64,000 bases of DNA from assembly GCA_000934665.2 (NCBI GenBank), contig KZ538242.1, positions 1 to 64,000 on the forward strand, written 5' to 3'. Each line of letters opens with the position of its first letter. Position 1 is the first letter of the stretch. The notes under the pieces are model-generated. The model made no database searches. It was not told where the DNA came from and was given only the letters and a program-made list of their open reading frames with translations. Source of the DNA: Catajapyx aquilonaris (taxonomy: Eukaryota). Below are positions 1-64,000 of this stretch, piece by piece. A program made the position numbers and the translations under genes.

Positions 1-166
1 TTCCCACGCATATTTACTAGTTACAGAAATGGCCGCAGTGGCGCTTTCCCATGTTAAACTCGCATAGACGGTGGCGCCACTGCGGAATTTTTCCATGAGT
101 CTCCGTAATAAGCCGTGGACCACTACTGTGAGCCATTAAATAAAACGTGTCCTTATTTTTTTTAAG

Positions 167-1827
167 GGGAGATGTTATAGAGACTTGGAGGCAGAGACAG
201 CCAAGAACATAAGTGAAATTGCTGCCCTTGTCGGCAATGTTGATTCAGAGGCTACCTCATCTGATAATGCAGTCCTTCAACAAGTTCATTCCTGTGGGAT
301 TCAAGGATTGTACCTGGTGCAAGAGGAAACACTGAAGCAGGAGACTGGCATGGAGAGTGAATCATGGAGCCAGGTATGGTCATTACTTGACTACGTGAGG
401 GGGTTAGGAACGGAAAGTGGCTTGTGCCGAGAAAACACCACTTTTCGGTTTCGATTTGTATTTCTGCATATGTTATTCCCATGTTTCCTCCTCTTCTTAT
501 GGACCCAAGATAATGCAATTTGACCTGAGCATCTTTGGCTCATTTACCTGCAGGTTTTGATACCAGTGCATCATGTGGGAGAAATGCCTTATTTTATAGG
601 CAGCTTAATACAGCGAAACAGTCAGCCTTCAAACTTGATGATTATGTTTGGGCTTTTTATGAAATCACTGCTTTTGTCAGTAACCTCCCAATTTATGATC
701 CAGGGAAATTATGGGTAGTGCACACTCCCATTATATTATTACCAGTCTCCATTTATCTTGTGATTTTACTTCAGGCCTCTACTTCTGCAAGGTGGGAGAA
801 CACTGAGTCTGTCAAAGTTGAGGAGATTCCTTTAGATGCAAGGTTTTTACATTAGATCCGTTTACATGTGAGCGATTTGATCGTTCGATGTCATCGCCAA
901 GTGATGAATCCAATCTTTTGGGGTGAAAGTTACAATCACGGTATCAGTCGTAACTCGGGTGACTCAGCAATGATGTACGCTCACCTTTATAATTTAGTAC
1001 ATGGCCATCATAATAGAGTAAAGATGAGGAACCAGTTTGCTGAAAGTGATGTGAGCTGATGTGAACAAGAATTTATTCACTAAAAGTCTTATTGAATATT
1101 GCAGGTTGATGAAACAGAAAAGGTTGAAGTCATTGACCTGACCTTGCATGAGAATGACTCCAGGGATGGATGTGCACCATCCGCTCCCTCAGCTGATGAG
1201 GTTGGTTGTGGCTCTGAAACAGATAGTCCAAATGACATTGATGGCTGCTCTTCTCATGGGACTTCTGGTGCTTTGGATACAGTGAAAGGAAAGGAGATTC
1301 CAGGCAAGAAATGGCATCAGTGTGATCTATGCTCATACAAGACTCAAAAGAATTGGTCATTCAACAGGCATAAAATTGTTCACACAAATGATAAAAAGCC
1401 TTTTGGTTGCACTGCCTGTGAAAAAAGATTTACATCCAACCGCAACATGCAGTTGCATTATCAGGGAGTCCATCTTGGCCTTACTACTTTTTCTTGTGGC
1501 GTATGTTATAGGAAATATCGAGATAAGGAGAAATTGGAGGAGCACAAGATGACCCATGCCGGCAGGAAGCAGCATTCATGCATAGTATGCAAACAGTCCT
1601 TTACGCTACCTAAACATTTGAATTATCACATGAAACTTCACACTGGGGAAAGAAAGTTGCACTGTTGCACCCTTTGTGGCAAAGGGTTCAAGTGCAAATA
1701 TGAGTTGGTTGAACATTTTAGAGTCCACACTGGTGAGAAGCCTTATTGTTGTGACATATGCCAATGGAAGTTTGCTCGTCGTAGTCACTTAATTCGCCAC
1801 AAGAAAACCCACTCATGTTCAAGGTAG
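167..1827 (+). CDS. C2H2 zinc-finger protein, 3' part (head upstream of the window or absent); exons ~167-373, 775-837, 1105-1827; 6 fingers
   Basis: ORF 1099-1827 has six CxxC..HxxxH fingers and a TGEKP linker. Upstream exons have AG acceptors in phase 0. The donor after 837 is degenerate. Confidence 0.85.
855..986. mobile_element. MITE (CGTTTACATGTGAGCGATTTG family), degenerate
   Basis: It interrupts the paralog-conserved cacatta|taatttagc with TTA on both sides. Its left end is shared with the elements at 33917 and 46389. Confidence 0.55.
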
Positions 1828-2081
1828 TAGAGTTGCACCTTGTGTAATCACTTAACGTTTGATTCAGTGAGTCTGTGAGAAATATCCAGTAGTGTCCTTC
1901 ACTGCTCTTTCCAGTGCTAAGGGTACTAATAACTGACCATGTTTGGAAATAAATTTCTGACGTGTGAGCACTGATTTAAAAAAAATAAAAGATTTTAAAC
2001 CCCCTTTTTAACCAGATTAGGGTTTATAGTGGGGTGGATTACCACCATTTAGAATAATTATTCCATTTTTATTCCGTCACC

Positions 2082-2250
2082 ATGCAAGGACTTCAGGATG
2101 TGCGGTAGGGACAGGGTAGGGGTGCAGGTTAGGTTGCCGGACACCTGCAAGGTGCGGGCCAGAGACACTCCCGCGACGCAGGTGAAAGGAAAGTTCCCCA
2201 GGCATGGATCGACCCTGGGGCCTCTCATTCAGCAAACCGAGCCTTTACCA
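2082..2250 (-). mobile_element. tRNA-derived SINE fragment
   Basis: Homologous to 29014-29260 (gacgcaggtgaaaggaaagttccccagg...gatcga). Confidence 0.6.
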
Positions 2251-2320
2251 CAGGGATATTCAACTGGCGGACCGCGGTCCGGATCCGGACCGCGACGCAA
2301 TTTTGTCCGGACCGCGACAA
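2251..2320. mobile_element. hAT-like terminal fragment with a perfect 22-bp palindrome (2273-2294)
   Basis: It starts CAGGG..CAACT and is followed by repeated GGACCGCG units. It truncates the adjacent SINE. No partner end was seen. Confidence 0.4.
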
Positions 2321-2437
2321 CATACATAACAGGACAGTTGTTTGAAATAGCAAATGGACTTGAATTATCCTGTTTCCAACACTTGCAGTTCATTGACCAC
2401 ACCGGTCAGAATGCACTCTACGGTCTGTTTTTCAGAC

Positions 2438-2497
2438 GGCGATAGGAACACGCCCTCTTAAACCCAATCCAAGATGGCGACCGTCTCTTTCCTTTAA
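2438..2497 (+). promoter_or_regulatory. Conserved promoter/5'UTR block (CGATA, CACGCCC GC/GT-box, CCAAT, YY1/Pho-like CAAGATGGCG, pyrimidine tract); representative of 16 copies
   Basis: It precedes every head by ~150-180 nt. The ATG within AGATGGC lies at 2474, 9898, 14542, 18817, 22055, 25648, 28055, 30178, 32825, 36650, 40659, 45738, 50231, 54335, 58570 and 62852. Factor assignments rest on motif resemblance only. Confidence 0.65.
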
Positions 2498-2652
2498 GAA
2501 GACTGTTCCTCTGAAGCATTTCCTTCCATTTCCACCTCCTTTTGGACCCCCCTTCCTTCCCTTTGTCCGTCTCCCTTCTGATCCAGCATCATCTGGACCA
2601 TATCATCCGAACATCCTGATCCGGACCGAGGACTCTTAGAGGTGCACAAGCC

Positions 2653-5600
2653 ATGTCTCCAGTCACCCTGGAGTCTCTGATGGAAGTGTCTCTAGGCAAC
2701 AGGAGGATTCTGGAAGGGTTGATGTCACGAATGGACTGGTGCCAGGAGGCCATCGGGAGGGTGGAGGGGTGGATGAAGAAGAAGAAGAAGAAGGGAGGGA
2801 GGGATGAACCAGCAGATACACAAAGCTGCGGACAAGGTGAAGCACAACCATGTTATTCCGAACATTATGTAAGGGTGTGCATCGGATATTAATGCGTCTT
2901 GCGTTCCAGAAGTTGCTTCAGGCCAGTCCCTTCCCATCGAGTTTGTTTCTATGGACACTGGAGATGCAGGTAGCGAGTCAATGCCTGCGTGTGACATTGA
3001 GGAGGAAATAAAAGTGGAGGAAGAGGAATGGGAAGAGGAGCAGGTGAGGACAAGGGTAGGACATGAAGGATCATGTCCTGATGGACTCCGGCTCAAAGTT
3101 GTAATTGGTTTTTGATTCACCTTCGTCTATAAATCCTGCTATAGCCTACTAGCATAGCATTGCTGTCCATCGACACTGGTAAGCATAACCACACAATTTA
3201 AGTCAGCACTAAATTACGACATTTTGGACTCCACTTGTAAATAGCATGATTACTTGTACTTTAAAATGTTGAGTAGAAATTGATGCAGGACAATAAAAAC
3301 TAGAAATATTCATTCAAGAATTTTTGCCCCATTGTGCTCTATGGGAGATCTGACTGTCATGTAATTCAATCACTGGTTATGCAGCAAGTGTTTATTGGGT
3401 ACACTTGATTGGAAACATTGTTTGTAATAAGGTCCTGGGATAGTTAAAAAAATATATTTTAAAGCGCCTGTTACTGCCAGTAACTTGGTTAGTCAATTGA
3501 ATTAATTGTTGTTCTTTTTTAGGACAGATGTTGTAGAGACTTGGAAGCAGAGGCAGTCATAAACATCAGTGAAATTGCTGCCCTTGTTGGCAATGCTGAT
3601 TCAGAAGCTACATCATGTGATCTTCCAGTCATTGGAGGAGTTCATTCCTGTGGGATTCAGGAATCGCACCTGCTTCAAGAGGGAACAGTGAAGCAAGAGA
3701 CGGGGACGGAGAATGAGTCATGGAGCCAGGTACGGTGTGTTTACTTGATTACTGGAGGATTTGGAAGCCATTAGAAGTCAGATTGACCCAACCTCATTCT
3801 GAGAAAATGGAACTTCTCTAGCTTTCATTTGTATGTTATGGTACCAATAAGATGACTCCTTTCGACCAATGTCTTTGTCTGATTAAGCGTGCCATTACTT
3901 GAAGATTTTAATGTCCATGACAGCTCTAAAGCAATGACAATTGAAGACAGCCATGTTTGACAATCACCTCCTCACTTGATTGTGCAGTGTTTGTGTAATG
4001 TACATTTCACATTTCACAGTGAATATTTTGTCGAATGCTCCATATATCTGGAGATCTTTGTTGATAATGTTGTCCGGGAATGCTCCCAAAATTGTTAACA
4101 ATAGTTTTAATGACAAATGATTTAGGGCCTGTTTCACCAAGCCCGGTTTTCATAAAAACCCCTGTTCTTTCGGAAAATCCCTATTCTATTTGCAGGGATT
4201 TTCCGAAAGAACCGCGGTTTTTATGAAAACCTGGCTTGGTGAAACCGGGCCTTATGATTGTTTCCATGAGACAAACTCTGCTGTAAACAAAGTCAAACAT
4301 GTAACTGAAGAATGAATAAGGCAATCATTATACAGGGTGGTTGGTAAATGGCGCCCAATCTTCAGGTAGCGAGATTCCTTGTGAAAAACCAGTATATGGA
4401 AGTGAAGGTCCTATTGCTCTACCATCTACAAATCTCCTTTTCTCTGTAATTTTACTTCAGGCCTCTACTTCCGCCTCTACTTCCTGGGAGAACACTGGGT
4501 CCATCAAAGTTGGGGAGATTCCATTAGAGGCGAGTGTTTCACATTATTTTTGAGCACATGAGCCGGTGTTTGCTGCAACTGATGTGAATAGAACTTATGT
4601 GAACAAGAGCAGGAATATATTCTCTAGAAGTCCTATTTAATATTGCAGGTTGATGAAACAGAAACGGTTGAAGTTGGTGACCTGACCTTGCGTTTGAATG
4701 TCTCCACCGATGAACATGCTCCATCTGCTCACTCAGCTGGTGATCCTGGTTGTGGCTCAAGTCGGAACAAAAACCAAAGGCGACAAAGGAAGGTATGTTT
4801 CTCTTGGTGTTAGGCCAAAACTAAGTGTCCAGTTGCCAAAATTTGGCAAAAGTTAAAGTGGTTAGTGTGGTAAATGCAGCTGGGAGTGGTAGGAAGGGGA
4901 GCAACATCTTACGCCAAAGGGGTAAAGTGCAGACTCTTAGCAAGGAGGTGACGCCCTGAGCTTGCCTGAGCGGCGTTATTGGGAATTAAGTGGAACAGGA
5001 GTTGGTTTTTTTGGGGTTTCCATCTTTTTTTTGTTGAAAAGGCCACAGATTTCTCAAAATGCTATTGTTCTTGATCACAACTTTTGATCAACTTAAAACC
5101 TGGAATGTTCATTCCCGCCTGCATTACTTATAGCGCAAGAAACTAATGCAGCCAACTGAAACAGAGAGTCCCAATGACACTGATGGCTTCTCTGCTGAGT
5201 ACCAGCAGGGCACTTCTGGTGCTTTGGATACAGTGAAAAGAAAGGAGACGCCAGGAAAGAAATGGCGTCAGTGTGATCAATGCTCATATAAGACTCAGGA
5301 CAAAAGTAACTTCAGCAGGCATAAAATTGTTCACAGAAGTCATGAAAAGCCTTTTGGTTGCACTGGCTGCGGAAAGAGATTTAAGACAAACAGCACCTTG
5401 CAGTTGCATTATCAGGGAGTCCATCTTGGTGTGAAGCCTTTCTCTTGTGACATGTGTGATAGGAAGTTTAATAGGAGGTGGACTTTGGAGGAGCACAAGA
5501 TGACCCACACTGGCAAGAGGCAGCATTCATGTGAAGTGTGCAAGAAATCCTTTACTCTAGCTAGGAAATTGAAGTCTCACATGAAACTTCACACGGGAGA

Positions 5601-5769
5601 GAGAGAGTTACACTCTTGCTCTCAGTGTGGCCGAAAGTTTGAGCACAAATTTAGATTGGTTGCCCATATGAAGACACACACTGGTGAAAAGCTGTTCTGT
5701 TGTGACATATGCCAGAAGAAGTTTTCTCTTCTTAGTTATGTTATTCGTCACAAGAAATCCCACGCATAA
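2653..5769 (+). CDS. Complete head + six-finger C2H2 ZNF gene; exons 2653-2836, 2874-3043, 3523-3729, 4461-4529, 4649-4792, 5134-5769 (~469 aa)
   Basis: Exon lengths 184+170+207+69+144+636 = 1410 nt join in frame without stops. Introns are GT-AG except a GC donor at 4530. Intron 1 is only 37 nt. Confidence 0.85.
4125..4251. mobile_element. Palindromic MITE, PIF/Harbinger-like
   Basis: TIRs gggcctgtttcaccaag / cttggtgaaaccgggcc, an almost fully hairpin body, and TTA flanks. Confidence 0.8.
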
Positions 5770-6622
5770 TCAAGGCCACAGAGTTGCGCTATGTGCCGTA
5801 ACACATTTTCAGCCTTGTTTTGAAATATCACATGCTAATGCATGCTGGTGTCAAGTCATTTCATTGCAACTTGTGTCAGAAAATGTCTTGGGATTCCTTT
5901 GTATTATTGAGATCATTCAAATGATGTTATTTTGATATCTGGTTGAACCTAACCATGTTTCTTCCTCAACGTGGATCCAAAGTTACAATAAAAAGCAGGA
6001 AGAGTGAAAAAAAAACTTAAGATTTACATATTTGAACATTTTGAACCTATAAATGTGTCCATTAGCAACTAATCATACATCACGTCCTATACCTGCACTT
6101 ATCTTGCAGTGAAACCAACTGTTTCCTCCTTCAAGCGCCATGTGTAGAGGTCATAATATGCAGCCGTGAACAGTACATGACTGGCAGGGAGGAACAGAAG
6201 GGTAATTTCACTGCATGGTAAGCTTGGTAGAATGTAATTTTAATTACAGGTGACATGAAGATAACAAGTGACTACACTTTCATACTGAAACTGTAGAATT
6301 CATATGTACATTCTTAAAATTTAAAGTCAGTGAGCAATTGAGCACATGGCCCTCGTAAAACTGGTCTCCCCTGTCAAAACTTTGGTGCATTTGGTTTCTA
6401 TCTTCTGCCATGGTTCATTCTGTTTGACGGGAGAATTTTTTGCCATTCTATTGTAATTTTTTCAGCCCACCTTTCGTTCCTGCAACGCATAAATGTACTG
6501 TATGTGTAGGGCAATTTCTGATATTTCATTGTTTATTTTTTGTGTAATCAGTTATAAAAGAAGATTAAAAGTCCTGCAGTAACCTTGTTAGGCAATTGAA
6601 TAAAATTAATTCTTATTTTTAG

Positions 6623-7630
6623 GGGAGCTGCTATAGAGATTTGGAGGCAGAGACATCCAAAAACATCAGTGAAATTGCTGCCCCTGTCGGCAATGCAGAT
6701 TCAGAAGCTACATCACCTGACCTTCCAGTCATTGGAGAAGTTTTTTCTTGTGGGATTCAAGGATTGCAAGAGGGAACAGTGAAGCAGGAGATGGGCATGG
6801 AGAATGAGTTATGGAGCCAGGTATGGTCATTGCTTGATTACTTCAGGAGGTGTAAGCAAAAATGTACTTTTATCGTAGCTTCTTGGCCTAAACCTCATTC
6901 TGAAAATATGCCACTTTTTGTGAGTTGCGATTAGCTGCGAAAGTGATTTGAATGCTCATTCCCACCTACATTACTTTTGAATTCTTTGTAGCACAAGAAA
7001 CTACCGCAGCCAACAGAAACAGATGGTCCAACCAACACTGATGGCTTCTCTGTTCTGTACCATGGGAATCCTGGTGGTTTGGAAATGGTGGAGATGCCAG
7101 GAAGGAAATGGCATCAATGTGGTAGATGCTCATATAAGACTGAATACATTTCTAACTTCAACAGGCATAAAATTGTTCACAGAAGTGGTGAAAAGCCTCA
7201 TGGTTGCACTGCTTGTGAAAAGCGATTTACATCAAGGCACTCCTTGCAATCGCATTATAAGGCTGTCCATCTTGGTTTTAAGGCTTTCTCTTGTGAAGTG
7301 TGCGATAGGAAGTTTCGCGAGAAGAGGCAGTGGGAGAACCACAAGATGACCCACACCGGCATGAAGCCGCTTTCCTGTCAAGTGTGCAAAAAATCATTTC
7401 CTCGTGCTAGACTATTGAAGCATCACATGCAATTTCACACTGGAGAAAGAGAGTTACACTCTTGCTCCATTTGTGACAAATGGTTCGAGTTCAATTCTGA
7501 TTTGGTCACACATGTGAGGGTCCACACTGGTGAGAAGCCTTATTGTTGCGACATATGCCAGAAGAAGTACGCTCATCGTTCCAGCTTAAATAATCACAAG
7601 AAGAAAGATCACTCTGGCGCAAGGTCCTAA
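6623..7630 (+). CDS. Headless C2H2 ZNF cassette; exons 6623-6820 and 6992-7630; 6 intact fingers
   Basis: Both exons are open and have phase-0 acceptors. There is no promoter block or head exon between 5769 and 6623. Confidence 0.75.
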
Positions 7631-8134
7631 GAGATGCACCATGCGGTATAAAACATTTGCGGCCTTACCTGTTTGAAAATGCCAGATGTTAATACACACT
7701 GGTGTTAAAACCATTTCAGTGCAACACGTGTCAGAAAATGTCTTTTTGCAGTTCATTCCTGAACAAACATGTAAAAGTGATTCACCAGAGAAAAGAAGCA
7801 GTTGTACCATTTTTAAAGAAGGCAGAGGGTGAAAAAAAAACGTGCCCTCCACTTGGTAGTGCAAAGAGTACTGAATAACTGACTGTATATATTAGGAAAT
7901 AAATTGCTGTTGGGTGAACATTAATGACAATGAAAACACAGACAGGAATAACAATGAAGTCTTATTTCGGACCGAAGCTACAACTCGACTGTCTTGGATG
8001 ACAGCTAATCCAGAACTTATTACAACATTCCAAACTAACTCTGCTTCTAATATTCAAAACATCAACAGTTTGGTTGACTAGGTAACAGTCAACCATCCCA
8101 GTGCCAGGACACTGCCGTTCTTATTTTTTTAAAG

Positions 8135-9323
8135 GGAAGCTGAAATAGGAACATGGAAGCAGAGACAATCAAAAACATGGGTGAAATTTCTGGCCTTGTT
8201 GGCAATGTTGATTCAAAAGCTTCTGCATCCTGGGAGACCACTGGGTCCGCCAAAGTTGAGGGGATTCCATTAGAGGCAAGTGTTTTTCACATTATGATTT
8301 AGCACATGGTCCTCATAAAGGAGTAAAGATGCGGAAACAATTTTCTGTAAGTGATGTGAATAGAACTGATCAGAAGAAGGGCAGATTCACTAATAGTTCT
8401 TGCATATTGCAGGTTGATGAAACAGAAGAGAAGGTAATCGATGACCTGACCGTGTGTTCGAATGACTCCAGCGATGATCATTCCCCATCTGCTCCCTCAG
8501 CTGGTGATCCTCTTCGTGAATCAAGTCGGGGAAAAAACCAAAGGCCACAAAGAAAGGTACGTTTGTCTTAGTGTTAGTGTTAAGTAAATCAGAGGCCAAA
8601 CCCAACTTATTAAAAATCAGGCGCTTTTGCCGATTGACTTTAACATCAACTCCCATTGCCCCACCTGTACTACTATTCAATTCATTGCAGCACAAGAAAC
8701 TACTGCAGCCAACCACAACAGATAGTCCAAATGACACTGATGGCTTCTCTGATCAGAACCATGGGACTTCTGGTGCTTTGGATACAGTGAAGGGAAAGGC
8801 GATGCCGGCGAAATGGCACCAGTGCGATCTATGCTCCTATAAGACTCAAAACAGTAGAAACTTCAACAAGCATGAAACTGGTCACAGAAGTCATGAAAAG
8901 CCTTTCGGTTGCGCTGCTTGTGAGAAACGATTTATGACAAACCGCTACATGTGGTTGCATTATCAGGCTGTACATCGTGGTGATGCTTCTTTTTCTTGTG
9001 AAGTGTGCCATAAGAAGTTTAGCGAGAAGAGGAATTTGGAGGAGCACAAATTGACCCACACTGGCAGGAAGCAGCATTCATGTCAAGTGTGCAAGAAATC
9101 CTACACGCTAGCTAGGCACCTGAAGTATCACATGCAAATTCACACCGGAGAAAGAGAGCTAGACTCTTGCACCCACTGTGGCAAAGGGTTTGAGCGCAGA
9201 TGTCACCTGATTGTACATGTGAGGGTCCACACTGGTGAGAAGCCCTATTGTTGCGACATTTGCCAGAGGAAGTTTGCTTATCGCTCTACCTTTCTTCAAC
9301 ACAAGAAAACCCACTCGGGATAA
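8135..9323 (+). CDS. Headless C2H2 ZNF cassette or pseudogene; exons 8135-8275, 8413-8556, 8691-9323; 6 fingers
   Basis: The finger exon is intact. The first exon has TGG>TGA at its third codon, followed by an in-frame ATG at 8153. No head lies upstream. Confidence 0.65.
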
Positions 9324-9648
9324 GTAGGGTCGTAGAGTTGCTCCATTCTTTGATAAAACATTTTCTGCCTTACTTTGTTTGAAAGTTAATGCAACTTGTG
9401 CCTTCTCGCAGTTCATACCTGAAAAGCGATGTGCTATGGAAGACAAGAAGGTTTTTATGATTTAATTTTTTTCAGAACTAATAAGCGGGCAATTCCTTTC
9501 TGTTGATGAGATTACAATAAAAATGTACTAAGAATGAAAGATGATTGGCACTTATTTTTAAATGTTTCCAGCATTTTTCCATTTACAAGGTCAATTTCAA
9601 GTAGAGCGCCGATGAGTGTGGCAGCCGTAGCGAATGCGCCCTCCCCCC

Positions 9649-9672
9649 NNNNNNNNNNNNNNNNNNNNNNNN
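9649..9672. other. Assembly gap (24 N) within a poly-C tract
   Basis: A run of N flanked by C homopolymers. Confidence 0.95.
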
Positions 9673-10061
9673 CCCCCCCAAAAAAAAAATAAGAAATTAA
9701 TACTTCCCGACTGAGTTTTCCAGGCAGCCACAACTACCCTCCCGCCTTCCAATGCTCACATGTCACGCACTAAGTTATTAATTAATATTAAACAAATTCA
9801 AATAATTTGCATATTTGTTGGCTTCCAGTCAGAAGGCACCCTCAGGACTGTTTTTTCAGGCAGCGATGCGAACACGCCCTCTTAAACCCAATCCAAGATG
9901 GCGACCGTCTCTTTCCTTTAAGAAGACTGTTCCTCTGAAGCATTTCCTTTCCATTTCCGCCTCCTTTTGGACCCCCCTTCCTTCTCTTCTGGTCCAGCAT
10001 CATCTGGACCATCTGTCGAACATCCTGATCCGGACTGAGGACTCTTAGAGGTGCACAAGCC

Positions 10062-12058
10062 ATGTCTCCAGTCACCCTGGAGTCTCTGATGGAAGTGTCT
10101 CTAGGCAACAGGAGGCTTCTGGAAGGATTGATGTCACGAATGGACTGGTGCCAGGAGGCCATCGGGAGGGTGGAAGGGTGGATGAAGAACAGAGGGAAGG
10201 AAGGTACGCATGACGCATATGAACAAGGGTGTGCGTCGGATATCAATGCGTCTTGCATTCCAGAAGTTGCTTCAGGCCAGCTGCTTCCCACCGAGTTTGT
10301 TTCTGTCAACACTGGAGATGCAGGCTGCGAGTCAATGCCTGCAAACATTGAAGAGGACATAAAAGTGGAGGAAGAGGACTGGGCATCGCAGCAGGTGGGG
10401 CCGGATCAAGTGCCGATAGCGCCTGAAAATAAAAAGTGCCTCTAATCTTCTTCGTCAATTGAATAAAATTGTGTTCTTATTTATTTAGGAGAGCTGGAAC
10501 AGAGACTTTGAAGCAGAGACAGCCAAAAACATCAGTGAAATTGCTGCACTTGTCGGGAATGTTGATTCAGAAGTTGGACGTTCAGTAGGTATGACACATT
10601 CTTTACTGTCGCACCTGCATGTTAGAAGGCGCGTAGGACTACTGGAAATGAAACCATGCTTTAATATGTTCCGATTAGTGTTGTTAATTATTCTTCTAAT
10701 AAGTTTCATAATATGCTGAGCATGAACCGTTCCCAAAAGTTGGGAAGTATCATTTGGACCAAACAGTCAGAGGTGGTCAGAGCAATTTTGGGTTAATGTG
10801 TGGAGTCAAACTGGATGCTCTTAAATGATCCGCTCTGTGTGCCACCTGAATCAGCCATTTTTCTGTGTTCATTTGCAGGTGGAGCGGCTTCCTCACTTTC
10901 TGCAGCCTTGGAGAACACCGAATCCGTCAAACTTGAGGAGATTCCATTAGAGGTAAGTGTTTCACGTTACAATTTAGCTGGTGGCAAAAGAGTCACGGTG
11001 AGAAAGCAGTTTGCTATTAGTGATGTGAATAGGACTGATGAAAACAAGTGCAGGGACAGATTCACTAATAGTTCTATTGAATATTGCAGGTTGATGACAC
11101 AGAAAAGGAAGAAATCGGTGACCTGATCTTGCATGTGAATGACTCCAGCAATGAACATGCCCCATCTGACCACTCAGCTGGTGATCCTGGTTGTGGCTCA
11201 AGTCAGAAAATCAACCAAAGGCAACAAAGGAAGGTATGCTTCTCATTGTGTTAAGCGAATCTAGACCTAACCTAATTGATGGAAAAGAAGGGTTTTATGC
11301 CATAGCATGAACTTAACATGAATCTAAACGTGAACAGCATTGGTGTAATATCACACCTTTCACCAGAATAAATGACTGCACTGACACCTCCATTACTTTT
11401 GGATTTCTTGTAGCACAAGAAACGAATGCAGCCCACTGACACAGAGAGTTCAAATGACTCTGCTGAATACCAGGGCACTTCTGGTTCTTCGGATACGGTG
11501 AAAGAAAAGGAGATGCCAGGAAAGAAATGGCTTCAGTGTGATCAATGCTCATATAAGACTCGAGACAATAGTAACTTCAGAAGGCATAAAATTGTTCACA
11601 GAAATGACGAAAAGGCTTACTGTTGCACTGCCTGTGGAAAGAGATTTACGTCCAACCGCAACATGCAGTTGCATTATCAGACTGTCCATCTGGGTGTTGC
11701 CCCTTTCTCTCGTGAAGCGTGTGATACTGAGAGGAAGTTTAGTGAGAAGAGGAATTTGGAGGAGCACAAGACGACCCACGCTGGCAAGAAGCAGCATTCA
11801 TGTGAGGTGTGCAAAAAATCATTCATTCTAGCTAGGCAATTAAAGTGTCACATGCAACTTCACACTGGACAACGAGAGGTACACACTTGCTTCTATTGCG
11901 GCAAAGAATTTAACTACAAATGTCACATGGTTGAACATTTGAGGGTCCACACTGGTGAGAAGCCACATCGCTGTGACATATGCCAGAGGAAGTTTGCTCA
12001 TCGTTCCACCTTAAATAATCACAAGAAAACGCACAAAGGAGTGACCACTGCTACTTGA
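10062..12058 (+). CDS. Head + C2H2 ZNF gene; exons 10062-10394, 10489-10588, 10879-10952, 11090-11233, 11414-12058
   Basis: The exons join in frame. Finger 3 is damaged (FSREACDTERKF: first Cys lost plus a 2-aa insertion). Confidence 0.82.
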
Positions 12059-12408
12059 AAATATTCTTACGTATAGTGCAGTACTGTACTACTGATCTTA
12101 ACATATGCCCCAAATTTGGTGTATGAATAAAAGGGAAGGAGTAGTCCTTATTATTAAGGCATTTTCACTTCTTCAATTGTCCGCAATTCCAAGGCTAATG
12201 CTATCGGTCCGGTCCGTTCCCTGTCTGGCATGGCCACGCAGGAGACGCAGACAGCGAGTCATTGCCTGCGTGTGACATTGAAACAGAAATAAAAGTGGAG
12301 GAAGAGGACTGGGGAATGGAGCAGGTGAGGACAGGACGGGACGCAGGGTCAAGTGCTGAAAGGCTAAAATTTAAAAGGGCCTGTCACTTTGTTAGTCAAT
12401 CAAATTAA

Positions 12409-12852
12409 CACTTAATCACCAGCGTGAATCTGCCATACATTGGCTACGACGTGGGATCTTTACCACGCAGTTTTAATTTGTTTAAATTTTTGAATTAATA
12501 GCACTAAAGCCATTCTTCCCCGCTAAATTCGGCCTGTATTTTCATCTGTATGTGTAAAAAAAAATCGATCTCCTGCGACCAATTGCTGTGATGTGCTGTG
12601 CTGTGTTTTCTAAAAAAATTATGCGCATTGGCTACGACATGGGGTATATCTGGACCCCACAGGGACGCTTAGCAGCAGAAAAGTACCGGTAACTCTCCCA
12701 AAAAAAAAAATCTACTGATGTCAAAATTTTTCACTGGATCGAAGAAAGTATGTCTGAGGAATAAAGGCCTGCCATTTTTCATTTCATGCCAAATTTATTA
12801 ATCGCGATGGTATTACCTGCTTTGTGGGGGCCAAAAAGTTGGTGATTAAGTG
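12409..12852. mobile_element. Non-autonomous piggyBac-like element
   Basis: TIR cacttaatcacca / tggtgattaagtg with TTAA on both sides. The empty site is visible in the paralog at ~3493. Confidence 0.8.
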
Positions 12853-12875
12853 TTAATTGTGTTCTTATTTTTCAG

Positions 12876-13958
12876 GGGAGCTGGACCCGACACCTGGAAG
12901 CAGAGACAGCCAAAAACATGAGTGAAATTGCTGCCCTTGTCGGCAATGTTCATTCAGAAGATGGACGCTCAGGAGGTGTGGCGCATTCTTTAATGTCCCA
13001 CGTGCATGTTAGAAGGGAGGCAGGCTAATTGGATTTAAAACCATGCATTAATATGTGCCAATAGCAGTGTTATTAATTAACCTTTTAATAAGATTCATAA
13101 AATTTGCTAAGCAGCAGCTTTGGCAAAAGTTGGGAAGTGTCATTAGAACCAAGCAGGAATAAACTGTCAGAGGTGGTCAGAGTAGTTTAGGGTTAATCAG
13201 TGGAGTCAAACTGGATGCTCCTAACTGATCCGCATTTTGTGCCATCTGAATCAGCCATTTATATGTGTGACCTTCCAGGTGGAGCAGCTTCCTCACCTTC
13301 TGCAACTTGGGAAAACACTGATTCCATCAAACTTGAGGAGATTCCATTAGAGGCAAGTGTTTCACACTATAATTTAGCACCTTGCCCTTGGAATGGTGCT
13401 TTGGAAATGGTGAAAGGAAAGGAGATGCCAGGAAAGAAATGGTACCAGTGTGATCTGTGCTCATATAAGACTCAAGACAGATCAAACTTCAGCAGGCATA
13501 AAATTGATCACAGGAGTGATGGAAAGCCTTTCGGTTGCACTGGTTGCGACAAGAGATTTATGACGAACCAACGCTTGCAGTTGCATTACCAGGGAGTCCA
13601 TCTTGGTATTAAGCATTATTCTTGTGAAGTGTGTGATACGAAATTTTGTGATAAGTGGATATTGGAGGACCACAAGATGATCCACACTGGCAAGAAGCAG
13701 CATTCATGTCAAGTGTGCAACAAATCTTTTACTCTACCTAAACATTTGAATTATCACATGAAACTTCACACCGGGGAAAGAGAGCTACACCCTTGCTCCA
13801 TTTGCGGCAAAGAGTTCGTATGCAAATCTCAATTGGTTATTCATATGAGGATTCACACTGGCGAGAAGCCGTATTGTTGTGACATATGCCAGAGAAAATT
13901 TGCTCAAAGTTCCAGTTTAATTGATCACAAGACAACCCACATAGGAGCAAGGTCGTAG
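12876..13958 (+). CDS. Headless C2H2 ZNF cassette; exons ~12876-12975 and 13279-13958, preceded by a partial exon 2 at ~12230-12324
   Basis: ORF 13200-13958 has six intact fingers. There is no promoter block or exon 1 between 12058 and 12230. Confidence 0.75.
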
Positions 13959-14694
13959 AGGTGCACCATGTCTGATGAAACATTTGCTGCATTACCAATA
14001 ATAAAATGCCACATGTCAACCGTAGGATTAATTGCTGTTGTGTGAATACTGAAGTATATCTGTCATTTTCTGATTGGTTTTTCCAGCTAATATTTGTGGG
14101 AGAATTATTACCCATTAGGTTGTAAATTTTTTTCCAGTTCACATGAAGACCTTTGTTGTTCCTGCCATGCATGCATATACACACAGGGAAGTTTCAGGTA
14201 CTTATTTTTCATCTGTGTGCAATCAAGTTTCAAAGTGAGTGGTCAGAGAGAGTGTCTCGCAAATGGTTGAATTAAAAGTCGTAACCACAACTGATTGGCA
14301 ACATTCATATGAGAATATCAATCTCAATTAAAGAAATATTGCAATAAAAGAATGTATAGATCAGAGTGTCAGGTGTCCATATGTAACGCACTTGGTTGTT
14401 AATGAACATTAACAAAAATCCAAAATATTTAATATTTTTTGTCATGTTTCCAAGACTGGCATAAAAACACCGGTCAGAAGGCGCCATAAGAACTGTTTTA
14501 CAAGCAGCGATAGGAACACGCCCTATTCAACTCAATCCAAGATGGCGGCCCTCTCTTTCCTTTAAGAAGTCTGTTCCTCTAAAGATTTCCTTCCATTTCC
14601 GCCTCCTTTGGACCCCTTCCTTCCATTTTTCGACTCGCTTCTGGTTCAGCATCGTCTGGACCATCATCTGAGGACTCTTAGAGGTGCACAAGCC

Positions 14695-17600
14695 ATGTCT
14701 CCAGTCACCCTGGAGTCTCTGATGGAAGTCTCTCTAGGCAACAGGAGGCTTCTGGAAGGATTGATGTCACGAATGGACTGGTGTCAGGAGGCCATCTGGA
14801 AGATGGAGGGGTGGATAGCTGGAAGAAGAGGTGATCGGGAAGGAGAGGGTAAAAAGCAAAGTCTTAACATTTCCTGTGGTCATTCTGAACCATTGTGTAA
14901 GGGTGTGGATCGGATACTAATGCGTCTTGCATTCCAGAAGATGCTTCAGGCCAGTCCCTTCCCACCGAGTCTGTTTCTGTCAACACTGGAGATGAACGCA
15001 GGGAGTCATTGCCTGTGTGTGACATTGCAACAGAAATGAAAGTGGACGACGAGGATTGGGAAGCGCAGCAGGTGAGGACAGGGATTCAGAATCAGGTGCT
15101 GATAGAATCTGGCAGTGAAGTGTTAATACAATTCAAAATCCAACAATACATTTTGGAATCAGATATTTTATTGTTGATTTTTGTGGCTGACCACCACCAT
15201 GTTTAAAGAGCAATAACTGGATTATTGCCTTAAAAAAGTATGATAAATTGGCACAGGAAAATAAAAACTTGAGACATTCATTCAATGATTTTTGCTGCAT
15301 TGATTCATGGGCGTCATGTGTGTAACATAATGTATCACAGGTCATGTGACAGCTTATTGGGACACATGATAGGAAGCTCAGTTTGCAATATGTGGCTGAG
15401 AGAGTTAATGAGAGTTGACGGGGAAAAAATGAAGTCCCAATAACTTTGGTAGCAAATTGAATAAAATACGGCCTACCTTTGTTAGGGGAGCTGGAACGGA
15501 GACTTCGTAGCAGAGACAACCAGAAACATCAATGAAATTGCTGCACTTGTTGGCAATGTTGATTCAGAAGCTTCCTCACTTGATGTTCCAGTCATTGTAG
15601 AAGTTCATTCCTGTGGGAATCAAGAATCGCCCTTGCTTCAAGAGCCAATGTTGCAGCAGGAGTTGGGTACAGAGAGAGAGTCATGGAGACAGGTATGGTT
15701 ATTACTTGATTACTTGAGAAGATGGAAGCCAAAAGTGCCTGCTTCAACTAATCTTATTCCGAGAAAATGCCACTTATTGCTGGTTTCCATTTGTATAGAG
15801 CTGCGAATGTGATTCCCAGATTTCCTCCTCTTCTTATGGTACCAAGGCAACTCATATTGAGATTATTGATCCAGATCTTCGACTCATTAGGTGCACTTGT
15901 ACTTGAAGATTTTCAAGGCAGTACCAGTTCAATAGCAACAAAAAAAAAAATGAATAGATTTTACCAATTTCCATTTACCTGTCATTTTATATTTCAGGCG
16001 TCCACTTCTGCAATCTTGGAGAACGAGTTTGTCAGTGTCGAGGAGATTCCTTCAGAGGCAAGTGATTCACATTATAATAATTTATTTAGCGCATGGCCCA
16101 TGTAAAAGAGTAAGCATGAAGAAGCAATTTGCTGCTACAAGTCATGTGATTAGAACTGATGAGAACAAAAGCAGGAATTGATTGACATGCTGGCTTATTG
16201 AACATTGCAGGTTGATGAAACAGAAAAGACTGAAATTAGTGACCTGATCTTGCCTGTGAATGACCCCAGCAATGGAAGTGCCCCATCTGCTCTCTCAGAT
16301 GGTGATCCTGGTTGTGGCTCAAGTCTGGGGAAAAAACAACACCGAAAAAGAAGGGTATGTTCGTCTGAGTGTTAGGGGAAGCAGGGCCACACCTTATTGC
16401 TGGAGAAGCAGGTTTTGTTGCCAGATGAATTCAACGGAACTTAACATGAATCATAAAGGCCATTTCACAAAAAAATGTCGCTCGGTAAACGGCGCGCATT
16501 GAGGCAAATTTATTATTTATATTTATTATTGCCAACAATAGGCAACAATAAATATAAATAAGAAATTTGCCGCAACGCGTGCCGTTTGCTGCGCGACATT
16601 TTTTTGTGAAATGGCCTTAACATGAACATCACTGGTGCAACTGAAACTGACATATACGTATGAAAGGCAAGTCTTTCTCTACTTTTCCACAAAATCACCA
16701 TATGTATTGATGTGCGCCACAGGGACACGAAATTTTTCATGCCACTTCTGAAGAAATCATCAGGGTGGATGGCCTGACCAGCCAGGTGCTTCTTCTGAGG
16801 TTCAAACAGATGATAATTATCAATTGGGCCCGAGTCATGTGGCCAAATCATGAGGGTGCTGCAGAAAATGCCACGACTGTGTCGAAAAGTAGAGAAACTC
16901 TTACCCTTTCATACGTGTATGTCAGCTTCAGTTTCTGTGGTGAATCTTTGGAGTCGAAAAAGTTGTGCATTACTTTTTGATTCACCCTCCTATTAAATCT
17001 TTGGTAGAATTGGTTTCTACCTCTGTTTTAAGAAAGGCAACAGATTCCTCAATCCACTGTCCTTAATCACAACAACTTGAGATCAATCTAAAACTTGGAA
17101 GGCTCATTCCCACTCGCATTACTTTTGAATTACCTGTAGCGCAAGCAACTACTGCAGCCAACTGAAACAGATAGTCCAAATGACATCGATGTCTTCTCTG
17201 CTGAGCACCATGGGACTTCTGGTGCTTTGCAAATGGTGAAGGGAAAGAAGGTGCGAGGAAAGAAATGGCATCAGTGTGATCTATGCTCATATAAGACGAA
17301 AAACAGTGAGTCATTCAAAAGCCATAAAATTGTTCACAGAAGTGGTGAAAAGCCTTTTGGTTGCTCTGGTTGCGAAAAACGATATATGTCAAATAACTCC
17401 TTGCAATCGCATTATGAGGTTGTCCACCTTGGTGTTGCCCCTTTTTCTTGTGAAGTGTGCAATAAGAAGTTTAGTGCGAGGAAGAATTTTGAGGAACATA
17501 AGATGACCCACACTGCCAAGCAGCAGCATTCGTGTCAAGTGTGCAAAAAATCATATTCTCTAGCTAGACATTTGAAGTATCACATGCAAATTCACACCGG

Positions 17601-17784
17601 GGAAAGAGAGCTACACCCTTGCTCCATTTGTGGCAAAGGGTTTGTGCGCAGATACGACTTCATTATTCATATGAGGACTCACACTGGTGAGAAGCCGTAT
17701 TGTTGTGACATTTGCCAGATGAAGTTTGCTCAACGTGGTACCTTAACTCATCACAAGAGAACCCACAGAGGAGCACGGTCATAG
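14695..17784 (+). CDS. Complete head + six-finger ZNF gene; exons 14695-14848, 14902-15071, 15486-15692, 15998-16057, 16211-16354, 17140-17784
   Basis: All exons are open and phase-compatible. Intron 1 is 53 nt, and there is a GC donor at 16058. Confidence 0.87.
16457..16617. mobile_element. Palindromic MITE, Harbinger-like
   Basis: TIR aggccatttcacaaaaaaatgtcgc with TAA duplication. The empty site catgaatcttaacatgaac is at ~52410. Confidence 0.85.
16640..16993 (-). mobile_element. Decayed mariner element with a transposase C-terminal remnant
   Basis: The minus-strand peptide WPHDSGPIDNYHLFEPQKKHLAG..FFRSGMKNFVSLW resembles the mariner YSPDLAPSDYHLF region. TIR tgcattactttttgattcaccctc. Confidence 0.65.
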
Positions 17785-18980
17785 TGTTCTGCCTTACCTG
17801 TTTGAAAACACCACATGTTAATGCACATTGGTGTAAAGTCATTTCAGTGGAACTTGTGTCAGAATATGCATTTATGCAGATCATACCTGAACAAACATGT
17901 AAAAGTCATTCCCCATGGAAGACATGAAGTTGCATGATTTGTATTTCACTATGCAAGATTAAGCAGTCCCTTTGTGTTCATGAGATCTATTCATATATTT
18001 CATACTATTTTGTTATGTGATTTACTCACACCCATATTAACCATGTTGCTGTTGTCAGCTGGGATTGAAAAGTGCAAAAAAAAAAGGACAATGATGGTAA
18101 GAATGTTCCTGATTGACATGTGAACAATTCCTACGTATTAGTTTTTAGTTTTGAAACTACATAATTAACATGCCTTACATATGCACTTGCCTTACAGTGA
18201 AACCATCCCTTACCTCCTGCAAGTCATGTATTAAAATCGTACACAACCATGTATACTGTACTATTAACCGCAAAAGTATGTCGCACTGTTATGTGATGCC
18301 GTCCGTGACATTTTGTTTATCCGCCTCCCTCAGGGGGTGCTGCCAGGTGCGACGTTACTTTTGTGGTTAATAGTACATGACTGGCTGGCAGGGGGGGGGG
18401 GGGGGNGGGGGGGGGAAGTGTATTTTTATTGCAGTGTAAGCTTGCTAGAGGATAATTGTCTCATGCAAGGTGTGGTAAAGACAAGTGCCTTCTTTTCATA
18501 CTGTTAGTGTGGAATTCACTGCTAAATATTAAATATTTTGTGGAGTGATCTCAGTGGATTGGGGCCATTTTAGTGCCTTCCACTTTTCAGGGAAAAGAGA
18601 CTGTGACTATTTATTTGGAAATAAATTGCGGTTGTGTGAATACGGATATTGTTTTCGATATAGAAGAAGAAAGAAGAATAATGAGATAATAAAATCCAAA
18701 TTATTTAATATTTTTGTCATGTTTCCAAGACTGGCATAAAAACACCGGTCAGAAGGCGCCATAAGAACTGTTTTTCACACAGCGATAGGAACACGCCCTC
18801 TTCAACCCAATCCAAGATGGCGACCGTCTCTTTCCGTTAAGAAGACTCTTCCTCTGAAGCATTTCCTTCCATTTCCGCCTCCTTTGGTGTCCTGCCTTCC
18901 CTTTTTCAACTCGATTCTGATCCAGCATCATCTGGACCATATCATCTGAACATCTGAGGACTCTTAGAGGTGCACAAGCC

Positions 18981-21717
18981 ATGTCTCCAGTCACCCTGGA
19001 GTCTCTGATGGAAGTGTCTCTAGGCAACAGGAGGCTTCTGGAAGGGTTGATGTCACGAATGGGCTGGTGCCAGGAGGCCATCGGGAGGGTGGAGGGGTGG
19101 ATGAAGAAGGAGAAGCGTGGAAGGGAAGGTACGCATGAAGCATGAACAAGTGTGCGCATCGGATATCAATGCATCTTGCATTCCAGAAGTTGCTTCAGGC
19201 CAGTCCCTTCCCACCGAGTTTGTGTCTATCAACATTGAAGATGCAGGCAGCGAGTCAATTCCTGCGTGTAAGATTGAAGAGGACATAAAAGTGGAGGAAG
19301 AGGAATGGGGATCGGAGGAGGTGAAGTCAGGGGGATGAAGGAACCAGTGCTGACAGACTGAAAATTATAAGTAACTTTGTTAGTCAAATTAATAAAATTT
19401 TGCTCTTATTTTTCAGGGCAGATGTTACAGAGACTTGGAAGCAGAGACAGCCAAAACCTTCAGTGAAATTGCTGCCCTTGTCGGCAATGCTGATTCAGAG
19501 GATGGACATTCAGCAGGTAGGACACATACTTTGGGGTGCACGATGGCACGCTGGATGGCAAGGCTGTCGACTGCATTGCAACGCTTCAATTGCTGCAAAA
19601 GGCAAAGGCCATGGTCATATACTAGCCTGTGTGACTCCATCTAGCCACCTGAACCAGGTTTAAAGCACCCTCGAGGGTGGTCTGGGTTAGGACGCGTGTT
19701 AAACCTGTCATGGCACGCGGAATCCCAGTTTAAACCGTGATCTAATTGAGCTGCGGTTTAAACTCCTTCGCAATCCACATGTCTCACATGCATGTTAAAA
19801 GGGATATAGGCCCACTGGAATTGAAACCACACATTAACAAGTGCTAATTACAGTCTTCAAGTTTCATATTTTGTGGAAGATGAACGTTGTCCTCGAGTTG
19901 GGAAGTTTCATTTCAGAAGGAATATACTGTCAGAGGTGGTCAGAGCAGTTCAAAGTTAATCAGTGGACCCCCTTTTGGAGTCAAACTGGATATGCTTAAA
20001 ACTGACCACATTTGTGTGTCATCTGACTAAGCAATTTTATTGTATTTACTTGCAGGTGGAGAAGATTCCTCACCTGATCTTCCAGTCAATGAAGAAGTGA
20101 ATTCATATGGGACTCAAGATCTTCAAGAGTGGACATTGAAGCAGGAGACTAGCACGGAGAGTGAGTCATGGCCCCAGGTATGGTCATTTCTTGTTTACTT
20201 GAGGAAGTGGAAGCCAAAAGCGGCCCTCTTCACCTAATCTTATTCCGAGGAAACGCAACTCTTCAGTTTCAATTTGTATAGCTGCAAATGCGATTCTTGG
20301 ATTGCCTCCTATTGTCATGGTACAATGACGACAAATTTCAACCCAGGTTTTGACTCTAAAAGTCATCTGTTGCATTAGTGCCAACTTATTCTTATGGGAA
20401 TGTACACTAAATGTAGTGAAACAGTCAGCAGCTTGATTGTTATATCTTGGCTTTTGATGAAATCACTACTTTTGTCTGTTATCTGTCAGTTGATGACAAG
20501 TAAATTATGGGCACTGCATGTCTGATTATGTTATTACGAATCTCCATTTATCTGGAATTATTCTTCAGGCCTCCACTTCTGCAACCTGCGGGAACACTGG
20601 GACCATCAAAGTTGAGGAGATTCCATTAGAGGCAAGTGTTTCACAGCATAATTAAGCACCTTGCCCTTGTAAGATAGTAAATACTCGTGTTGATTCACTA
20701 ATATTCTTATTGAATATTGCAGGTTGATGAAATGGCAAATGAGGAAGCCAGTGACCTGACCTTGCCTGTGAATGACTCCAGCGATGAACATGACCCATCT
20801 GCTCCATCGCTTGATGATCCTCTTCGTGGCTCAAGTCTGGAAAATAACCAAAGGCGACAAGGGAAGGTGCGCGTCTCATAGTGTTAAGCGAATCAAGGCC
20901 TAACCTAATTGCTGGACAAGAAGGGTTTTATCCCAATTAATCCCACACCTGCTCTGGTATTAAGCCCAATCATAGCCATTTTAGATTCTCCCTCGTATTA
21001 AAACTATGGGAGTTGGTTTACATCTTGGTTTTAAGAAAGGACACAGATTGCTCATGCCAACCTTCGTTACTTTTGAATCCTTTATAGCGCAACCCACTAA
21101 TGCAGCCAACTGAAACAGATAGTCCGAATGACACTGATGGCTTCTCTACTGAGCACCAGGGCAGTTCTGGTACTTCGGATACAGTGAAAGGGCGGGACCC
21201 AGGAAAGAAATGGCATCAGTGTGCTCCATGCTCATATAAGACTCGAGACAAAAGCAACTTCAGCAGGCATAAAATTGTTCACAGAAGTGATGAAAAGCCT
21301 TTTGGTTGCACTCGTTGCGAAACGAGATTTACAACAAACCACGACATGCAGTTGCATTATCAGGCTGTCCATCTTCGTGTGGTGCCTTTCTCTTGTGACA
21401 TGTGTGATAGGAAGTTTTATAGGAGGAGGAATTTGGAGCAGCACAAGGTGACCCACACTGTCAAGCAGCAGCATTCATGTGAAGTGTGCAAGAAATCATT
21501 CAAGCTACCTAAACATTTGAATTACCACATGAAACTTCACACTGGGGAAAGACAGTTACCCTCTTGCCCCCATTGCGGCAAAGGGTTCGGATGCAAATCT
21601 GACTTGGTTGCACATATGACAGTCCACACTGGTGAGAAGCCGTATTGTTGTGACATATGCCAGAGGAAGTATACTCATCGGTCCAGCTTAAATAATCACA
21701 AGGGAGCATGGTCGTAG
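18981..21717 (+). CDS. Head + ZNF gene (7-exon type); sixth finger truncated; needs a 22-nt intron (19129-19150) to stay in frame
   Basis: The head, linker exons (~19151-19320, 19417-19516, 20056-20177, 20569-20631, 20723-20866) and finger exon 21088-21717 are all present. The last finger ends HKGAWS* and lacks its second His. Confidence 0.7.
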
Positions 21718-22225
21718 AGGTGCACCATGTCTGTATGAAACATTTGCTGCAAATGGTCTTGCAAATGTCTCACAAATGGTTGAATTAAAAGTCGTAACCA
21801 CAACTGATTGGCAACATTCATATGAAAATATCAATCTTAATTAAAAAAAATATTGCAATAAAAGAATGTATAGATCAGAGTGTCATGTGTCCATATGTAA
21901 CGCACTTGGTTGTTAATGAACATTAACAAAAATCCAAATTATTTAATATATTTGTAATGTTTCCAAGACTGGCATAAAAACACCGGTCAGAAGGCACCAT
22001 GAGAACTGTTTTTTACACAGCGATAGGAACACGCCACATGGAATCCAATCCAAGATGGCGACCGTCTCTTTCCTTTAAGAAGTCTGTTCCTCTGAAGCAT
22101 TTTCCTTCCATTTCCGCCTCCTTTGGACCCCCTTCCTTCAGATCCAACTCCAGGATTTGACTGGCATCGTCTGGTCTTCCCTTGCCGACAACAGAATGCG
22201 GACTGCGGACTCTAGGGTTGAAGCA

Positions 22226-25200
22226 ATGGCTGCTCCAGTCACCCTGGAGTCTCTGATGGAAGTGTCTCTAGGCAACAGGAGGCTTCTGGAAGGATTGATG
22301 TCACGAATGGACTGGTGCCAGGAGGCCATAGGGAGGGTGGAGGGGTGGATGAAGAAGGAGAAGCGTGGAAGGGAAGGTACGCATGAAGGAGGAACAAGGG
22401 TGCGCATCGGATAACAATGCGTCTTGCATTCCAGAAGATGCTTCAGGCCAGTCCCTTCCCACCGAGTTTGTTTCTATGGACACTGGAGATGAAAGCAGGA
22501 AGTCAATGCGTGCGTATAACCCTGAAAAGGAAATAAAAGTGGAGGAAGAGGACTGGGGATCGGAGGAGGTGAGGTCAGGGGGATGAAAGAACCGGTGCTG
22601 ATAGACTGAAAATTATGTTACTTTGTTACTCAAATTAATAAAATTTCGTTCTTATTTTTTAGGGCAGATGTTACAGAGACTTGGATGAAGCAGAGACAGC
22701 CAAAAACTTCAGTGAAATTGCTGCCCTTGTCGGAAATGCTGATTCAGAAGATGGACGCTCAGGAGGTACGGCACATGCTTTAGGATGGATTGCGAAGACG
22801 CAGTTTAAAACAGGTTCCATTGGACCAGGTTTAGGCCGTGTCCTGAACTCCCTTGCGGAGACGGGATTCAGACAGGGTTTAGCGAGATTGCGGCTCAGCA
22901 ATGTTGTCAGTTTGGCAACAACGCTTTTCTCTCTGGAGAGAAGGGCTCCGGTGAGTGATTTTATGTCTTGTGTAGTCATGCATGGGGGACTGGACGGCCA
23001 AACTTCACACAGGCGGACAAGTCCACGTCAAAGTAAATAGAATGAGAAGAGGTATCGAATTTAGAAGCCTCAACAAGGAACTCGCTGCGGGAGAGTGACC
23101 TCACCCGGATCGCAAAATCCGGCACTTATTTATAAAAACAAGTGCTCTGCATGAGTAAGCGGGCATTGTGCAACCCCACCTCCGTTTGGAATTTGATAAG
23201 CTTGGCTCTTCTTTTTGCAAGCTCCTTGCTCATCCGCTGCACAACCCAAAAATCTGTTCCTTCATGCATATGAAACATGTCGGCAGTGACTAACTTATGT
23301 GAATGGTGTTTTGTGAAAGGTCATGAATCGGAGTGTTAGGAGGAATAGCACTGGTAGTCCTAGGCCTCGTATATCAGCAAGTTCCATGTCGGGAGACGTG
23401 TGGCACACTAGCCATGCAACACAGACCTGTTTTCAAAATCGGAGGCGTCTCCAAAAATCATTGTCGCATCCCTACTCGATTGGGGTTAGACATAATCTGT
23501 AGCACATACGTTGTAGTGCACGATGGCAGGATAGTTGACAGCGTTGCGCTTCAATTGCTGACGATGAACGTTGTCCTCGAAGTTGGGAAGTTTCATTTCA
23601 GCAGGAATATACTGTCGGAGGTGGTCAGAGCAGTTCAAGGTTAATCAGTGGACCCCCTTTTGGAGTCAAACTGGATATGCTTAAAACTGACCACATTTGT
23701 GCGCCATCTGACTTAGCAACTTTATTGTATTTACTTGCAGATGGAGAGGATTCCTCACCTGATCTTGCAGTCAATGAAGAAGTTAATTCATATGGGACTC
23801 AAGAGCTTCAAGAGTGGACATTGAAGCAGGAGACTGCCACGGAGAGTGAGTCATGGCCCCAGGTATGGCCATTTCTTGTTTACTTGAGGAAGTGGAAGCC
23901 AAGAGCGGCCCTCTTCACCTAATCTTATTCAGAGGAAACGCAACTCTTCAGTTTCAATTTGTATAGCTGCAAATGCAATTCTTGGATTTCCTCCTATTGT
24001 CATGGTACAATGACGACAAATTTCAACCCAGGGTTTGACTCTAAAAGTCATCTGTTGCATTAGTGCCAACTTATTCTTATGGGAATGTACACTAAATGTA
24101 GTGAAACAGGCAGCAGCTTGATTGTTACATCTTGGCTTTAATCACTACTTTGGCAGTTATCTGTCTGTTGATGACAAGTAAATTATGGGCACTGCATGTC
24201 TGATTATGTTATTACGAATCTCCATTTATCTGGGATTATTCTTCAGGCCTCTACTTCTGCAACCTGGGGTAAGACTGGGACCGTCAAAGTTGAGGCGATT
24301 CCATTAGAGGCAAGTGTTTCACAGCGTCATTAAGCACCTTTCCCTTGTAAGATAGTAAATACTTGTGTAGTGGACCCGTTGCCAACTTTTGGCAACACGG
24401 CTTTCCCCCCCTCCCCGGGAAGTGGTTTTCGTGGTTTTTTAGAACCTTAAATCCGTTCTTTAGCTATTAGTGTTGAGGGACATATAAGCAGAAGGACAGA
24501 ATTATGGAATTAGTAGTACGATGAGAAATCTGTTTGCTGTAAGTGATGTGATTAGAACTGATGAGAACATGAGCAGGAATTGATTCACTAATATTCTTAT
24601 TGAATATTGCAGGTTGATGAAATGGCAAATGAGGAAGCCAGTGACGTGACCTTGCCTGTGAATGACTCCAGCGATGAACATGACCCATCTGCTCCATCGC
24701 TTGATGATCCCAATGACACTGATGGCTTCTTTCCTGAGCACCAGGAGACTTCTGGTGCTTTGGAAATGGTGAAAGGAAAGGAGATGCCAAGACGGAAATG
24801 GCATCAGTGTGATCAATGCTCATATAAGACTCAAGACAAAAGTAACTTCAGCAGGCATAAAATTGTTCACAGAAGTGATGAAAAGCCTTTTGGTTGCACT
24901 GGTTGCGACAAGAGATTTACGACAAACCACTACATGCAGTTGCATTATCAAGCTGTCCATCTTGGCGTGATGCCTTTCTCTTGTGACGTGTGTGATAGGA
25001 AGTTTAATAGGAAGTGGAATTTGGAGGAGCACAAGATGACCCACACTGGCAGGAAGCAGCATTCATGTGAAGTGTGCAAAAAATCATATTCTCTAGGTCA
25101 ACATTTGAAGTATCACATGAAACTTCACACCGGGGAAAGAGAGTTGCACTCTTGTACCATCTGTGGCAGAGGGTTCGGGTACAAATCTCACTTGGTTGAT

Positions 25201-25317
25201 CATATGAGGATTCATACTGGCGAGAAGCCGTACTGTTGCGACATATGCCAGAGGAAGTATACTCATCGTTCCGGCTTAAATAATCACAAGAAAACGCACA
25301 AAGGAGCAAGGTCGTAG
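22226..25317 (+). CDS. Head (MAAPVTLESL variant) + six-finger ZNF gene; last two exons fused (24613-25317); 22-nt intron 22377-22398 required
   Basis: ORFs 22157-22414, 22365-22586, 22681-, 23677- and 24607-25317 match the family exons. Confidence 0.75.
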
Positions 25318-25808
25318 AGTTGCGCCATGTCTGATCAAACCTTTGCTGCATTACCAATCATAAAACGCCACATGTCAACCGTAGGATTAATTATTGCTGT
25401 TGTGTGAATACTGAAATACTGTATATCTTGAGTTCTGTCATTTTCTGATTCATTTTCCCAGCTAATATTTGTTGGATAATTATTACCGTTTGGTTGCAAT
25501 TTTTGTGTGTTAATGAACATTAACTAATACATTCTACTGAATATTTTGGTCATGTTTCCAACACTGACGAAAACACCGGTCAGAAGGCACCTTCCAAACT
25601 GTTTTACAAGCAGCGATAGGAACACGCCCTTTTAAACCCAATCCAAGATGGCGACCGTCTCTTTCCGTTAAGAAGTCTGTTCCTTTGAAGATTTCCTTCC
25701 ATTTCCGCCTCCTTTGGACCCCCTTCCTTCCCTTTTTCGACTCGCTTCTGGTCCAGCATCATCTGGACCATCATCCGAACACCTGAGGACTCCAGAGGTG
25801 CACAAGCC

Positions 25809-26228
25809 ATGTCTCCAGTCACCCTGGAGTCTCTGATGGAAGTGTCTCTAGGCAACAGGAGGCTTCTGGAAGGGTTGATGTCACGAATGGACTGGTGCCA
25901 GGAGGCCATCGGGAGGGTGGAGGGGTGGATGAAGAAGGAGAAGCGTGGAAGGGAAGGTACGCATGAAGGAGGAACAAGGGCGTGTGCATTGGATATCAAT
26001 GCGTCTTGCATTCCAGAAGATGCTTCAGGCCAGTCCCTTCCCACCGACTCCGTTTCTGTGGACACTGGAGACGCAAGAAGCGAGTCAATTCCTGCGTGTA
26101 AGATTGAAGAGGACATAAAAGTGGAGGAAAAGGATTGGGAGTCTGAGAAGGTGAGGACAGGAACAAAGGAGAATGAGACGGGTACTGAGAATGAGGTATG
26201 GAGCCAGGTATGGTCATTAGTTGATTGA
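25809..26228 (+). CDS. Finger-less 'head-only' paralog (head + exon 2 + end of exon 4 fused); finger exon deleted
   Basis: This is an open 139-aa ORF. At ~27060-27110, last-intron sequence (ggccacagattgct) joins directly to 3'UTR sequence homologous to 44185-44500. Confidence 0.65.
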   Translation: MSPVTLESLMEVSLGNRRLLEGLMSRMDWCQEAIGRVEGWMKKEKRGREGTHEGGTRACALDINASCIPEDASGQSLPTDSVSVDTGDARSESIPACKIEEDIKVEEKDWESEKVRTGTKENETGTENEVWSQVWSLVD

Positions 26229-27572
26229 CATGAGGAGATGGAAGGTAAAGGTGGCTCCCTTTCACCTCGAATCTTATTCCGAGGAAATGCAACTCATCAG
26301 ATTCGATTTGTATGGATGCAAATGTGATTCCTGGATTTCCTCCTTGTTATGGTATCTTGATGACTCATTTTGATGCAGGTGTTTGGCTCATTAGATGCAT
26401 CTTTACTTTTTTATATTTCACTATTTTAGTGGCAGTGCTAGCTCAAAACCAACAAAAAATAATATTAACATAGCCACTTTTAACTTCGACCTCCTCACAT
26501 GATTGTGCAGTGTTTGTTAAATGTAGCCGACATTATAAACACTGGAGAAATTTTTTATGAGCAACATATTTTAATTAAGGAGAACCCACGATGTCCAGTA
26601 CATGTAGAAATGAAATAATTTTGATACCTTTTTCCCATAATTTTGTCATAATTTCTTTACATTTTTGGAGGCTATTTTGTTGACAACCTTGAATGCTCCC
26701 AAAATTGTTAATATACTGTATATTCTTTATGACATATTGAATTCATTTTTGACATGCTTGAGACATAAAATAATGATGAATATTGTTTCCATCAGAAAAA
26801 ACAGTCCTGCATCATATAACTTCTGCCAATGCATCATATGAGGTTACCTCTATTACATGTTAATGTGAGAGAAGTGCTTTATTTTTTAGGAAGCATAATG
26901 CATGGATATGGTTAGCTTGGGCTGGTGGTGTGGTGGTTAGCGCCACAGCCTTCCGCGGGGGAAAAAGGTCAAGGTTAATAACTGTGCATTACTCTTTGAT
27001 TTCTGTCGCATTAAACCTTTGGTAGAATTGGCTTCTATCTTGGTCAAAAGGCCACAGATTGCTGCATCTAATTTTCTTGATGACGCTGGTGTTGACCCTT
27101 CTCAATATTAAATGTAATTTGTCGAAAAATATATTCTTGCAGTTGATCCCTGAAAACAGGTGTAAAAGTGGTTCACCAGGAAGACAATTGGTTGTATGAT
27201 TTTTAAAGATGTAAAATGAGCAATACCATTGTGTTAAAGACATTCATTCAAATAATGTGATTTACTTTACAAATGTGCCCAACCTTGTTGCTGCCTCATC
27301 ACAGATTCAAACGTACAATAAAAAGCAGGAAGAGCGAAAGAAATGTTCTAATTGACAATAAAATATTTCAAGCATTTTAATTTTTAGATTTGCAATTAAT
27401 CATATTTAGCTGCACTTACCTTACAACAGAACCAACTCTTTGCTTTTGCCACCATGTATAAAAATTAAATACTGTACATTACCACCATGTAGTAATAAAA
27501 TAACAATAAGTATTATTGTTATTTTATTGTTTCTCTTTTGTTTTGGAACAATTTCTATATTTTTTTTTCTTA

Positions 27573-27719
27573 GGGCCGTTTTCTCGAACAGTGGTTCAAA
27601 TGTAAACCCGGTTCAAAGCCTGTTTAAACCCTTGACAACAGCCTAACAACAATCAAATCAGGGATTAAACTGGCTTTGAACCCGGTTAACATTTGAACCA
27701 CTGTTCGAGAAAACGGCCC
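27573..27719. mobile_element. Palindromic MITE, Harbinger-like
   Basis: Perfect TIR gggccgttttctcgaacagtggttcaaatgt with TTA duplication. The empty site is at ~44668. Confidence 0.85.
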
Positions 27720-28225
27720 TTACAGGATGTCATAAAGACTACAAGTGGCTACACATAAAAACCATGGAATTCATGTGTAAATATTTAACATTTAATTCAT
27801 ACAGTCACTGGATTGACCATTAGTGTCCTACAGCTTTCGAACCACAAAGAATTTTAGGCTGACTCTGCACTTTGATATGAGAATGTGTCAGAAAATATCA
27901 GTGGGGGAGAAAAATTGCACACAAAAATATTGTCAATATCAAAGTGTCAGTGTGAAATGTTCATATGTCACGAGTTCATATGGTCATTTGTTCCGAGTGA
28001 CCTAACGAACGTGAAAATAACAGAATTTCCATGGACAAAAAAAAATAATCCGAGATGGCAACTGTCTATTTCCGTTAGAAGACTGTTCTTCTGAAGATTT
28101 CCTTCCATTTCCCCTTCCTTTAGACACCATTTCCTTCCCTTTTCCAGCTCTCTTCTGATATGGCATCATCTGGACCATCAGTCGAATATCAGAACCGAAC
28201 TGATGAAGACTCTAGGCTTGAAGAA

Positions 28226-28902
28226 ATGGCTCCAGTCACCCTGGAGTCTCTGATGGAAGTCTCCCTTGGCAACAGGAGGCTTCTGGAGTGTTTGGTCTCC
28301 AGGATGGACTGTCAGGAGGCCATCGGGAGGATGGAGGGGTGGATGAACAGAGCTGGAGGTGGGAGAGACGGAGCAAGTATGCAAGGTGAAGCATGAGCAT
28401 TTTCCATGATCATTCTGAACCACTTTGTACGGGTGTGCATCGGATATTAATGCGTCTTGCATTCCAGAAGTTGCTTCAGGCCAGCTGCTTCCCACCGAGT
28501 TTGTTTCTGTCAACACGGGAAATGCAGGCAGTGAGTCGATGCCTGCGTGTAAGATTGAAACAAAAATAAAATTGGAGGAAGAGGATTGGGAACCAGATAA
28601 GGTGAGGAGAGGTCAGGGGAACTTGAAGGATCAAGTTATGCTGGTTTCTGGCAGTGAAATGTTAATTTTGCAAAATGTGTTGTTATTTTTTTTAGGGGAG
28701 CTGGAATAGAGACTTGGAGGTAGAGACAACCAAAAACATCAGTGAAACTGCTGCCCCTGTCGGCAATGCTGATTCAGAAGCTACATCACCTGATCATCCA
28801 GTCATTGGAGAAGTTCATTCCCATGGGATTCAAGGAATACACCTGCGTCAAGAGGAAGAACTTGAACAGGAGAAGGGCATGGAGAGTGAGTCATGGACCC
28901 AG
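28226..28902 (+). pseudogene. Finger-less paralog (head, exon 2, exon 3/4); downstream part replaced by a SINE and a piggyBac fragment
   Basis: The head is MAPVTLESL with one Trp codon deleted. The exon-2 acceptor is mutated (..gtacg instead of ..gtaag). No finger exon occurs before the next unit. Confidence 0.65.
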
Positions 28903-29013
28903 GTACCAAAAGCTGCTCACGTCACCTAATCTTATTCCTAGAAAACACATCTCATCAGTTTCAATTTGTGTGAGCTGCAAATGTGATTCCCAGATTTCAA
29001 CTTCAATCTCCGG

Positions 29014-29260
29014 TGCAAGGAGTCAAGGATGTAGGGTAGGAGTAGGGATTTTTTGGGGAGGGAACATGGGTGCAAGTGCATTGTCTCAAATTGGGTCATG
29101 TGCTGTTCCCCAGGAGGTTAGGTTGCCAGACACCTCCTTGGTGCAGGTCAGAGACCCTCCTGACGCAGGTGAAAGGAAAGTTCCCCAGGCGGGGATCGAA
29201 GCTGGGGCCTTTCACTCAGCAAGCCGAGACGTTACCATCTCGGCCATCTACACCTCCCCC
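29014..29260 (-). mobile_element. tRNA-derived SINE
   Basis: The minus strand begins ggaggtgtagaTGGCCGAGATGGtaa (A box)...gcTTCGATCCC (B box), followed by a non-tRNA body. A second copy is at 2082. Confidence 0.7.
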
Positions 29261-29359
29261 TGATGTCGCAGTGCTTGTAGCCGATATTCTAAAGCAGGAA
29301 ATATTTTTTAGGGGCTTCAAATTTCAATTAGACAACCCACAATGTAAATGAAGGGGTTA

Positions 29360-29770
29360 ATTTTTTTAAATGTTTCCCATACCATCAACACCGCACCTCT
29401 GAATGCATACATTATTTATCTGCAGGCTAATGACAGCCACATATCAAGAAGGACATTCCTGCATCAGCTGGGTCGATCTCTCCTCCCCACCCAGCATTTG
29501 AGGCTGATGGTAGATGACCACCACCTACCCGGAGAAGCGAGGAAGAGGATCATGGAGCTCACCAACACACCCGTGAATCCCACTCCATTGCCCCAGCCAC
29601 CTGCAAAAAAGTCCCGACAGCGGTGTGTCCTTTGTGACAGGTCCAAGGACAGGAAGCTCAGGACAAAATGCGATGAGTGCCACCAGTCTGTATGTGTACA
29701 GCACTCCACGAAACGCACCTACGTAGTATGCCAAGTATGCCTGAAACCTGATGAGATTGGTAGATTATAA
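29360..29770 (+). mobile_element. piggyBac (PGBD-like) transposase C-terminal fragment with cysteine-rich domain
   Basis: NAYIIY..SRRTFLHQLGRSLL...RQRCVLCDRSKDRKLRTKCDECHQSVCVQH is a typical piggyBac C-terminus. Confidence 0.85.
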
Positions 29771-30344
29771 TTGTCCATTACAGGATGTCATGAAGACAAA
29801 CAATTGGTTACACTTTAATATATTAAAAAAATATGGAATTCATACGTAAATATTTCACATTTAATTATTATGTACATCATTTGGTTGACCATGAGTGTTC
29901 TACACTTTCAAGTGCAAATAGTTTTGGCTGACTGACTGTGTATCTTATTGCTTCCGTGTGAACATTGAAATCCATTATATACTGTACGTACATATCTCTG
30001 TTGTCTGCCATTATCATCTCTTGCACATCCAAGGATCAAGTAGAATCCTGTATGTCCGCATTTTTTAAACACTATAATAAACTACAACAACAACAACAAC
30101 AACAGTTGACTCCGGATGTAACAAACCTGGGTTTCTGAGACGGCGATAGGAACACGCCCTCTTCCACACAATCCAAGATGGCGACCGTCTCTTTCCTTTA
30201 AGAAGACTGTTCCTTTGAAGCATTTCCTTTCCATTTCCGCCTCCTTTGGACCCCCTTCCTTCCATCTGTCCATCTCCCTTCTGATCCAGCATCATCTGGA
30301 CCATATCATCCGAACATCTGAGGACTCTTAGAGGTGCACAAGCC

Positions 30345-32649
<2,305 letters not shown>

Positions 32650-32987
32650 AGTTGTGCCATGTGTGATATGTTTATGATATTTGCATAAAAATTAATATTG
32701 CAATAGGGGTAGCGTCTTCAAATTTATTTAAAAATTGTGACCTTGAAAGGAATGCCATCAGTAGGAACATACCCTTCGAACAGTTTCGTGATGGCGGTAG
32801 GAACACACCCGCAGGAATTCCAAGATGGCGGCCGTCTCTTTCCTTTAAGAAGACTGTTCCTCGGAAGCATTTCCTTTCCATTTCCGCCTCCTTTTGGACC
32901 CCCTTCCTTCTCTTCTGGTCCAGCATCATCTGGACCATCTGTCGAACATCCTGATCCGGACTGAGGACTCTTAGAGGTGCACAAGCC

Positions 32988-35941
32988 ATGTCTCCAGTCA
33001 CCCTGGAGTCTCTGATGGAAGTCTCTCTAGGCAACAGGAGGCTTCTGGAAGGGTTGATGTCACGAATGGACTGGTGCCAGGAGGCCATAGGGAGGGTGGA
33101 GGGGTGGATGAAGAAGAAGAAGCGTGGAAGGGAAGGTACGCATGAAGGAGGAACAAGGGTGTGCATCAGGAATTAATGCGTCTTGCATTCCAGAAGTTGT
33201 GTCAAGCCAGTTGCTTCCCACCGAGTTTGTTTCCGTCAACACTGGAGATGCCGGCAGCGAGTCATTGCCTGCGTACGACATTGAAACAGAAATAAAAGTG
33301 GAGGAAGAGGACTGGGCATCGCAGCAGGTGAGGACAGAAAGGGAACATGAAGGATAAAGTGCTGATAGACTACGGTCCATGTACGTGGGTTGATTCATGC
33401 ATCATTGCGCGTATTTTAAAATTCAAAAACGGTGACACATACAGAGATGACCGTTGCCGAGTTTTGAAGATCCTGCGCAGGGATCTGGCAATTACAAAAG
33501 GGAAGTTGGCATTCTCACTGGTTCCTCGCCATGTCTTTGAGGTGCAAAAGTGCGACCATTTTGTCCTCACTTGGAACTCTATCGCATTGCAGGCGATGGT
33601 CTTTTAAAACTGTTGGTGGCGATGGATGACACATGACTCAGGTTATAGTGCTCTGACTTGCTCCACACTCAAAAGCAAGCTCCTGTGTTGTCCATCTCCG
33701 AGTGTCCCGCATGCAACAGCTCCAAGCGCATCAGGCTCGGGTCATCTTAGGGCGATGGTCCGGTGAGGGGATCAGGATCCCCTTTTGTTTTCCTGCCCCC
33801 CTTGCGATGTGGTCGGCACTAGAATTGCCATAACAACCATTGTTGACAACAACCCAAAAGTAAGGGTTTTTTGCGGAAAAACCGGATTTGTAATCTGCTT
33901 GGTGATAAAGGCAGTAAGCTGCGTTTACATGTGAGCGATTTGACGAGTGAATTCTTCGCTTGGCGGTAACATTGCTGAGTAACCCAAGTAACCAGTATTG
34001 TTTCAGCCGAAAATCGATTGTTACTTTCACCTCGAACAATATTGGTTACTACACTCTGCTCCACTTATCAAATCGCTCACACTGTCAACGCGACTTTAAT
34101 TCAAGGATTTTTGCCACATTGGTTCATCGGAGATGTAAGTTTCACACAATGAATCACTGGTCATGGGACATTGTCTTATTGGGACAGGTGATTGGGACAG
34201 TTTGCAATATGGATCTGGGGGAGTTACTTAAAAAAGCAATGAAAGTGCATGTAACTTTGTTAGTCAATTAAATAAAATGAGTTGTTATTTTATTTGTAGG
34301 GGAGCTGGAATAGAGACTTGGAAGCAGAGGGAGCCAAAAACATGAGTGAAATTGCTGCCCTTGTCGGCAATGCCGATTCAGAAGCTACATCACCTGATCT
34401 TCCAGTCATTGCAGAAGTTCATTCCTGTGGGATTCAAGGATCGCACCTGGTTCAAGAGGGAACATTGAAGCAGGACACGGGCATGGAGAGTGAGTCATGG
34501 AGCCAGGTACGGTCATTACTTGATTACTTCCGGAGACAGAAGCCGAAGTGGCTTCTCCCCTTTTCCCATCGATTTCCTCAGTTCTGATATTAATAACTAC
34601 ACTACATCACTACACTCTCATCTTTCCACAGGCCTCGACTTCTGCAACCTGGGAGAACACTGAGTCCATCAAAGTTGAGGAGATTCCATTAGAGGCAAGT
34701 GTTTCACATTATAATTTACCACATGGTCATCGTAAAAGAGTAAAGATGAGGATGCAGTTTGCTATAAGTAATGTGAAGATAATTGATGAGAACGAGGGCA
34801 GATATAGATTCACTAGAAGTCCTATTGAATATTCCAGGTTGATGAAACAGAAAACGCGGAAATCGGTGACCCGATCTTGTCAGTGAATAAGGCCAGTGAT
34901 GAGTGTGTCCCATCTGCTGACCCTCATCGTGGCTCAAGTCGGAAAAAAAACCAAAGGCAACAAAGTAAGGTAAGTATTTCTTAATGTATCAGGGGCCAAA
35001 TGTAATTCCTGGAAAATCAGGTTATTTTTCCAGTTAACTTTAACATGTACTTAACATGATTCTTAGTGAGTACAGCATTGGTGTAAGACCAGATTTTTCA
35101 CCAGAATAAATGAATTTATTGTATCTAGCTCATACCCCCTCATATTAAACCATTGATTGGTGTAATTGGGTTCTCTCTTGGATTAGCTCATGCTAATGTT
35201 CGTCATCACCACAACTTCAGATCAATCTAAAACTTGCAATGCTGATTCCCACCTGCTTTACTTTTGAATTTATTGCAGCACAAGCAACTATTGCAGCCAA
35301 CTGAGACTGAGAGTTCAAATGACGCTGATGGCTTCTCTGCTAAGTACCAAGGGACTTCTGGTGCTTTGGAAACAGTAAAGGGAAAGAAGCTGCCAGGGAA
35401 GAAATGGCATCAGTGTGATCAATGCTCGTATAAGACTCAACACACGGGGTCATTCAACAAGCATAAAATTGTTCACAGAAGTGGTGAAAAGCCTTTTGGT
35501 TGCACTTCTTGTGAAAAGAGATTTACGTCAAGCCAGTCCTTGAAAGTGCATCATCAGGCTGTCCATCTTGGTATTACTCCTTATTCTTGTGAAGAGTGTG
35601 ATAGGAAATTTCGTGATAAGAGGGACTTGGAAGAGCACAAGATCATTCACACCGGCCAAAAGCAGCATTCATGTGAAGTATGCAAAAAATCCTTTACTCT
35701 AGCTAGACACTTGGGGTATCACATGCAAATTCACACCGGGGAGAGAGAGTTACACACTTGCATCTATTGTGGCAAAGGGTTCACTAGCGAATCTAAATTG
35801 GTTGTACATATGAGGATTCACACTGGCGAGAAGCCGTATTCTTGTGACATTTGCCAGAAGACGTTTTCTCGCCGCGATTCCTTAACTTCTCACAAAAAAT
35901 CCCACAGAGAAGCAAAGGTCGTAGAGTTGCGCCATGTCTGA
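32988..35941 (+). CDS. Head + six-finger ZNF gene; exons 32988-33135, 33158-33327, 34300-34506, 34632-34694, 34838-34969, 35279-35941 (22-nt intron 1 required)
   Basis: All exons are open. The frame between head and exon 2 is restored only by removing GTACGC...AACAAG (33136-33157). Confidence 0.75.
33384..33830 (-). mobile_element. Decayed, internally deleted mariner-like element
   Basis: The minus-strand DTRRWTTQELAFECGASQSTI resembles the mariner HTH. TA|CGTGGGTTGATTCA forms a TIR-like end at 33382. The segment is absent from paralogous introns. Confidence 0.5.
33917..34095. mobile_element. MITE (GCGTTTACATGTGAGCGATTTGA family)
   Basis: Imperfect TIRs gcgtttacatgtgagcgatttga / tcaaatcgctcacactgtcaacgc. 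Confidence 0.65.
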
Positions 35942-38444
35942 TGAAACATTTTTGCTGCCTTACCTGTCGGAAAACATGTTAATGCAAACTGCTGTTACAC
36001 CTTCTCACATTCGGTGCAACTTGTGTCAGAATATGCATTCTTGCAGATTATTCCTGAATGAACATGTAAAAGTCATTCCGCAGGGAATTCTTTGTGTTGA
36101 TGACAGTCATTCAAATAATGGGACTGGCGGGACCTACAAGTCCCTACTTTTCATACTGAAAGTGTTGCATTCATGGGTAAATAGTTTATATTGAATTTAT
36201 GAGTAAATGTCCTCCACTTTTTAGCGCAAAGGGTTACTGAGGGACTGCCTGTTATTATTTGGAAATAAAGTGCTGCTGTGTGAACATCAATATTATTCTG
36301 AGTTTTTGTCATTCCTTCGCTGGCTGCCGCAGTTATAACTGTTTCGTAGGACAATTGGTTTTATTTGATTGTAATGTACGTGTCAGTACGGATGGAACAC
36401 GGTTGATTGCACAACCACGACTGATTGGCAATTGATATCAGAATGTCGGTGACAAATGTTCATGCATCACTCACTGGTCATTATAATTAACATTAACAAA
36501 TAAATTCACAGTATTTAATGTATGATGCTGTGAATCCAGTTGATTTTATTTCCAACACTGCCATTCCATTGATAACATCGGCCAGAACGCACCCTGCGAA
36601 CTGTTTCTCAGACGGCGATAGGAACACGCCCTCAGGAATCCAATCCAAGATGGCGACCGTCTCTTTCCTTTAAGAAGACTGTTCCTCTGAAGCATTTCCT
36701 TTCCATTTCCGCCTCCTTTTGGACCCCCTTCCTTCAGATCCAACTCCAGGATTTGACTGGCATCATCTGGTCTTCCCTTGCCGACATCAGAATCCGGACT
36801 GAAGGCTCTAGGTTTGAAGCAATGGCTGCTCCAGTCACCCTGGAGTCTCTGATGGAAGTGTCTCTTGGCAACAGGAGGCTTCTGGAATTGTTGGTCTCCA
36901 GGGTGGACTGGTGTCAGGAGGCCATCGGGAGGGTGGAGGGGTGGATGAAGAAGCATGGAGGGGAAGGGGCAGAAGGTGAAGCACGTACTGAGCATTTCCA
37001 TGATAATACTGAATCACTTTTTTAAGGGCGTGCCTTCCATTTCAGAAGTTGCTTCAGGCCAGTCCCTTCCCATTGAGTTTGTTTCTGTCAACACTGGAGA
37101 TAAAAGCAGCGAGTCAATGCCTGCGTGTGACATTGAAACGGAAATTAAAGTGGAGGAAGAGGATTGGGAACCATCAGACATGGTATGGTCAGGGGGTAGA
37201 TCGCATGAAGGGTCAAGCGCTCGTAGACTCTAGTGGTGAAATGTCAGGTTTTCAATTTATTTGATGTTGTTTTTGTGGATGACCACCTCCACCTTAAAGT
37301 AGCAATAAGTGGTTTATTCATGTAGTTAAAAATTTTGATGATAAATTGACAGAAAAATAAGCACTTGAGGCATTAAATGATTCATGGCATTTTGCCATGT
37401 TGGTTCATGGTAGACGTGAGTGTCACGTAATTAAGCACTGGTCATATGGGACATTGGGTTATTGTGACACATGATTGGAAACACAGTTTGCAAAATGGGG
37501 TTGGGAGAGTAAGTAGAAAAATTTAAAGTGCCAGTACTTAGTCAATTGAATAAAATGTGTTAATATTTTTTTCCAGGGGATCTGGAATAGGAACATGGAA
37601 GCAGAGACGGCCAAAAATATGAGTGAAATTGCTGCCCTTGACAGCAATGTTGTTTCAGAAGTCAGACATGCAGCAGGTATGACACATTGTCTAATGTGCA
37701 TGTTGAAGGCCTACTGGAGTTGAAACCATGCTTTAAAATGTGCCAGTTTCAGTGCTGTTAATAATCCTCCGAATATGTTGAATCTTGATTTGCTGAGCAT
37801 GAACCTTGTCCTGGAAGTTGGGAAGTATCATTTGGACCAAGCAGGAATAATATTGTCAGAGGTGGTCAGAGCAGTTCAGGGTTAAACTGGATATGCTTAG
37901 CTTACCCACTTTGTGTGTCAATCTGACTCAGCTGTTTTTTTGTGTTCACTTGGAGGTGGAGCAGATTCCTCAACTGATCTTCCAGTCAATGAAGAAGTTC
38001 ATTCTTATGAGATTCAAGGATTGGACTTGCTTCAAGAGGGAACAGCGAAGCAGGAGACAGGCACGGAGAGTGAGTCATTGAGCCAGGTATGGTCATTACT
38101 TGATTGCATGAGGAGATGGAAGCCAAAAGTGGCTCTCTTTCACCTCGAATCATATTCCGAGGAAATGCATCTATTCAGATTCGATTTGTATGGATGCAAA
38201 TGTGATTCCTGGATTTCAGGTTGATGAAATGGAAAAGGCTGAAATTGGCGACCTGAACTTGCATGTGACTTACTCCAGCGATGAACATGCCCCATCTGCT
38301 CACTCCGCTGATGATCCTGATTCTAGCTCAAGTGGGAACAAAAACCAAAGGCTACAAATGAAGGTAAGTTTGAAGTGGTATTAAGCAAATCATGGCCAAA
38401 CACAACTGAAAGTGTTTTTGCCAGTTAACTTGAATCGTAACAGA

Positions 38445-39652
38445 GGCAGTGAGAGAGGGACATTATGTATTTTTTTGACCAATACTTCACTTCGATTCCT
38501 CTTCTAAAACAACTAGCTAAAAAAGGAATCGCGGGTACGGGAACGATTCTGATCAATAGAATTCCGAAAAAAACAAATCCAGTTAAGGAAGGACAAGGAG
38601 ATGATGAAGGAGGGCCGAGGGTCCTATGATCAGATGGTACAGGAAGACGGGGAACTGGTGATTGTAAAATGGCTTGACAACAAACCTGTCTGTATGGGAT
38701 CCAATTTCATCGACTCTCAACCTGTGGGCCAGTGTGACAGATGGTCCGAAAGGGATTGCATATACATTACAGTTCAATGCCCGTCTATTGTTTGAATTTA
38801 CTATTTAAAAATGAGCAGGGTTGATCTTGGTGACAGAATGCTCCGCTTCTTTAGCATGTCTGCCAGGACCAAGAAGTGGACGGTCCGCACAATAATGAAT
38901 TTCATCGATTTAATGATCGTAAATGCATGGTTTGAGTATCAAAAGGACCAGGCAGCAATTGGTGCACTAAGTAAATTGATATTTCAGCTCCTTGATTTTA
39001 AGTTGAAGGTAGCTGAAAGCCTCGTAAGAGCTGTTGAAGAAGAGGAGAAGGATTGTGAAGATGATGGACCAGTAGTGCCGGTACCGAAGAAGAAGAAGAA
39101 AATTGTACCATTGCCTTCCACTCCCCAACGTAAAGAGCATGCTTGGCACATGCCAGAAGTAGTGAAAATGAAACACTTTGCAAAATGCAGGCTGCCTACA
39201 TGCAAGCAGAGGAGCCGCACGAGGTGCAGCAAGTGCAAAGTATTTTTGTGCCTCACTGCAGAGAGAAATTGTTTCAAAGAATTTCATTTATGAAATTTAG
39301 GTCATTAAAATGGTCCTCTGAGAGAAAAAAGAAAGTGTGTCATTCCTATTTTACAATTTCCACTTCCACAATTAAATGTAATTATAAATATAACATAATA
39401 CATATTATATGTAATATAATTAGAATTACAAATATATTATAATGAATAATTACATATAATTATATTTACAAATTTCAGGCATTTTCAATAATTGAATTTT
39501 GTAGAGAGGGTAATATCACATTGAATTTTTCGCAAAACTGAAGTGTGCAAATATTTCGCAATCCTTTTTTCTTGCTCTTGGCAGAATGTAGAGTTAAAAA
39601 ATTACTCTGGCAAGTATATTCTGTAAGTATTTTTGTCTTGGGTCTCAGGAGG
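38445..39652 (+). mobile_element. 5'-truncated piggyBac transposon with a disrupted transposase and an intact right end
   Basis: Reads YFFDQYFTSIPLL..GTGT, a frameshift at ~38575, KEGRGSYD..WLDNKPV, an in-frame TGA at 38793, VDLGD..KKW and a C-terminal Cys-rich domain. It ends ggtctcaggagg|TTAA at 39652. Confidence 0.88.
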
Positions 39653-39752
39653 TTAAATAGCATACCAAGTACTGTTCATAATATTTATGAATTATTGGGT
39701 TAAGTAACGTTGAAAAAAAAAAAAACGTGTTTTGTGTTTTGATCATGACATA

Positions 39753-40172
39753 CGGGGGTGAATCAAAAAATAACATTTAAAATTACGAAGCCTCACTCCA
39801 GAAACTTAAACTGACATGCACGTACGAAAGGGCAAGTCTCTCTCTGCTTTCCAACACAATCGCAACACGCAGTGATGCACTAATCCCACCGCGATGCTAG
39901 ATTTACAAGCCACAGCATCAAAAAGCTTCACGCTTGCTGCGAAGTAAGTAGAAAGCGGCCTTGTTTCCCTTCCTTGTTGTTGCTGATGCTTTTTCATTGG
40001 TTTGAGTAGATGATAATTATCACTTGGGGCGAAGCCAGGGCTACAAGGCGTTGTGCATTAATGTCAAAAAGTAGAGAAAGATGTGCCCTTTCATATGTGT
40101 ATGCCAGTTTCAATTTATGTGGTGAAAATTTGTAATAAAACAAGTTGTGCATTACTTTTTGATTTGCCATCG
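39753..40172. mobile_element. Non-autonomous mariner-derived element
   Basis: TA|cgggggtgaatcaaaaa ... tttttgatttgccatcg|TA, with internal inverted repeats. Homologous remnants lie at 16640-16993, 48160-48310 and 52440-52634. Confidence 0.7.
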
Positions 40173-40820
40173 TATTAAAACTTTGGTAGAATTGTGGTTT
40201 CTATCTTGGTTTGAAGAAAGGCCACAGATCATTCTAATGTTCTTAATCACCACAACTTATTGAGATCAACGTTAAAATTTGAAGTGCTCATTCCTACCTC
40301 GCTTACTGTTGAATTATTTGTAGCGCAAGTAGGAGCAAGGGCATAGAGTTGTGCCATGTGCCATATATGTGACATTTGCTGCCTTGGATATGACAATGTC
40401 AAAGGTCAATATCAATGGGGGGAAAAAAATCATTTAAAATGTAAAAATCAAAGTGTCAGTGTGACATGCTCATATGAACTTGTCTATTGTTCAATATTAA
40501 CAAATTCACAGAATTTAATAAACTGGTGATGCACATTCACTGGACAAATAACTCTGTTTCCAACCCTGGTCAATCCGTTGAACACACCGGTCGGAAGGCA
40601 CCCTACTCACTGTTTCACAAGCAGCGATATGAACGCGCCCTCTAAAATCCAATCCAAGATGGCGACCGTCTCTTTCCTTTAAGAAGACTGTTCCTCTGAA
40701 GCATTTCCTTCCATTTCCACCTCCTTTGGTGTCCTGCCTTCCTTTTTTCAACTCGATTCTGATCCAGCATCATCTGGACCATCAGTCGAACATCTGAGGA
40801 CTCTTAGAGGTGCACAAGCC

Positions 40821-43800
40821 ATGTCTCCAGTCACCCTGGAGTCTCTGATGGAAGTCTCTCTAGGCAACAGGAGGCTTCTGGAATTGTTGGTCTCCAGGGT
40901 GGACTGGTGCCAGGAGGCCATCGGGAGGGTGGAGGGGTGGATGAAGAAGAAGGGTGGAAGGGACGGGGCAGAAGGTGAAGCACGGACAGTACCACTGTGT
41001 GATGGTGTGCATCGGATATTAATGCGTCTTGGATTCCAGAAGATGCTTCAGGCCAGCTGCTTCCCACTGAGTTTGTTTCTGTCAACACTGGAGATGCTTG
41101 CAGTGGGGCAATGCCTGCGTGTAAGATTGAAACACAAATAAAAGTGGAGGAGGAGGACTGGGGAGACGAGCAGGTGAGGATTGCGCATGAAGGATCAATC
41201 GCTGCGGTAGCCTGTAGTGGTGAAATGTCAGGTTTTGAAATTTATTTGGTTTTGTTTTGTGGCTGACTACCTCCACCTGTAAATAGCAATAAGTGGTTTT
41301 TTTGTAGTTAAAAAATTTGATGGTGATTTGACACAGAAAAAGAAAAACTTGAGGCATTAATTCACTGAATTTTGCCACGTTGGTTTATGGATGATGTGAT
41401 CAAGTAATGAATCACTGGTCATGGGACATCAGGTTATTGGGACACATGTTTGGAAACACAGTTTGCAATTAGTGGATGGGAGAGTAAGCAAAAAAATTAC
41501 AAGTGCCAGTAGTCAATTGAATAAAATTTGTTCTTTTTTTTTCCAGGGGAGCTGGAACAGAGACTTGGAAGCAGAGACAGCCAAAAATATCAGTGAAATT
41601 ACTGCCCTTGTCGGGAATGCTGATTCAGATGATGAACATTCAGCAGGTATGACACGGACGTCGTACATGCATGTTATGATGTGTTTAGACCTAATGGAGT
41701 TGAAACCATGCCCAGTTTTCATATGCCAGTTTCAGTGCTGTTAATAATCCTCCAAATAAGTTTAATATTTTGCAAAGCATGAACCTTGTCCTAGAAGTTG
41801 GGAAGTATCATTTGTACAAAGCAGGAATAATATTGTCAGAGGTGGTCAGAGCAGTTCAGGGTTAAACTGGATATGCTTAACTGACCCACTTTGTGTGCCA
41901 TCTCACTCAGCTCTGTGTTCATTTGCAGGTGGAGCGCATTCCTCACCTGATCTTCCAGTCAATGAAGAAGTTCATTCTTGGGGGATTCTAGAATCGCACC
42001 TTCGTCAAGGGCCAACATTGAAGCTCGAGATGGGCACTGGGAGTGAGTCATGGAGCCAGGTATGATCATTACTTGAGTTCACGAGGAGATAGAAGCCAAA
42101 AGTGGCTCACATTCACCTCTAATCTTATTCCGAGGAAGTGCAACTATTCAGATTCGATTTGTATAGCTGCAAATGTGATTCATGGATTTCCTCCTTGTTA
42201 TGGCATCATCATGACTCATTTTGATGCTGGTGTTTGGCTCATTACGTGCACCTTTACTTATTATATTTAACTATTTTAATGGCAGTGCCAGCTCAAAAGC
42301 AACAAAAAATGAATATAACCACTAGACCATCTCACATGATTGTGCAGGGTACATAAAATGTAGCCTACATTCAAAACAATGGAGAAATTTTTCATGGGCA
42401 ACATATATTAATTAAGGAGAACCCTTGATATAAGGTACATGAAAAAATGAAATAATTATTGATATCTTTTTCCCAATACAGTAAAACCTAAATATAACAC
42501 TGTTCAAGAGACCGCGACAAAGTAGCGTTATAAGCGGGATAGTGTTATATCACGGTTTTACTGTATAATTATTTTGTTTTTAACCCTTAACTACGTAGGT
42601 GGAGCCTGAGAGGCTCAAGCACTATTTAAAAGCATGTAACTTTTTCATCGAGTTTTATTTTCCCCTGTCCTTCCGTGACTTTGTCAGACAAACCTTCCTA
42701 AGCATGAAAAGGAAAGAAAAAATTTTTTAGTCCCTATTGTTTGGTTTAAAAAAATTCGTAACGAGGAACAGGTCCCTCCTGGACTCGATACTGGCTCTAC
42801 CTATGCAGGTGAAGACTGAGCGGCTCAAGCATGATGTAACCTTTTAATTAAGAATTTTTCCCTGTCGGAATATGCTGACTCAGCGTGTGATTTTTACGTT
42901 ATCGGAAGCCTAATGATCTGAACTGCACTTTCTGTATGTGAAAAGTCCAATATAACAATTTAGTTGATAAGCAGAAATTTAAATATACCGTTGGAGCCTC
43001 TCAGGCTCCACCTACGTAGTTAAAGGTGTTTCACCCACCTACGTAGTTAAGGGTTAATTACATTTTTGAATCACCACTTTTGCCAGATTACAAATGGTGA
43101 ATTATATTGGGTACTCTATGTCTGACTATATTATTACCAATATCCATTTATCTGTGATTTTACTTCAGGCCACCACTTCTGCAACCTGGGGGAACACTGA
43201 GTCCATCAAAATTGAGGCGATTCCTTTAGAGGCAAGTGTTTCACGTGATAGTTTAGCACATGGTCATCGTAAAAAAGTAGAGATGAGGAAGCAGTTTGCT
43301 GTACGTGATCTGAACAGGTTCGATGTGGTGAACAAGAGCAGGAATTGATTCACTAGGAATCTTGTTGAATATTGCAGGTTGATGAAGCAGAACAGGCTGA
43401 AATCAGTGACCTGACCTTGCCTGTGAAGGACTCCAGCGATGAACATGCCCCATCTGCTCACTCAGCTGATGATCCTGGCTGTGGCTCAAGTCGGAACAAA
43501 AACCAAAAACCAAATGACACTGATGGCTTCTCTGCTGAGCACCAGGGGACATTTGGTGCTTTGGAAACGGTGAAAGGAAAGGAGGTGCCAGGAAGGAAAT
43601 GGTATCAGTGTGATCTGTGCTCATACAAGACTCAAAAGAGTAGTAACTTCAAGAGCCATAAAATTGTTCACAGAAGTGGTGAAAAGCCTTATGGTTGCAC
43701 TGGTTGCGAAAAGAGATTTACCTCTAAGCAATACATGCAGTTGCATTATAAGGCTGTCCATCTTGGTGTTGCTCCTTTCTGTTGTGATGTGTGCGATAGG

Positions 43801-44106
43801 AAGTTTTATAAGAGGGGGAATTGGGAGGAGCACAAGATGACCCACACTGGCAGGAAGCAGCATTCGTGTCTAGTGTGCAAGAAATCATTTTCTCTAGCTA
43901 GACATTTGAAGTATCACATGCAAATTCACACTGGAGAAAGAGAGCTACACTCTTGCTCCGTTTGTGGCAAAGGGTTCGAGTTCAAATCCGACTTGGTTGC
44001 ACATATTACGGTCCACACTCGTGAGAAGCCGTATTGTTGTGACATATGCCAGAGGAAGTTTGCTGATCGTTCTATCTTAATTCGTCACAAGAAAACCCAC
44101 ACGTAA
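40821..44106 (+). CDS. Head + six-finger ZNF unit; body exons intact (last two fused, 43378-44106) but the exon-2 acceptor is lost
   Basis: ORF 43372-44106 has six fingers. The head/exon-2 junction reads gtgtgat|ggtgtgca, with no AG and out of frame. Confidence 0.65.
42479..42563. mobile_element. Tc1/pogo-like MITE
   Basis: TA|cagtaaaacc..tataacact ... agtgttata..ggttttactg|TA. Absent from the paralog at ~26635. Confidence 0.75.
42584..43053. mobile_element. Non-autonomous piggyBac-like element with a duplicated right end
   Basis: TTAA|cccttaactacgtaggtgg ... ccacctacgtagttaaggg|TTAA. Confidence 0.85.
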
Positions 44107-44858
44107 GCAAGGGCATACACTTGTGCCATGTCTGATAAAACATTTTCTGGCCTACCTGTTTGAAGACACCTCATACTAATGCAAGCTGGTGTCGGCCCTT
44201 CTCAATGTAACTTGTCAAAAAATATATTCTTGCAGTTCATCTCTGAAAACAGTTGCAAAAGTTGTTCACCAAGAAGACAATCAGTTGCATGATTTTTATA
44301 GAACCAAAATGAGTTTAAGCAATACTTTTGTGCAATGAGATTCACTCAAATAATGTTATTTTGATCCGCCGTTTACTTACACCCATGCCCAACCATGTTG
44401 GCATCTCAGCGAGACCCAAGGTTACAATAAATAGCAGCATGAGGGAAAGAAATCTTCTGATTGACATTAAAATACTTCCAGCATTTTAATTTTTATATTT
44501 GCAATTAATCATTATTAGCTGCACTTACAATATAACCAACCCTTTGATTTCGCCACCATGTACAAAAATTTCATACGGTATCGTACATTACCACCATGTA
44601 CTGTACATATGGCTGGAAGGAAGATACTGTACGTGCAATTTCACTGCAAGGTAGAGTATACTTTGCTCTTACAGTGTGTCATAAAGACAACAGGTGGGTA
44701 CACATAAAAACTCTGGAATTCGTATGTAAATATTTAACATTTAATTCAAAGAGTCAGTGTATTGGCTATTATTAGTGTCCTATGCTTTCCAGTGCAACGA
44801 GTATTAGTTGAATGACTTTACGTTTAATTGCTGCTGTGGGAATATTGAAATATATATG

Positions 44859-45230
44859 ACTAGCAGGTTACCTGGGATTGCCCGGGTATGTTGTGGTGGT
44901 TGTGGTTGGGGTATCCATATCTGTATTTTTTTTTAGGATGTTTATTTGGTCATTCGCTTATTTGGGCCACATCTTTGTACCAAACGCTCCTGCAATTTTT
45001 TTATCAAAATAGTCTACCCATTAAATGAACGCTGTTCAAAAATTGACTTACTCAATACCCTTCCATTATTGCAGCAATTCCAGAGCCATAAAGTTGTTGC
45101 ACATGTTGCAAAGACCTATGGTACAGCTTAAATTGGTGAAGGTCTTACGTGTACCTACCTTGTGTCAGTACTTTTATTCCGCCACGGAGGTCTTACTTCT
45201 CCTTTTTTTTCACTGAAGATAATGTGTTTG
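44859..45230. mobile_element. Possible Helentron/HINE-like fragment
   Basis: It starts actagcaggttacctgggattgcccggg (ACTAG plus a short hairpin) and interrupts a spacer shared with other units. The right end is uncertain. Confidence 0.3.
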
Positions 45231-45913
45231 CCCGTATTAGCTAATTGGCTGTAGGGTTAATTGCTGTTGTGTCTTGTGTGAATATTTAAATGTGTCTCTC
45301 TGTCACAGGAGAATTTTTACCATTCGATAGTAATTTTTTTAACAGTCCATGACGAGATCTTAATTGTTCCTGCCACACATGAATGTACGTACCGGTACGT
45401 ATAGGGTAGTTTCAGGTGCTCTTAATTTTATTTTGTGGAATCAAAGTGCTGGCAAATGGTTGAATGATTTGTAATTAATTTGATTAAATTGTAATTTGTT
45501 TGTAATCGATTACTTGCCCATTCATATGAAAATATCAATATCAATTTTTTGTGAATGTTAATTATCAAATTGTCATGGAGTGACATGTTCATTGGTGTTA
45601 ATGGACATTAACAAATCCACATAATTTAATATTTTGGTGCTATTTCCAACGTTGACATGAATACATCGGACAGAAGGGACACTTCGAACTGTTTCTTAGA
45701 CGGCGATAGGAACACGCCCTCTTTAACATGTTCCAAGATGGCGACCGTGTGAAATCCGTTAGAAGCACGTTGTTTTGAAGCATTTCCTTTCCATTTCCCC
45801 ATCCTTTTGGACCCCCTTCCTTTCCTTTTATCCATCTCCCTTCTGGTTTACCATCATCTGGTCTTCCCTTACCAACAACAGAACCTGTCTGGAGACAAAG
45901 AGGTGCACAAGCC

Positions 45914-48900
45914 ATGTCTCCAGTCACCCTGGAGTCTCTGATGGAAGTCTCCCTTCGCAACGAGAGGCTTCTGGAATGTTTGGTCTCTCGCATGGACTGG
46001 TGCCAGGAGGCCATCTGGAGGCTGCAGGTTTGGATGAACGGAGCTGGAGATGGAAGTGACGGAGCAAGTACTCAAGGTGAAGCATGAGCTTTTCCGTGAT
46101 CATTCTGAACCATTTTGTATAAGGGTGTGCATCGGATACTAATGCGTCTTGCATTTTCAGAAGTTGCTTCAGGCCAGTCCCTTCCCACCGAGTCTGTTTC
46201 TGTCAACACTGGAGATGCAGGCAGCGAGTCAATGCCTGCGTGTGACATTGAAATAAAAGTGGAGGAAGAGGATTGGGAAGAGGAGCAGGTCAGGACACGA
46301 TCAAGTGCAATTTTGCAATTCAAACTCCCAACATTTGGAATCAGATGTTTTACTTTTTATTATTGTGGCTGACTACTGGCGTGTTTGAAGGTGCTTTCAC
46401 GTACGAGCGATTTGACGAACGAAGCAGATCAAAATCGTCGCCGAGGCTGGAATTGGCAATCAGTGTTCGCCTCAAACAATATTGGTTGTAAACTTGGGTT
46501 ACTCAGCCTCGGCGAAGATCTCACTTGTCAAATCGCTCACATGTAAACGCACCTTAAATAGCAATTAGTGGATTTCTGTTAAAGATGTTGATGATAAATT
46601 GATACAGAAATATATAGGGTGGTATTTTCGTACCACTGATAGGTACTGCTAACTTACAGTTAGTAGTACCAGTGTTGGCCATGGCACTGATAAGTTAGCA
46701 GTAACTATCAGTGAGACGAAAATTCCACCCATAAATTTTAGGCATTAAATTAATGAAGGTTTATGGCGAGATGTGAGTGTCACGTAATGAATCACTGCTC
46801 ATGGGGCATTGGCTTATGGGGACACATTGATTGCAAACACAGTTTTCAATTTGGGACTTGGAGAGTTAGCAAAAAAAAATTAATGGTGCCAATGACTAGT
46901 CAATTGAATAAAATGTGTTCTTATTTTTTAGGAGAGCTGGAACAGAGACTTTGAAGCAGAGACAGACGTAAACATCAGTGAAATTGCTGCCCTTGTTGGC
47001 AATGTTGATTCAGACGCTACCTCACCTGATCTTCCAGCCATTGAAGAAGTTCATTCCTGTGGGACTCAAGAATTGCACCTGCTTCAAGAGCCAATGTTGC
47101 AAGAGGAGTTTGGTATGGAGAGTGAGTCATTGAATCAGGTACAGTCATTTCTTGATTATATTTGAGGAGGTGGAAGTCACGACTGGCTTCTTCACCAAAA
47201 CCTCATTTTGAGAAAATGCTACTTTCCTGTTTCGATTAGTGTAACTGCAAATGTGATTCCCAGATTTCCTCCTCTTGTTATGGTACCAAGATAATTCATT
47301 TTGCTCGATGGCTTTGGCTCATTAGGAGGAAATCGCAGCTGTAAACAAATTCATGTGCATAATATTATAGAATGAAACACACTAATCATTATGCAGTCAG
47401 CCTGCAAACTTGATGATTATACTACGAGTATTTTCGCTTTTGATGGAACCACCACCTGTGTCAGTTAACTCCCAGTGTATGACAGTTAAATTATGGGTAC
47501 TCCATGAGTGCGTTTACATGGGACTAAAAATCGGCCTAGCCTATGCTAGGCGAACCGGTTTACTCCCATGTAGCCGCTGGGCCTACGATAGACCGGCCTT
47601 ATCTGATCCGTTGTCGGGCGCAGCCCAAGCCTTTTGGATCGGAGTCCCATGTAAACGTACTCCATATCTGATTTTATTATTTCCTGGTCTTCATTTATCT
47701 GTTATTTCACTTCAGGCCTCCACTTCTTCAACTTGGGAGAACACTGAGTCTGTCAATGTTGAGAAGATGCCTTCAGAGGCAAGTGTTTCACATTATAATT
47801 TAGCACGTGGCCCTTGTAAAAGAGTAAAGAGAAAGAAGCTCTTTGCTGTAAGTGATCTGAGTAGAACTGATGTGAACAACATAAGATTCACTAAAGTCAT
47901 ATTGAATATTGCAGGTTGATGAAACAAAAAAGACTGAAATTAGTGACCTGATCGTGCATGTGAATGACCCCAGCAAAGAATGTGATCCATCTGCTCAATT
48001 GGCTGATGATCCTGGTTGTGGCTCAAGTCGGAAAAAAAACCAACCCCGAAAAAGGAGGGTATGTTTGTCTTAGTGTTAGCGAATCAGGGCCAAACCTGAT
48101 TGCTGGAACTGTAGTTTTTTTTAGCAGTTAACTTAAACTGAACTTAACATGAGCAATACTGGTGCAACTTAAAGGCAAGTTTTGCTGAGCCACTTTTCAA
48201 CAAATTTATTCACTATCGCCGCAGGGCCATATAATTTTCCTTGCCACTGCAGAAGAGAGCATCAGGCTGTCTCTGTGATATTGTGCATTACTTTTTGATT
48301 CACCCTCGTATTAAATCTTTGCTAGAATGTGTTTCTAACTCTGTTGTAAGTAACACCACAGATTGGTCATGCATTTGTCGATAATCACAACAACTTGGAA
48401 TCTTCATTTCCACCTGCATTACTTTTAAATTCTTTGTAGCGCAAACAACTCCTGCAGCCAACTGAAACAGACAGTCTGAGTGACGCTGATGGCTTCTCTG
48501 CTCAGTACAAGGGGACTTCTGGTGCTTTGGAAATGGTGAAAGGAAAGGAGCTGCCTGGAAAGAAATGGTATCAGTGTGATCTATGCTCATATAAGACTCA
48601 AAACAGTGGGTTATTCAAAAGGCATAAAATTGTTCACAGAAGTGATGACAAGCCTTACGGTTGTACTGCTTGTGAAAAACGATATATGTCAAAGTACTCC
48701 TTGCAATCGCATTATAATGTTGTCCACCATGGTATTGCTCCTTTTGCTTGTGAAGTGTGTGGTAGGAAGTTTTGTGAGAGGAGGAATTTTGAGGAGCACA
48801 CGATGACCCACACTGGCAGGAAGCAGCATTCATGTCAAGTGTGCGAAAAATCCTTTACTCTATCCAGACAATTGAAGTATCACATGCAATTTCACACTGG

Positions 48901-49072
48901 AGAAAGAGAGTTACACAGTTGCACTCATTGTGGGAAAAAATATGAGCACAAATACAACTGGCTTTACCATATGAGGACTCACACTGGTGAGAAGCCCTTT
49001 TGTTGCGACATTTGCCAGAAGAAGTTTGCTCGTCTGGATGACTTAACCGAGCACAGGAAATCCCATACATAA
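45914..49072 (+). CDS. Complete ZNF gene with a divergent head (MSPVTLESLMEVSLRNERLLECLVSRMDWCQEAIWRLQVWM) and 6 fingers
   Basis: Intron 1 is a ~47-nt GT-AG intron. Linker exons and terminal exon 48440-49072 are open and in phase. Confidence 0.82.
46389..46554. mobile_element. MITE (GGTGCGTTTACATGTGAGCGATTTGAC family)
   Basis: TIRs aggtgctttcacgtacgagcgatttgac / gtcaaatcgctcacatgtaaacgcacct. Duplicated at 50862-51028. Confidence 0.75.
46617..46730. mobile_element. Palindromic MITE
   Basis: TIR gggtggtattttcgt / acgaaaattccaccc with ATA duplication. An identical copy is at 51088-51201. Confidence 0.75.
47506..47662. mobile_element. MITE
   Basis: TIR gagtgcgtttacatgggact / agtcccatgtaaacgtactc with CAT duplication. 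The empty site gggtactccatgtctg is at ~51915 and ~57450. Confidence 0.85.
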
Positions 49073-49424
49073 GCAATGCCAAAGGGTTGTGCCATGTCTG
49101 ATAAAACATTTGCAGGCTTACCTGTTTGAAAACACCACATGTTAATGGACATTGGTGTCAAGTCATTTCAGTGGATCTTGTGTGAGAATGTGCATTTTTG
49201 CAGATCATACCTGAACAAACATGTAAAAAGTCATTCCCAATGGAAGATATGGAGTTGCATGATTTGTATTTCACTGAGCAACATTAAGCAGTTCCTTTGT
49301 GTTCATGAGATCTATTCAAGTACATAATGCTATTTTGATATGTGATTGACTCACACCCATGGCCAACCGTGTTGCTGTAGTCGGCCAGGATTGAAAAGTG
49401 CTAAAAAAAAAGGACAAAGACTTG

Positions 49425-49593
49425 AGGCCCATTCACACAGGCCGTCGACGGTTTTGATTTTTGGTCTCGTCGACGCCGCGGACCAATCAGAACGGGCCCT
49501 CACGTAAACAATACGTCATGGTTACCGTGAGGGCCCGCTCTGATTGGTCCAAAACCAAAACCAAAACCGTCGACAGCCTGTGTGAATCGGCCT
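49425..49593. mobile_element. Palindromic MITE, Harbinger-like
   Basis: TIR aggcccattcacacagg / cctgtgtgaatcggcct. Same family as 53468. Confidence 0.8.
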
Positions 49594-50398
49594 TTAAAGA
49601 AAGTTCATTTACATTTACATTTTTGACCCATTCCAACTTTTTAGTTTTTAGTTTTGAAACTAATCATAATTAACATGCCTTACATATGCACTTGCCTTAC
49701 AGTGAAACCATCCCTTACCTCCTGCAAGTCATGCACAATAATCTTATACAGCAATAATGTACCTGACAGGTGGCGGCAGGGGGGGAAAAAAAGTGTTTTT
49801 TTATTGCAGGGTAAGTCTGCTATAGATTCTAATCATCTGTTGCAAAGTATCATATAAGACATACTGTAAGTGTGGAATTCACTGGTGAATATTTAATATT
49901 ATGTTGGGTGATCTCGGTGGATTGGGGCCATTTAGTGCCTTCCACTCTTCAGGGAAAAGAGTACTGACCGGTACTGACTGACTATTTATTTGGAAATAAA
50001 TTGCGGTTGTGTGAATACCGATATTGTTTCTGAGTTCTGTCATTACCTGGCTGGCTGTTGTATTTATTTTAGTTTTAGACAAAGGCTGCCTTTTCATGCT
50101 ATGTAGCCATGGCAAGATTAATCCATCAAAATGTTTCCAACGCTGACATTCCATTGAAAACATCGGTCAGAACGCACCCTGAGGTCTGTTTCTCAGACGG
50201 CGATAGGAACACGCCCTCACCCAATCCAAGATGGCGACCGTCTCTTTCCTTTAAGAAGACTTTTCCTCTGAAGCATTTCCTTTCCATTTCCACCTCCTTT
50301 TGGACCCCCTTCCTTCCCTCTGTCCGTCTCCCTTCTGATCCAGCATCATCTGGACCACATCATCCGAACATCTGAGGACTCTTAGAGGTGCACAAGCC

Positions 50399-53300
50399 AT
50401 GTCTCCAGTCACCCTGGAGTCTCTGATGGAAGTCTCTCTAGGCAACAGGAGGCTTCTGGAAGGATTGATGTCACGGATGGACTGGTGCCAGGAGGCCATC
50501 TGGAGGCTGCAGGTTTGGATGAACGGAGCTGGAGATGGAAGTGACGGAGCAAGTACTCAAGGTGAAGCATGAGCGTTTCCGTGATCACTTTGTAAGGGTG
50601 TGCATCGGATATTAATGCGTCTTGCATTTTCAGAAGTTGCTTCAGGCCAGTCCCTTCCCACCGAGTCTGTTTCTGTCAACACTGGAGATGCAGGCAGCGA
50701 GTCAATGCCTGCGTGTGACATTGAAATAAAAGTGGAGGAAGAGGATTGGGAAGAGGAGCAGGTCAGGACACGATCAAGTGCAATTTTGCAATTCAAACTC
50801 CCAACATTTGGAATCAGATGTTTTACTTTTTATTATTGTGGCTGACTACTGGCGTGTTTGAAGGTGCTTTCACGTACGAGCGATTTGACGAACGAAGCAG
50901 ATCAAAATCGTCGCCGAGGCTGGAATTGGCAATCAGTGTTCGCCTCAAACAATATTGGTTGTAAACTTGGGTTACTCAGCCTCGGCGAAGATCTCGCTGG
51001 TCAAATCGCTCACATGTAAAACGCACCTATAGCAATTACTGGATTTGCGTTAAAGATGTTGATGATAAATTGATACAGAAATATATAGGGTGGTATTTTC
51101 GTACCACTGATAGGTACTGCTAACTTACAGTTAGTAGTACCAGTGTTGGCCATGGCACTGATAAGTTAGCAGTAACTATCAGTGAGACGAAAATTCCACC
51201 CATAAATTTTAGGCATTAAATTAATGAAGGTTTATGGGAGATGTGAGTGTCACGTAATGAATCACTGCTCATGGGGCATTAGCTTATGGGGACACATGAT
51301 TGGAAACACAGTTTTCAATTTGGGACTTGGAGAGTTAGCAAAAAAAAATTAATGGTGCCAATGACTAGTCGATTGAATAAAATGTGTTCTTATTTTTTTT
51401 AGGAGAGCTGGAACAGAGACTTTGAAGCAGAGACAGACATAAACATCAGTGAAATTGCTGCCCTTGTCGGCAATGTTGATTCAGACGCTACCTCACCTGA
51501 TCTTCCAGCCATTGAAGAAGTTCATTCCCGTGGGATTCAAGAATTCCACCTGCTTCAAGAGCCAATGTTGCAAGAGGAGTTGGGTAGGGAGAGTGAGTCA
51601 TTGAAACAGGTACAGTCATTATTCTTGATTATATTTGAGAAAATGCCACTTTCCTGTTTCGATTAGTGTAACTGCAAATGTGATTCCCAGATGTCCTCCT
51701 CTTGTTATGGTAACTCATTTACTCATTTTGACCGATGACTTTGGCTCATTAGGAGGAAATCGCTGCGGTAAACATATTCAAGTGCATAATATTGTAGAAT
51801 GAAACATTTACGAATCATTATGCAGTCAGCCTGCAAACTTTATGATTATATTTTGGATTTTGATGGACCCACCACCTTTGTCAGTTAATTGCCAGTGTGT
51901 GACAGTTAAATTATGGGTACTCCATGTCTGATTTTATTATTACCTGGTCTTCATTTATCTGTTATTTCACTTCAGGCCTCCACTTCTTCAACTTGGGAGA
52001 ACACTGAGTCTGTCAATGTTGAGAAGATTCCATTAGAGGTAAGTTTTGCACAAGATGATTTCGCACATGGCCCTCGTAAAAGAGGAAAGAGAAAGAAGCT
52101 GTTTGCTGTGAGTGATCTGAATAGAACTGATGAGAACAACATCAGATTCACTACAAGTCTATTAAATATTGCAGATTGATGAAACAAAAAAGACTGAAAT
52201 TGGTGACCTGATCTTGCCTGTGAATGACTCAAGCAAAGAATGTGCTCCATCTGCTCAATCGGCTGATGATCCTGGTTGTGGCTCAAGTCGGGGAAAAAAC
52301 CAACCTCGAAAAAGGAGGGTATGTTTGTCTTAGTGTTAGCGAATCAGGGCCAAACCTGACTGCTGGAACTGTAGGTTGTTTTGGCAGTTAACTTAAACTG
52401 AATACTTAACATGAATCTTAACATGAACAGTACTGGTGCAACTGAAACTGACATACACGTATGAAAGGGCAGGTCTCTCTCGTCCACTTTTCAGTAAAAT
52501 CACCATACAAATTGATTCACTTTGGGGCATATAATTTTCCATGCCACTGCAGAAGAGAGCATCAGGCTGTATCTTTCTGTGGTGAATCTTTGGAATTTAA
52601 ACAGTTGTGCATTACTTTTTGATTCCTCCTCCTATTAAAGATTTGGTAGAATTTGTTTCTAACTTTGTTTTATGACAGGGCACAGATTGCTCGTGCATTT
52701 GTCCTTAATCACAACAATTTGGATTGCTCATTTCCGCCTGCATTACTTTTGAATTCTTTATAGCGCAAGCAACTGTTGCAGCCAACTGAAACAGATAGTC
52801 CGGTTGACACTGATGGCTTCTTTGCTGAGCACGAGGGGACTTCTGGTGCTTTGCAAATGGTGAAGGGAAAGAAGGTGCCAGGAAAGAAATGGCATCAGTG
52901 TGATCTATGCTCATATAAGACGAAAAACAGTGCGTCATTCAAAAGCCATGAAATTGTTCACAGAAGTGGTGGAAAGCCTTACCGTTGCGCTGCTTGTGAA
53001 AAACGATATATGTCAAAGTACTCCTTGCAATCGCATTATGAGGTTGTCCATCTTGATGTAGCTCCTTTCAGTTGTGAAGTGTGTGATAGGAAGTTTAAAG
53101 AAAGGAGGAGACTTGAGGAGCACAAGATGACCCACGCTGGCAAGAAGCAGCATTCGTGTCAAATGTGCAAAAAATCCTATACTCTAGCTAGGCATCTGAA
53201 GTATCACATGCAATATCACACCGGAGAAAGAGAGTTACACCCTTGCTCCATTTGTGGCAAAGGGTTTGTGTCCAAATCTAAACTGGGTGATCATGTGAGG

Positions 53301-53444
53301 AGTCACACTGGGGAGAAGCGGTATTGTTGCGACATTTGCCAGAAGAAGTTTGCTCGTCTGGATTACTTCACCCACCACAAGAAATCCACACATAAGCAAT
53401 GTCCTGGAGTTCTCCCGTGTCTGATCAAACATTTGCTGCCTTAA
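50399..53444 (+). CDS. Complete ZNF gene with a chimeric head and 6 fingers
   Basis: Intron 1 is 35 nt. The exon-5 donor is GT at 52039. The terminal exon corresponds to ORF 52776-53444. Confidence 0.8.
50862..51028. mobile_element. MITE, duplicate of 46389-46554
   Basis: Near-identical sequence at the same intron position. Confidence 0.75.
51088..51201. mobile_element. MITE, duplicate of 46617-46730
   Basis: Identical sequence at the same intron position. Confidence 0.75.
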
Positions 53445-53467
53445 CCGTTTGAAATCACCAAATGTTA

Positions 53468-53625
53468 AGGCCCATTCACACAGGTCGACGGTTTTGGTCT
53501 TTGGTTGCGTTGACGCCGCGGACCAATCAAGACAAGTATTGCGCTTGTTTACACGAGTCAGGATTGGTCCGTGGCGTCAACGCTACCAAAGACCAAAACC
53601 GTCGATGGCCTGTGTGAATGGTCCT
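53468..53625. mobile_element. Palindromic MITE, Harbinger-like
   Basis: TIR aggcccattcacacagg / cctgtgtgaatggtcct with TTA duplication. The empty site catgttaatgcac is at ~17815. Confidence 0.85.
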
Positions 53626-54501
53626 TTAATGCACAATCAGTGCAACTTGTTTCAGATTTTGCATTTTTCCAGATCATACCTGAACAAACATGTAAAAGTC
53701 ATTCCCCATGGATGATAATTATGAAGCTGCATGATTTTTTTTTTTCACTGAGCAAGATTAATCAGTGCCTTTGTGTTCATGAGATCCATTCAATCACATA
53801 ATGCTATTTTGATATGTGATTCACCCACACCCAGCATTGAAAAGTGCAAAAGAAAAAAAAAAAGCACGAAGACTGAAAGCAAGTTCCGGATTTACATTTT
53901 TGACTCATTCCAACTTTTTTAGTTTTGATACTAATAATAATTACCATCCCTGACATATGCACTTACCTTGCGGTGAGACAATCCCTTACCTCATGCAAGT
54001 CATGTACAAATACCTTATACAGCCATGTACTGTACATGACTGGCTGGCAAGTGTATTTTTATTGCTGTGTAAGCTTGCTAGAGGATAATATTGTCTCATG
54101 TCATAAAGACAAGTGCCTTCTTTTCATACTGTAAGTGTCGAATTCAGTGGCAAATATTTTTAATATTATGTTGAGTGATCTCAGTGGATTGGGGCCATTT
54201 AAGTGCCTTCCACTTTTCAGGGAAAAGAGACTGTGACTATTTATTTGGAAATAAATTGCTATTGTGGGAATATCGATATTGTTTGTGAGCTCTCAGGCAG
54301 CGATAGGAACACGCCCTCTTAAACCCAATCCAAGATGGCGACCGTCTCTTTCCTTTAAGAAGACTGTTCCTCTGAAGCATTTCTTTTCCATTTCCGCCTC
54401 CTTTGGAGCCCATTCCTTCCCTTTTTTCGACTCGCTTCTGGTTCAGCATAATCTGGACCATATCATCCGAACATCTGAGGACTCTTAGAGGTGCACAAGC
54501 C

Positions 54502-57500
54502 ATGTCTCCAGTCACCCTGGAGTCTCTGATGGAAGTCTCTCTAGGCAACAGGAGGCTTCTGGAAGGGTTGATGTCACGAATGGACTGGTGCCAGGAGGCC
54601 ATCGGGAGGGTGGAAGGGTGGATGAAGAAGGAGAAGAAGCGTGGAAGGGAAGGTACGCATGAAGGAGGAACAAGGGCGTGTGGATCGGATATCAATGTGT
54701 CTTGCATTCCAGAAGGTGCTGCAGGCCAGTCCCTTCCCACCGAGTTTGTGTCTGTCGACACTGGAGACGCAGTCGGCGAGTCAATGCCTGCCTGTAACAT
54801 TGAAGAGGACATAAAAGCGGAGGAAGAGGATTGGGGAGCGGAGGAGGTGAGGTCAGCCGGGGATGCAGGTTTAGGTCCTGATAAACTGAAATCGAAAGTG
54901 TTTCAACTGTGTTAATCAATTGAATAAAATTTGTTCTTGCTTTTTAGGTGAGATGTTATAGAGACTTGGAGGCAGAGAAAGCCAAAAATTTCAGTGAAAT
55001 TGCGGCGCTTGTTGGCAATGTTGATTCAGAAGTTGGACATTCAGCAGGTATGACACATTCCTTAACGTCTTACATGCATGTTAGAAGGTATGTAGGCCTA
55101 CCGGAATGAAAACTATGCATTAATCAGTGCCAATTACAGTGTTGTTAATAATCCTATGAATAAGTTTCATATTTTGCTGGGCATGAACCTTGTCCTGAAT
55201 TAACTAGGAAGTATCATCTGGACCAAGCAGGAATATACAGTCCGAGGTGTTCAGAGCTGTTTAGGGTTCATCTTTACCCCCTTTTGGAGTCAAACTGGAT
55301 ATGCGTAACTGACCCCCTTCTGTGTGCCATCTGACTTCCATTTTTCTGTTTGCACTTGCAGGTGGAGATGATTCCTCACCTGATCTTCCAATCAATGAAG
55401 AATTTCATTCGTATGGGACTCAAGAGCTTCAACAGTGGGCATTGAAGCAGGCAACGGGCACGGAGAGTGAGTCATGGCCTCAGGTATGGTCATTTCTTGT
55501 TTACTTGAGGAAATGGAAGCCCAAATTGGCTCACTTCAGCTAATCTTATTCCGAGCAAATGCATTCTATTCAGTTTCGATTTGTACAGCTGCTAATGCGA
55601 TTCTTGGATTTCCTCCTATTGTTATGGTACTGCATTTCTGACTATATGATTATGAATATCCATCTTTCTGGGATTTTTCCTCAGGTCTCCACTTCTGCAA
55701 CCTGGGAGAACGCTGAGTCCACCAAAGTTGAGGAGATTCCATTAGAGGCTAGTGTTTCACATTATGATTTAACACTTGGTCATCGTAAAGGAGTAAAGAG
55801 GAGGAATCAGTTTGCAGGAAGTGATGTGAATGTAACTTATGAGAAGAAGAGCAGATTCACTAATAGTCCTATTGAATATTTCAGGTTGATGAAACAGGAA
55901 AGGTTCAAGTCATTGACCTGACTTTGTGTGTGAATGACTCCAGGGATGAACATGTCCCATTTTTTCACTCAGCTGGTGATCCTGGTTGTGGATCAAGTCG
56001 GGAAAAAAACCAAAGGCCACAAAGGAAGGTATGTTTCTCATGGTGTTAAGTGAATCAGGGACCAAACCCAACTGCTTATGTGCCAACAAAGCTTAAGTGA
56101 CGTAGGGACACGTGATTCATCCCAATGAGTCACCACAGTTGGAAAAGTGCACTGGAGTGGAACTTCCCGACAAATACTGGAAAAGAGAGCGCCTATATTA
56201 AGAAGCGGATAACGGCGCTCTCTTGCACTCTCATCCGATGATGGGGCTATCCGGAGCCTGTCAGGTCGGATTGTAGAAATTGCAGTCAAGAAATTAAAAG
56301 GAACTAGGAAAACCCTCACTGCTCGCATTTTCCTAGGGCGCTGGCCTAGAAAACCACTCTCTTCGCTCGCTCTTTTCTAGGCCTGCGGCCTGCAGTGCCC
56401 ACCATATTTTCAATCGCTTCGGACTTATATTGCCAGTGATGATGCCCACCCGTTCCTCTGTGCATTCACATATCTGTGATTCCCTATCCTGCGACCAATC
56501 TGCAATCCCTCCTTTGCATTGGCTGGGAAATATACATTTTCCCATCGCAACATACCCGTACCTTTGCAATTTTGAAAAACCCAAATTTATTATTGTATGA
56601 ACAGAAATCCACAACCTCTACCGCCTCTACTCGCATGCACTCGCACATGTATCTAAATAATTATATGCACCCTTTCGGACCACATTTTTCTAACTGCTCA
56701 TAACTTCCCTTTATAAACAGCCAATGGAACTTGGCAGTGCCTGTATTAGATCAGTGGTTCCCAACCTGGGGGTCGCGAAGCCTTCTCCGTGGGGGTCGAG
56801 GGTGGCCGTGATTATTTTAATTCTATTCTCAGTTGTCAAGGATATTGCTATCTAATGAAGCATTTGAGACACTTCCCCCTTTCCTCTTCGCTGGTCGTAA
56901 AACCGCAAAATGAGATATTCCGATGTTTTAAATGTACTACTGTATACATATTCTGCTTTAAATAATATTTCATCGAAATTAGAAAATAATTCCCTAGATT
57001 TTTAGTGACCAGGTACTGACCCTTAGATTTTTAGTTTGTCTTCCGAAAAAAGTCTGTTATAATCTTTGTATGCGAGAAAAACTAACTTTTTTCGGACTTT
57101 GCTTTGTTTTAGCCATGCACAGACAATCTGCACCATGATAATCGGGAGTAGAGTGTAATGCCAGAGGGAACAGAACAAAATGTATTCGTGAAAGTAGTCA
57201 CCCGTTGCATTATCCCATGCACTTGAAAAATATCTAATCTACTTTCCCAATGGAACAATGGCCGAACTCCAAAATACAAATTTCGGCCCCTGCTTTGCAT
57301 GTGGGTCCTGGGGAGTGAAAATCGCAGGATAGGAGGCGATGGCGATTTCAGGCTTCTACCCTTTACTTCCGCATGTGTCCCTCAAATGGTTTACAAATTT
57401 AATCACCACCTGTGTCAGTTAACTCCCAGTGTATGACAGTTAAATTATGGGTACTCCATGTCTGATTTTATTATTACCGGTCTTCATTTATCTGTTATTT

Positions 57501-57982
57501 CGCTTCAGGCCTCCACTTTATCAACTTGGGAGACCACTGACTCTGTCAATGTTGAGAAGATCCCTTCAGAGGCAAGTGTTTCACATTATAATTTAGCACA
57601 TGGCCCTCGCAAAAGAGTAAAGAGAAAGAAGCTCTTTGCTGGAAGTCCTTTCTCTTGTGAAGTGTGTGATCGGAAGTTTTATAGGAAGAGATATTTGGAG
57701 GAGCACATGATGACCCACACTGTCAAGAAGCAGCATTCATGTGAAGCGTGTAAAAAATCCTTTACTCTACCCAGACATTTGAAGTATCACATGCAAATTC
57801 ACACCGGAGAAAGAGAGTTACACATTTGCTCCATTTGTGGCAAAGGGTCCGTGTCCAACTCTAAATTGGTTGAACATGTGAGGACTCACACTGGTGAGAA
57901 GCCCTTTTGTTGCGACATTTGCCAGAAGAAGTTTGCTCGTCGGGATGACTTAATAACCCACCACAAGAAATCCCACACATAA
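54502..57982 (+). CDS. Rearranged ZNF unit: head and linker exons, a ~1.3-kb foreign insertion, then a second exon 5 fused in frame to fingers 3-6 only
   Basis: ORFs 54403-54915 and 57458-57982. The junction gctctttgctggaagt|cctttctcttgtgaa joins intron sequence to finger 3. Confidence 0.6.
56095..57395. mobile_element. Composite foreign insertion, including a hAT-like end (CAGTGGTTCCCAACCTGGGG at 56752)
   Basis: Not homologous to any unit. It has short inverted ends agggacacgtg / catgtgtccct and no clear target-site duplication. Confidence 0.45.
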
Positions 57983-58739
57983 GCAATGCCATAGGGTTGT
58001 GCCACGTCTGATGAAACATTTGCTGCCATAACTCTTTGAAATCGCCATTGGTGTTATGCCTTCTTACAATCAGTGCAACTTGTGTCAGAACATGCATTTA
58101 TGCAGATCATACCTGAGGAAACATGTGAAAGTCATTCCCGATGGAAGATATGGTGTTGCATTATTTGTATTTCACTAAGCAAGATTATGCAGTCCCTTTA
58201 TGTTCATGATATCCATTCAAATACTTCATTTAATATTTTGTGGAGTGATCTCAGTGGATTGGGGCCATTAGTGCCATCCACGTTTCATGGCAAAGAGGAC
58301 TAACTGACTATTTATTTGGAAATAAATTGCGGTTGTGTGAATAACGCTATTGTTTCAGAGTTCAAAGTGGGAGGAATTACCTAATGTGTTGTATTTATTC
58401 TAGGTTTAGACAAAGGCTGCCTTTTCATGCTATGTAGCCATGGCAAGATTAATCCATCAAAATGCTTTCAACAATTATTAAATTCCATTGACAGCAGAGG
58501 TCGGAACGCACCCTACGAACTGTTTTTCCAAACGGCGATAGGAACACGCCCTCTTAAACCCTATCCAAGATGGCGACCGTCTCTTTCCGTTAAGAAGACT
58601 GTTCCTCTGAAGATTTCCTTCCATTTCCGCCTCCTTTGGACCCCCTTCCTTCAGATCCAACTCCAGGATTTGACTGGCATCATCTGGTCTTCCCTTACCG
58701 ACATCAAAACCTGTCTGGAGACAAAGAGGTGCACAAGCC

Positions 58740-61700
58740 ATGTCTCCAGTCACCCTGGAGTCTCTGATGGAAGTGTCTCTAGGCAACAGGAGGCTTCTGG
58801 AAGGATTGATGTCACGAATGGACTGGTGCCAGGAGGCCATCGGGAGGGTGGAGGGGTGGATGAAGAACAGAGGGAAGGAAGGTACGCATGACGCATATGA
58901 ACAAGGGTGTGCGTCTGATATTAATGTGTCTTGCATTCCAGAAGTTGCTTCAGGCCAGTCTCTTCCCACCGAGTTTGTTTCCGTCAACATTGAAGATGCA
59001 GGCAGCGAGTCATTGCCTGCGTGTAACATTGAAGAGGACATAAAAGTGGAGGAAGAGGATTGGAGAGCGGAAAAGGTGAGCACAGTGGGATGCAGGATTA
59101 GATGCTGATAAACTGAAATCAAAAGTGTTTTTTACCTTGTTAATCAATTGAATAAAATTTGTTCTTATTTATTTAGGGGAGATGTTATAGAGACTTGGAG
59201 GCAGAGACAGCCAAACGCATCAGTGAAATTGTTGCACTTGTTGGCAATGTTGATTCAGAAGGTGGACATTCAGCAGGTTTGACACATTCCTTAATGTCTT
59301 ACATGCATGTTAGAAGGAATGTAGGCCGACTGGAATTAAAACTATTCATTAATCTGTGCCAATTAGTATTGTTACCGTATTACCTCACATAAAGCAGGAT
59401 GCTGGTGTTGCTGAGGTCAACCAGGTTTTATAAATGCGCGATCTGGTGGCTATACCAGCATGCCGGTATAAGGTCAGGTTTTCACATAAGTTACATTGAC
59501 CTCGGTTCACACTCGCTGATGGTAGCACACAAAACGAACGAAACAGTACTGCGGACCAACTGTACTAGAAGCATTCCATTCAAAAATGACAAGGATCGAA
59601 ATTACGGAAATCTACCTCGGTTATTGCGGCATGCATGTGGGGTAATATGGTGATACTGAAGCACTGTATACAGAGGTGCATCAGATATTAATGCGTCTTG
59701 GATTTCGGGACTTGCTTCAGGCCAGTCCCTTCCCACCGAGTCTGTTTCTGTCAACACAAGAGGTGAAAGCAGCGAGTCAATGCCTGTGTGTAAGATTGAA
59801 GAGGATATAAAAGTGGAGGAAGAGGATAGGGGAGTGGAAAAGGTGCTTATAAACCGAAATCAAAAGTGACAGTAACCTTGTTAATCAATTGAATAAAATT
59901 TGTTCTTGCTTTTTAGAGGAGATGTTATAGAGACTTGGAGGCAGAGACAGCCAAAAACATCAGTGAAATTGCTGCGCATGTGAGCAATGTTGATTCAGAA
60001 GTTGGACATTCAGCAGGTATGACACATTCCTTAACGTCTTACATGCATGTTAGAAGGTATGTAGGCCTACCGGAATGAAAACTATGCATTAATCAGTGCC
60101 AATTACAGTGTTGTTAATAATCCTATGAATAAGTTTCATATTTTGCTGGGCATGAACCTTGTCCTGAATTAACTAGGAAGTTTCATCTGGACCAAGCAGG
60201 AATGTACTATCGGAGGTGTTCAGAGCAGTTTAGGTTTAATCTTTACCCCCTTTTGGAGTCAAACTGGATATGCGTAACAGACCCCCTTTTGTGGGCCATC
60301 TGACTTCCATTTTTCCGTTTGCACTTTCAGGTAGAGATGATTCCTCACCTGATCTTCCAGTCAATGAAGAATTTCATTTGTATGGGACTCAAGATCTTCA
60401 AGAGTGGACATTGAAGCGGACGACTGGCACGGAGAGTGAGTCATGGCCCCAGGTATGGTCATTTCTTGTTTACTTGTGGAAATGGAAGCAAAAATCGGCT
60501 CACTTCAGCTAATCTTATTCTGAGCAAATGCATTCTCTTCAGTTTCGATTTGTTAGCTGCTAATGCGATTCTTGGATTTCCTCCTATTGTTATGGTACTG
60601 CATTTCTGACTATATGATTATGAATATCCATCTTTCTGGGATTTTTCTTCAGGTCTCCACTTCTGCAACCTGGGAGAATGCTGAGTCCACCAAAGTTGAG
60701 GAGATTCCATTAGAGGCTAGTGTTTCACATTATGATTTAACACTTGGTCATCGTAAAAGAGTAAAGAGGAGGAATCAGTTTGGAAGAAGCGATGTGAATG
60801 GGACTTATGAGAAGAAGAGCAGATTCACTAATAGTCCTATTGAATATTTCAGGTCGATGAAACAGAAAAGTTTGAAGTCACTGACCTGACCTTGCGTGTG
60901 AATGACTCCAGTGATGAACATGTCCCATTTTTTCACTCAGCTGGTGATCCTGGTGGATCAAGTTGGGGAAAAACGCAAAGGCCACAAAGAAAGGTATGTT
61001 TCTCATGGTGTTAAGTGAATCAGGGACCAAACCCAACTGCTTATCTGCCAACAAAGCCCATAAGTGGCGTCTAAAACCGCCACTGTTTCTAGTCTTATAA
61101 AACGGCTGCACTGGCCCATAGATTCAATTTCATCGTGAGACTTGGGATTGATACCTGCATGTCTCCCTGAATGGTTCACTTTCATGTGCCATGTGACCTA
61201 CTTTATAACAATTAGCTCCCACAAAAGCCGTTCTCACCTACATTACTTTTGAATTCTTTGTAGTGCCAGCAACTAATGCAGCCCTCTGACCCAGAGAGTT
61301 CAAATGACACTGATGGCTTCTCTGCTGAGCACCAGGGGACTTCTGGTGCTTTGGGTACAGCTAAAGGTAAGGAGATGCCAGGAAATAAATGGCATCAGTG
61401 TGATCTATGCTCATATAAGACTCAAGACAGCGGACACTTGAAAAGGCATCAAATTAGTCACAGAAGTAGTGAAAAGCCTTTTGGTTGCACTGCTTGTGAA
61501 AAGAGATTTTCATCTAAGCAATACATGCAGTTGCATTATCAGGCTGTCCATCTTGGTGTTGCTCCTTTTTCTTGTGAAGTGTGCGATAAGAAGTATTTTG
61601 AGAAGAAGAAATTGGAAAAGCACAAGGCGACCCACACTGGCAAGAAGAAACTGCCATGTGGACTGTGTGAAAAATCCTTTACTCTGACTAGACATTTGCA

Positions 61701-61908
61701 GTATCACAGGCAACTTCACACCGGAGAAAGAGAGTTACACTTTTGTACTCAATGTGGCAGAGGGTTCGGCTACAAATCTCACTTGGTTGAACATGTGAGG
61801 ACTCACACTGGTGAGAAGCCGTATTCTTGTGACATTTGCCAGATGAAGTTTGCTCAACGTGGTACCTTAACTCAGCACAAGAGAACCCACACAGGAGCAA
61901 GGTCATAG
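58740..61908 (+). CDS. Head + six-finger ZNF gene with an internal duplication of exons 2-3 (second copy ~59675-60017)
   Basis: ORF 58740-59108, two copies of the DLEAETAK exon (~59178 and ~59918), and an intact terminal exon 61264-61908. Confidence 0.78.
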
Positions 61909-63016
61909 AGTTGCCCCATGTCTGACGAAACAATTTGCTTTGTTTGAGTTAATGCACATTGGTGTTAAGTCATTTCAGTGCAACTTGTGTCAGAAAATGT
62001 ATTCTTGCAGTTTTTACCAGAAAAAAAAACATGTAAAAGTCATTCCCCATTGAAGACATGAATTTGTACTATTTTTAAAGTTTGTGCTGATGAGAGTCAT
62101 TCAGATAATGTTATTTTGATATGTAGTTGACTTACATCCATGAGTTGATGTTGCTGTCTCAGGCAGGATTTCTTTTCTTTTTTAAAATAATTGTGGGGTA
62201 GTGCTTCTGACCCCTTCGGTATACAAGCACTTTGACCCTTTATTTATTTTTTACTGATCGGTCATATAATACCGACGTTACTTTTCATACTAAAACTGTG
62301 GAATTAATGTGTAAGCAATTAATTGAGTGACCATTACTGCCCTACACTTTCAAGTGCAAGGACTGGATCCTTTGCTTGCAGTGTGAACAATTGAAATATA
62401 ATATTATATCTGACAGTGAGTACCATCATTCTAGGATTAGCTATACCCACCTAATTGTTTGATAAGGAAATTTTTTTGCCATTCCAGTGTAGCTTAATTA
62501 AATTTAAAAAAATAACTATTCATGAGTTTATTCCTGCCACACATATACATTGAAGGTCAGAGAGAGAGTGACTGACTGTGATTGGCACACTTCATTGATA
62601 TGAAAATTTGCAAAAAAAAAAAAAAATCAATAAAAATATTCCATAAAAATTTCAGTGTCACTTGGGTCAATCGTTAAATTATGTCACACACTGGGTTATT
62701 AATGAACATTAATAAATTCAGAGAATTTTAAATATCTGGTGCAGCATTTCTAGTGGTTCTGTTTCCAACGCTGAACACACCGGTCGGAAGGCACCCTGCG
62801 AACTGTTTTTCAGTCGGCGATAGGAACACGCCCTCTGGAACCCTATCCAAGATGGCGACTGTCTTTTACCGTTAGAAGCACGTTCCTTTGAAGATTTCCT
62901 TCCATTTCCCCCTCCTTTTGGACCCCACTTCCTTCCCCTGTCCATCTCCCTTCTGATCCAGCATCATCTGGACCATATCATCCGAACATCTGAGGACTCT
63001 TAGAGGAGCACAAGCC

Positions 63017-63549
63017 ATGTCTCCAGTCACCCTGGAGTCTCTGATGGAAGTGTCTCTTGGCAACAGGAGGCTTCTGGAAGGGTTGATGTCACGAATGGAC
63101 TGGTGCCAGGAGGCCATCGGGAGGGTGGAGGGGTGGATGAAGAAGGAGAAGAAGCGTGGAAGGGAAGGTACGCATGAAGGAGGAACAAGGGTGCGCATCA
63201 GGAATTAATGCGTCTTGCATTCCAGAAGATGCTTCAGGCCAGCTGCTTCCCACCGAGTTTGTTTCCGTCAACATTGGACATGCAGGCAGCGAGTCATTGC
63301 CTGCGTCGTATAATGCTGAAAAAGAAATAAAAGTGGAGGAAGAGGATTGGGGAGTGGAGCAGGTGAGCGCATGAAGGATCACGCACTGATATACTAAAAA
63401 TTGAAAGCACCTGTAACTTAGTCAATTGAATAAAAAGCTTGTTCTTATATTTTTTAGGAGAGCTGTTATAGAGACTTGGAAGCAGAGACAGACAGAAACA
63501 GCTGTGAAATTACTGGAAATGTTAATTCAGAAGGTGGATATTCAGCAAG
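63017..63549 (+). CDS. 5' part of a further ZNF unit (head, exon 2, exon 3), running off the window end
   Basis: ORFs 63017-63208 and 63156-63374, plus exon 3 at ~63459. Candidate 22-nt intron at 63168-63189. Confidence 0.75.
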
Positions 63550-63728
63550 TATGACAAATTCTTTCCCACATGCATGTTAGAAGGTTTTCAGGACTATTCG
63601 ACATGAAGCCATGCTTTAATATGTGCCAATTGCGGTGTTGTTAATAATTCACCTAATAAGTTTCACATAAGCTGAGCATGAACCTTGACCTCAAAGTTGG
63701 GAAGTATCATTTGGACCAAGTAGGAATG

Positions 63729-63850
63729 CAGTAACCAAACACTCTTCAAGGGACTGCCCAAAAGTATGCGGGAAAATTGATCAAGGGACCGGAAAAAAGG
63801 GACGTTAAAAAAAGCACTAAATGCGGTAGCGTTATATCAAGGTTTTACTG
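63729..63850. mobile_element. Tc1/pogo-like MITE related to 42479
   Basis: cagtaa... gcgttatatcaaggttttactg|TA, inserted into the paralog-conserved aggaata|tactgtcaga. Confidence 0.6.
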
Positions 63851-64000
63851 TATATCGTCAGATGTGGTCAGCACACTTTCGAGTTAATCAGTGGATCTCC
63901 CCTCGGAGTCAAACTAGATGTACAGTCGCCGACATATTGATTGAATCACTTGCGAGCATCATTGCTCTGAATATCCAGGATAACGTTAGAAATCGGCTCG

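Follow-up and report, generated by a model that had tools for sequence, protein, structure and literature searches.

The window, a 64-kb stretch of Catajapyx aquilonaris contig KZ538242.1, holds 16 C2H2 zinc-finger arrays, all on the + strand and spanning 1321-61908, with Pfam zf-C2H2 and zf-H2C2_2 matches above cut-off and TGEKP-type linkers. They belong to a tandem, lineage-specific expansion of 35 copies at ~78% DNA identity; the best matches outside the family, among the 120 listed of 195, reach at most 47% identity. Because the copies lie in tandem on a single contig at ~78% identity, we excluded alleles or haplotigs as their source. The 35-copy set leaves aside C1793:31642 (four fingers), C5491:5216 (three fingers), C555 (stop codon) and more distant subfamilies, and a single 12-finger frame enters the copy counts as two arrays. 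The genes are multi-exon models (six or seven exons) with conserved exon phases, from which spliced proteins are predicted. The features are as follows.

1321..1827, +, W01 six-finger C2H2 array; front exon presumably past the contig start
2653..5769, +, W02 gene model; head exon (coiled coil) starting at 2653, followed by linker exons and a six-finger array, 5272-5769
7118..7630, +, W03 six-finger array; unit without head exon, exon 2 or promoter motif
8823..9323, +, W04 six-finger array; unit without head exon, exon 2 or promoter motif
10062..12058, +, W05 gene model; head from 10062, array 11537-12058 with finger 3 disrupted by loss of its first Cys
13449..13958, +, W06 six-finger array; unit without head exon
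14695..17784, +, W07 gene model; head from 14695, array 17275-17784
18981..21717, +, W08 gene model, seven exons; array 21220-21717, finger 6 without its last His
22050..22062, +, CCAAGATGGCGAC promoter motif, ~170 bases 5' of the start codon of the head; precedes most heads
22226..25317, +, W09 reference gene model, 425 aa, in frame; exons 22226-22376, 22435-22568, 22663-22765, 23741-23862, 24247-24309 and 24613-25317, with GT-AG introns and one GC-AG
22226..22366, +, head domain of W09, heptad helix, 47 aa; uncatalogued family, modelled as a parallel three-helix coiled coil
22533..22556, +, psi-K-x-E of exon 2 followed by an acidic tail, a SUMO-type consensus; retained by 32 of 34 copies
25809..26150, +, truncated cassette: head and exon 2, no finger exon before the next head
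28226..29770, +, finger-less cassette joined to a piggyBac-like C-terminal Cys-rich exon (29426-29770); predicted in-frame splice, 282 aa
30345..32649, +, W10 gene model; head from 30345, array 32140-32649
32988..35941, +, W11 gene model; head from 32988, array 35414-35941
36822..39293, +, finger-less cassette joined to a second piggyBac-like C-terminal exon (38988-39293); predicted in-frame splice, 323 aa
40821..44106, +, W12 gene model; head from 40821, array 43609-44106
45914..49072, +, W13 gene model; head from 45914, array 48575-49072
50399..53444, +, W14 gene model; head from 50399, array 52899-53444
54502..57982, +, W15 gene model; head from 54502, array 57656-57982 with fingers 3-6 only, rearranged
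58740..61908, +, W16 gene model; head from 58740, array 61399-61908
63017..63548, +, start of a 17th six-finger gene (head plus exons 2-3); its array, C433:65087-65701, lies beyond the window

Three of the 16 arrays are damaged and three units (W03, W04 and W06) are headless. The arrays contain no tandem repeat, their six fingers being a fixed set of distinct units rather than near-identical minisatellite repeats. The CCAAGATGGCGAC motif is one that we take to be YY1-like. Psi-K-x-E motifs are common in animal transcription factors; the exon-2 example is under purifying selection (dN/dS 0.16 vs 1.13 for the remaining exon), and for those in exons 4 and 5 conservation does not rise above background (11/24 and 16/29).

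The head is found at 91 places in the genome and is also under purifying selection (dN/dS 0.165); of 67 informative heads, 16 are followed by no finger array, either ahead of the next head or over a distance of up to 9 kb. It is predicted as one helix (pLDDT 94), and a three-copy model scored 0.75 against 0.01 for the best control, with runs agreeing on at least 97% of contacts and pLDDT of at least 85. The score mark was calibrated on two-copy jobs, whereas the head job had three copies: it was reached by 21/30 solved pairs and 0/23 single chains (microbes) and by 17/29 eukaryote pairs, and by 1/7 of the eukaryote pairs without an older solved relative. Of 62 distinct head sequences, 29 carry the trimer motif R-h-x-x-h-E and 56 do so if Q may stand for E; in the window subfamily Q replaces E. 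The modelling predicts that the head self-associates as a parallel coiled coil, probably a trimer.

No Pfam family matched any of 29 head sequences (best E 0.07), KRAB (PF01352), ZAD (PF07776) and DUF3669 included, and the front-end frames scanned gave no KRAB match either. PDB sequences yielded no homologue (best E 0.21; GCN4 constructs 0.4-0.6), nor did Foldseek on the PDB, and no ESM Atlas hit was accepted (best 0.84, with low recognition). A set of 5.8 billion sequences returned four candidates, none scored, which is weak evidence, and 1.84 billion representatives returned a single match, P0121, which we rejected as a spurious tandem-repeat frame from an ENA contig. No retrotransposon ORF1 origin of the head was seen by eye, matches lying in open frames of at most 260 aa. 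A non-LTR element adjoins one head on the opposite strand. The head was not found in 20 stretches around long-array (10-18 finger) genes, whose first exons may fall outside those stretches, nor was it described in the literature searched, where paper supplements could still list it.

Both fusion models, predicted from DNA, join host and transposase in frame at GT-AG junctions. The transposase identity comes from weak matches (PF13843, E 3.6e-4; piggyBac 6x67, E 0.12). A stop lies in the transposase frame upstream of the 38988-39293 exon, and both paralogues of that fusion exon are broken; on C3658 the fusion exon stands at 93.7% vs 93.5% for the upstream transposase DNA, with no extra conservation. 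Altogether, transposase DNA-binding exons follow the same front end at four contig places, two of them frame-tested and two only nearby open frames. In the cabbage-looper element the corresponding domain binds transposon ends (PMC5861402), and in tetrapods KRAB is the domain to which captured transposases are usually joined (bioRxiv 10.1101/2020.05.07.082677).

The initial annotation had described hypervariable contact residues on a fixed six-finger scaffold. Its finger-6 codes at helix positions -1/+2/+3/+6 were recovered in all 16 arrays in the same order (RSHR, LSYR, HSSN, YSTQ, HSTN, QSSD, QGTH, HSSN, HSGN, GAVR, RDSS, DSIR, RDDE, RDYH, RDDT and QGTQ), as were all six of its finger-5 examples (CYEE, HFRA, FSDT, RCHV, RYDI and HYNY). 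The scaffold needs qualifying: six intact fingers are present in 13 of 16 arrays, but arrays 5, 8 and 15 deviate. The pattern given for a largely constant finger 4 (L.[KR]HL.YH) fits ten arrays and not the other six, and framework constancy is closest for CDICQ (16/16) and CSYKT (15/16), with HTGERELH in 12 of 16. Fingers 1-3 are also variable, with 11/15, 12/15 and 14/16 distinct four-residue codes, against 8/16, 16/16 and 15/16 for fingers 4, 5 and 6. Across the 35 paralogues, copies differ at 69% of contact residues vs 31% of other sites. The finger-6 DNA of W07 and W16 is 98% identical and differs in two codons, one of them at +6.

Diversifying selection at the contact positions had been proposed as the cause, along with site-model dN/dS and recombination screening as its test; with our own codon models contact dN/dS exceeds 1, and every test run agrees. 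These models were coded for this analysis, with branch lengths fixed up to scale and naive empirical Bayes posteriors. Contacts pool at 1.5-1.6 and reach ~2 in fingers 5-6, framework lies at 0.45-0.5 and structural sites at 0.12; constraint has therefore not been lost. With the contact class set a priori, dN/dS was 1.53 for contacts (p 1.2e-4), 0.125 for structural sites and 0.45 for the rest, and tying contacts to the other non-structural classes worsened the fit by a likelihood ratio of 149.5 (32.5 when synonymous rates were free). The outcome named beforehand as refuting selection, contacts evolving no faster than other finger positions, was thus not observed. Site models on the 16 window copies gave 2dL of 53 (M8 vs M8a) and 65 (M2a vs M1a), and six of the ten sites with posterior >0.9 fell at contacts, which make up 24 of 168 codons; for 35 copies the values were 121 and 173, and contacts accounted for 9 of the 12 sites. 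Contact dN/dS was 1.64 in the 35 copies and 1.74 in nine complete window genes.

The signal persisted under a range of alternative treatments. With an own tree per finger pair, contact dN/dS was 1.68 for finger 2, 1.78 for finger 3, 1.94 for finger 5 and 1.75 for finger 6 (each >1, p <0.003) and was not above 1 for fingers 1 (p 0.10) and 4 (p 0.71). Simulating neutral contacts with each finger on a tree of its own (37 runs) produced at most 1.39 and a likelihood ratio of 4.6, whereas the real data gave 2.50 and 35.7. Counting without trees in 12 genes gave 1.42 for contacts, 1.83 for fingers 5-6 and 0.44 off contacts, and allowing double-base mutations left contact dN/dS at 1.47 (likelihood ratio 22-24). 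Freeing the synonymous rate per class made the pooled contact excess over 1 marginal (p ~0.03-0.04; 0.042 with the contact class set a priori), and combining free synonymous rates with F61 gave 1.35 with a likelihood ratio of 4.9. Some fast sites lie off the contacts, at -2 and at two residues between the finger-5 cysteines, the latter disappearing with a local tree. The contact codons are under positive selection, strongest in fingers 5-6. The fingers are also mosaic, having been exchanged among paralogues by recombination: the tree for fingers 1-3 and that for fingers 4-6 are mutually rejected (AU p <1e-54, 33 sequences), and a PHI-like test gave p 0.003 in 35 copies.

Because the contacts evolve faster than neutral and the head is kept, we are likely dealing with a gene-silencer family, predicted to chase jumping genes. 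Our best explanation, to which we give roughly even credence, is a tandem C2H2 family with positively selected and swapped contact codons, whose products likely bind differing, fast-changing transposons and are predicted to silence them via the head and SUMO-type site. The coiled-coil head, probably a trimer, may let paralogues build mixed oligomers that bind repeats with added avidity, and the shared head and SUMO-type site would silence the bound transposons. We infer expression, transposon targets, repression and SUMO use by analogy; a possible arms race with transposons as the cause has only circumstantial support, from the transposase DNA-binding exons after the same front end. A bolder version, which is tentative and rather unlikely, is an independent invertebrate KRAB-ZNF-like system of transposon recognition, with a trimer-forming, SUMO-linked head in ~90 or more genes, retargeted by selection, finger swapping and repeated capture of transposase tails, and with mixed trimers reading combinations of repeats.

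Every selection result fits equally well a reading to which we give appreciable, if minority, weight: that selection is real but the targets are other fast-changing DNA or new regulatory sites, such as satellites, heterochromatin or insulators, as with fly ZAD-ZNFs, the head then being only a self-association module. Precedents exist in the literature: ZAD-ZNFs play a part in heterochromatin organisation without targeting transposons (PMC10547256), the trimeric DUF3669 protein ZNF746 sits on active promoters and not on H3K9me3 regions (bioRxiv 10.1101/2025.03.01.640934), and in milkweed bug and aphids the expansions do not follow repeat content (PMC6444547). The four transposase exons behind the shared front end argue against it, however, as does the contrast with fly and mosquito expansions, which showed no positive selection (PMC2604467), unlike the Catajapyx family. 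PRDM9 likewise shows rapid contact turnover and finger swapping, a resemblance that could suggest fingers chasing self-eroded sites, or viral DNA or RNA in an antiviral role. Synonymous divergence would suit this idea, being higher in the finger exon (dS 0.37) than in the 5' exons (0.16-0.27), as expected if selection keeps divergent arrays apart. Yet no SET or KRAB was seen by eye in the 425-aa model or in Pfam scans of its parts, and the family has six distinct fingers without a minisatellite and many paralogues instead of one polymorphic locus; we consider the idea improbable.

Least probable of all, in our judgement very much so, is relaxed constraint in redundant or dying duplicates, with dN/dS above 1 an artefact of gene conversion, double-base mutations or our own codon-model software. 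Recombination is present, as are the damaged arrays and headless units, and our models have the simplifications given above, with significance dropping when synonymous rates are free. Against this stand the low structural and framework dN/dS, the non-contact dN/dS of 0.32 even in headless units, and a signal that holds in complete genes, under the double-base model, with local trees, in tree-free counts and against mosaic nulls.

The fusions resemble KRABINER-type genes, in which a zinc-finger front end is spliced to the DNA-binding part of a transposase (bioRxiv 10.1101/2020.05.07.082677), but they are predicted from DNA alone, carry piggyBac rather than mariner tails and as yet show no sign that the captured exon is under selection. 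Insect ZAD-ZNFs are, like this family, an arthropod C2H2 expansion with an N-terminal self-association domain (modelled for the Catajapyx head); ZAD, however, binds zinc through four cysteines, whereas the head is a single helix without a four-cysteine pattern. DUF3669 genes are few and old; the Catajapyx family is large and young. Both have an N-terminal coiled coil on a C2H2 protein, with RhxxhE motifs that are strict in only part of the Catajapyx heads; the trimer is shown for the DUF3669 protein (bioRxiv 10.1101/2025.03.01.640934) and modelled for the Catajapyx head, which differs in having no Pfam match, five heptads instead of ten, no KRAB and no visible LINE ORF1 origin.

Fly ZAD-ZNFs, the best-studied arthropod family, apparently do not target transposons, and beyond fish and mammals the transposon role of zinc-finger families consists of predictions in one study (Wells et al. 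2023, PMC10547256). The same study reports transposon repression as shown for cyprinid FiNZ-ZNFs, which share with our family a lineage-restricted short N-terminal domain unlike known domains and positive selection in paralogue clades. Architecture separates them: the FiNZ domain has 28 aa, resembles KRAB, is acidic and belongs to genes of two exons, whereas the Catajapyx head is a 45-aa heptad coiled coil. Tetrapod KRAB-ZNFs are alike in their clustered recent paralogues, a conserved short front domain encoded by a separate exon, a degree of gene conversion and positive selection concentrated at helix -1, +3 and +6 (PMC2604467). The Catajapyx family differs in having no KRAB match, a fixed six-finger array where KRAB-ZNF arrays vary, selection that leans towards the C-terminal fingers, gene models of six or seven exons and a probable arthropod host. 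Vertebrates offer well-known cases of positive selection on zinc-finger contact residues, but none was found in fly and mosquito expansions (PMC2604467). One six-finger frame with 35 different contact codes and a common front end makes an unusually clean set for testing invertebrate ZNF-transposon conflict, and natural data on specificity shifts by single contact changes, as in finger 6 of W07 and W16. The system as a whole is of a known kind, but its head is new and its host probably an arthropod. Should the head prove to repress, KRAB and FiNZ would be joined by a third KRAB-like invention of independent origin.

The window, C433:1–64000, holds 16 C2H2 arrays (W01–W16), arranged head to tail and all on the + strand. 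Both the finger-6 contact codes (helix positions −1/+2/+3/+6) listed in the initial annotation, which match all 16 arrays, and the finger-5 examples that it quoted are present. The six-finger scaffold that it described as fixed is intact in 13 of the 16; W15 has fingers 3–6 only, finger 3 of W05 is broken and W08 lacks its last His. Its claim of a largely constant finger 4 likewise holds in part, with L.[KR]HL.YH found in 10 of the 16 arrays and departures in the remainder, and fingers 1–3 are variable too, less so than fingers 5–6. A search of the genome (285.6 Mb) for paralogues gave at least 147 matches among the best 150 of 2989 candidates. When the window arrays were combined with 19 of their closest paralogues elsewhere in the genome, all 35 contact codes differed. 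Outside the genome, relatives were at most 47% identical and mostly vertebrate poly-zinc-finger proteins, among the best 120 of 195 matches. The genome also contains further large families, with C2H2 frames of 10–18 fingers among the 2989 candidates, and at L009:1595–2890 (C5491, − strand) a single open frame holds two tandem six-finger arrays (12 fingers), which arose either when one array duplicated internally or when two paralogues fused. The window's 25 N bases (9649–9672 and 18406) lie outside every modelled exon.

The contact residues evolve far faster than the framework, and the diversifying selection proposed for them is borne out by codon models (our own GY94-type code, with scaled IQ-TREE branch lengths and naive empirical Bayes posteriors). 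In the 16 window arrays, M8 was favored over M8a (2ΔL = 53) and M2a over M1a (2ΔL = 65), with dN/dS near 2.8 at about 9% of sites and 6 of the 10 confident positively selected sites at contact positions; in the 35 arrays, the corresponding values were 121, 173 and 9 of 12. With site classes fixed beforehand, contact dN/dS was 1.53 (p = 1.2e-4 against 1), versus 0.88 at other helix sites, 0.125 at structural residues and 0.45 at the rest. Per finger, the contact values for F1–F6 were 1.24, 1.50, 1.13, 0.55, 2.57 and 2.60, but the finger 5–6 class was suggested by the data, so the test to rely on is the pooled one. A contact rate above 1 is well supported, if not beyond doubt, and positive selection on these residues is in our view very probable.

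Recombination, for which screening ahead of site models had been advised, is present among the paralogues and could in principle distort these estimates. Fingers 1–3 and fingers 4–6 yield trees that are mutually rejected, and for all sites of the 35 copies p = 0.003 was obtained with a PHI-like test (0.08 and 0.36 for the window's 16). In W07, finger 6 is 98% identical to that of W16 but 73% to that of W14, and finger 1 is 94% identical to that of W14. With a separate tree per finger pair, F2, F3, F5 and F6 contacts remained above 1, and F1 and F4 contacts did not. When data were simulated 37 times with contacts neutral and each finger on its own tree, the estimate for fingers 5–6 reached at most 1.39, versus 2.50 observed. 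Counts made without trees in 12 genes gave 1.42 at contacts and 0.44 elsewhere; contact dN/dS was 1.74 in the nine complete window genes and 1.47 when double-base mutations were allowed. Freeing the synonymous rates weakened the signal most (p = 0.042; under F61, contact 1.35, likelihood ratio 4.9). We consider it very unlikely that the signal is an artefact.

The exon layout is repeated unit after unit. The W09 model has six exons in compatible phases, with GT-AG introns plus one GC-AG, and encodes 425 aa; in most units its final exon is split into two, and introns of 58 bases occur. Most copies use GC in place of GT as the exon 5 donor (window 24310 and equivalents). A first exon, encoding the predicted coiled-coil head, is present in twelve of the finger genes. 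Three units, W03, W04 and W06 (window 5770–9323 and 12059–13958), lack it, although their finger exons and splice sites are intact. At non-contact sites these three have a dN/dS of 0.32, and they are therefore possibly spliced from an upstream head, for which they could serve as alternative 3' cassettes, or have lost function only lately. Evolution of the acidic linker exons is near-neutral (dN/dS 0.87–1.24). The exception is a SUMO-type psi-K-x-E motif in exon 2, which is kept in 32 of 34 copies, with dN/dS of 0.16 versus 1.13 for the remainder of that exon; the three sites were chosen by motif after the sequences had been inspected. Synonymous divergence is 0.16–0.27 for the 5' exons, against 0.37 for the finger exon, as expected if conversion evened out the front while divergent arrays were retained. 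A short insertion with inverted ends (start GGGCCGTTTTCTCG, end CGAGAAAACGGCCC) and TTA flanks, at window 27571–27703, is probably a MITE.

The head comprises about 45 residues in five heptads, is conserved (dN/dS 0.165 in 29 haplotypes) and is predicted as a single helix (pLDDT 94). Genome searches found it at 91 places on 43 contigs; of the 79 heads that lie in fetched DNA, a C2H2 array follows 51 and is missing after 16, and the remaining 12 reach the stretch edge. Searches of Pfam, PDB sequences, Foldseek on PDB, ESM Atlas and large protein sets yielded neither a catalogued domain nor an outside homologue, and the head was not seen in 20 stretches holding 10–18-finger frames (L058–L077). 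A three-copy model gave a parallel in-register coiled coil scoring 0.75 (best control 0.01), with contact agreement of at least 97% and pLDDT of at least 85. Among microbial proteins, 21 of 30 solved pairs attained the score mark, compared with 0 of 23 single chains; among eukaryotic pairs 17 of 29 did so, but only 1 of 7 when no older relative existed. The model supports self-association, three being the chain number put into it. Of 62 distinct heads, 29 carry the RhxxhE trimer motif in its strict form; the window subfamily has Q for E. In a subfamily of heads ending in WAWCGGC (L018, L019, L031, L044, L045, L054, L055), an in-register 11-residue duplication contains this motif.

Four tandem diverged head exons, 1.0–1.6 kb apart, lie at L021 (G000:C3166:13620–17714, − strand) with no finger array within the fetched 10 kb, and may encode head-only proteins; a sugar-transporter gene adjoins them. 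The best matches of a sugar transporter next to a family member come from insects and Daphnia, at about 41% identity, and a ribosomal protein S3 frame on another contig is closest to animal chains; taken with the 58-base introns, these point to an invertebrate, probably an arthropod. A diverged uninterrupted ribosomal protein S3 frame (L027:323–1249, C128, − strand) adjoins a family member and is possibly a retrocopy. A broken non-LTR retrotransposon with endonuclease and reverse transcriptase frames (L023:4709–7644, C778, − strand) sits immediately 3' of a head and in the opposite orientation to it.

Two finger-less window cassettes have predicted in-frame GT-AG joins to C-terminal Cys-rich exons, giving fusion models of 282 and 323 aa; these exons belong to two different piggyBac-like remnants, an identity based on weak matches. 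Just past the window, one further head is followed by a piggyBac-like tail and another by a CENP-B/Tc5 helix-turn-helix frame. Beyond the window, such frames lie within the cluster on C433 at L001:8804–9502, following the head at C433:71599, and at L002:2685–3164. One fused exon has two paralogues, each of them broken, and its conservation is no better than that of the DNA upstream, which speaks against function.

We propose that duplication would generate gene copies, and that selection together with finger exchange would alter the predicted specificity of each, mostly via fingers 5–6, with finger 4 more constrained. Oligomerisation would be a property of the common head, which together with the SUMO-type site would bring in silencing machinery. 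Transposons may drive the contact selection, a proposal whose chances we judge to be evenly balanced. Pressure from other fast-changing DNA, or regulatory rewiring, is possible and somewhat less probable, and a PRDM9-like or antiviral role appears unlikely.

The cluster is a real feature. The family would work like the KRAB-ZNF (PMC2604467) and FiNZ-ZNF (PMC10547256) expansions, and its head resembles the trimeric DUF3669 (bioRxiv 10.1101/2025.03.01.640934). However, no KRAB, ZAD or DUF3669 domain was recognised in the family, and its architecture differs from that of FiNZ. Clustered insect C2H2 expansions without an accessory domain have been described (PMC6444547), positive selection is reported as absent in fly and mosquito expansions (PMC2604467), transposase capture is known in tetrapods (bioRxiv 10.1101/2020.05.07.082677) and DNA binding by a piggyBac tail has been shown (PMC5861402). 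No published account of the head was found in the literature searched. Our study adds selection tests, recombination tests and a family-wide head count.

Follow-up and report, generated by a model that had tools for sequence, protein, structure and literature searches.

A tandem array of C2H2 zinc-finger genes in Catajapyx aquilonaris with a near-invariant N-terminal head, a candidate interaction helix

Gene content and exon structure of the array

The 64,000-nucleotide stretch of Catajapyx aquilonaris DNA analyzed here (the window) holds paralogous multi-exon C2H2 zinc-finger (ZNF) genes arrayed in tandem, with approximately 4.3 kb per unit. The initial annotation described 16 copies of a head of ~41 amino acids spanning positions 2653-63208. 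A six-frame fuzzy search of the 64-kb window with up to 12 substitutions identified 15 copies, all on the plus strand, at the exon starts listed below, except that the matches in copies 5 and 10 begin at 22229 and 36825. Both the count of 16 and the span proved right, because the remaining copy (ATG at 28226) turned up in a DNA alignment. An in-frame ATG is kept in all 16 heads, which contain neither a stop codon nor a frameshift; the sole indel is an in-frame one-codon deletion that removes W29 from copy 28226. As had been stated, the head is identical or nearly so in most copies: nine of the 16 lie within one substitution of the consensus (six identical, three with a single change), and the worst carries eight. 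Copies 22226 and 36822 start with MAAPV, and copy 28226 with MAPV. The head exons are as follows:

2653..2836, + strand: head exon copy 1, from ATG to putative phase-1 donor AAG/GTGAAG; L19I
10062..10203, + strand: copy 2, donor AAG/GTACGC; head equals consensus
14695..14848, + strand: copy 3, four substitutions in residues 35-41
18981..19128, + strand: copy 4, D28G
22226..22376, + strand: copy 5, MAAPV start
25809..25956, + strand: copy 6, unit of exons 1-2 only, without finger exon
28226..28385, + strand: copy 7, degenerate, W29 lost in frame; unit of exons 1-4 only
30345..30477, + strand: copy 8, D28G
32988..33135, + strand: copy 9, equals consensus
36822..36975, + strand: copy 10, MAAPV start; unit without finger exon, piggyBac fragment downstream
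40821..40974, + strand: copy 11, three substitutions
45914..46076, + strand: copy 12, most divergent, eight substitutions
50399..50561, + strand: copy 13, four substitutions
54502..54652, + strand: copy 14, equals consensus
58740..58881, + strand: copy 15, exon 1 of the reference gene model
63017..63167, + strand: copy 16, gene leaves the window

The window also contains 16 finger exons with four to six C2H2 fingers each, six in most copies. Fifteen are listed here and the last belongs to the reference gene model below:

1096..1824, + strand: six fingers; head of its gene upstream of the window
5134..5769, + strand: gene 2653, six fingers
6992..7627, + strand: no head of its own, six fingers
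8520..9320, + strand: no head of its own, six fingers
11420..12058, + strand: gene 10062, five intact fingers, finger 3 broken
13197..13955, + strand: no head of its own, six fingers; fused to exon-5-like sequence
17140..17784, + strand: gene 14695
21088..21717, + strand: gene 18981, five fingers by regular expression
24613..25317, + strand: gene 22226, exon 6 fused in frame
31966..32649, + strand: gene 30345
35279..35941, + strand: gene 32988
43378..44106, + strand: gene 40821, exon 6 fused in frame
48440..49072, + strand: gene 45914
52764..53444, + strand: gene 50399
57509..57982, + strand: gene 54502, truncated, four fingers

Since three finger exons (6992, 8520, and 13197) are headless, the gene of a fourth (1096) starts upstream of the window, the units of three heads (25809, 28226, and 36822) lack a finger exon, and unit 63017 exceeds the window, only 12 head-to-finger units lie wholly inside it.

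The head is the N-terminus of these duplicated genes and, as proposed, is separately encoded as their first coding exon. The simple scheme of a single effector exon followed by a single finger exon does not hold: the genes have about seven exons, with five further unannotated ones between head and fingers, as in the model of unit 58740:

58942..59075, + strand: exon 2, acidic (...DIKVEEEDW...), entered in phase 1; acceptor in 16/16 copies
59177..59276, + strand: exon 3 (..RDLEAETAKxISEIAALVGNVDSE..); a paralog's exon 2-exon 3 junction in an X5 contig
60331..60452, + strand: putative exon 4
60653..60760, + strand: putative exon 5; alternative donor 60793
60853..60993, + strand: putative exon 6
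61264..61908, + strand: last exon, linker, six C2H2 fingers, and stop; zf-H2C2_2 E 1.3e-30

The phase-1 GT donor and the exon-2 acceptor are conserved in all 16 copies. Spliced junctions are present in contigs of run X5, a second public run with the same species label whose kind is not on record. For the 10062/58740-type paralog, the contig joints match the predicted exon 1-exon 2 junction letter for letter; the exon 2-exon 3 junction, read from piece ends and the five letters between them and not from a whole contig, also fits the prediction with one mismatch allowed in the left piece. These contigs could stem from a retrocopy instead of RNA. The seven-exon GT-AG model of unit 58740 yields an uninterrupted ORF of 463 amino acids, and a splice-path search with free choice among sites found a complete GT-AG ORF of 376-484 amino acids in 12 out of 12 head-to-finger units. 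We infer exons 3-7 and their junctions on this basis. Exons 2-6 of the reference gene have no meaningful Pfam match, the sole row being Peptidase_U49 on exon 4 (E 0.12), which is far below its cut-off.

The 5' region of the units carries a conserved motif, with 15 exact matches vs. 0.28 expected, located 157-183 nt upstream of the head ATGs; one example is:

58566..58577, + strand: conserved upstream motif CAAGATGGCGAC

In Drosophila lola and mod(mdg4), one set of N-terminal exons serves several finger cassettes. The headless cassettes 6992, 8520, and 13197, which lie downstream of complete genes, resemble this arrangement, and alternative splicing could in principle join one head to different finger cassettes; however, nearly every cassette of the array comes with a head and a promoter motif of its own.

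Constraint and sequence exchange among the heads

The strong divergence of the fingers reported in the initial annotation is borne out by mean pairwise amino acid identities of 0.64 for the fingers vs. 0.91 for the head. The head is characterized by dN 0.049, dS 0.146, and dN/dS 0.33, compared with dN 0.14-0.34, dN/dS 0.56-1.34, and amino acid identity 0.52-0.73 in the other N-terminal exons, and is the most constrained segment of the protein. Within the fingers, contact positions -1, 2, 3, and 6 show dN/dS 1.06 (dN 0.586), and the other residues 0.35. All 25 residues that are invariant in the alignment of the 16 copies fall within the 41-residue head; these include residues 3-14 and C30, Q31, E32, A33, and I34.

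The constancy of residues 3-14 in 16/16 copies would also be expected if the head were a short signal and not an effector domain, for example a degron or a leucine-rich nuclear export signal in its first 14 residues. Class-1b export signals have loose hydrophobic spacing, and L6-x2-L9-x2-V12-x-L14 fits it. We consider this reading quite improbable: conservation through residue 34 exceeds the length of such signals, a motif this degenerate often turns up in amphipathic helices of any kind, and export of a family of DNA-binding factors makes no obvious design.

Another explanation places the near-invariance mainly at the DNA or RNA level, through concerted evolution or a promoter-proximal or translational element, the peptide having no special function. 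Several observations point in this direction. Synonymous divergence climbs from 5' to 3' (dS 0.15 in the head, 0.17 in exon 2, and 0.43 in the fingers); 17 out of 39 head codons (codons 3-41 examined) are nucleotide-invariant; the sequence 100-200 nt upstream shows conservation as well (identity 0.85), and 15 copies carry an invariant CAAGATGGCGRC motif there. Moreover, the 5' ends are mosaic: unit 58740 combines the upstream type of 22226/36822 with the exon-1 tail of 10062. The trees of 5' ends and fingers are incongruent, sharing the single clade 14695/45914/50399, and the respective pairwise distances are uncorrelated (r = -0.20). The mosaic ends and incongruent trees show that gene conversion or unequal exchange homogenizes the 5' end. 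However, conservation ends sharply on either side of the 41 codons: nucleotide identity is 0.93 in the head but 0.74 over the 100 nt preceding the ATG, 0.53 (gaps counted as mismatches) in the exon-1 tail directly past residue 41, and 0.75 in intron 1. A conversion tract would not stop at such boundaries. In addition, dN/dS is 0.33 in the head vs. 0.92 in adjoining exon 2 at similar dS, eight head codons vary only synonymously, codons 3-14 have just three variants over 16 copies, all synonymous, and R26 (CGA/AGG/CGC/CGG) and S25 (TCA/TCC/TCT) are preserved through multi-step synonymous changes; the absence of frameshifts and stops from all 16 copies, with the one indel in frame, argues likewise. 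A mainly nucleic-acid-level explanation is therefore unlikely. Thus, the near-invariance claimed initially holds insofar as the head stands far above the rest of the protein in constraint, and is in part the product of sequence exchange among 5' ends. Judged by its substitution pattern, the head is real coding sequence kept near constant by purifying selection, with gene conversion contributing to its uniformity.

Predicted helix and searches for relatives

The description of the head as an unrecognised domain, free of KRAB, SCAN, BTB, and ZAD, agrees with our searches, which found no significant relative in the Pfam, PDB, protein, metagenome-contig, or viral-contig libraries. Pfam returned no family for three head ORFs at E<=1 or for 16/16 exon-1 peptides at E<=10, and the single cysteine of the head leaves no CxxC pairs. 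In the PDB, the best E-values were only 0.046 for a single head sequence and 0.75 for the profile. A phmmer search of 1.84 billion representative proteins gave no match on the head; its sole match (E 1.9e-4) is a low-complexity repeat protein aligned to the acidic stretch. A word-indexed search of 5.8 billion proteins found no head relative at the 'longer' or 'near' lengths, scans of metagenome and viral contigs found none either, and no head-bearing protein occurs in the libraries searched, which include fish proteomes (teleost ZNFs, cyprinids among them).

The best PDB profile match is Moloney MLV p15E, with head residues 6-24 aligned to chain residues 18-36 (11/19 identities, E 0.75), and the second is the Gag-derived Arc protein (E 3.3). 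Since SCAN was derived from a retrotransposon capsid, there is precedent for a head captured from a mobile element, here as a heptad-repeat fragment of a gamma-type retroviral envelope TM reused as an oligomerizing helix. Such an origin is very improbable: both E-values are what chance would give, the PDB yielded no further envelope TM chain at E<=10, Pfam, which includes the TLV_coat family, has no match for 16/16 heads at E<=10, the one cysteine leaves no CX6CC motif, and the viral and metagenome contig scans contain no relative.

AlphaFold2 applied to the 16-sequence alignment predicts a single helix at residues 6-48 with mean pLDDT 93.6, so that the head would make up most of a single long amphipathic alpha-helix. 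The heptad residues had been read correctly (L6, L9, S13, N16, L20, L23, M27, C30, I34, V37, and M41). This 43-residue helix, predicted with high confidence, also suits the alternative that the head is chiefly a coiled-coil module through which paralogs form homo- or hetero-oligomers, and not a dock for a separate cofactor. The 3-4 spacing of L6, L9, L20, L23, M27, I34, V37, and M41 is in line with this, as is the broad stripe made with flanking M10, V12, L19, M24, A33, and W40, which suits bundles; 8 out of 11 a/d positions do not vary among the 16 copies, and near-identity would allow all paralogs to pair with one another. However, with S13, N16, and C30 in the a/d core and four glycines (G15, G22, G35, and G39) along its length, the helix is not a textbook coiled coil, and a/d invariance is not clearly above that of other positions (17/30). 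Furthermore, the ZNF dimerization domains ZAD and SCAN are reported to be divergent among paralogs and often homodimer-specific, not kept near-identical (PMC7913770). We regard self-association as the chief function as possible but doubtful.

Proposed role of the head

We propose, at roughly even odds (about 0.5), that the head is a shared protein-interaction module, most likely for docking a common cofactor, with self-association possible too. The common cofactor is favored because the head is near-identical among paralogs. Every paralog would show the same helix to the same partner, and the fingers would carry each paralog to a different DNA site, with contact residues free to change; in addition, the helix may form coiled coils with copies of itself or with those of sister paralogs. 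Partner binding, oligomerization, an effector output (co-repressor recruitment or other), any anti-transposon role, and the restriction to one lineage that the initial annotation envisaged are putative.

The KRAB domain with TRIM28 is a precedent for a common cofactor. As in the KRAB-ZNF genes of tetrapods, C2H2-ZNF paralogs form tandem clusters, and all fingers are carried by one exon, with a constant N-terminal non-finger module encoded separately. Contact residues likewise show dN/dS ~1 on a constrained scaffold, and the module varies less than the remainder of the protein, which a common partner would lead one to expect. The array genes differ in having no Pfam KRAB match, one helix of ~43 residues instead of an A/B box of roughly 75 amino acids, five extra unannotated exons separating the head from the fingers, and fingers fixed at six with position-wise orthology, whereas KRAB-ZNF arrays vary in finger number. 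The ZAD and SCAN families likewise carry N-terminal protein-protein interaction domains, both mediating dimerization, on expanded clustered C2H2-ZNF genes; however, SCAN is a bundle of several helices and ZAD binds zinc via four cysteines, whereas the head has one cysteine and a single predicted helix, and neither Pfam model matched.

The FiNZ genes of cyprinid fish are a lineage-restricted ZNF expansion defined by a short N-terminal sequence unlike known domains and with its own exon (PMC10547256), and the acidic exon 2 of the array recalls their glutamate richness. FiNZ is described as 28 amino acids long, Glu-rich, encoded in a two-exon gene, and unique to cyprinids, which sets it apart from a 41-residue head with 5 Glu in a gene of about seven exons (PMC10547256). 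As the predicted helix is unlike any known domain, the head may be a new route for fast-evolving DNA-binding proteins into common cell machinery.

Heads, finger exons and gene models of the array

The head, a near-constant 41-aa N-terminal peptide that starts the first coding exon, recurs in the window far beyond chance. A fuzzy search of all six frames, with up to 12 substitutions tolerated, returned 15 copies, all on the + strand, with no substitution in six of them, one in three and a maximum of eight; neighbouring heads among these copies are 2643-7409 bases apart. A 16th, weaker copy surfaced when one unit was compared with the whole window, and DNA alignment of all 5' regions located it at ATG 28226, with the frame kept and the W29 codon gone. 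The count of 16 heads, their coordinates and the heptad positions given in the initial annotation are thus all correct. The in-frame ATG is kept in 16 out of 16 heads, the start being MAAPV in units 22226 and 36822 and MAPV in unit 28226 (units are named by the position of the head ATG, and finger exons by their own start). The + strand also carries 16 C2H2 finger ORFs with 4-6 fingers each (13 six-finger, two five-finger and one four-finger) and, besides these, one single-finger fragment. These finger counts and the Pfam matches to zf-H2C2_2 (E 6.2e-29 and 1.3e-30) and zf-C2H2 (E 8.9e-22) place them among the C2H2 zinc finger proteins (ZNFs), which are defined by tandem C-x2-C-x12-H-x3-4-H fingers with TGEKP-type linkers.

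In the 5'-region alignment, exon 1 closes 3 to 20 codons past residue 41, at a GT donor, and is followed by a short intron 1 and a conserved acceptor, TTCCAG/AAG. A phase-1 donor compatible with the exon 2 frame is present in all 16 copies; AAG/GTACGC is used in eight copies, AAG/GTGAAG is on offer in six, and the chosen intron 1 is 54-89 nt long. The long read-through ORFs of some copies are explained by an intron 1 that happens to be in frame there; in other copies the frame is held only through splicing. The model of the reference gene, unit 58740, has seven exons with canonical GT-AG borders, phases 1, 0, 1, 0, 0, 0 and an uninterrupted ORF of 463 aa, and its exon set is repeated in unchanged order in most units. 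The gene models contain 5-7 coding exons, and in all 12 units with both ends inside the window the head ATG and the finger-exon stop can be linked in one complete ORF (376-484 aa); these paths come from a homology-guided GT-AG search that was free to pick among nearby sites, and they demonstrate compatibility, not proof. The incomplete units are as follows.

Incomplete units of the array (all on the + strand)
Heads 25809, 28226 and 36822: truncated units, head exon present, without finger exon
Finger exons 6992, 8520 and 13197: without their own head
Finger exon 1096: gene start upstream of the window
Gene 63017: extends past the window end

Several further features of the units were observed. 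Three head-less partial units (6623-7627, 8132-9320 and 12244-13955), which retain exons 3-7 or 5-7 and have neither head nor exon 1, lie downstream of the complete genes 2653 and 10062, and may serve as alternative 3' cassettes or be pseudogenes. Assembly gaps (24 N at 9649-9672; a single N at 18406) leave the borders of units around 9.6 kb uncertain. Exon 6 is joined in frame to the finger exon at 1096-1824, 24604-25314 and 43369-44103, and exon-5-like sequence is joined to it at 13197-13955, 31948-32646 and 57437-57979. Exons 3 and 4 are contiguous in several units and separated by an intron of 0.3-1 kb elsewhere. Given these fusions and the variable exon 3/4 gap, intron presence differs among paralogs, through intron loss or insertions converted to introns. 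Exons 2 and 3 are present a second time inside unit 58740 (59711-60030); this extra copy is probably not spliced in because its exon-2 acceptor is mutated (TTCGGG versus TTCCAG). Several units also show long antisense ORFs (187-240 aa) that overlap exons 1-2 and probably arise as a side effect of purine richness on the sense strand.

Antisense ORFs overlapping exons 1-2 (- strand)
9845-10405
25607-26293
30068-30787
54240-54902
58481-59131

The motif CAAGATGGCGRC, which we take to resemble the YY1 core site, occurs at 15 sites, all on the + strand, between 2470 and 62859 (e.g., 58566-58577), where 0.28 would be expected by chance. In each case a head ATG follows 157-183 nt downstream, and the 16th head copy has a version with two mismatches. 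The motif opens a conserved 7-codon upstream ORF (ATG GCG ACC GTC TCT TTC CKT TAA), likely located in the 5' UTR.

Splicing was further assessed with X5, a sequencing run with the same species label and no library kind on record, contigs of which were placed on 14500-34499 alongside one DNA run. The first joint ends at 19108, continues with CAGAGGGAAGGA and resumes at 28466, reproducing every letter of the exon1-exon2 junction predicted for a 10062/58740-type paralog. The second ends at 33332, continues with CTGGA and resumes at 19427, and, given one mismatch in the left piece, agrees with the exon2-exon3 junction predicted for that paralog type, as judged from the placed piece ends and CTGGA and not from the contig's own letters. 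The 10062/58740-type paralog falls outside 14500-34499, and thus the contig is split across the nearest copies. X5 depth peaks at 2.7-4.3 in bins covering finger exons and their immediate 3' flank, and is zero in several intron bins. X5 thus appears to derive from transcripts; were it DNA, its joints would come from a retrocopy and would still record splicing. Within 14500-34499 the junction evidence consists of these two joints, exon1-exon2 and exon2-exon3, neither of which joins the head to the fingers.

Constraint and sequence exchange along the genes

As the initial annotation had proposed, a constant head is attached to divergent fingers, with a mean pairwise amino-acid identity of 0.91 versus 0.64 among the 12 modelled genes.

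Table. Mean pairwise amino-acid identity, and substitution rates, by gene segment (12 modelled genes)
Segment; aa identity; dN; dS; dN/dS
Head; 0.91; 0.049; 0.146; 0.33
Exon 2; 0.71; 0.158; 0.172; 0.92
Exon 3; 0.73; 0.140; 0.251; 0.56
Exon 4; 0.64; 0.217; 0.281; 0.77
Exon 5; 0.69; 0.167; 0.262; 0.64
Exon 6; 0.52; 0.344; 0.257; 1.34
Pre-finger linker; 0.68; 0.203; 0.281; 0.72
Fingers; 0.64; 0.220; 0.430; 0.51

Within the 15 finger exons compared, dN/dS reaches 1.06 at the contact positions -1, 2, 3 and 6, versus 0.35 for the other finger residues, and each contact position holds 3-8 residue types. By this comparison of contact and scaffold residues, the locus is a rapidly diversifying tandem ZNF cluster, i.e., a set of tandem paralogs in which the residues contacting DNA change in a relaxed or diversifying manner and the finger scaffold is constrained, a kind that includes the KRAB-, ZAD- and FiNZ-ZNFs.

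The uniformity of the head could reflect selection on the peptide or a process acting purely at the DNA level. Among head codons 3-41 of the 16 copies, 17 never vary, eight vary only synonymously (e.g., Arg26, encoded by CGA, AGG, CGC and CGG, and Ser25, encoded by TCA, TCC and TCT) and 14 show amino-acid changes, mostly beyond residue 21. At the nucleotide level, the head has an identity of 0.93, compared with 0.74 over the 100 nt preceding the ATG and 0.75 over intron 1; for the exon-1 tail past residue 41 the value is 0.53 when gaps are treated as mismatches. The sharpness of these edges and the synonymous substitutions favour selection acting on the head peptide and weaken the purely DNA-level explanation. 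Residues 3-14 are unchanged in 16 out of 16 copies, with three synonymous variants, and might possibly serve as a localisation or degradation signal.

Sequence exchange is a second force, one absent from the initial annotation. In the 12 modelled genes dS climbs from 5' to 3'. Unit 58740 has its upstream block in common with 22226/36822 and its exon-1 tail in common with 10062, and all four combinations of upstream-type and tail-type markers are present in the array, which points to recombination or gene conversion among the 5' ends of paralogs. The trees of 5' blocks and finger exons share only the clade 14695/45914/50399, and the 5' and finger pairwise distances are uncorrelated (r = -0.20, the truncated 54502 finger exon being included and inflating some distances). 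The rising dS, the mosaic 5' ends and the discordant trees thus indicate that gene conversion or unequal crossing-over contributes to the head uniformity. If it were mainly due to gene conversion, the array would be a clear case of concerted evolution at one gene end and diversification at the other. The stretches compared for the mosaic of unit 58740 were 58440-59000 versus 22000-22400 and 9850-10250.

Mobile and repetitive sequences were also observed in the array. Two piggyBac-type transposase fragments match DDE_Tnp_1_7 at E 3.6e-4, below the Pfam cut-off, and score 0.97 to piggyBac clusters in the Atlas. They sit in the regions of the finger-less units 36822 and 28226, which such insertions may have truncated. 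The summed contig depth of the DNA run reaches about 89,000, versus roughly 50-300 elsewhere, in bins that mark high-copy repeats interspersed in the array.

Mobile and repetitive features
29348-29767, +: piggyBac-type transposase fragment
38796-39290, +: piggyBac-type transposase fragment
16501-17167: high-depth bin
27173-27839: high-depth bin
28507-29840: high-depth bin
33843-34499: high-depth bin

Predicted fold and relatives of the head

AlphaFold2, supplied with a 16-sequence alignment, predicted a single helix at residues 6-48 (mean pLDDT 93.6, pTM 0.56), which amounts to a prediction from sequence propensity because the alignment is shallow. An oligomerising coiled coil would be a continuous helix that has a hydrophobic core at the a/d heptad positions and associates with itself. 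The 3-4 spacing is present, with L, L, S, N, L, L, M, C, I, V and M at the a/d positions; the core has S, N and C at three of 11 positions, four glycines fall within the predicted helix, and the hydrophobic stripe is broad, with M10, V12, L19, M24, A33 and W40 in addition. A two-copy prediction of the exon-1 peptide scored 0.07 (mark 0.32) and carries no weight either way.

The absence of ZAD CxxC pairs and of KRAB, SCAN and BTB motifs, suggested previously, was confirmed by Pfam searches and by the single cysteine of the head. No Pfam family was found for three head ORFs (E<=1) or for any of the 16 exon-1 peptides (E<=10), and exons 2-6 of the reference gene yielded nothing meaningful, the sole match being Peptidase_U49 in exon 4 (E 0.12, far below the cut-off). 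KRAB (PF01352) was not detected among the head ORFs, the 16 exon-1 peptides and exons 2-6, and SCAN (PF02023) and BTB (PF00651) were not detected in exons 1-6. ZAD (PF07776) gave no match, and the head has one cysteine (C30) versus the two zinc-binding cysteine pairs of that domain.

Across Pfam, PDB and the protein libraries, no described ZNF-associated domain matched the head significantly. A PDB search with a single ORF gave nothing below E 0.046, and the profile search returned only MoMLV p15E (E 0.75; head residues 6-24, 11/19 identical) and Arc (E 3.3). Both resemblances were set aside, since the E-values are at chance level; no other envelope chain matched. A gamma-type retroviral envelope TM subunit would show significant similarity in its heptad/immunosuppressive region followed by CX6CC; p15E was the sole hit, with no Pfam match and no CX6CC. 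A phmmer search of 1.84 billion representative proteins gave one match (P0001, E 1.9e-4), which was dropped as a low-complexity repeat protein aligned to the acidic stretch alone and not to the head. No head relative was found among 5.8 billion word-indexed proteins at 245-2000 aa or 76-244 aa, scans of metagenome and viral contigs with the head alignment gave pattern matches only, with zero confirmed, and the best ESM Atlas score for residues 1-60 of the read-through ORF was 0.79, below the meaningful level. A finger-exon search retrieved nothing but generic fish, frog and insect ZNFs, 30-51% identical. The proteins of this animal are evidently absent from the libraries, and therefore the lack of relatives means none outside this genome, not a small family. 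In the portions of the literature covered, neither the head sequence string nor a description of the head as a ZNF-associated domain occurred. Rfam gave 0 matches over the entire window. A CpG o/e ratio of 0.48 and a surplus of TpG/CpA are compatible with a methylated animal genome, no more.

A putative effector helix on clustered zinc fingers

The locus fits an already known type of gene family: clustered ZNFs that carry a constant module at the N-terminus and are confined, here putatively, to one lineage. The head module itself appears, from sequence comparison, to have no detectable homologue. The initial interpretation is supported in part: the constant, homologue-less module on clustered ZNFs stands, whereas the simple layout of one head exon plus one finger exon gives way to models with 5-7 coding exons. 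The nearest published analogue is FiNZ, a 28-aa Glu-rich N-terminal sequence confined to cyprinids and encoded in two-exon genes (PMC10547256). Going by this description, the head differs from it in length, composition and gene structure, the FiNZ exon plus single finger exon of those genes being unlike the models with 5-7 coding exons found here.

We propose that the head would be a shared protein-interaction helix exposing the same surface on all paralogs, and that six fingers, diversified at their contact residues, would carry this common helix to different DNA sites. By analogy with KRAB and TRIM28, a common partner would best fit the near-identity among paralogs. The main rival, by SCAN/ZAD logic, is self-association of the head, which would be compatible with a shared-partner role. 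Transposon control by the array would be a speculative role, put forward by analogy and from the contact-residue pattern. Taken as a whole, the reading that the head is an undescribed ZNF effector domain, which docks one cofactor or zips paralogs together and defines a fast-evolving DNA-targeting system that arose independently in this lineage, in parallel to the KRAB-, ZAD- and FiNZ-ZNFs and probably against mobile elements, has in our estimate about one chance in three of being correct.

Independent inventions that combine a constant effector with variable fingers (KRAB, ZAD, SCAN and FiNZ) are central to the policing of mobile DNA and to regulatory rewiring in animals; to our knowledge, how the non-KRAB versions act is mostly not known. 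Being short, strongly constrained, confidently predicted as a helix and without relatives, the head offers a compact test object, a peptide of roughly 45 residues. Its partner, once identified, would tell whether another lineage has arrived at this solution through other molecular means.

What the first reader, a model, noticed from the sequence alone, without database searches (positions are those of the whole stretch)
2653..13958. Headless but intact finger cassettes: possible one-head, many-finger alternative (or trans-) splicing
Seen: the cassettes at 6623-7630, 8135-9323 and 12876-13958 have no promoter block or exon 1, yet keep six intact fingers and good acceptors. The unit at 40821 has an intact body behind a broken head junction. 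The exon2/exon3 junction and all junctions after exon 4 are phase 0, so an upstream head could join any downstream body in frame. Established: Drosophila lola, broad and mod(mdg4) splice a shared N-terminal domain onto alternative zinc-finger exons, with trans-splicing at lola and mod(mdg4). Inference: the array may generate combinatorial isoforms. Caveat: the 8135 cassette has a TGA in its first exon, so that exon would have to be skipped.
Basis: partly seen in the sequence, partly recalled or inferred. Interest (0 to 1): 0.75.

Follow-up and report, generated by a model that had tools for sequence, protein, structure and literature searches.

The report
Headless zinc-finger copies as alternative endings
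In a tandem array of animal zinc-finger genes, three old gene copies have lost their promoter and first exon yet keep six intact DNA-binding fingers, likely because the gene in front sometimes reads through and splices onto them as alternative endings, a step that is still unseen in RNA.

Summary
Core observation confirmed. Cassettes 6623-7630, 8135-9323 and 12876-13958 lack promoter block and exon 1, but keep six fingers, acceptors and AATAAA, and join the upstream heads in frame. Corrections: unit 40821 is intact, 12876 keeps part of exon 2, and one junction class is phase 1. The cassettes are deletion-beheaded old paralogs, 75-78% identical to the upstream gene's finger exon, not recent duplicates. 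Their fingers evolve like those of headed genes, so they are still used or died within about the last 1-2% of divergence. The two genes with two cassettes behind them have the two most T-poor finger-exon acceptors of 32 (post hoc). Best reading (0.5): cis read-through that skips the upstream last exon. Rivals: recent death (0.25; finger-less heads are equally intact) and own start codons (0.17). Trans-splicing has no support. 'Combinatorial' overstates it, as heads are near-identical anyway. No transcript could be tested. The scan noted the same layout before on other DNA of this genome (e1-7682556, e1-9190265).

The parts
2405..2652 (+). Promoter/5' leader block of gene U2653, YY1-like core at 2470 (label recalled)
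   Evidence: homology to the other promoter blocks of the window
2653..2836 (+). U2653 exon 1 (ATG; helical head; phase-1 donor)
   Evidence: the paralogous head folds as one 42-residue helix
2910..3043 (+). U2653 exon 2 (acidic), phase-0 donor
3523..3729 (+). U2653 exon 3, phase 0/0
4461..4529 (+). U2653 exon 4, GC donor
4649..4792 (+). U2653 exon 5; its donor is the predicted switch point
5134..5769 (+). U2653 own six-finger last exon; acceptor has lost about 11 nt of the family T-tract; AATAAA at 5987
6419..6622 (+). Deletion junction near 6550: pre-promoter intergenic DNA joined to the last 70 nt of intron 2
6623..6820 (+). Cassette 1 exon 3 (open; first AUG out of frame)
6992..7630 (+). 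Cassette 1 six-finger last exon, near-consensus acceptor; AATAAA 268 nt after the stop
8135..8275 (+). Cassette 2 fused exon 3/4 with TGA at 8141 and in-frame AUG at 8153; AAG acceptor, GC donor
8413..8556 (+). Cassette 2 exon 5 (open)
8691..9323 (+). Cassette 2 six-finger last exon; AATAAA 193 nt after the stop
9828..10061 (+). Promoter/leader block of gene U10062 (24-N gap upstream at 9649-9672)
10062..11233 (+). U10062 exons 1 (10062-10203), 2 (10264-10394), 3a (10489-10588, phase-1 donor), 3b/4 (10879-10952), 5 (11090-11233)
11414..12058 (+). U10062 own finger exon: five intact fingers, finger 3 lacks a cysteine; stop and AATAAA (12126) come from foreign DNA
12042..12240 (+). Foreign filler at the rearrangement that removed the end of U10062 and the head of the next unit
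   Evidence: no family homology; one 42-nt, 90% match elsewhere in G000
12242..12324 (+). Cassette 3 remnant of exon 2 with intact donor and in-frame AUG at 12316
12403..12858 (.). Non-autonomous DNA transposon (19-nt perfect inverted ends, TTAA flanks) ending 18 nt before the 12876 acceptor
12876..12975 (+). Cassette 3 exon 3a (phase-0 acceptor, phase-1 donor; first AUG in frame at 12918)
13279..13958 (+). Cassette 3 last exon: E3b/E4 fused in frame to six fingers; AATAAA 42 nt after the stop

Best explanation
Three old paralogs in a zinc-finger array lost promoter and exon 1 by rearrangement but kept in-frame acceptors, six fingers and a poly(A) signal, and they are likely still used as alternative 3' ends of the gene in front, which would sometimes skip its own last exon, read through and splice onto them in cis. 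Shown: the anatomy, the frames, the deletion junctions, the age of the paralogs and the selection pattern on their fingers. Inferred: read-through and the junctions. Predicted main joins are 4792>6623 or 6992, 4792 or 6820>8413 or 8691, and 11233 or 10394>12876. The products would be one helical head plus acidic linker with two or three different DNA-reading finger sets. The TGA exon at 8135 would be skipped or its product destroyed.
For: (1) The finger exons are 16-19% from their nearest paralog among 34, on tips of 0.15-0.21 substitutions/site. A fully neutral tip is rejected (33 lnL units for the three). Pooled omega is 0.001 at zinc ligands, 0.37 in the core, 1.62 at DNA contacts and 0.50 elsewhere, against 0.009/0.51/1.52/0.58 for 12 headed window genes; the neutral share of each tip is at most 14-17%. 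(2) Lesion clock: 152-164 inactivating hits per unit divergence per finger exon, none seen, so each has been dead for at most 0.02 (0.0064 pooled). The one stop lies in a skippable front exon. The likelihood ratio for alive over dead is 25-760 at a purge rate of 30 and 2-60 at 100. A steady dead-on-arrival state needs a beheading rate that only 0.8% of median tips would survive, and no two of 34 intact finger exons are over 87.6% alike. (3) Headless finger exons behind a headed gene are intact in 6 of 6; those with no head upstream in the DNA fetched are broken in 2 of 2 (p 0.036). (4) The two genes with two cassettes behind them (5134 here; G000:C1793 minus strand, acceptor at 12211) have the two most T-poor finger-exon acceptors of 32 (5 T against a median of 10). 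Exact p is 0.005-0.11 over four measures and two groupings. A weak terminal acceptor is the published trigger for skipping the last exon and its poly(A) site (PMC13501980, section 5). (5) Cassettes start 636-750 nt after the upstream AATAAA. (6) U10062's own finger 3 is broken while the cassette behind it is whole.
Against: No junction has been seen. The selection test is blind to recent death: the broken exon on C555 also scores f = 0 (0-0.13). The three finger-less heads in the window (25809, 28226, 36822) are lesion-free too, as a recent burst of deletions would give. If dead cassettes are purged fast, the ratio falls to 0.6-18 (rate 300). The acceptor test is post hoc for 5134 and depends on the measure: the C1793 site ranks 6 of 32 on the matrix score, and U10062's own acceptor is ordinary. 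Every upstream gene keeps its AATAAA. In two of three cassettes the first AUG is in frame, which points to independent translation. One of the two broken controls lies only about 3.3 kb from its contig start.
Confidence: 0.5

Rival explanations
1. Recently dead genes: the cassettes were ordinary headed genes until deletions removed their heads within about the last 1-2% of divergence. They are silent or passengers and have not yet decayed.
For: The array is full of partial units in both directions. The 3 finger-less heads in the window are also open. A dead control escapes the omega test. In-frame joints follow from paralogy alone. The TGA at 8141 can be read as first decay.
Against: It needs three near-simultaneous deaths here and three more on C1793, without matching births. 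Dead relatives gather lesions fast: 3 in the C2250 copy at 92% finger identity to its intact sister. The single stop sits in a 141-nt exon holding about 12% of that cassette's lesion target. The junction fillers have no near-identical source in G000, a weak hint of age.
Confidence: 0.25
2. Independent short genes: a cassette is transcribed from a new cryptic promoter or non-coding leader and starts at its own AUG, giving a finger protein without the helical head (299 aa from 8153; 245-262 aa from 12918 or 12316).
For: The first AUG after the exon-3 acceptor is in frame in 2 of 3 cassettes against 2 of 40 other units (p 0.019, post hoc), with a purine at -3. The TGA at 8141 would then be harmless 5' leader. 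CpG o/e before 12242 (0.60) is within the range of headed promoters.
Against: No family promoter core precedes any cassette. The DNA before 6623 and 8135 is AT-rich and CpG-poor (o/e 0.36-0.37 against 0.56-0.91). The AUGs are not new: units with heads (34300, 37577, one on C5491) share them. The first AUG is out of frame in 6623 and in 2 of 4 C1793 cassettes.
Confidence: 0.17
3. Trans-splicing as at mod(mdg4)/lola: cassettes are transcribed separately and joined to a head from another transcript.
For: Heads and tails come apart in the array: three headless tails and three finger-less heads in the window. Trans-splicing between paralogs is reported in insects (PMC4667647, passages).
Against: All parts are collinear on one strand, so cis-splicing suffices. 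No site with 9 or more of 11 U1 pairs lies in intron 5 of U2653 or U10062. No separate promoter was found for the 3' units. The finger-less heads 25809 and 36822 keep their own AATAAA.
Confidence: 0.03
4. Assembly artefact: near-identical heads were dropped by a short-read assembler.
For: The assembly is fragmented (20,583 contigs) and exon 1 is 97-100% identical among many units.
Against: A repeat collapse leaves one head in place and does not join non-homologous DNA. The junctions carry no N and join intergenic DNA or unique filler to intron 2 or exon 2.
Confidence: 0.05

Closest known systems
Read-through chimeras of adjacent genes (cis-SAGe / TIC; PMC13501980, passages and section 5 read)
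   Same: Close same-strand neighbours; predicted skipping of the upstream last exon and its poly(A) site, with splicing to the next acceptor; a weak terminal acceptor favours it.
   Different: Here the downstream partner has no family promoter and is a paralog, so the chimera would be its main route to expression and would keep the normal domain order.
Drosophila genes with tandem multi-exon 3' cassettes: pipe, CG42235, PGRP-LC (PMC6191721, passages)
   Same: Multi-exon cassettes in tandem behind common 5' exons, each an alternative 3' end.
   Different: For CG42235 the paper traces the cassettes to tandem duplication of the gene's own 3' cassette, and it finds docking/selector RNA pairs in all three genes. 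Here the finger exons rank 32, 28 and 15 of 33 in likeness to the upstream gene, so they are beheaded separate genes, and no pairing above controls was found.
Drosophila lola and mod(mdg4) (PMC4528330, PMC4387717, PMC4667647; passages); broad only as mentioned in PMC4528330
   Same: Outcome, if the splices occur: one N-terminal head on alternative zinc-finger ends.
   Different: No BTB domain. The window holds 15 promoter cores, not one shared head. There are 2-3 ends per head, not 20-30. No opposite-strand exons and no TSA-like U1 site in the last common intron.
Birth-and-death C2H2 zinc-finger clusters such as vertebrate KRAB-ZNF clusters (recalled; search listing only)
   Same: Tandem genes with a small conserved head, a last exon holding all fingers, fast-changing DNA contacts (omega 1.66) and fixed zinc ligands (0.017), many partial copies.
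   Different: The head is an unnamed 42-residue helix with no relative found and appears homogenised by gene conversion.

Membership tests
BTB-zinc-finger loci (lola, mod(mdg4), broad) | N-terminal BTB/POZ domain | tested here: not met
   no Pfam family on the head; model is one helix, residues 6-47; 0 hits among 1.84 billion representatives
BTB-zinc-finger loci (lola, mod(mdg4), broad) | One set of common 5' exons serving a long array of alternative finger exons | tested here: not met
   15 promoter cores and 16 heads in 64 kb; at most two extra cassettes per head
BTB-zinc-finger loci (lola, mod(mdg4), broad) | Head-to-alternative-exon junctions in mRNA | not testable with these tools
   no transcript data could be laid on the locus
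mod(mdg4)/lola trans-splicing | Strong U1-binding pseudo-5' splice site (9 or more pairs) in the last common intron | tested here: not met
   none in intron 5 of U2653 or U10062; one in U2653 intron 2 (3176) and two at 7911 and 8079, with no chance control; criterion from PMC4387717
mod(mdg4)/lola trans-splicing | 3' exons transcribed from their own promoters or from the other strand | tested here: inconclusive
   same strand; no family promoter core; cryptic promoters cannot be excluded
Tandem 3' cassette genes (pipe, CG42235, PGRP-LC) | Promoterless multi-exon cassettes behind common exons with in-frame acceptors and own poly(A) signal | tested here: met
Tandem 3' cassette genes (pipe, CG42235, PGRP-LC) | Origin by duplication of the gene's own 3' part | tested here: not met
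   finger exons 75-78% identical to the upstream gene's, at or below the family median; only the front exons of 12876 share a derived layout with U10062
Tandem 3' cassette genes (pipe, CG42235, PGRP-LC) | Docking/selector RNA pairings | tested here: inconclusive
   no long inverted pair links donor introns to cassette acceptors; duplex energies lie within the range of 25 control acceptors; only 150-nt windows tested, no cross-species check
Read-through chimeras (cis-SAGe) | Adjacent same-strand genes at short distance | tested here: met
   515-750 nt from an upstream AATAAA to the next usable acceptor
Read-through chimeras (cis-SAGe) | Weak terminal acceptor or poly(A) site in the upstream gene | tested here: inconclusive
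   5134 lowest or joint lowest of 32 on four measures (matrix, T count, T run, consensus match), 11414 ordinary; AATAAA present in both genes
Read-through chimeras (cis-SAGe) | Spliced reads joining the two genes | not testable with these tools
   no transcript data could be laid on the locus
Tandem C2H2 zinc-finger gene family | C2H2 fingers with conserved ligands and fast DNA-contact residues | tested here: met
   Pfam PF00096/PF13465; omega 0.017 at ligands and 1.66 at contacts

The most novel reading that the evidence does not exclude
The array is being converted, several times independently, from separate genes into small lola-like loci. Deletion beheads a long-diverged paralog, the gene in front adopts it as an alternative DNA-binding end, and that gene's own last-exon acceptor then weakens to share the output. 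This would be a route to one-head, many-finger loci by gene fusion instead of exon duplication, caught in intermediate stages.
Probability: 0.3. Interest if true: 0.65.

Novelty: new variant of a known kind. Interest (0 to 1): 0.4.

Why it matters
How loci such as lola and pipe came to share one head among many DNA-binding ends is usually explained by exon duplication. If the junctions exist, this array shows a second route, the rescue of beheaded paralogs by read-through. It also shows that promoterless 'pseudogenes' in zinc-finger clusters can stay under selection. There are six such cassettes on two contigs, each with exact, cheaply testable junctions. If the junctions do not exist, it is ordinary turnover of a tandem family. 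The gain in protein diversity is modest either way, because the heads are already almost identical.

Tried and rejected
Transcript test: no RNA holder listed for window 2400-9600, so no reads were laid; this is no evidence either way. Protein databases held no family member: the head gave 0 of 69 candidates, the finger profile's best 120 hits were at most 46% identical, the head profile gave 0 hits, and the Atlas's best score was 0.84. They therefore gave no spliced isoforms. Recent partial duplication of the upstream gene: rejected. Headless cassettes as the missing halves of the finger-less heads: best matches of only 82-89% for the 8135 front exons and no reciprocal pair. Newly evolved start codons: rejected, the AUGs are shared with headed units. 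Broken head junction at 40821: rejected. TSA-like U1 sites and docking/selector pairs: not found. In one search three of the four free foreground omegas did not move because of a rounding fault in my script. I use the refit; the fixed-omega comparisons are unaffected. Homo-oligomer prediction for the head: no job ran and there is no verdict. No fold search was made, since a single helix gives meaningless matches. A look-up of earlier notes on spliced-leader trans-splicing listed none that claims it for this genome among the 8 shown. Literature searches for a beheaded paralog recruited as a 3' end in a zinc-finger array listed no such paper. The library lacks most subscription journals and I read no supplements.
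Full report
Setting. The window is G000:C433:1-64000 of an unnamed animal assembly of 286 Mb. It is a tandem array of six-finger C2H2 genes, all on the + strand. The unit is: promoter block, exon 1 (ATG, phase-1 donor), acidic exon 2, exon 3 (in some units split by a phase-1 intron), exon 4 (GC donor), exon 5, and a last exon with linker and all six fingers. Further units lie on at least ten other contigs; counts are lower bounds, as 40 of 58 candidates were scored. The head has no Pfam family, no relative in the protein searches, and folds as a single 42-residue helix, so it is not BTB.

Observation. The three cassettes lack promoter and exon 1, keep all 24 zinc ligands and AG acceptors, and have an AATAAA after the stop. 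So do 4792>6623, 4792>6992, 4792>8413, 6820>8413 and 11233>12876. Three corrections follow. Unit 40821 is intact. Cassette 12876 retains 83 nt of exon 2 with its donor, and its fingers are fused in frame to exon 3b/4 with no acceptor of their own. The phase-1 joint there limits which donors fit. In-frame compatibility is what paralogy gives: a full gene's exon 5 also fits the next full gene's exon 3.

Origin. At 6550, pre-promoter intergenic DNA is joined to the last 70 nt of intron 2. Before 8135, pre-promoter homology ends near 7940 and about 170 nt with no other match in G000 precede the acceptor. At 12041, family homology of U10062 stops just before its normal stop codon; about 200 nt of foreign DNA supply a new stop and AATAAA, then exon 2 resumes. 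No N lies at these joints. The finger exons are 81-84% identical to their nearest paralog and 75-78% to the gene in front, ranks 32, 28 and 15 of 33. They are therefore old, separate genes that lost their heads, not fresh partial duplicates. The front exons of 12876 do share a derived layout with U10062.

Selection. I aligned 34 open finger exons. Left out were two with in-frame finger deletions, the divergent finger exons at 50% identity or less, and at first the three broken ones. I fitted a codon model with site classes fixed in advance from finger geometry. Omega is 0.017 at zinc ligands, 0.36 in the core, 1.66 at DNA contacts and 0.57 elsewhere. The three headless tips are 0.15-0.21 long and show 0.001, 0.37, 1.62 and 0.50, like 12 headed window genes; the neutral share of each tip is at most 14-17%. 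Full neutrality is rejected by 33 log units. The limit of this test is shown by a dead control: the C555 exon, with a stop and a frameshift, also scores zero (0-13%). The tree is star-like and poorly supported, and gene conversion is not modelled.

Lesion clock. From four close pairs I counted 37 indels (28 frameshifting) per 272 substitutions (tally by hand). With stops and ligand losses this gives 152-164 hits per unit divergence per finger exon. A lesion-free exon has thus been dead for at most 0.02, or 0.0064 if all three died alike. The only stop among 49 exon-3 starts is in the skippable front exon of 8135. The likelihood ratio for 'fingers still protected' over 'dead since beheading' depends on how fast dead copies are purged: 275-8,258 at rate 10, 25-760 at 30, 2-60 at 100 and 0.6-18 at 300. 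Fast steady turnover fits badly, because it would leave short tips and close pairs, and the closest of 34 intact exons are 87.6% alike. A recent burst of deletions is not excluded. It gains weight from the three finger-less heads in the window, which are also lesion-free. Across the fetched DNA, headless finger exons behind a headed gene are intact in 6 of 6, and those without a head upstream are broken in 2 of 2 (p 0.036). A third broken exon (C5491) is the only finger exon of a rearranged headed unit and was left out. So were two promoterless units that keep exon 1, both with open finger exons.

How they could be expressed. A review of read-through chimeras states that such mRNAs tend to skip the upstream last exon, because recognition of the terminal acceptor and of the poly(A) site are coupled (PMC13501980; passages and section 5 read). 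U2653's own finger acceptor (5134) has lost about 11 nt of the family T-tract and ranks last of 32 on a crude matrix. On T content it ties for last with one other acceptor, on C1793 (minus strand, 12211), whose gene also has two headless cassettes behind it. Exact p values run from 0.005 to 0.11. I chose that measure after seeing 5134, the C1793 site ranks 6 of 32 on the matrix, and U10062's acceptor is ordinary, so this is suggestive only. Against it stands the own-start reading. The first AUG is in frame in 8135 and 12876 but in only 2 of 40 other units (p 0.019, post hoc). These AUGs are shared with headed relatives, however, and no family promoter core or CpG-rich DNA precedes 6623 or 8135. 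The two readings may apply to different cassettes: 6623 has no in-frame first AUG and sits behind the weak acceptor, while 12876 has one and sits behind a normal acceptor.

Trans-splicing and combinatorics. mod(mdg4) and lola use a strong U1-binding site in the last common intron (PMC4387717, passages), and mod(mdg4)'s 3' parts come from independent transcripts, some on the other strand (PMC4667647, passages). Here everything is collinear and no such site lies in either intron 5. Exon 1 differs by only 0.057 at four-fold sites among eight units whose fingers differ by 0.256, which I read as gene conversion. The array already puts nearly the same head on many finger sets, so swapping heads by splicing adds little beyond shared control. 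The finger sets do differ in their contact residues.

Comparison and verdict. It would work like Drosophila genes with tandem 3' cassettes (pipe, CG42235, PGRP-LC; PMC6191721, passages) and, in outcome, like lola (PMC4528330, passages). It is not a member of the BTB-finger family, and it differs from the cassette genes in origin. PMC3923563 (passages) only warns that such exon copies can also be tandem genes. Eight searches listed no paper on beheaded paralogs recruited in a zinc-finger array; the library is partial and no supplements were read. Earlier notes of this scan describe the same layout elsewhere in this genome, one of them claiming a splice (e1-7682556). I found a unit of matching size and layout on C1793 whose first cassette shows the same selection pattern. 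Verdict: real anatomy; cis read-through use 0.5, recent death 0.25, own start 0.17, artefact 0.05, trans-splicing 0.03; new variant of a known kind; interest 0.4.

Noticed in passing
window 25809-26207, 28226-28902, 36822-40340: Three finger-less heads with open frames and phase-0 donors. At 40324 the finger-exon acceptor and 3' UTR survive but the fingers are cleanly deleted, predicting a 224-aa head-only protein.
   Followed up: partly
window, exon 1 of most units (e.g. 2653-2781, 10062-10190, 25809-25937): Exon 1 is 97-100% identical across units and contigs, silent sites included, while the promoter block is at most 87-91% alike to the nearest others and fingers about 78%; likely gene conversion or a DNA-level constraint.
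   Followed up: partly
window 1105, 8135, 10879, 13279, 24613, 26017, 31966, 43378, 57437: Nine internal deletions fuse neighbouring exons and all keep the frame, a sign of selection on the open frames. The set was picked from open frames, so the count is biased.
   Followed up: partly
window 10062, 25809, 30345, 54502, 58740: Intron 1 is open and in frame in 5 of 16 heads; at 30345 the usual donor is gone, so the intron is probably retained.
   Followed up: no
window 38450-39293 and 29348-29770: Transposase remnants, piggyBac-like by recall: a weak DDE_Tnp_1_7 hit below the Pfam cut-off at 38796-39290 and no hit at 29348-29767. The first also lies in the related units on C3658 and C2250.
   Followed up: no
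window 4124-4252: 59-nt inverted repeat, 92% complementary, in intron 3 of U2653; probably a small transposon.
   Followed up: no
window 12403-12858: Transposon family with at least 40 copies in G000 at about 84-92% identity; this copy lacks about 180 nt internally.
   Followed up: partly
G000:C5491 (L007) minus strand, about 2890-1590: Two finger exons fused in frame into one 12-finger exon.
   Followed up: no
G000:C3166 (L024) minus strand, about 17800-12600: Four heads in a row with no finger exon found in the fetched contig.
   Followed up: no
window 58740-61908: Unit with an internal repeat of exon 2 and exon 3a; the second copy is about 93% identical to the 54502 unit.
   Followed up: no
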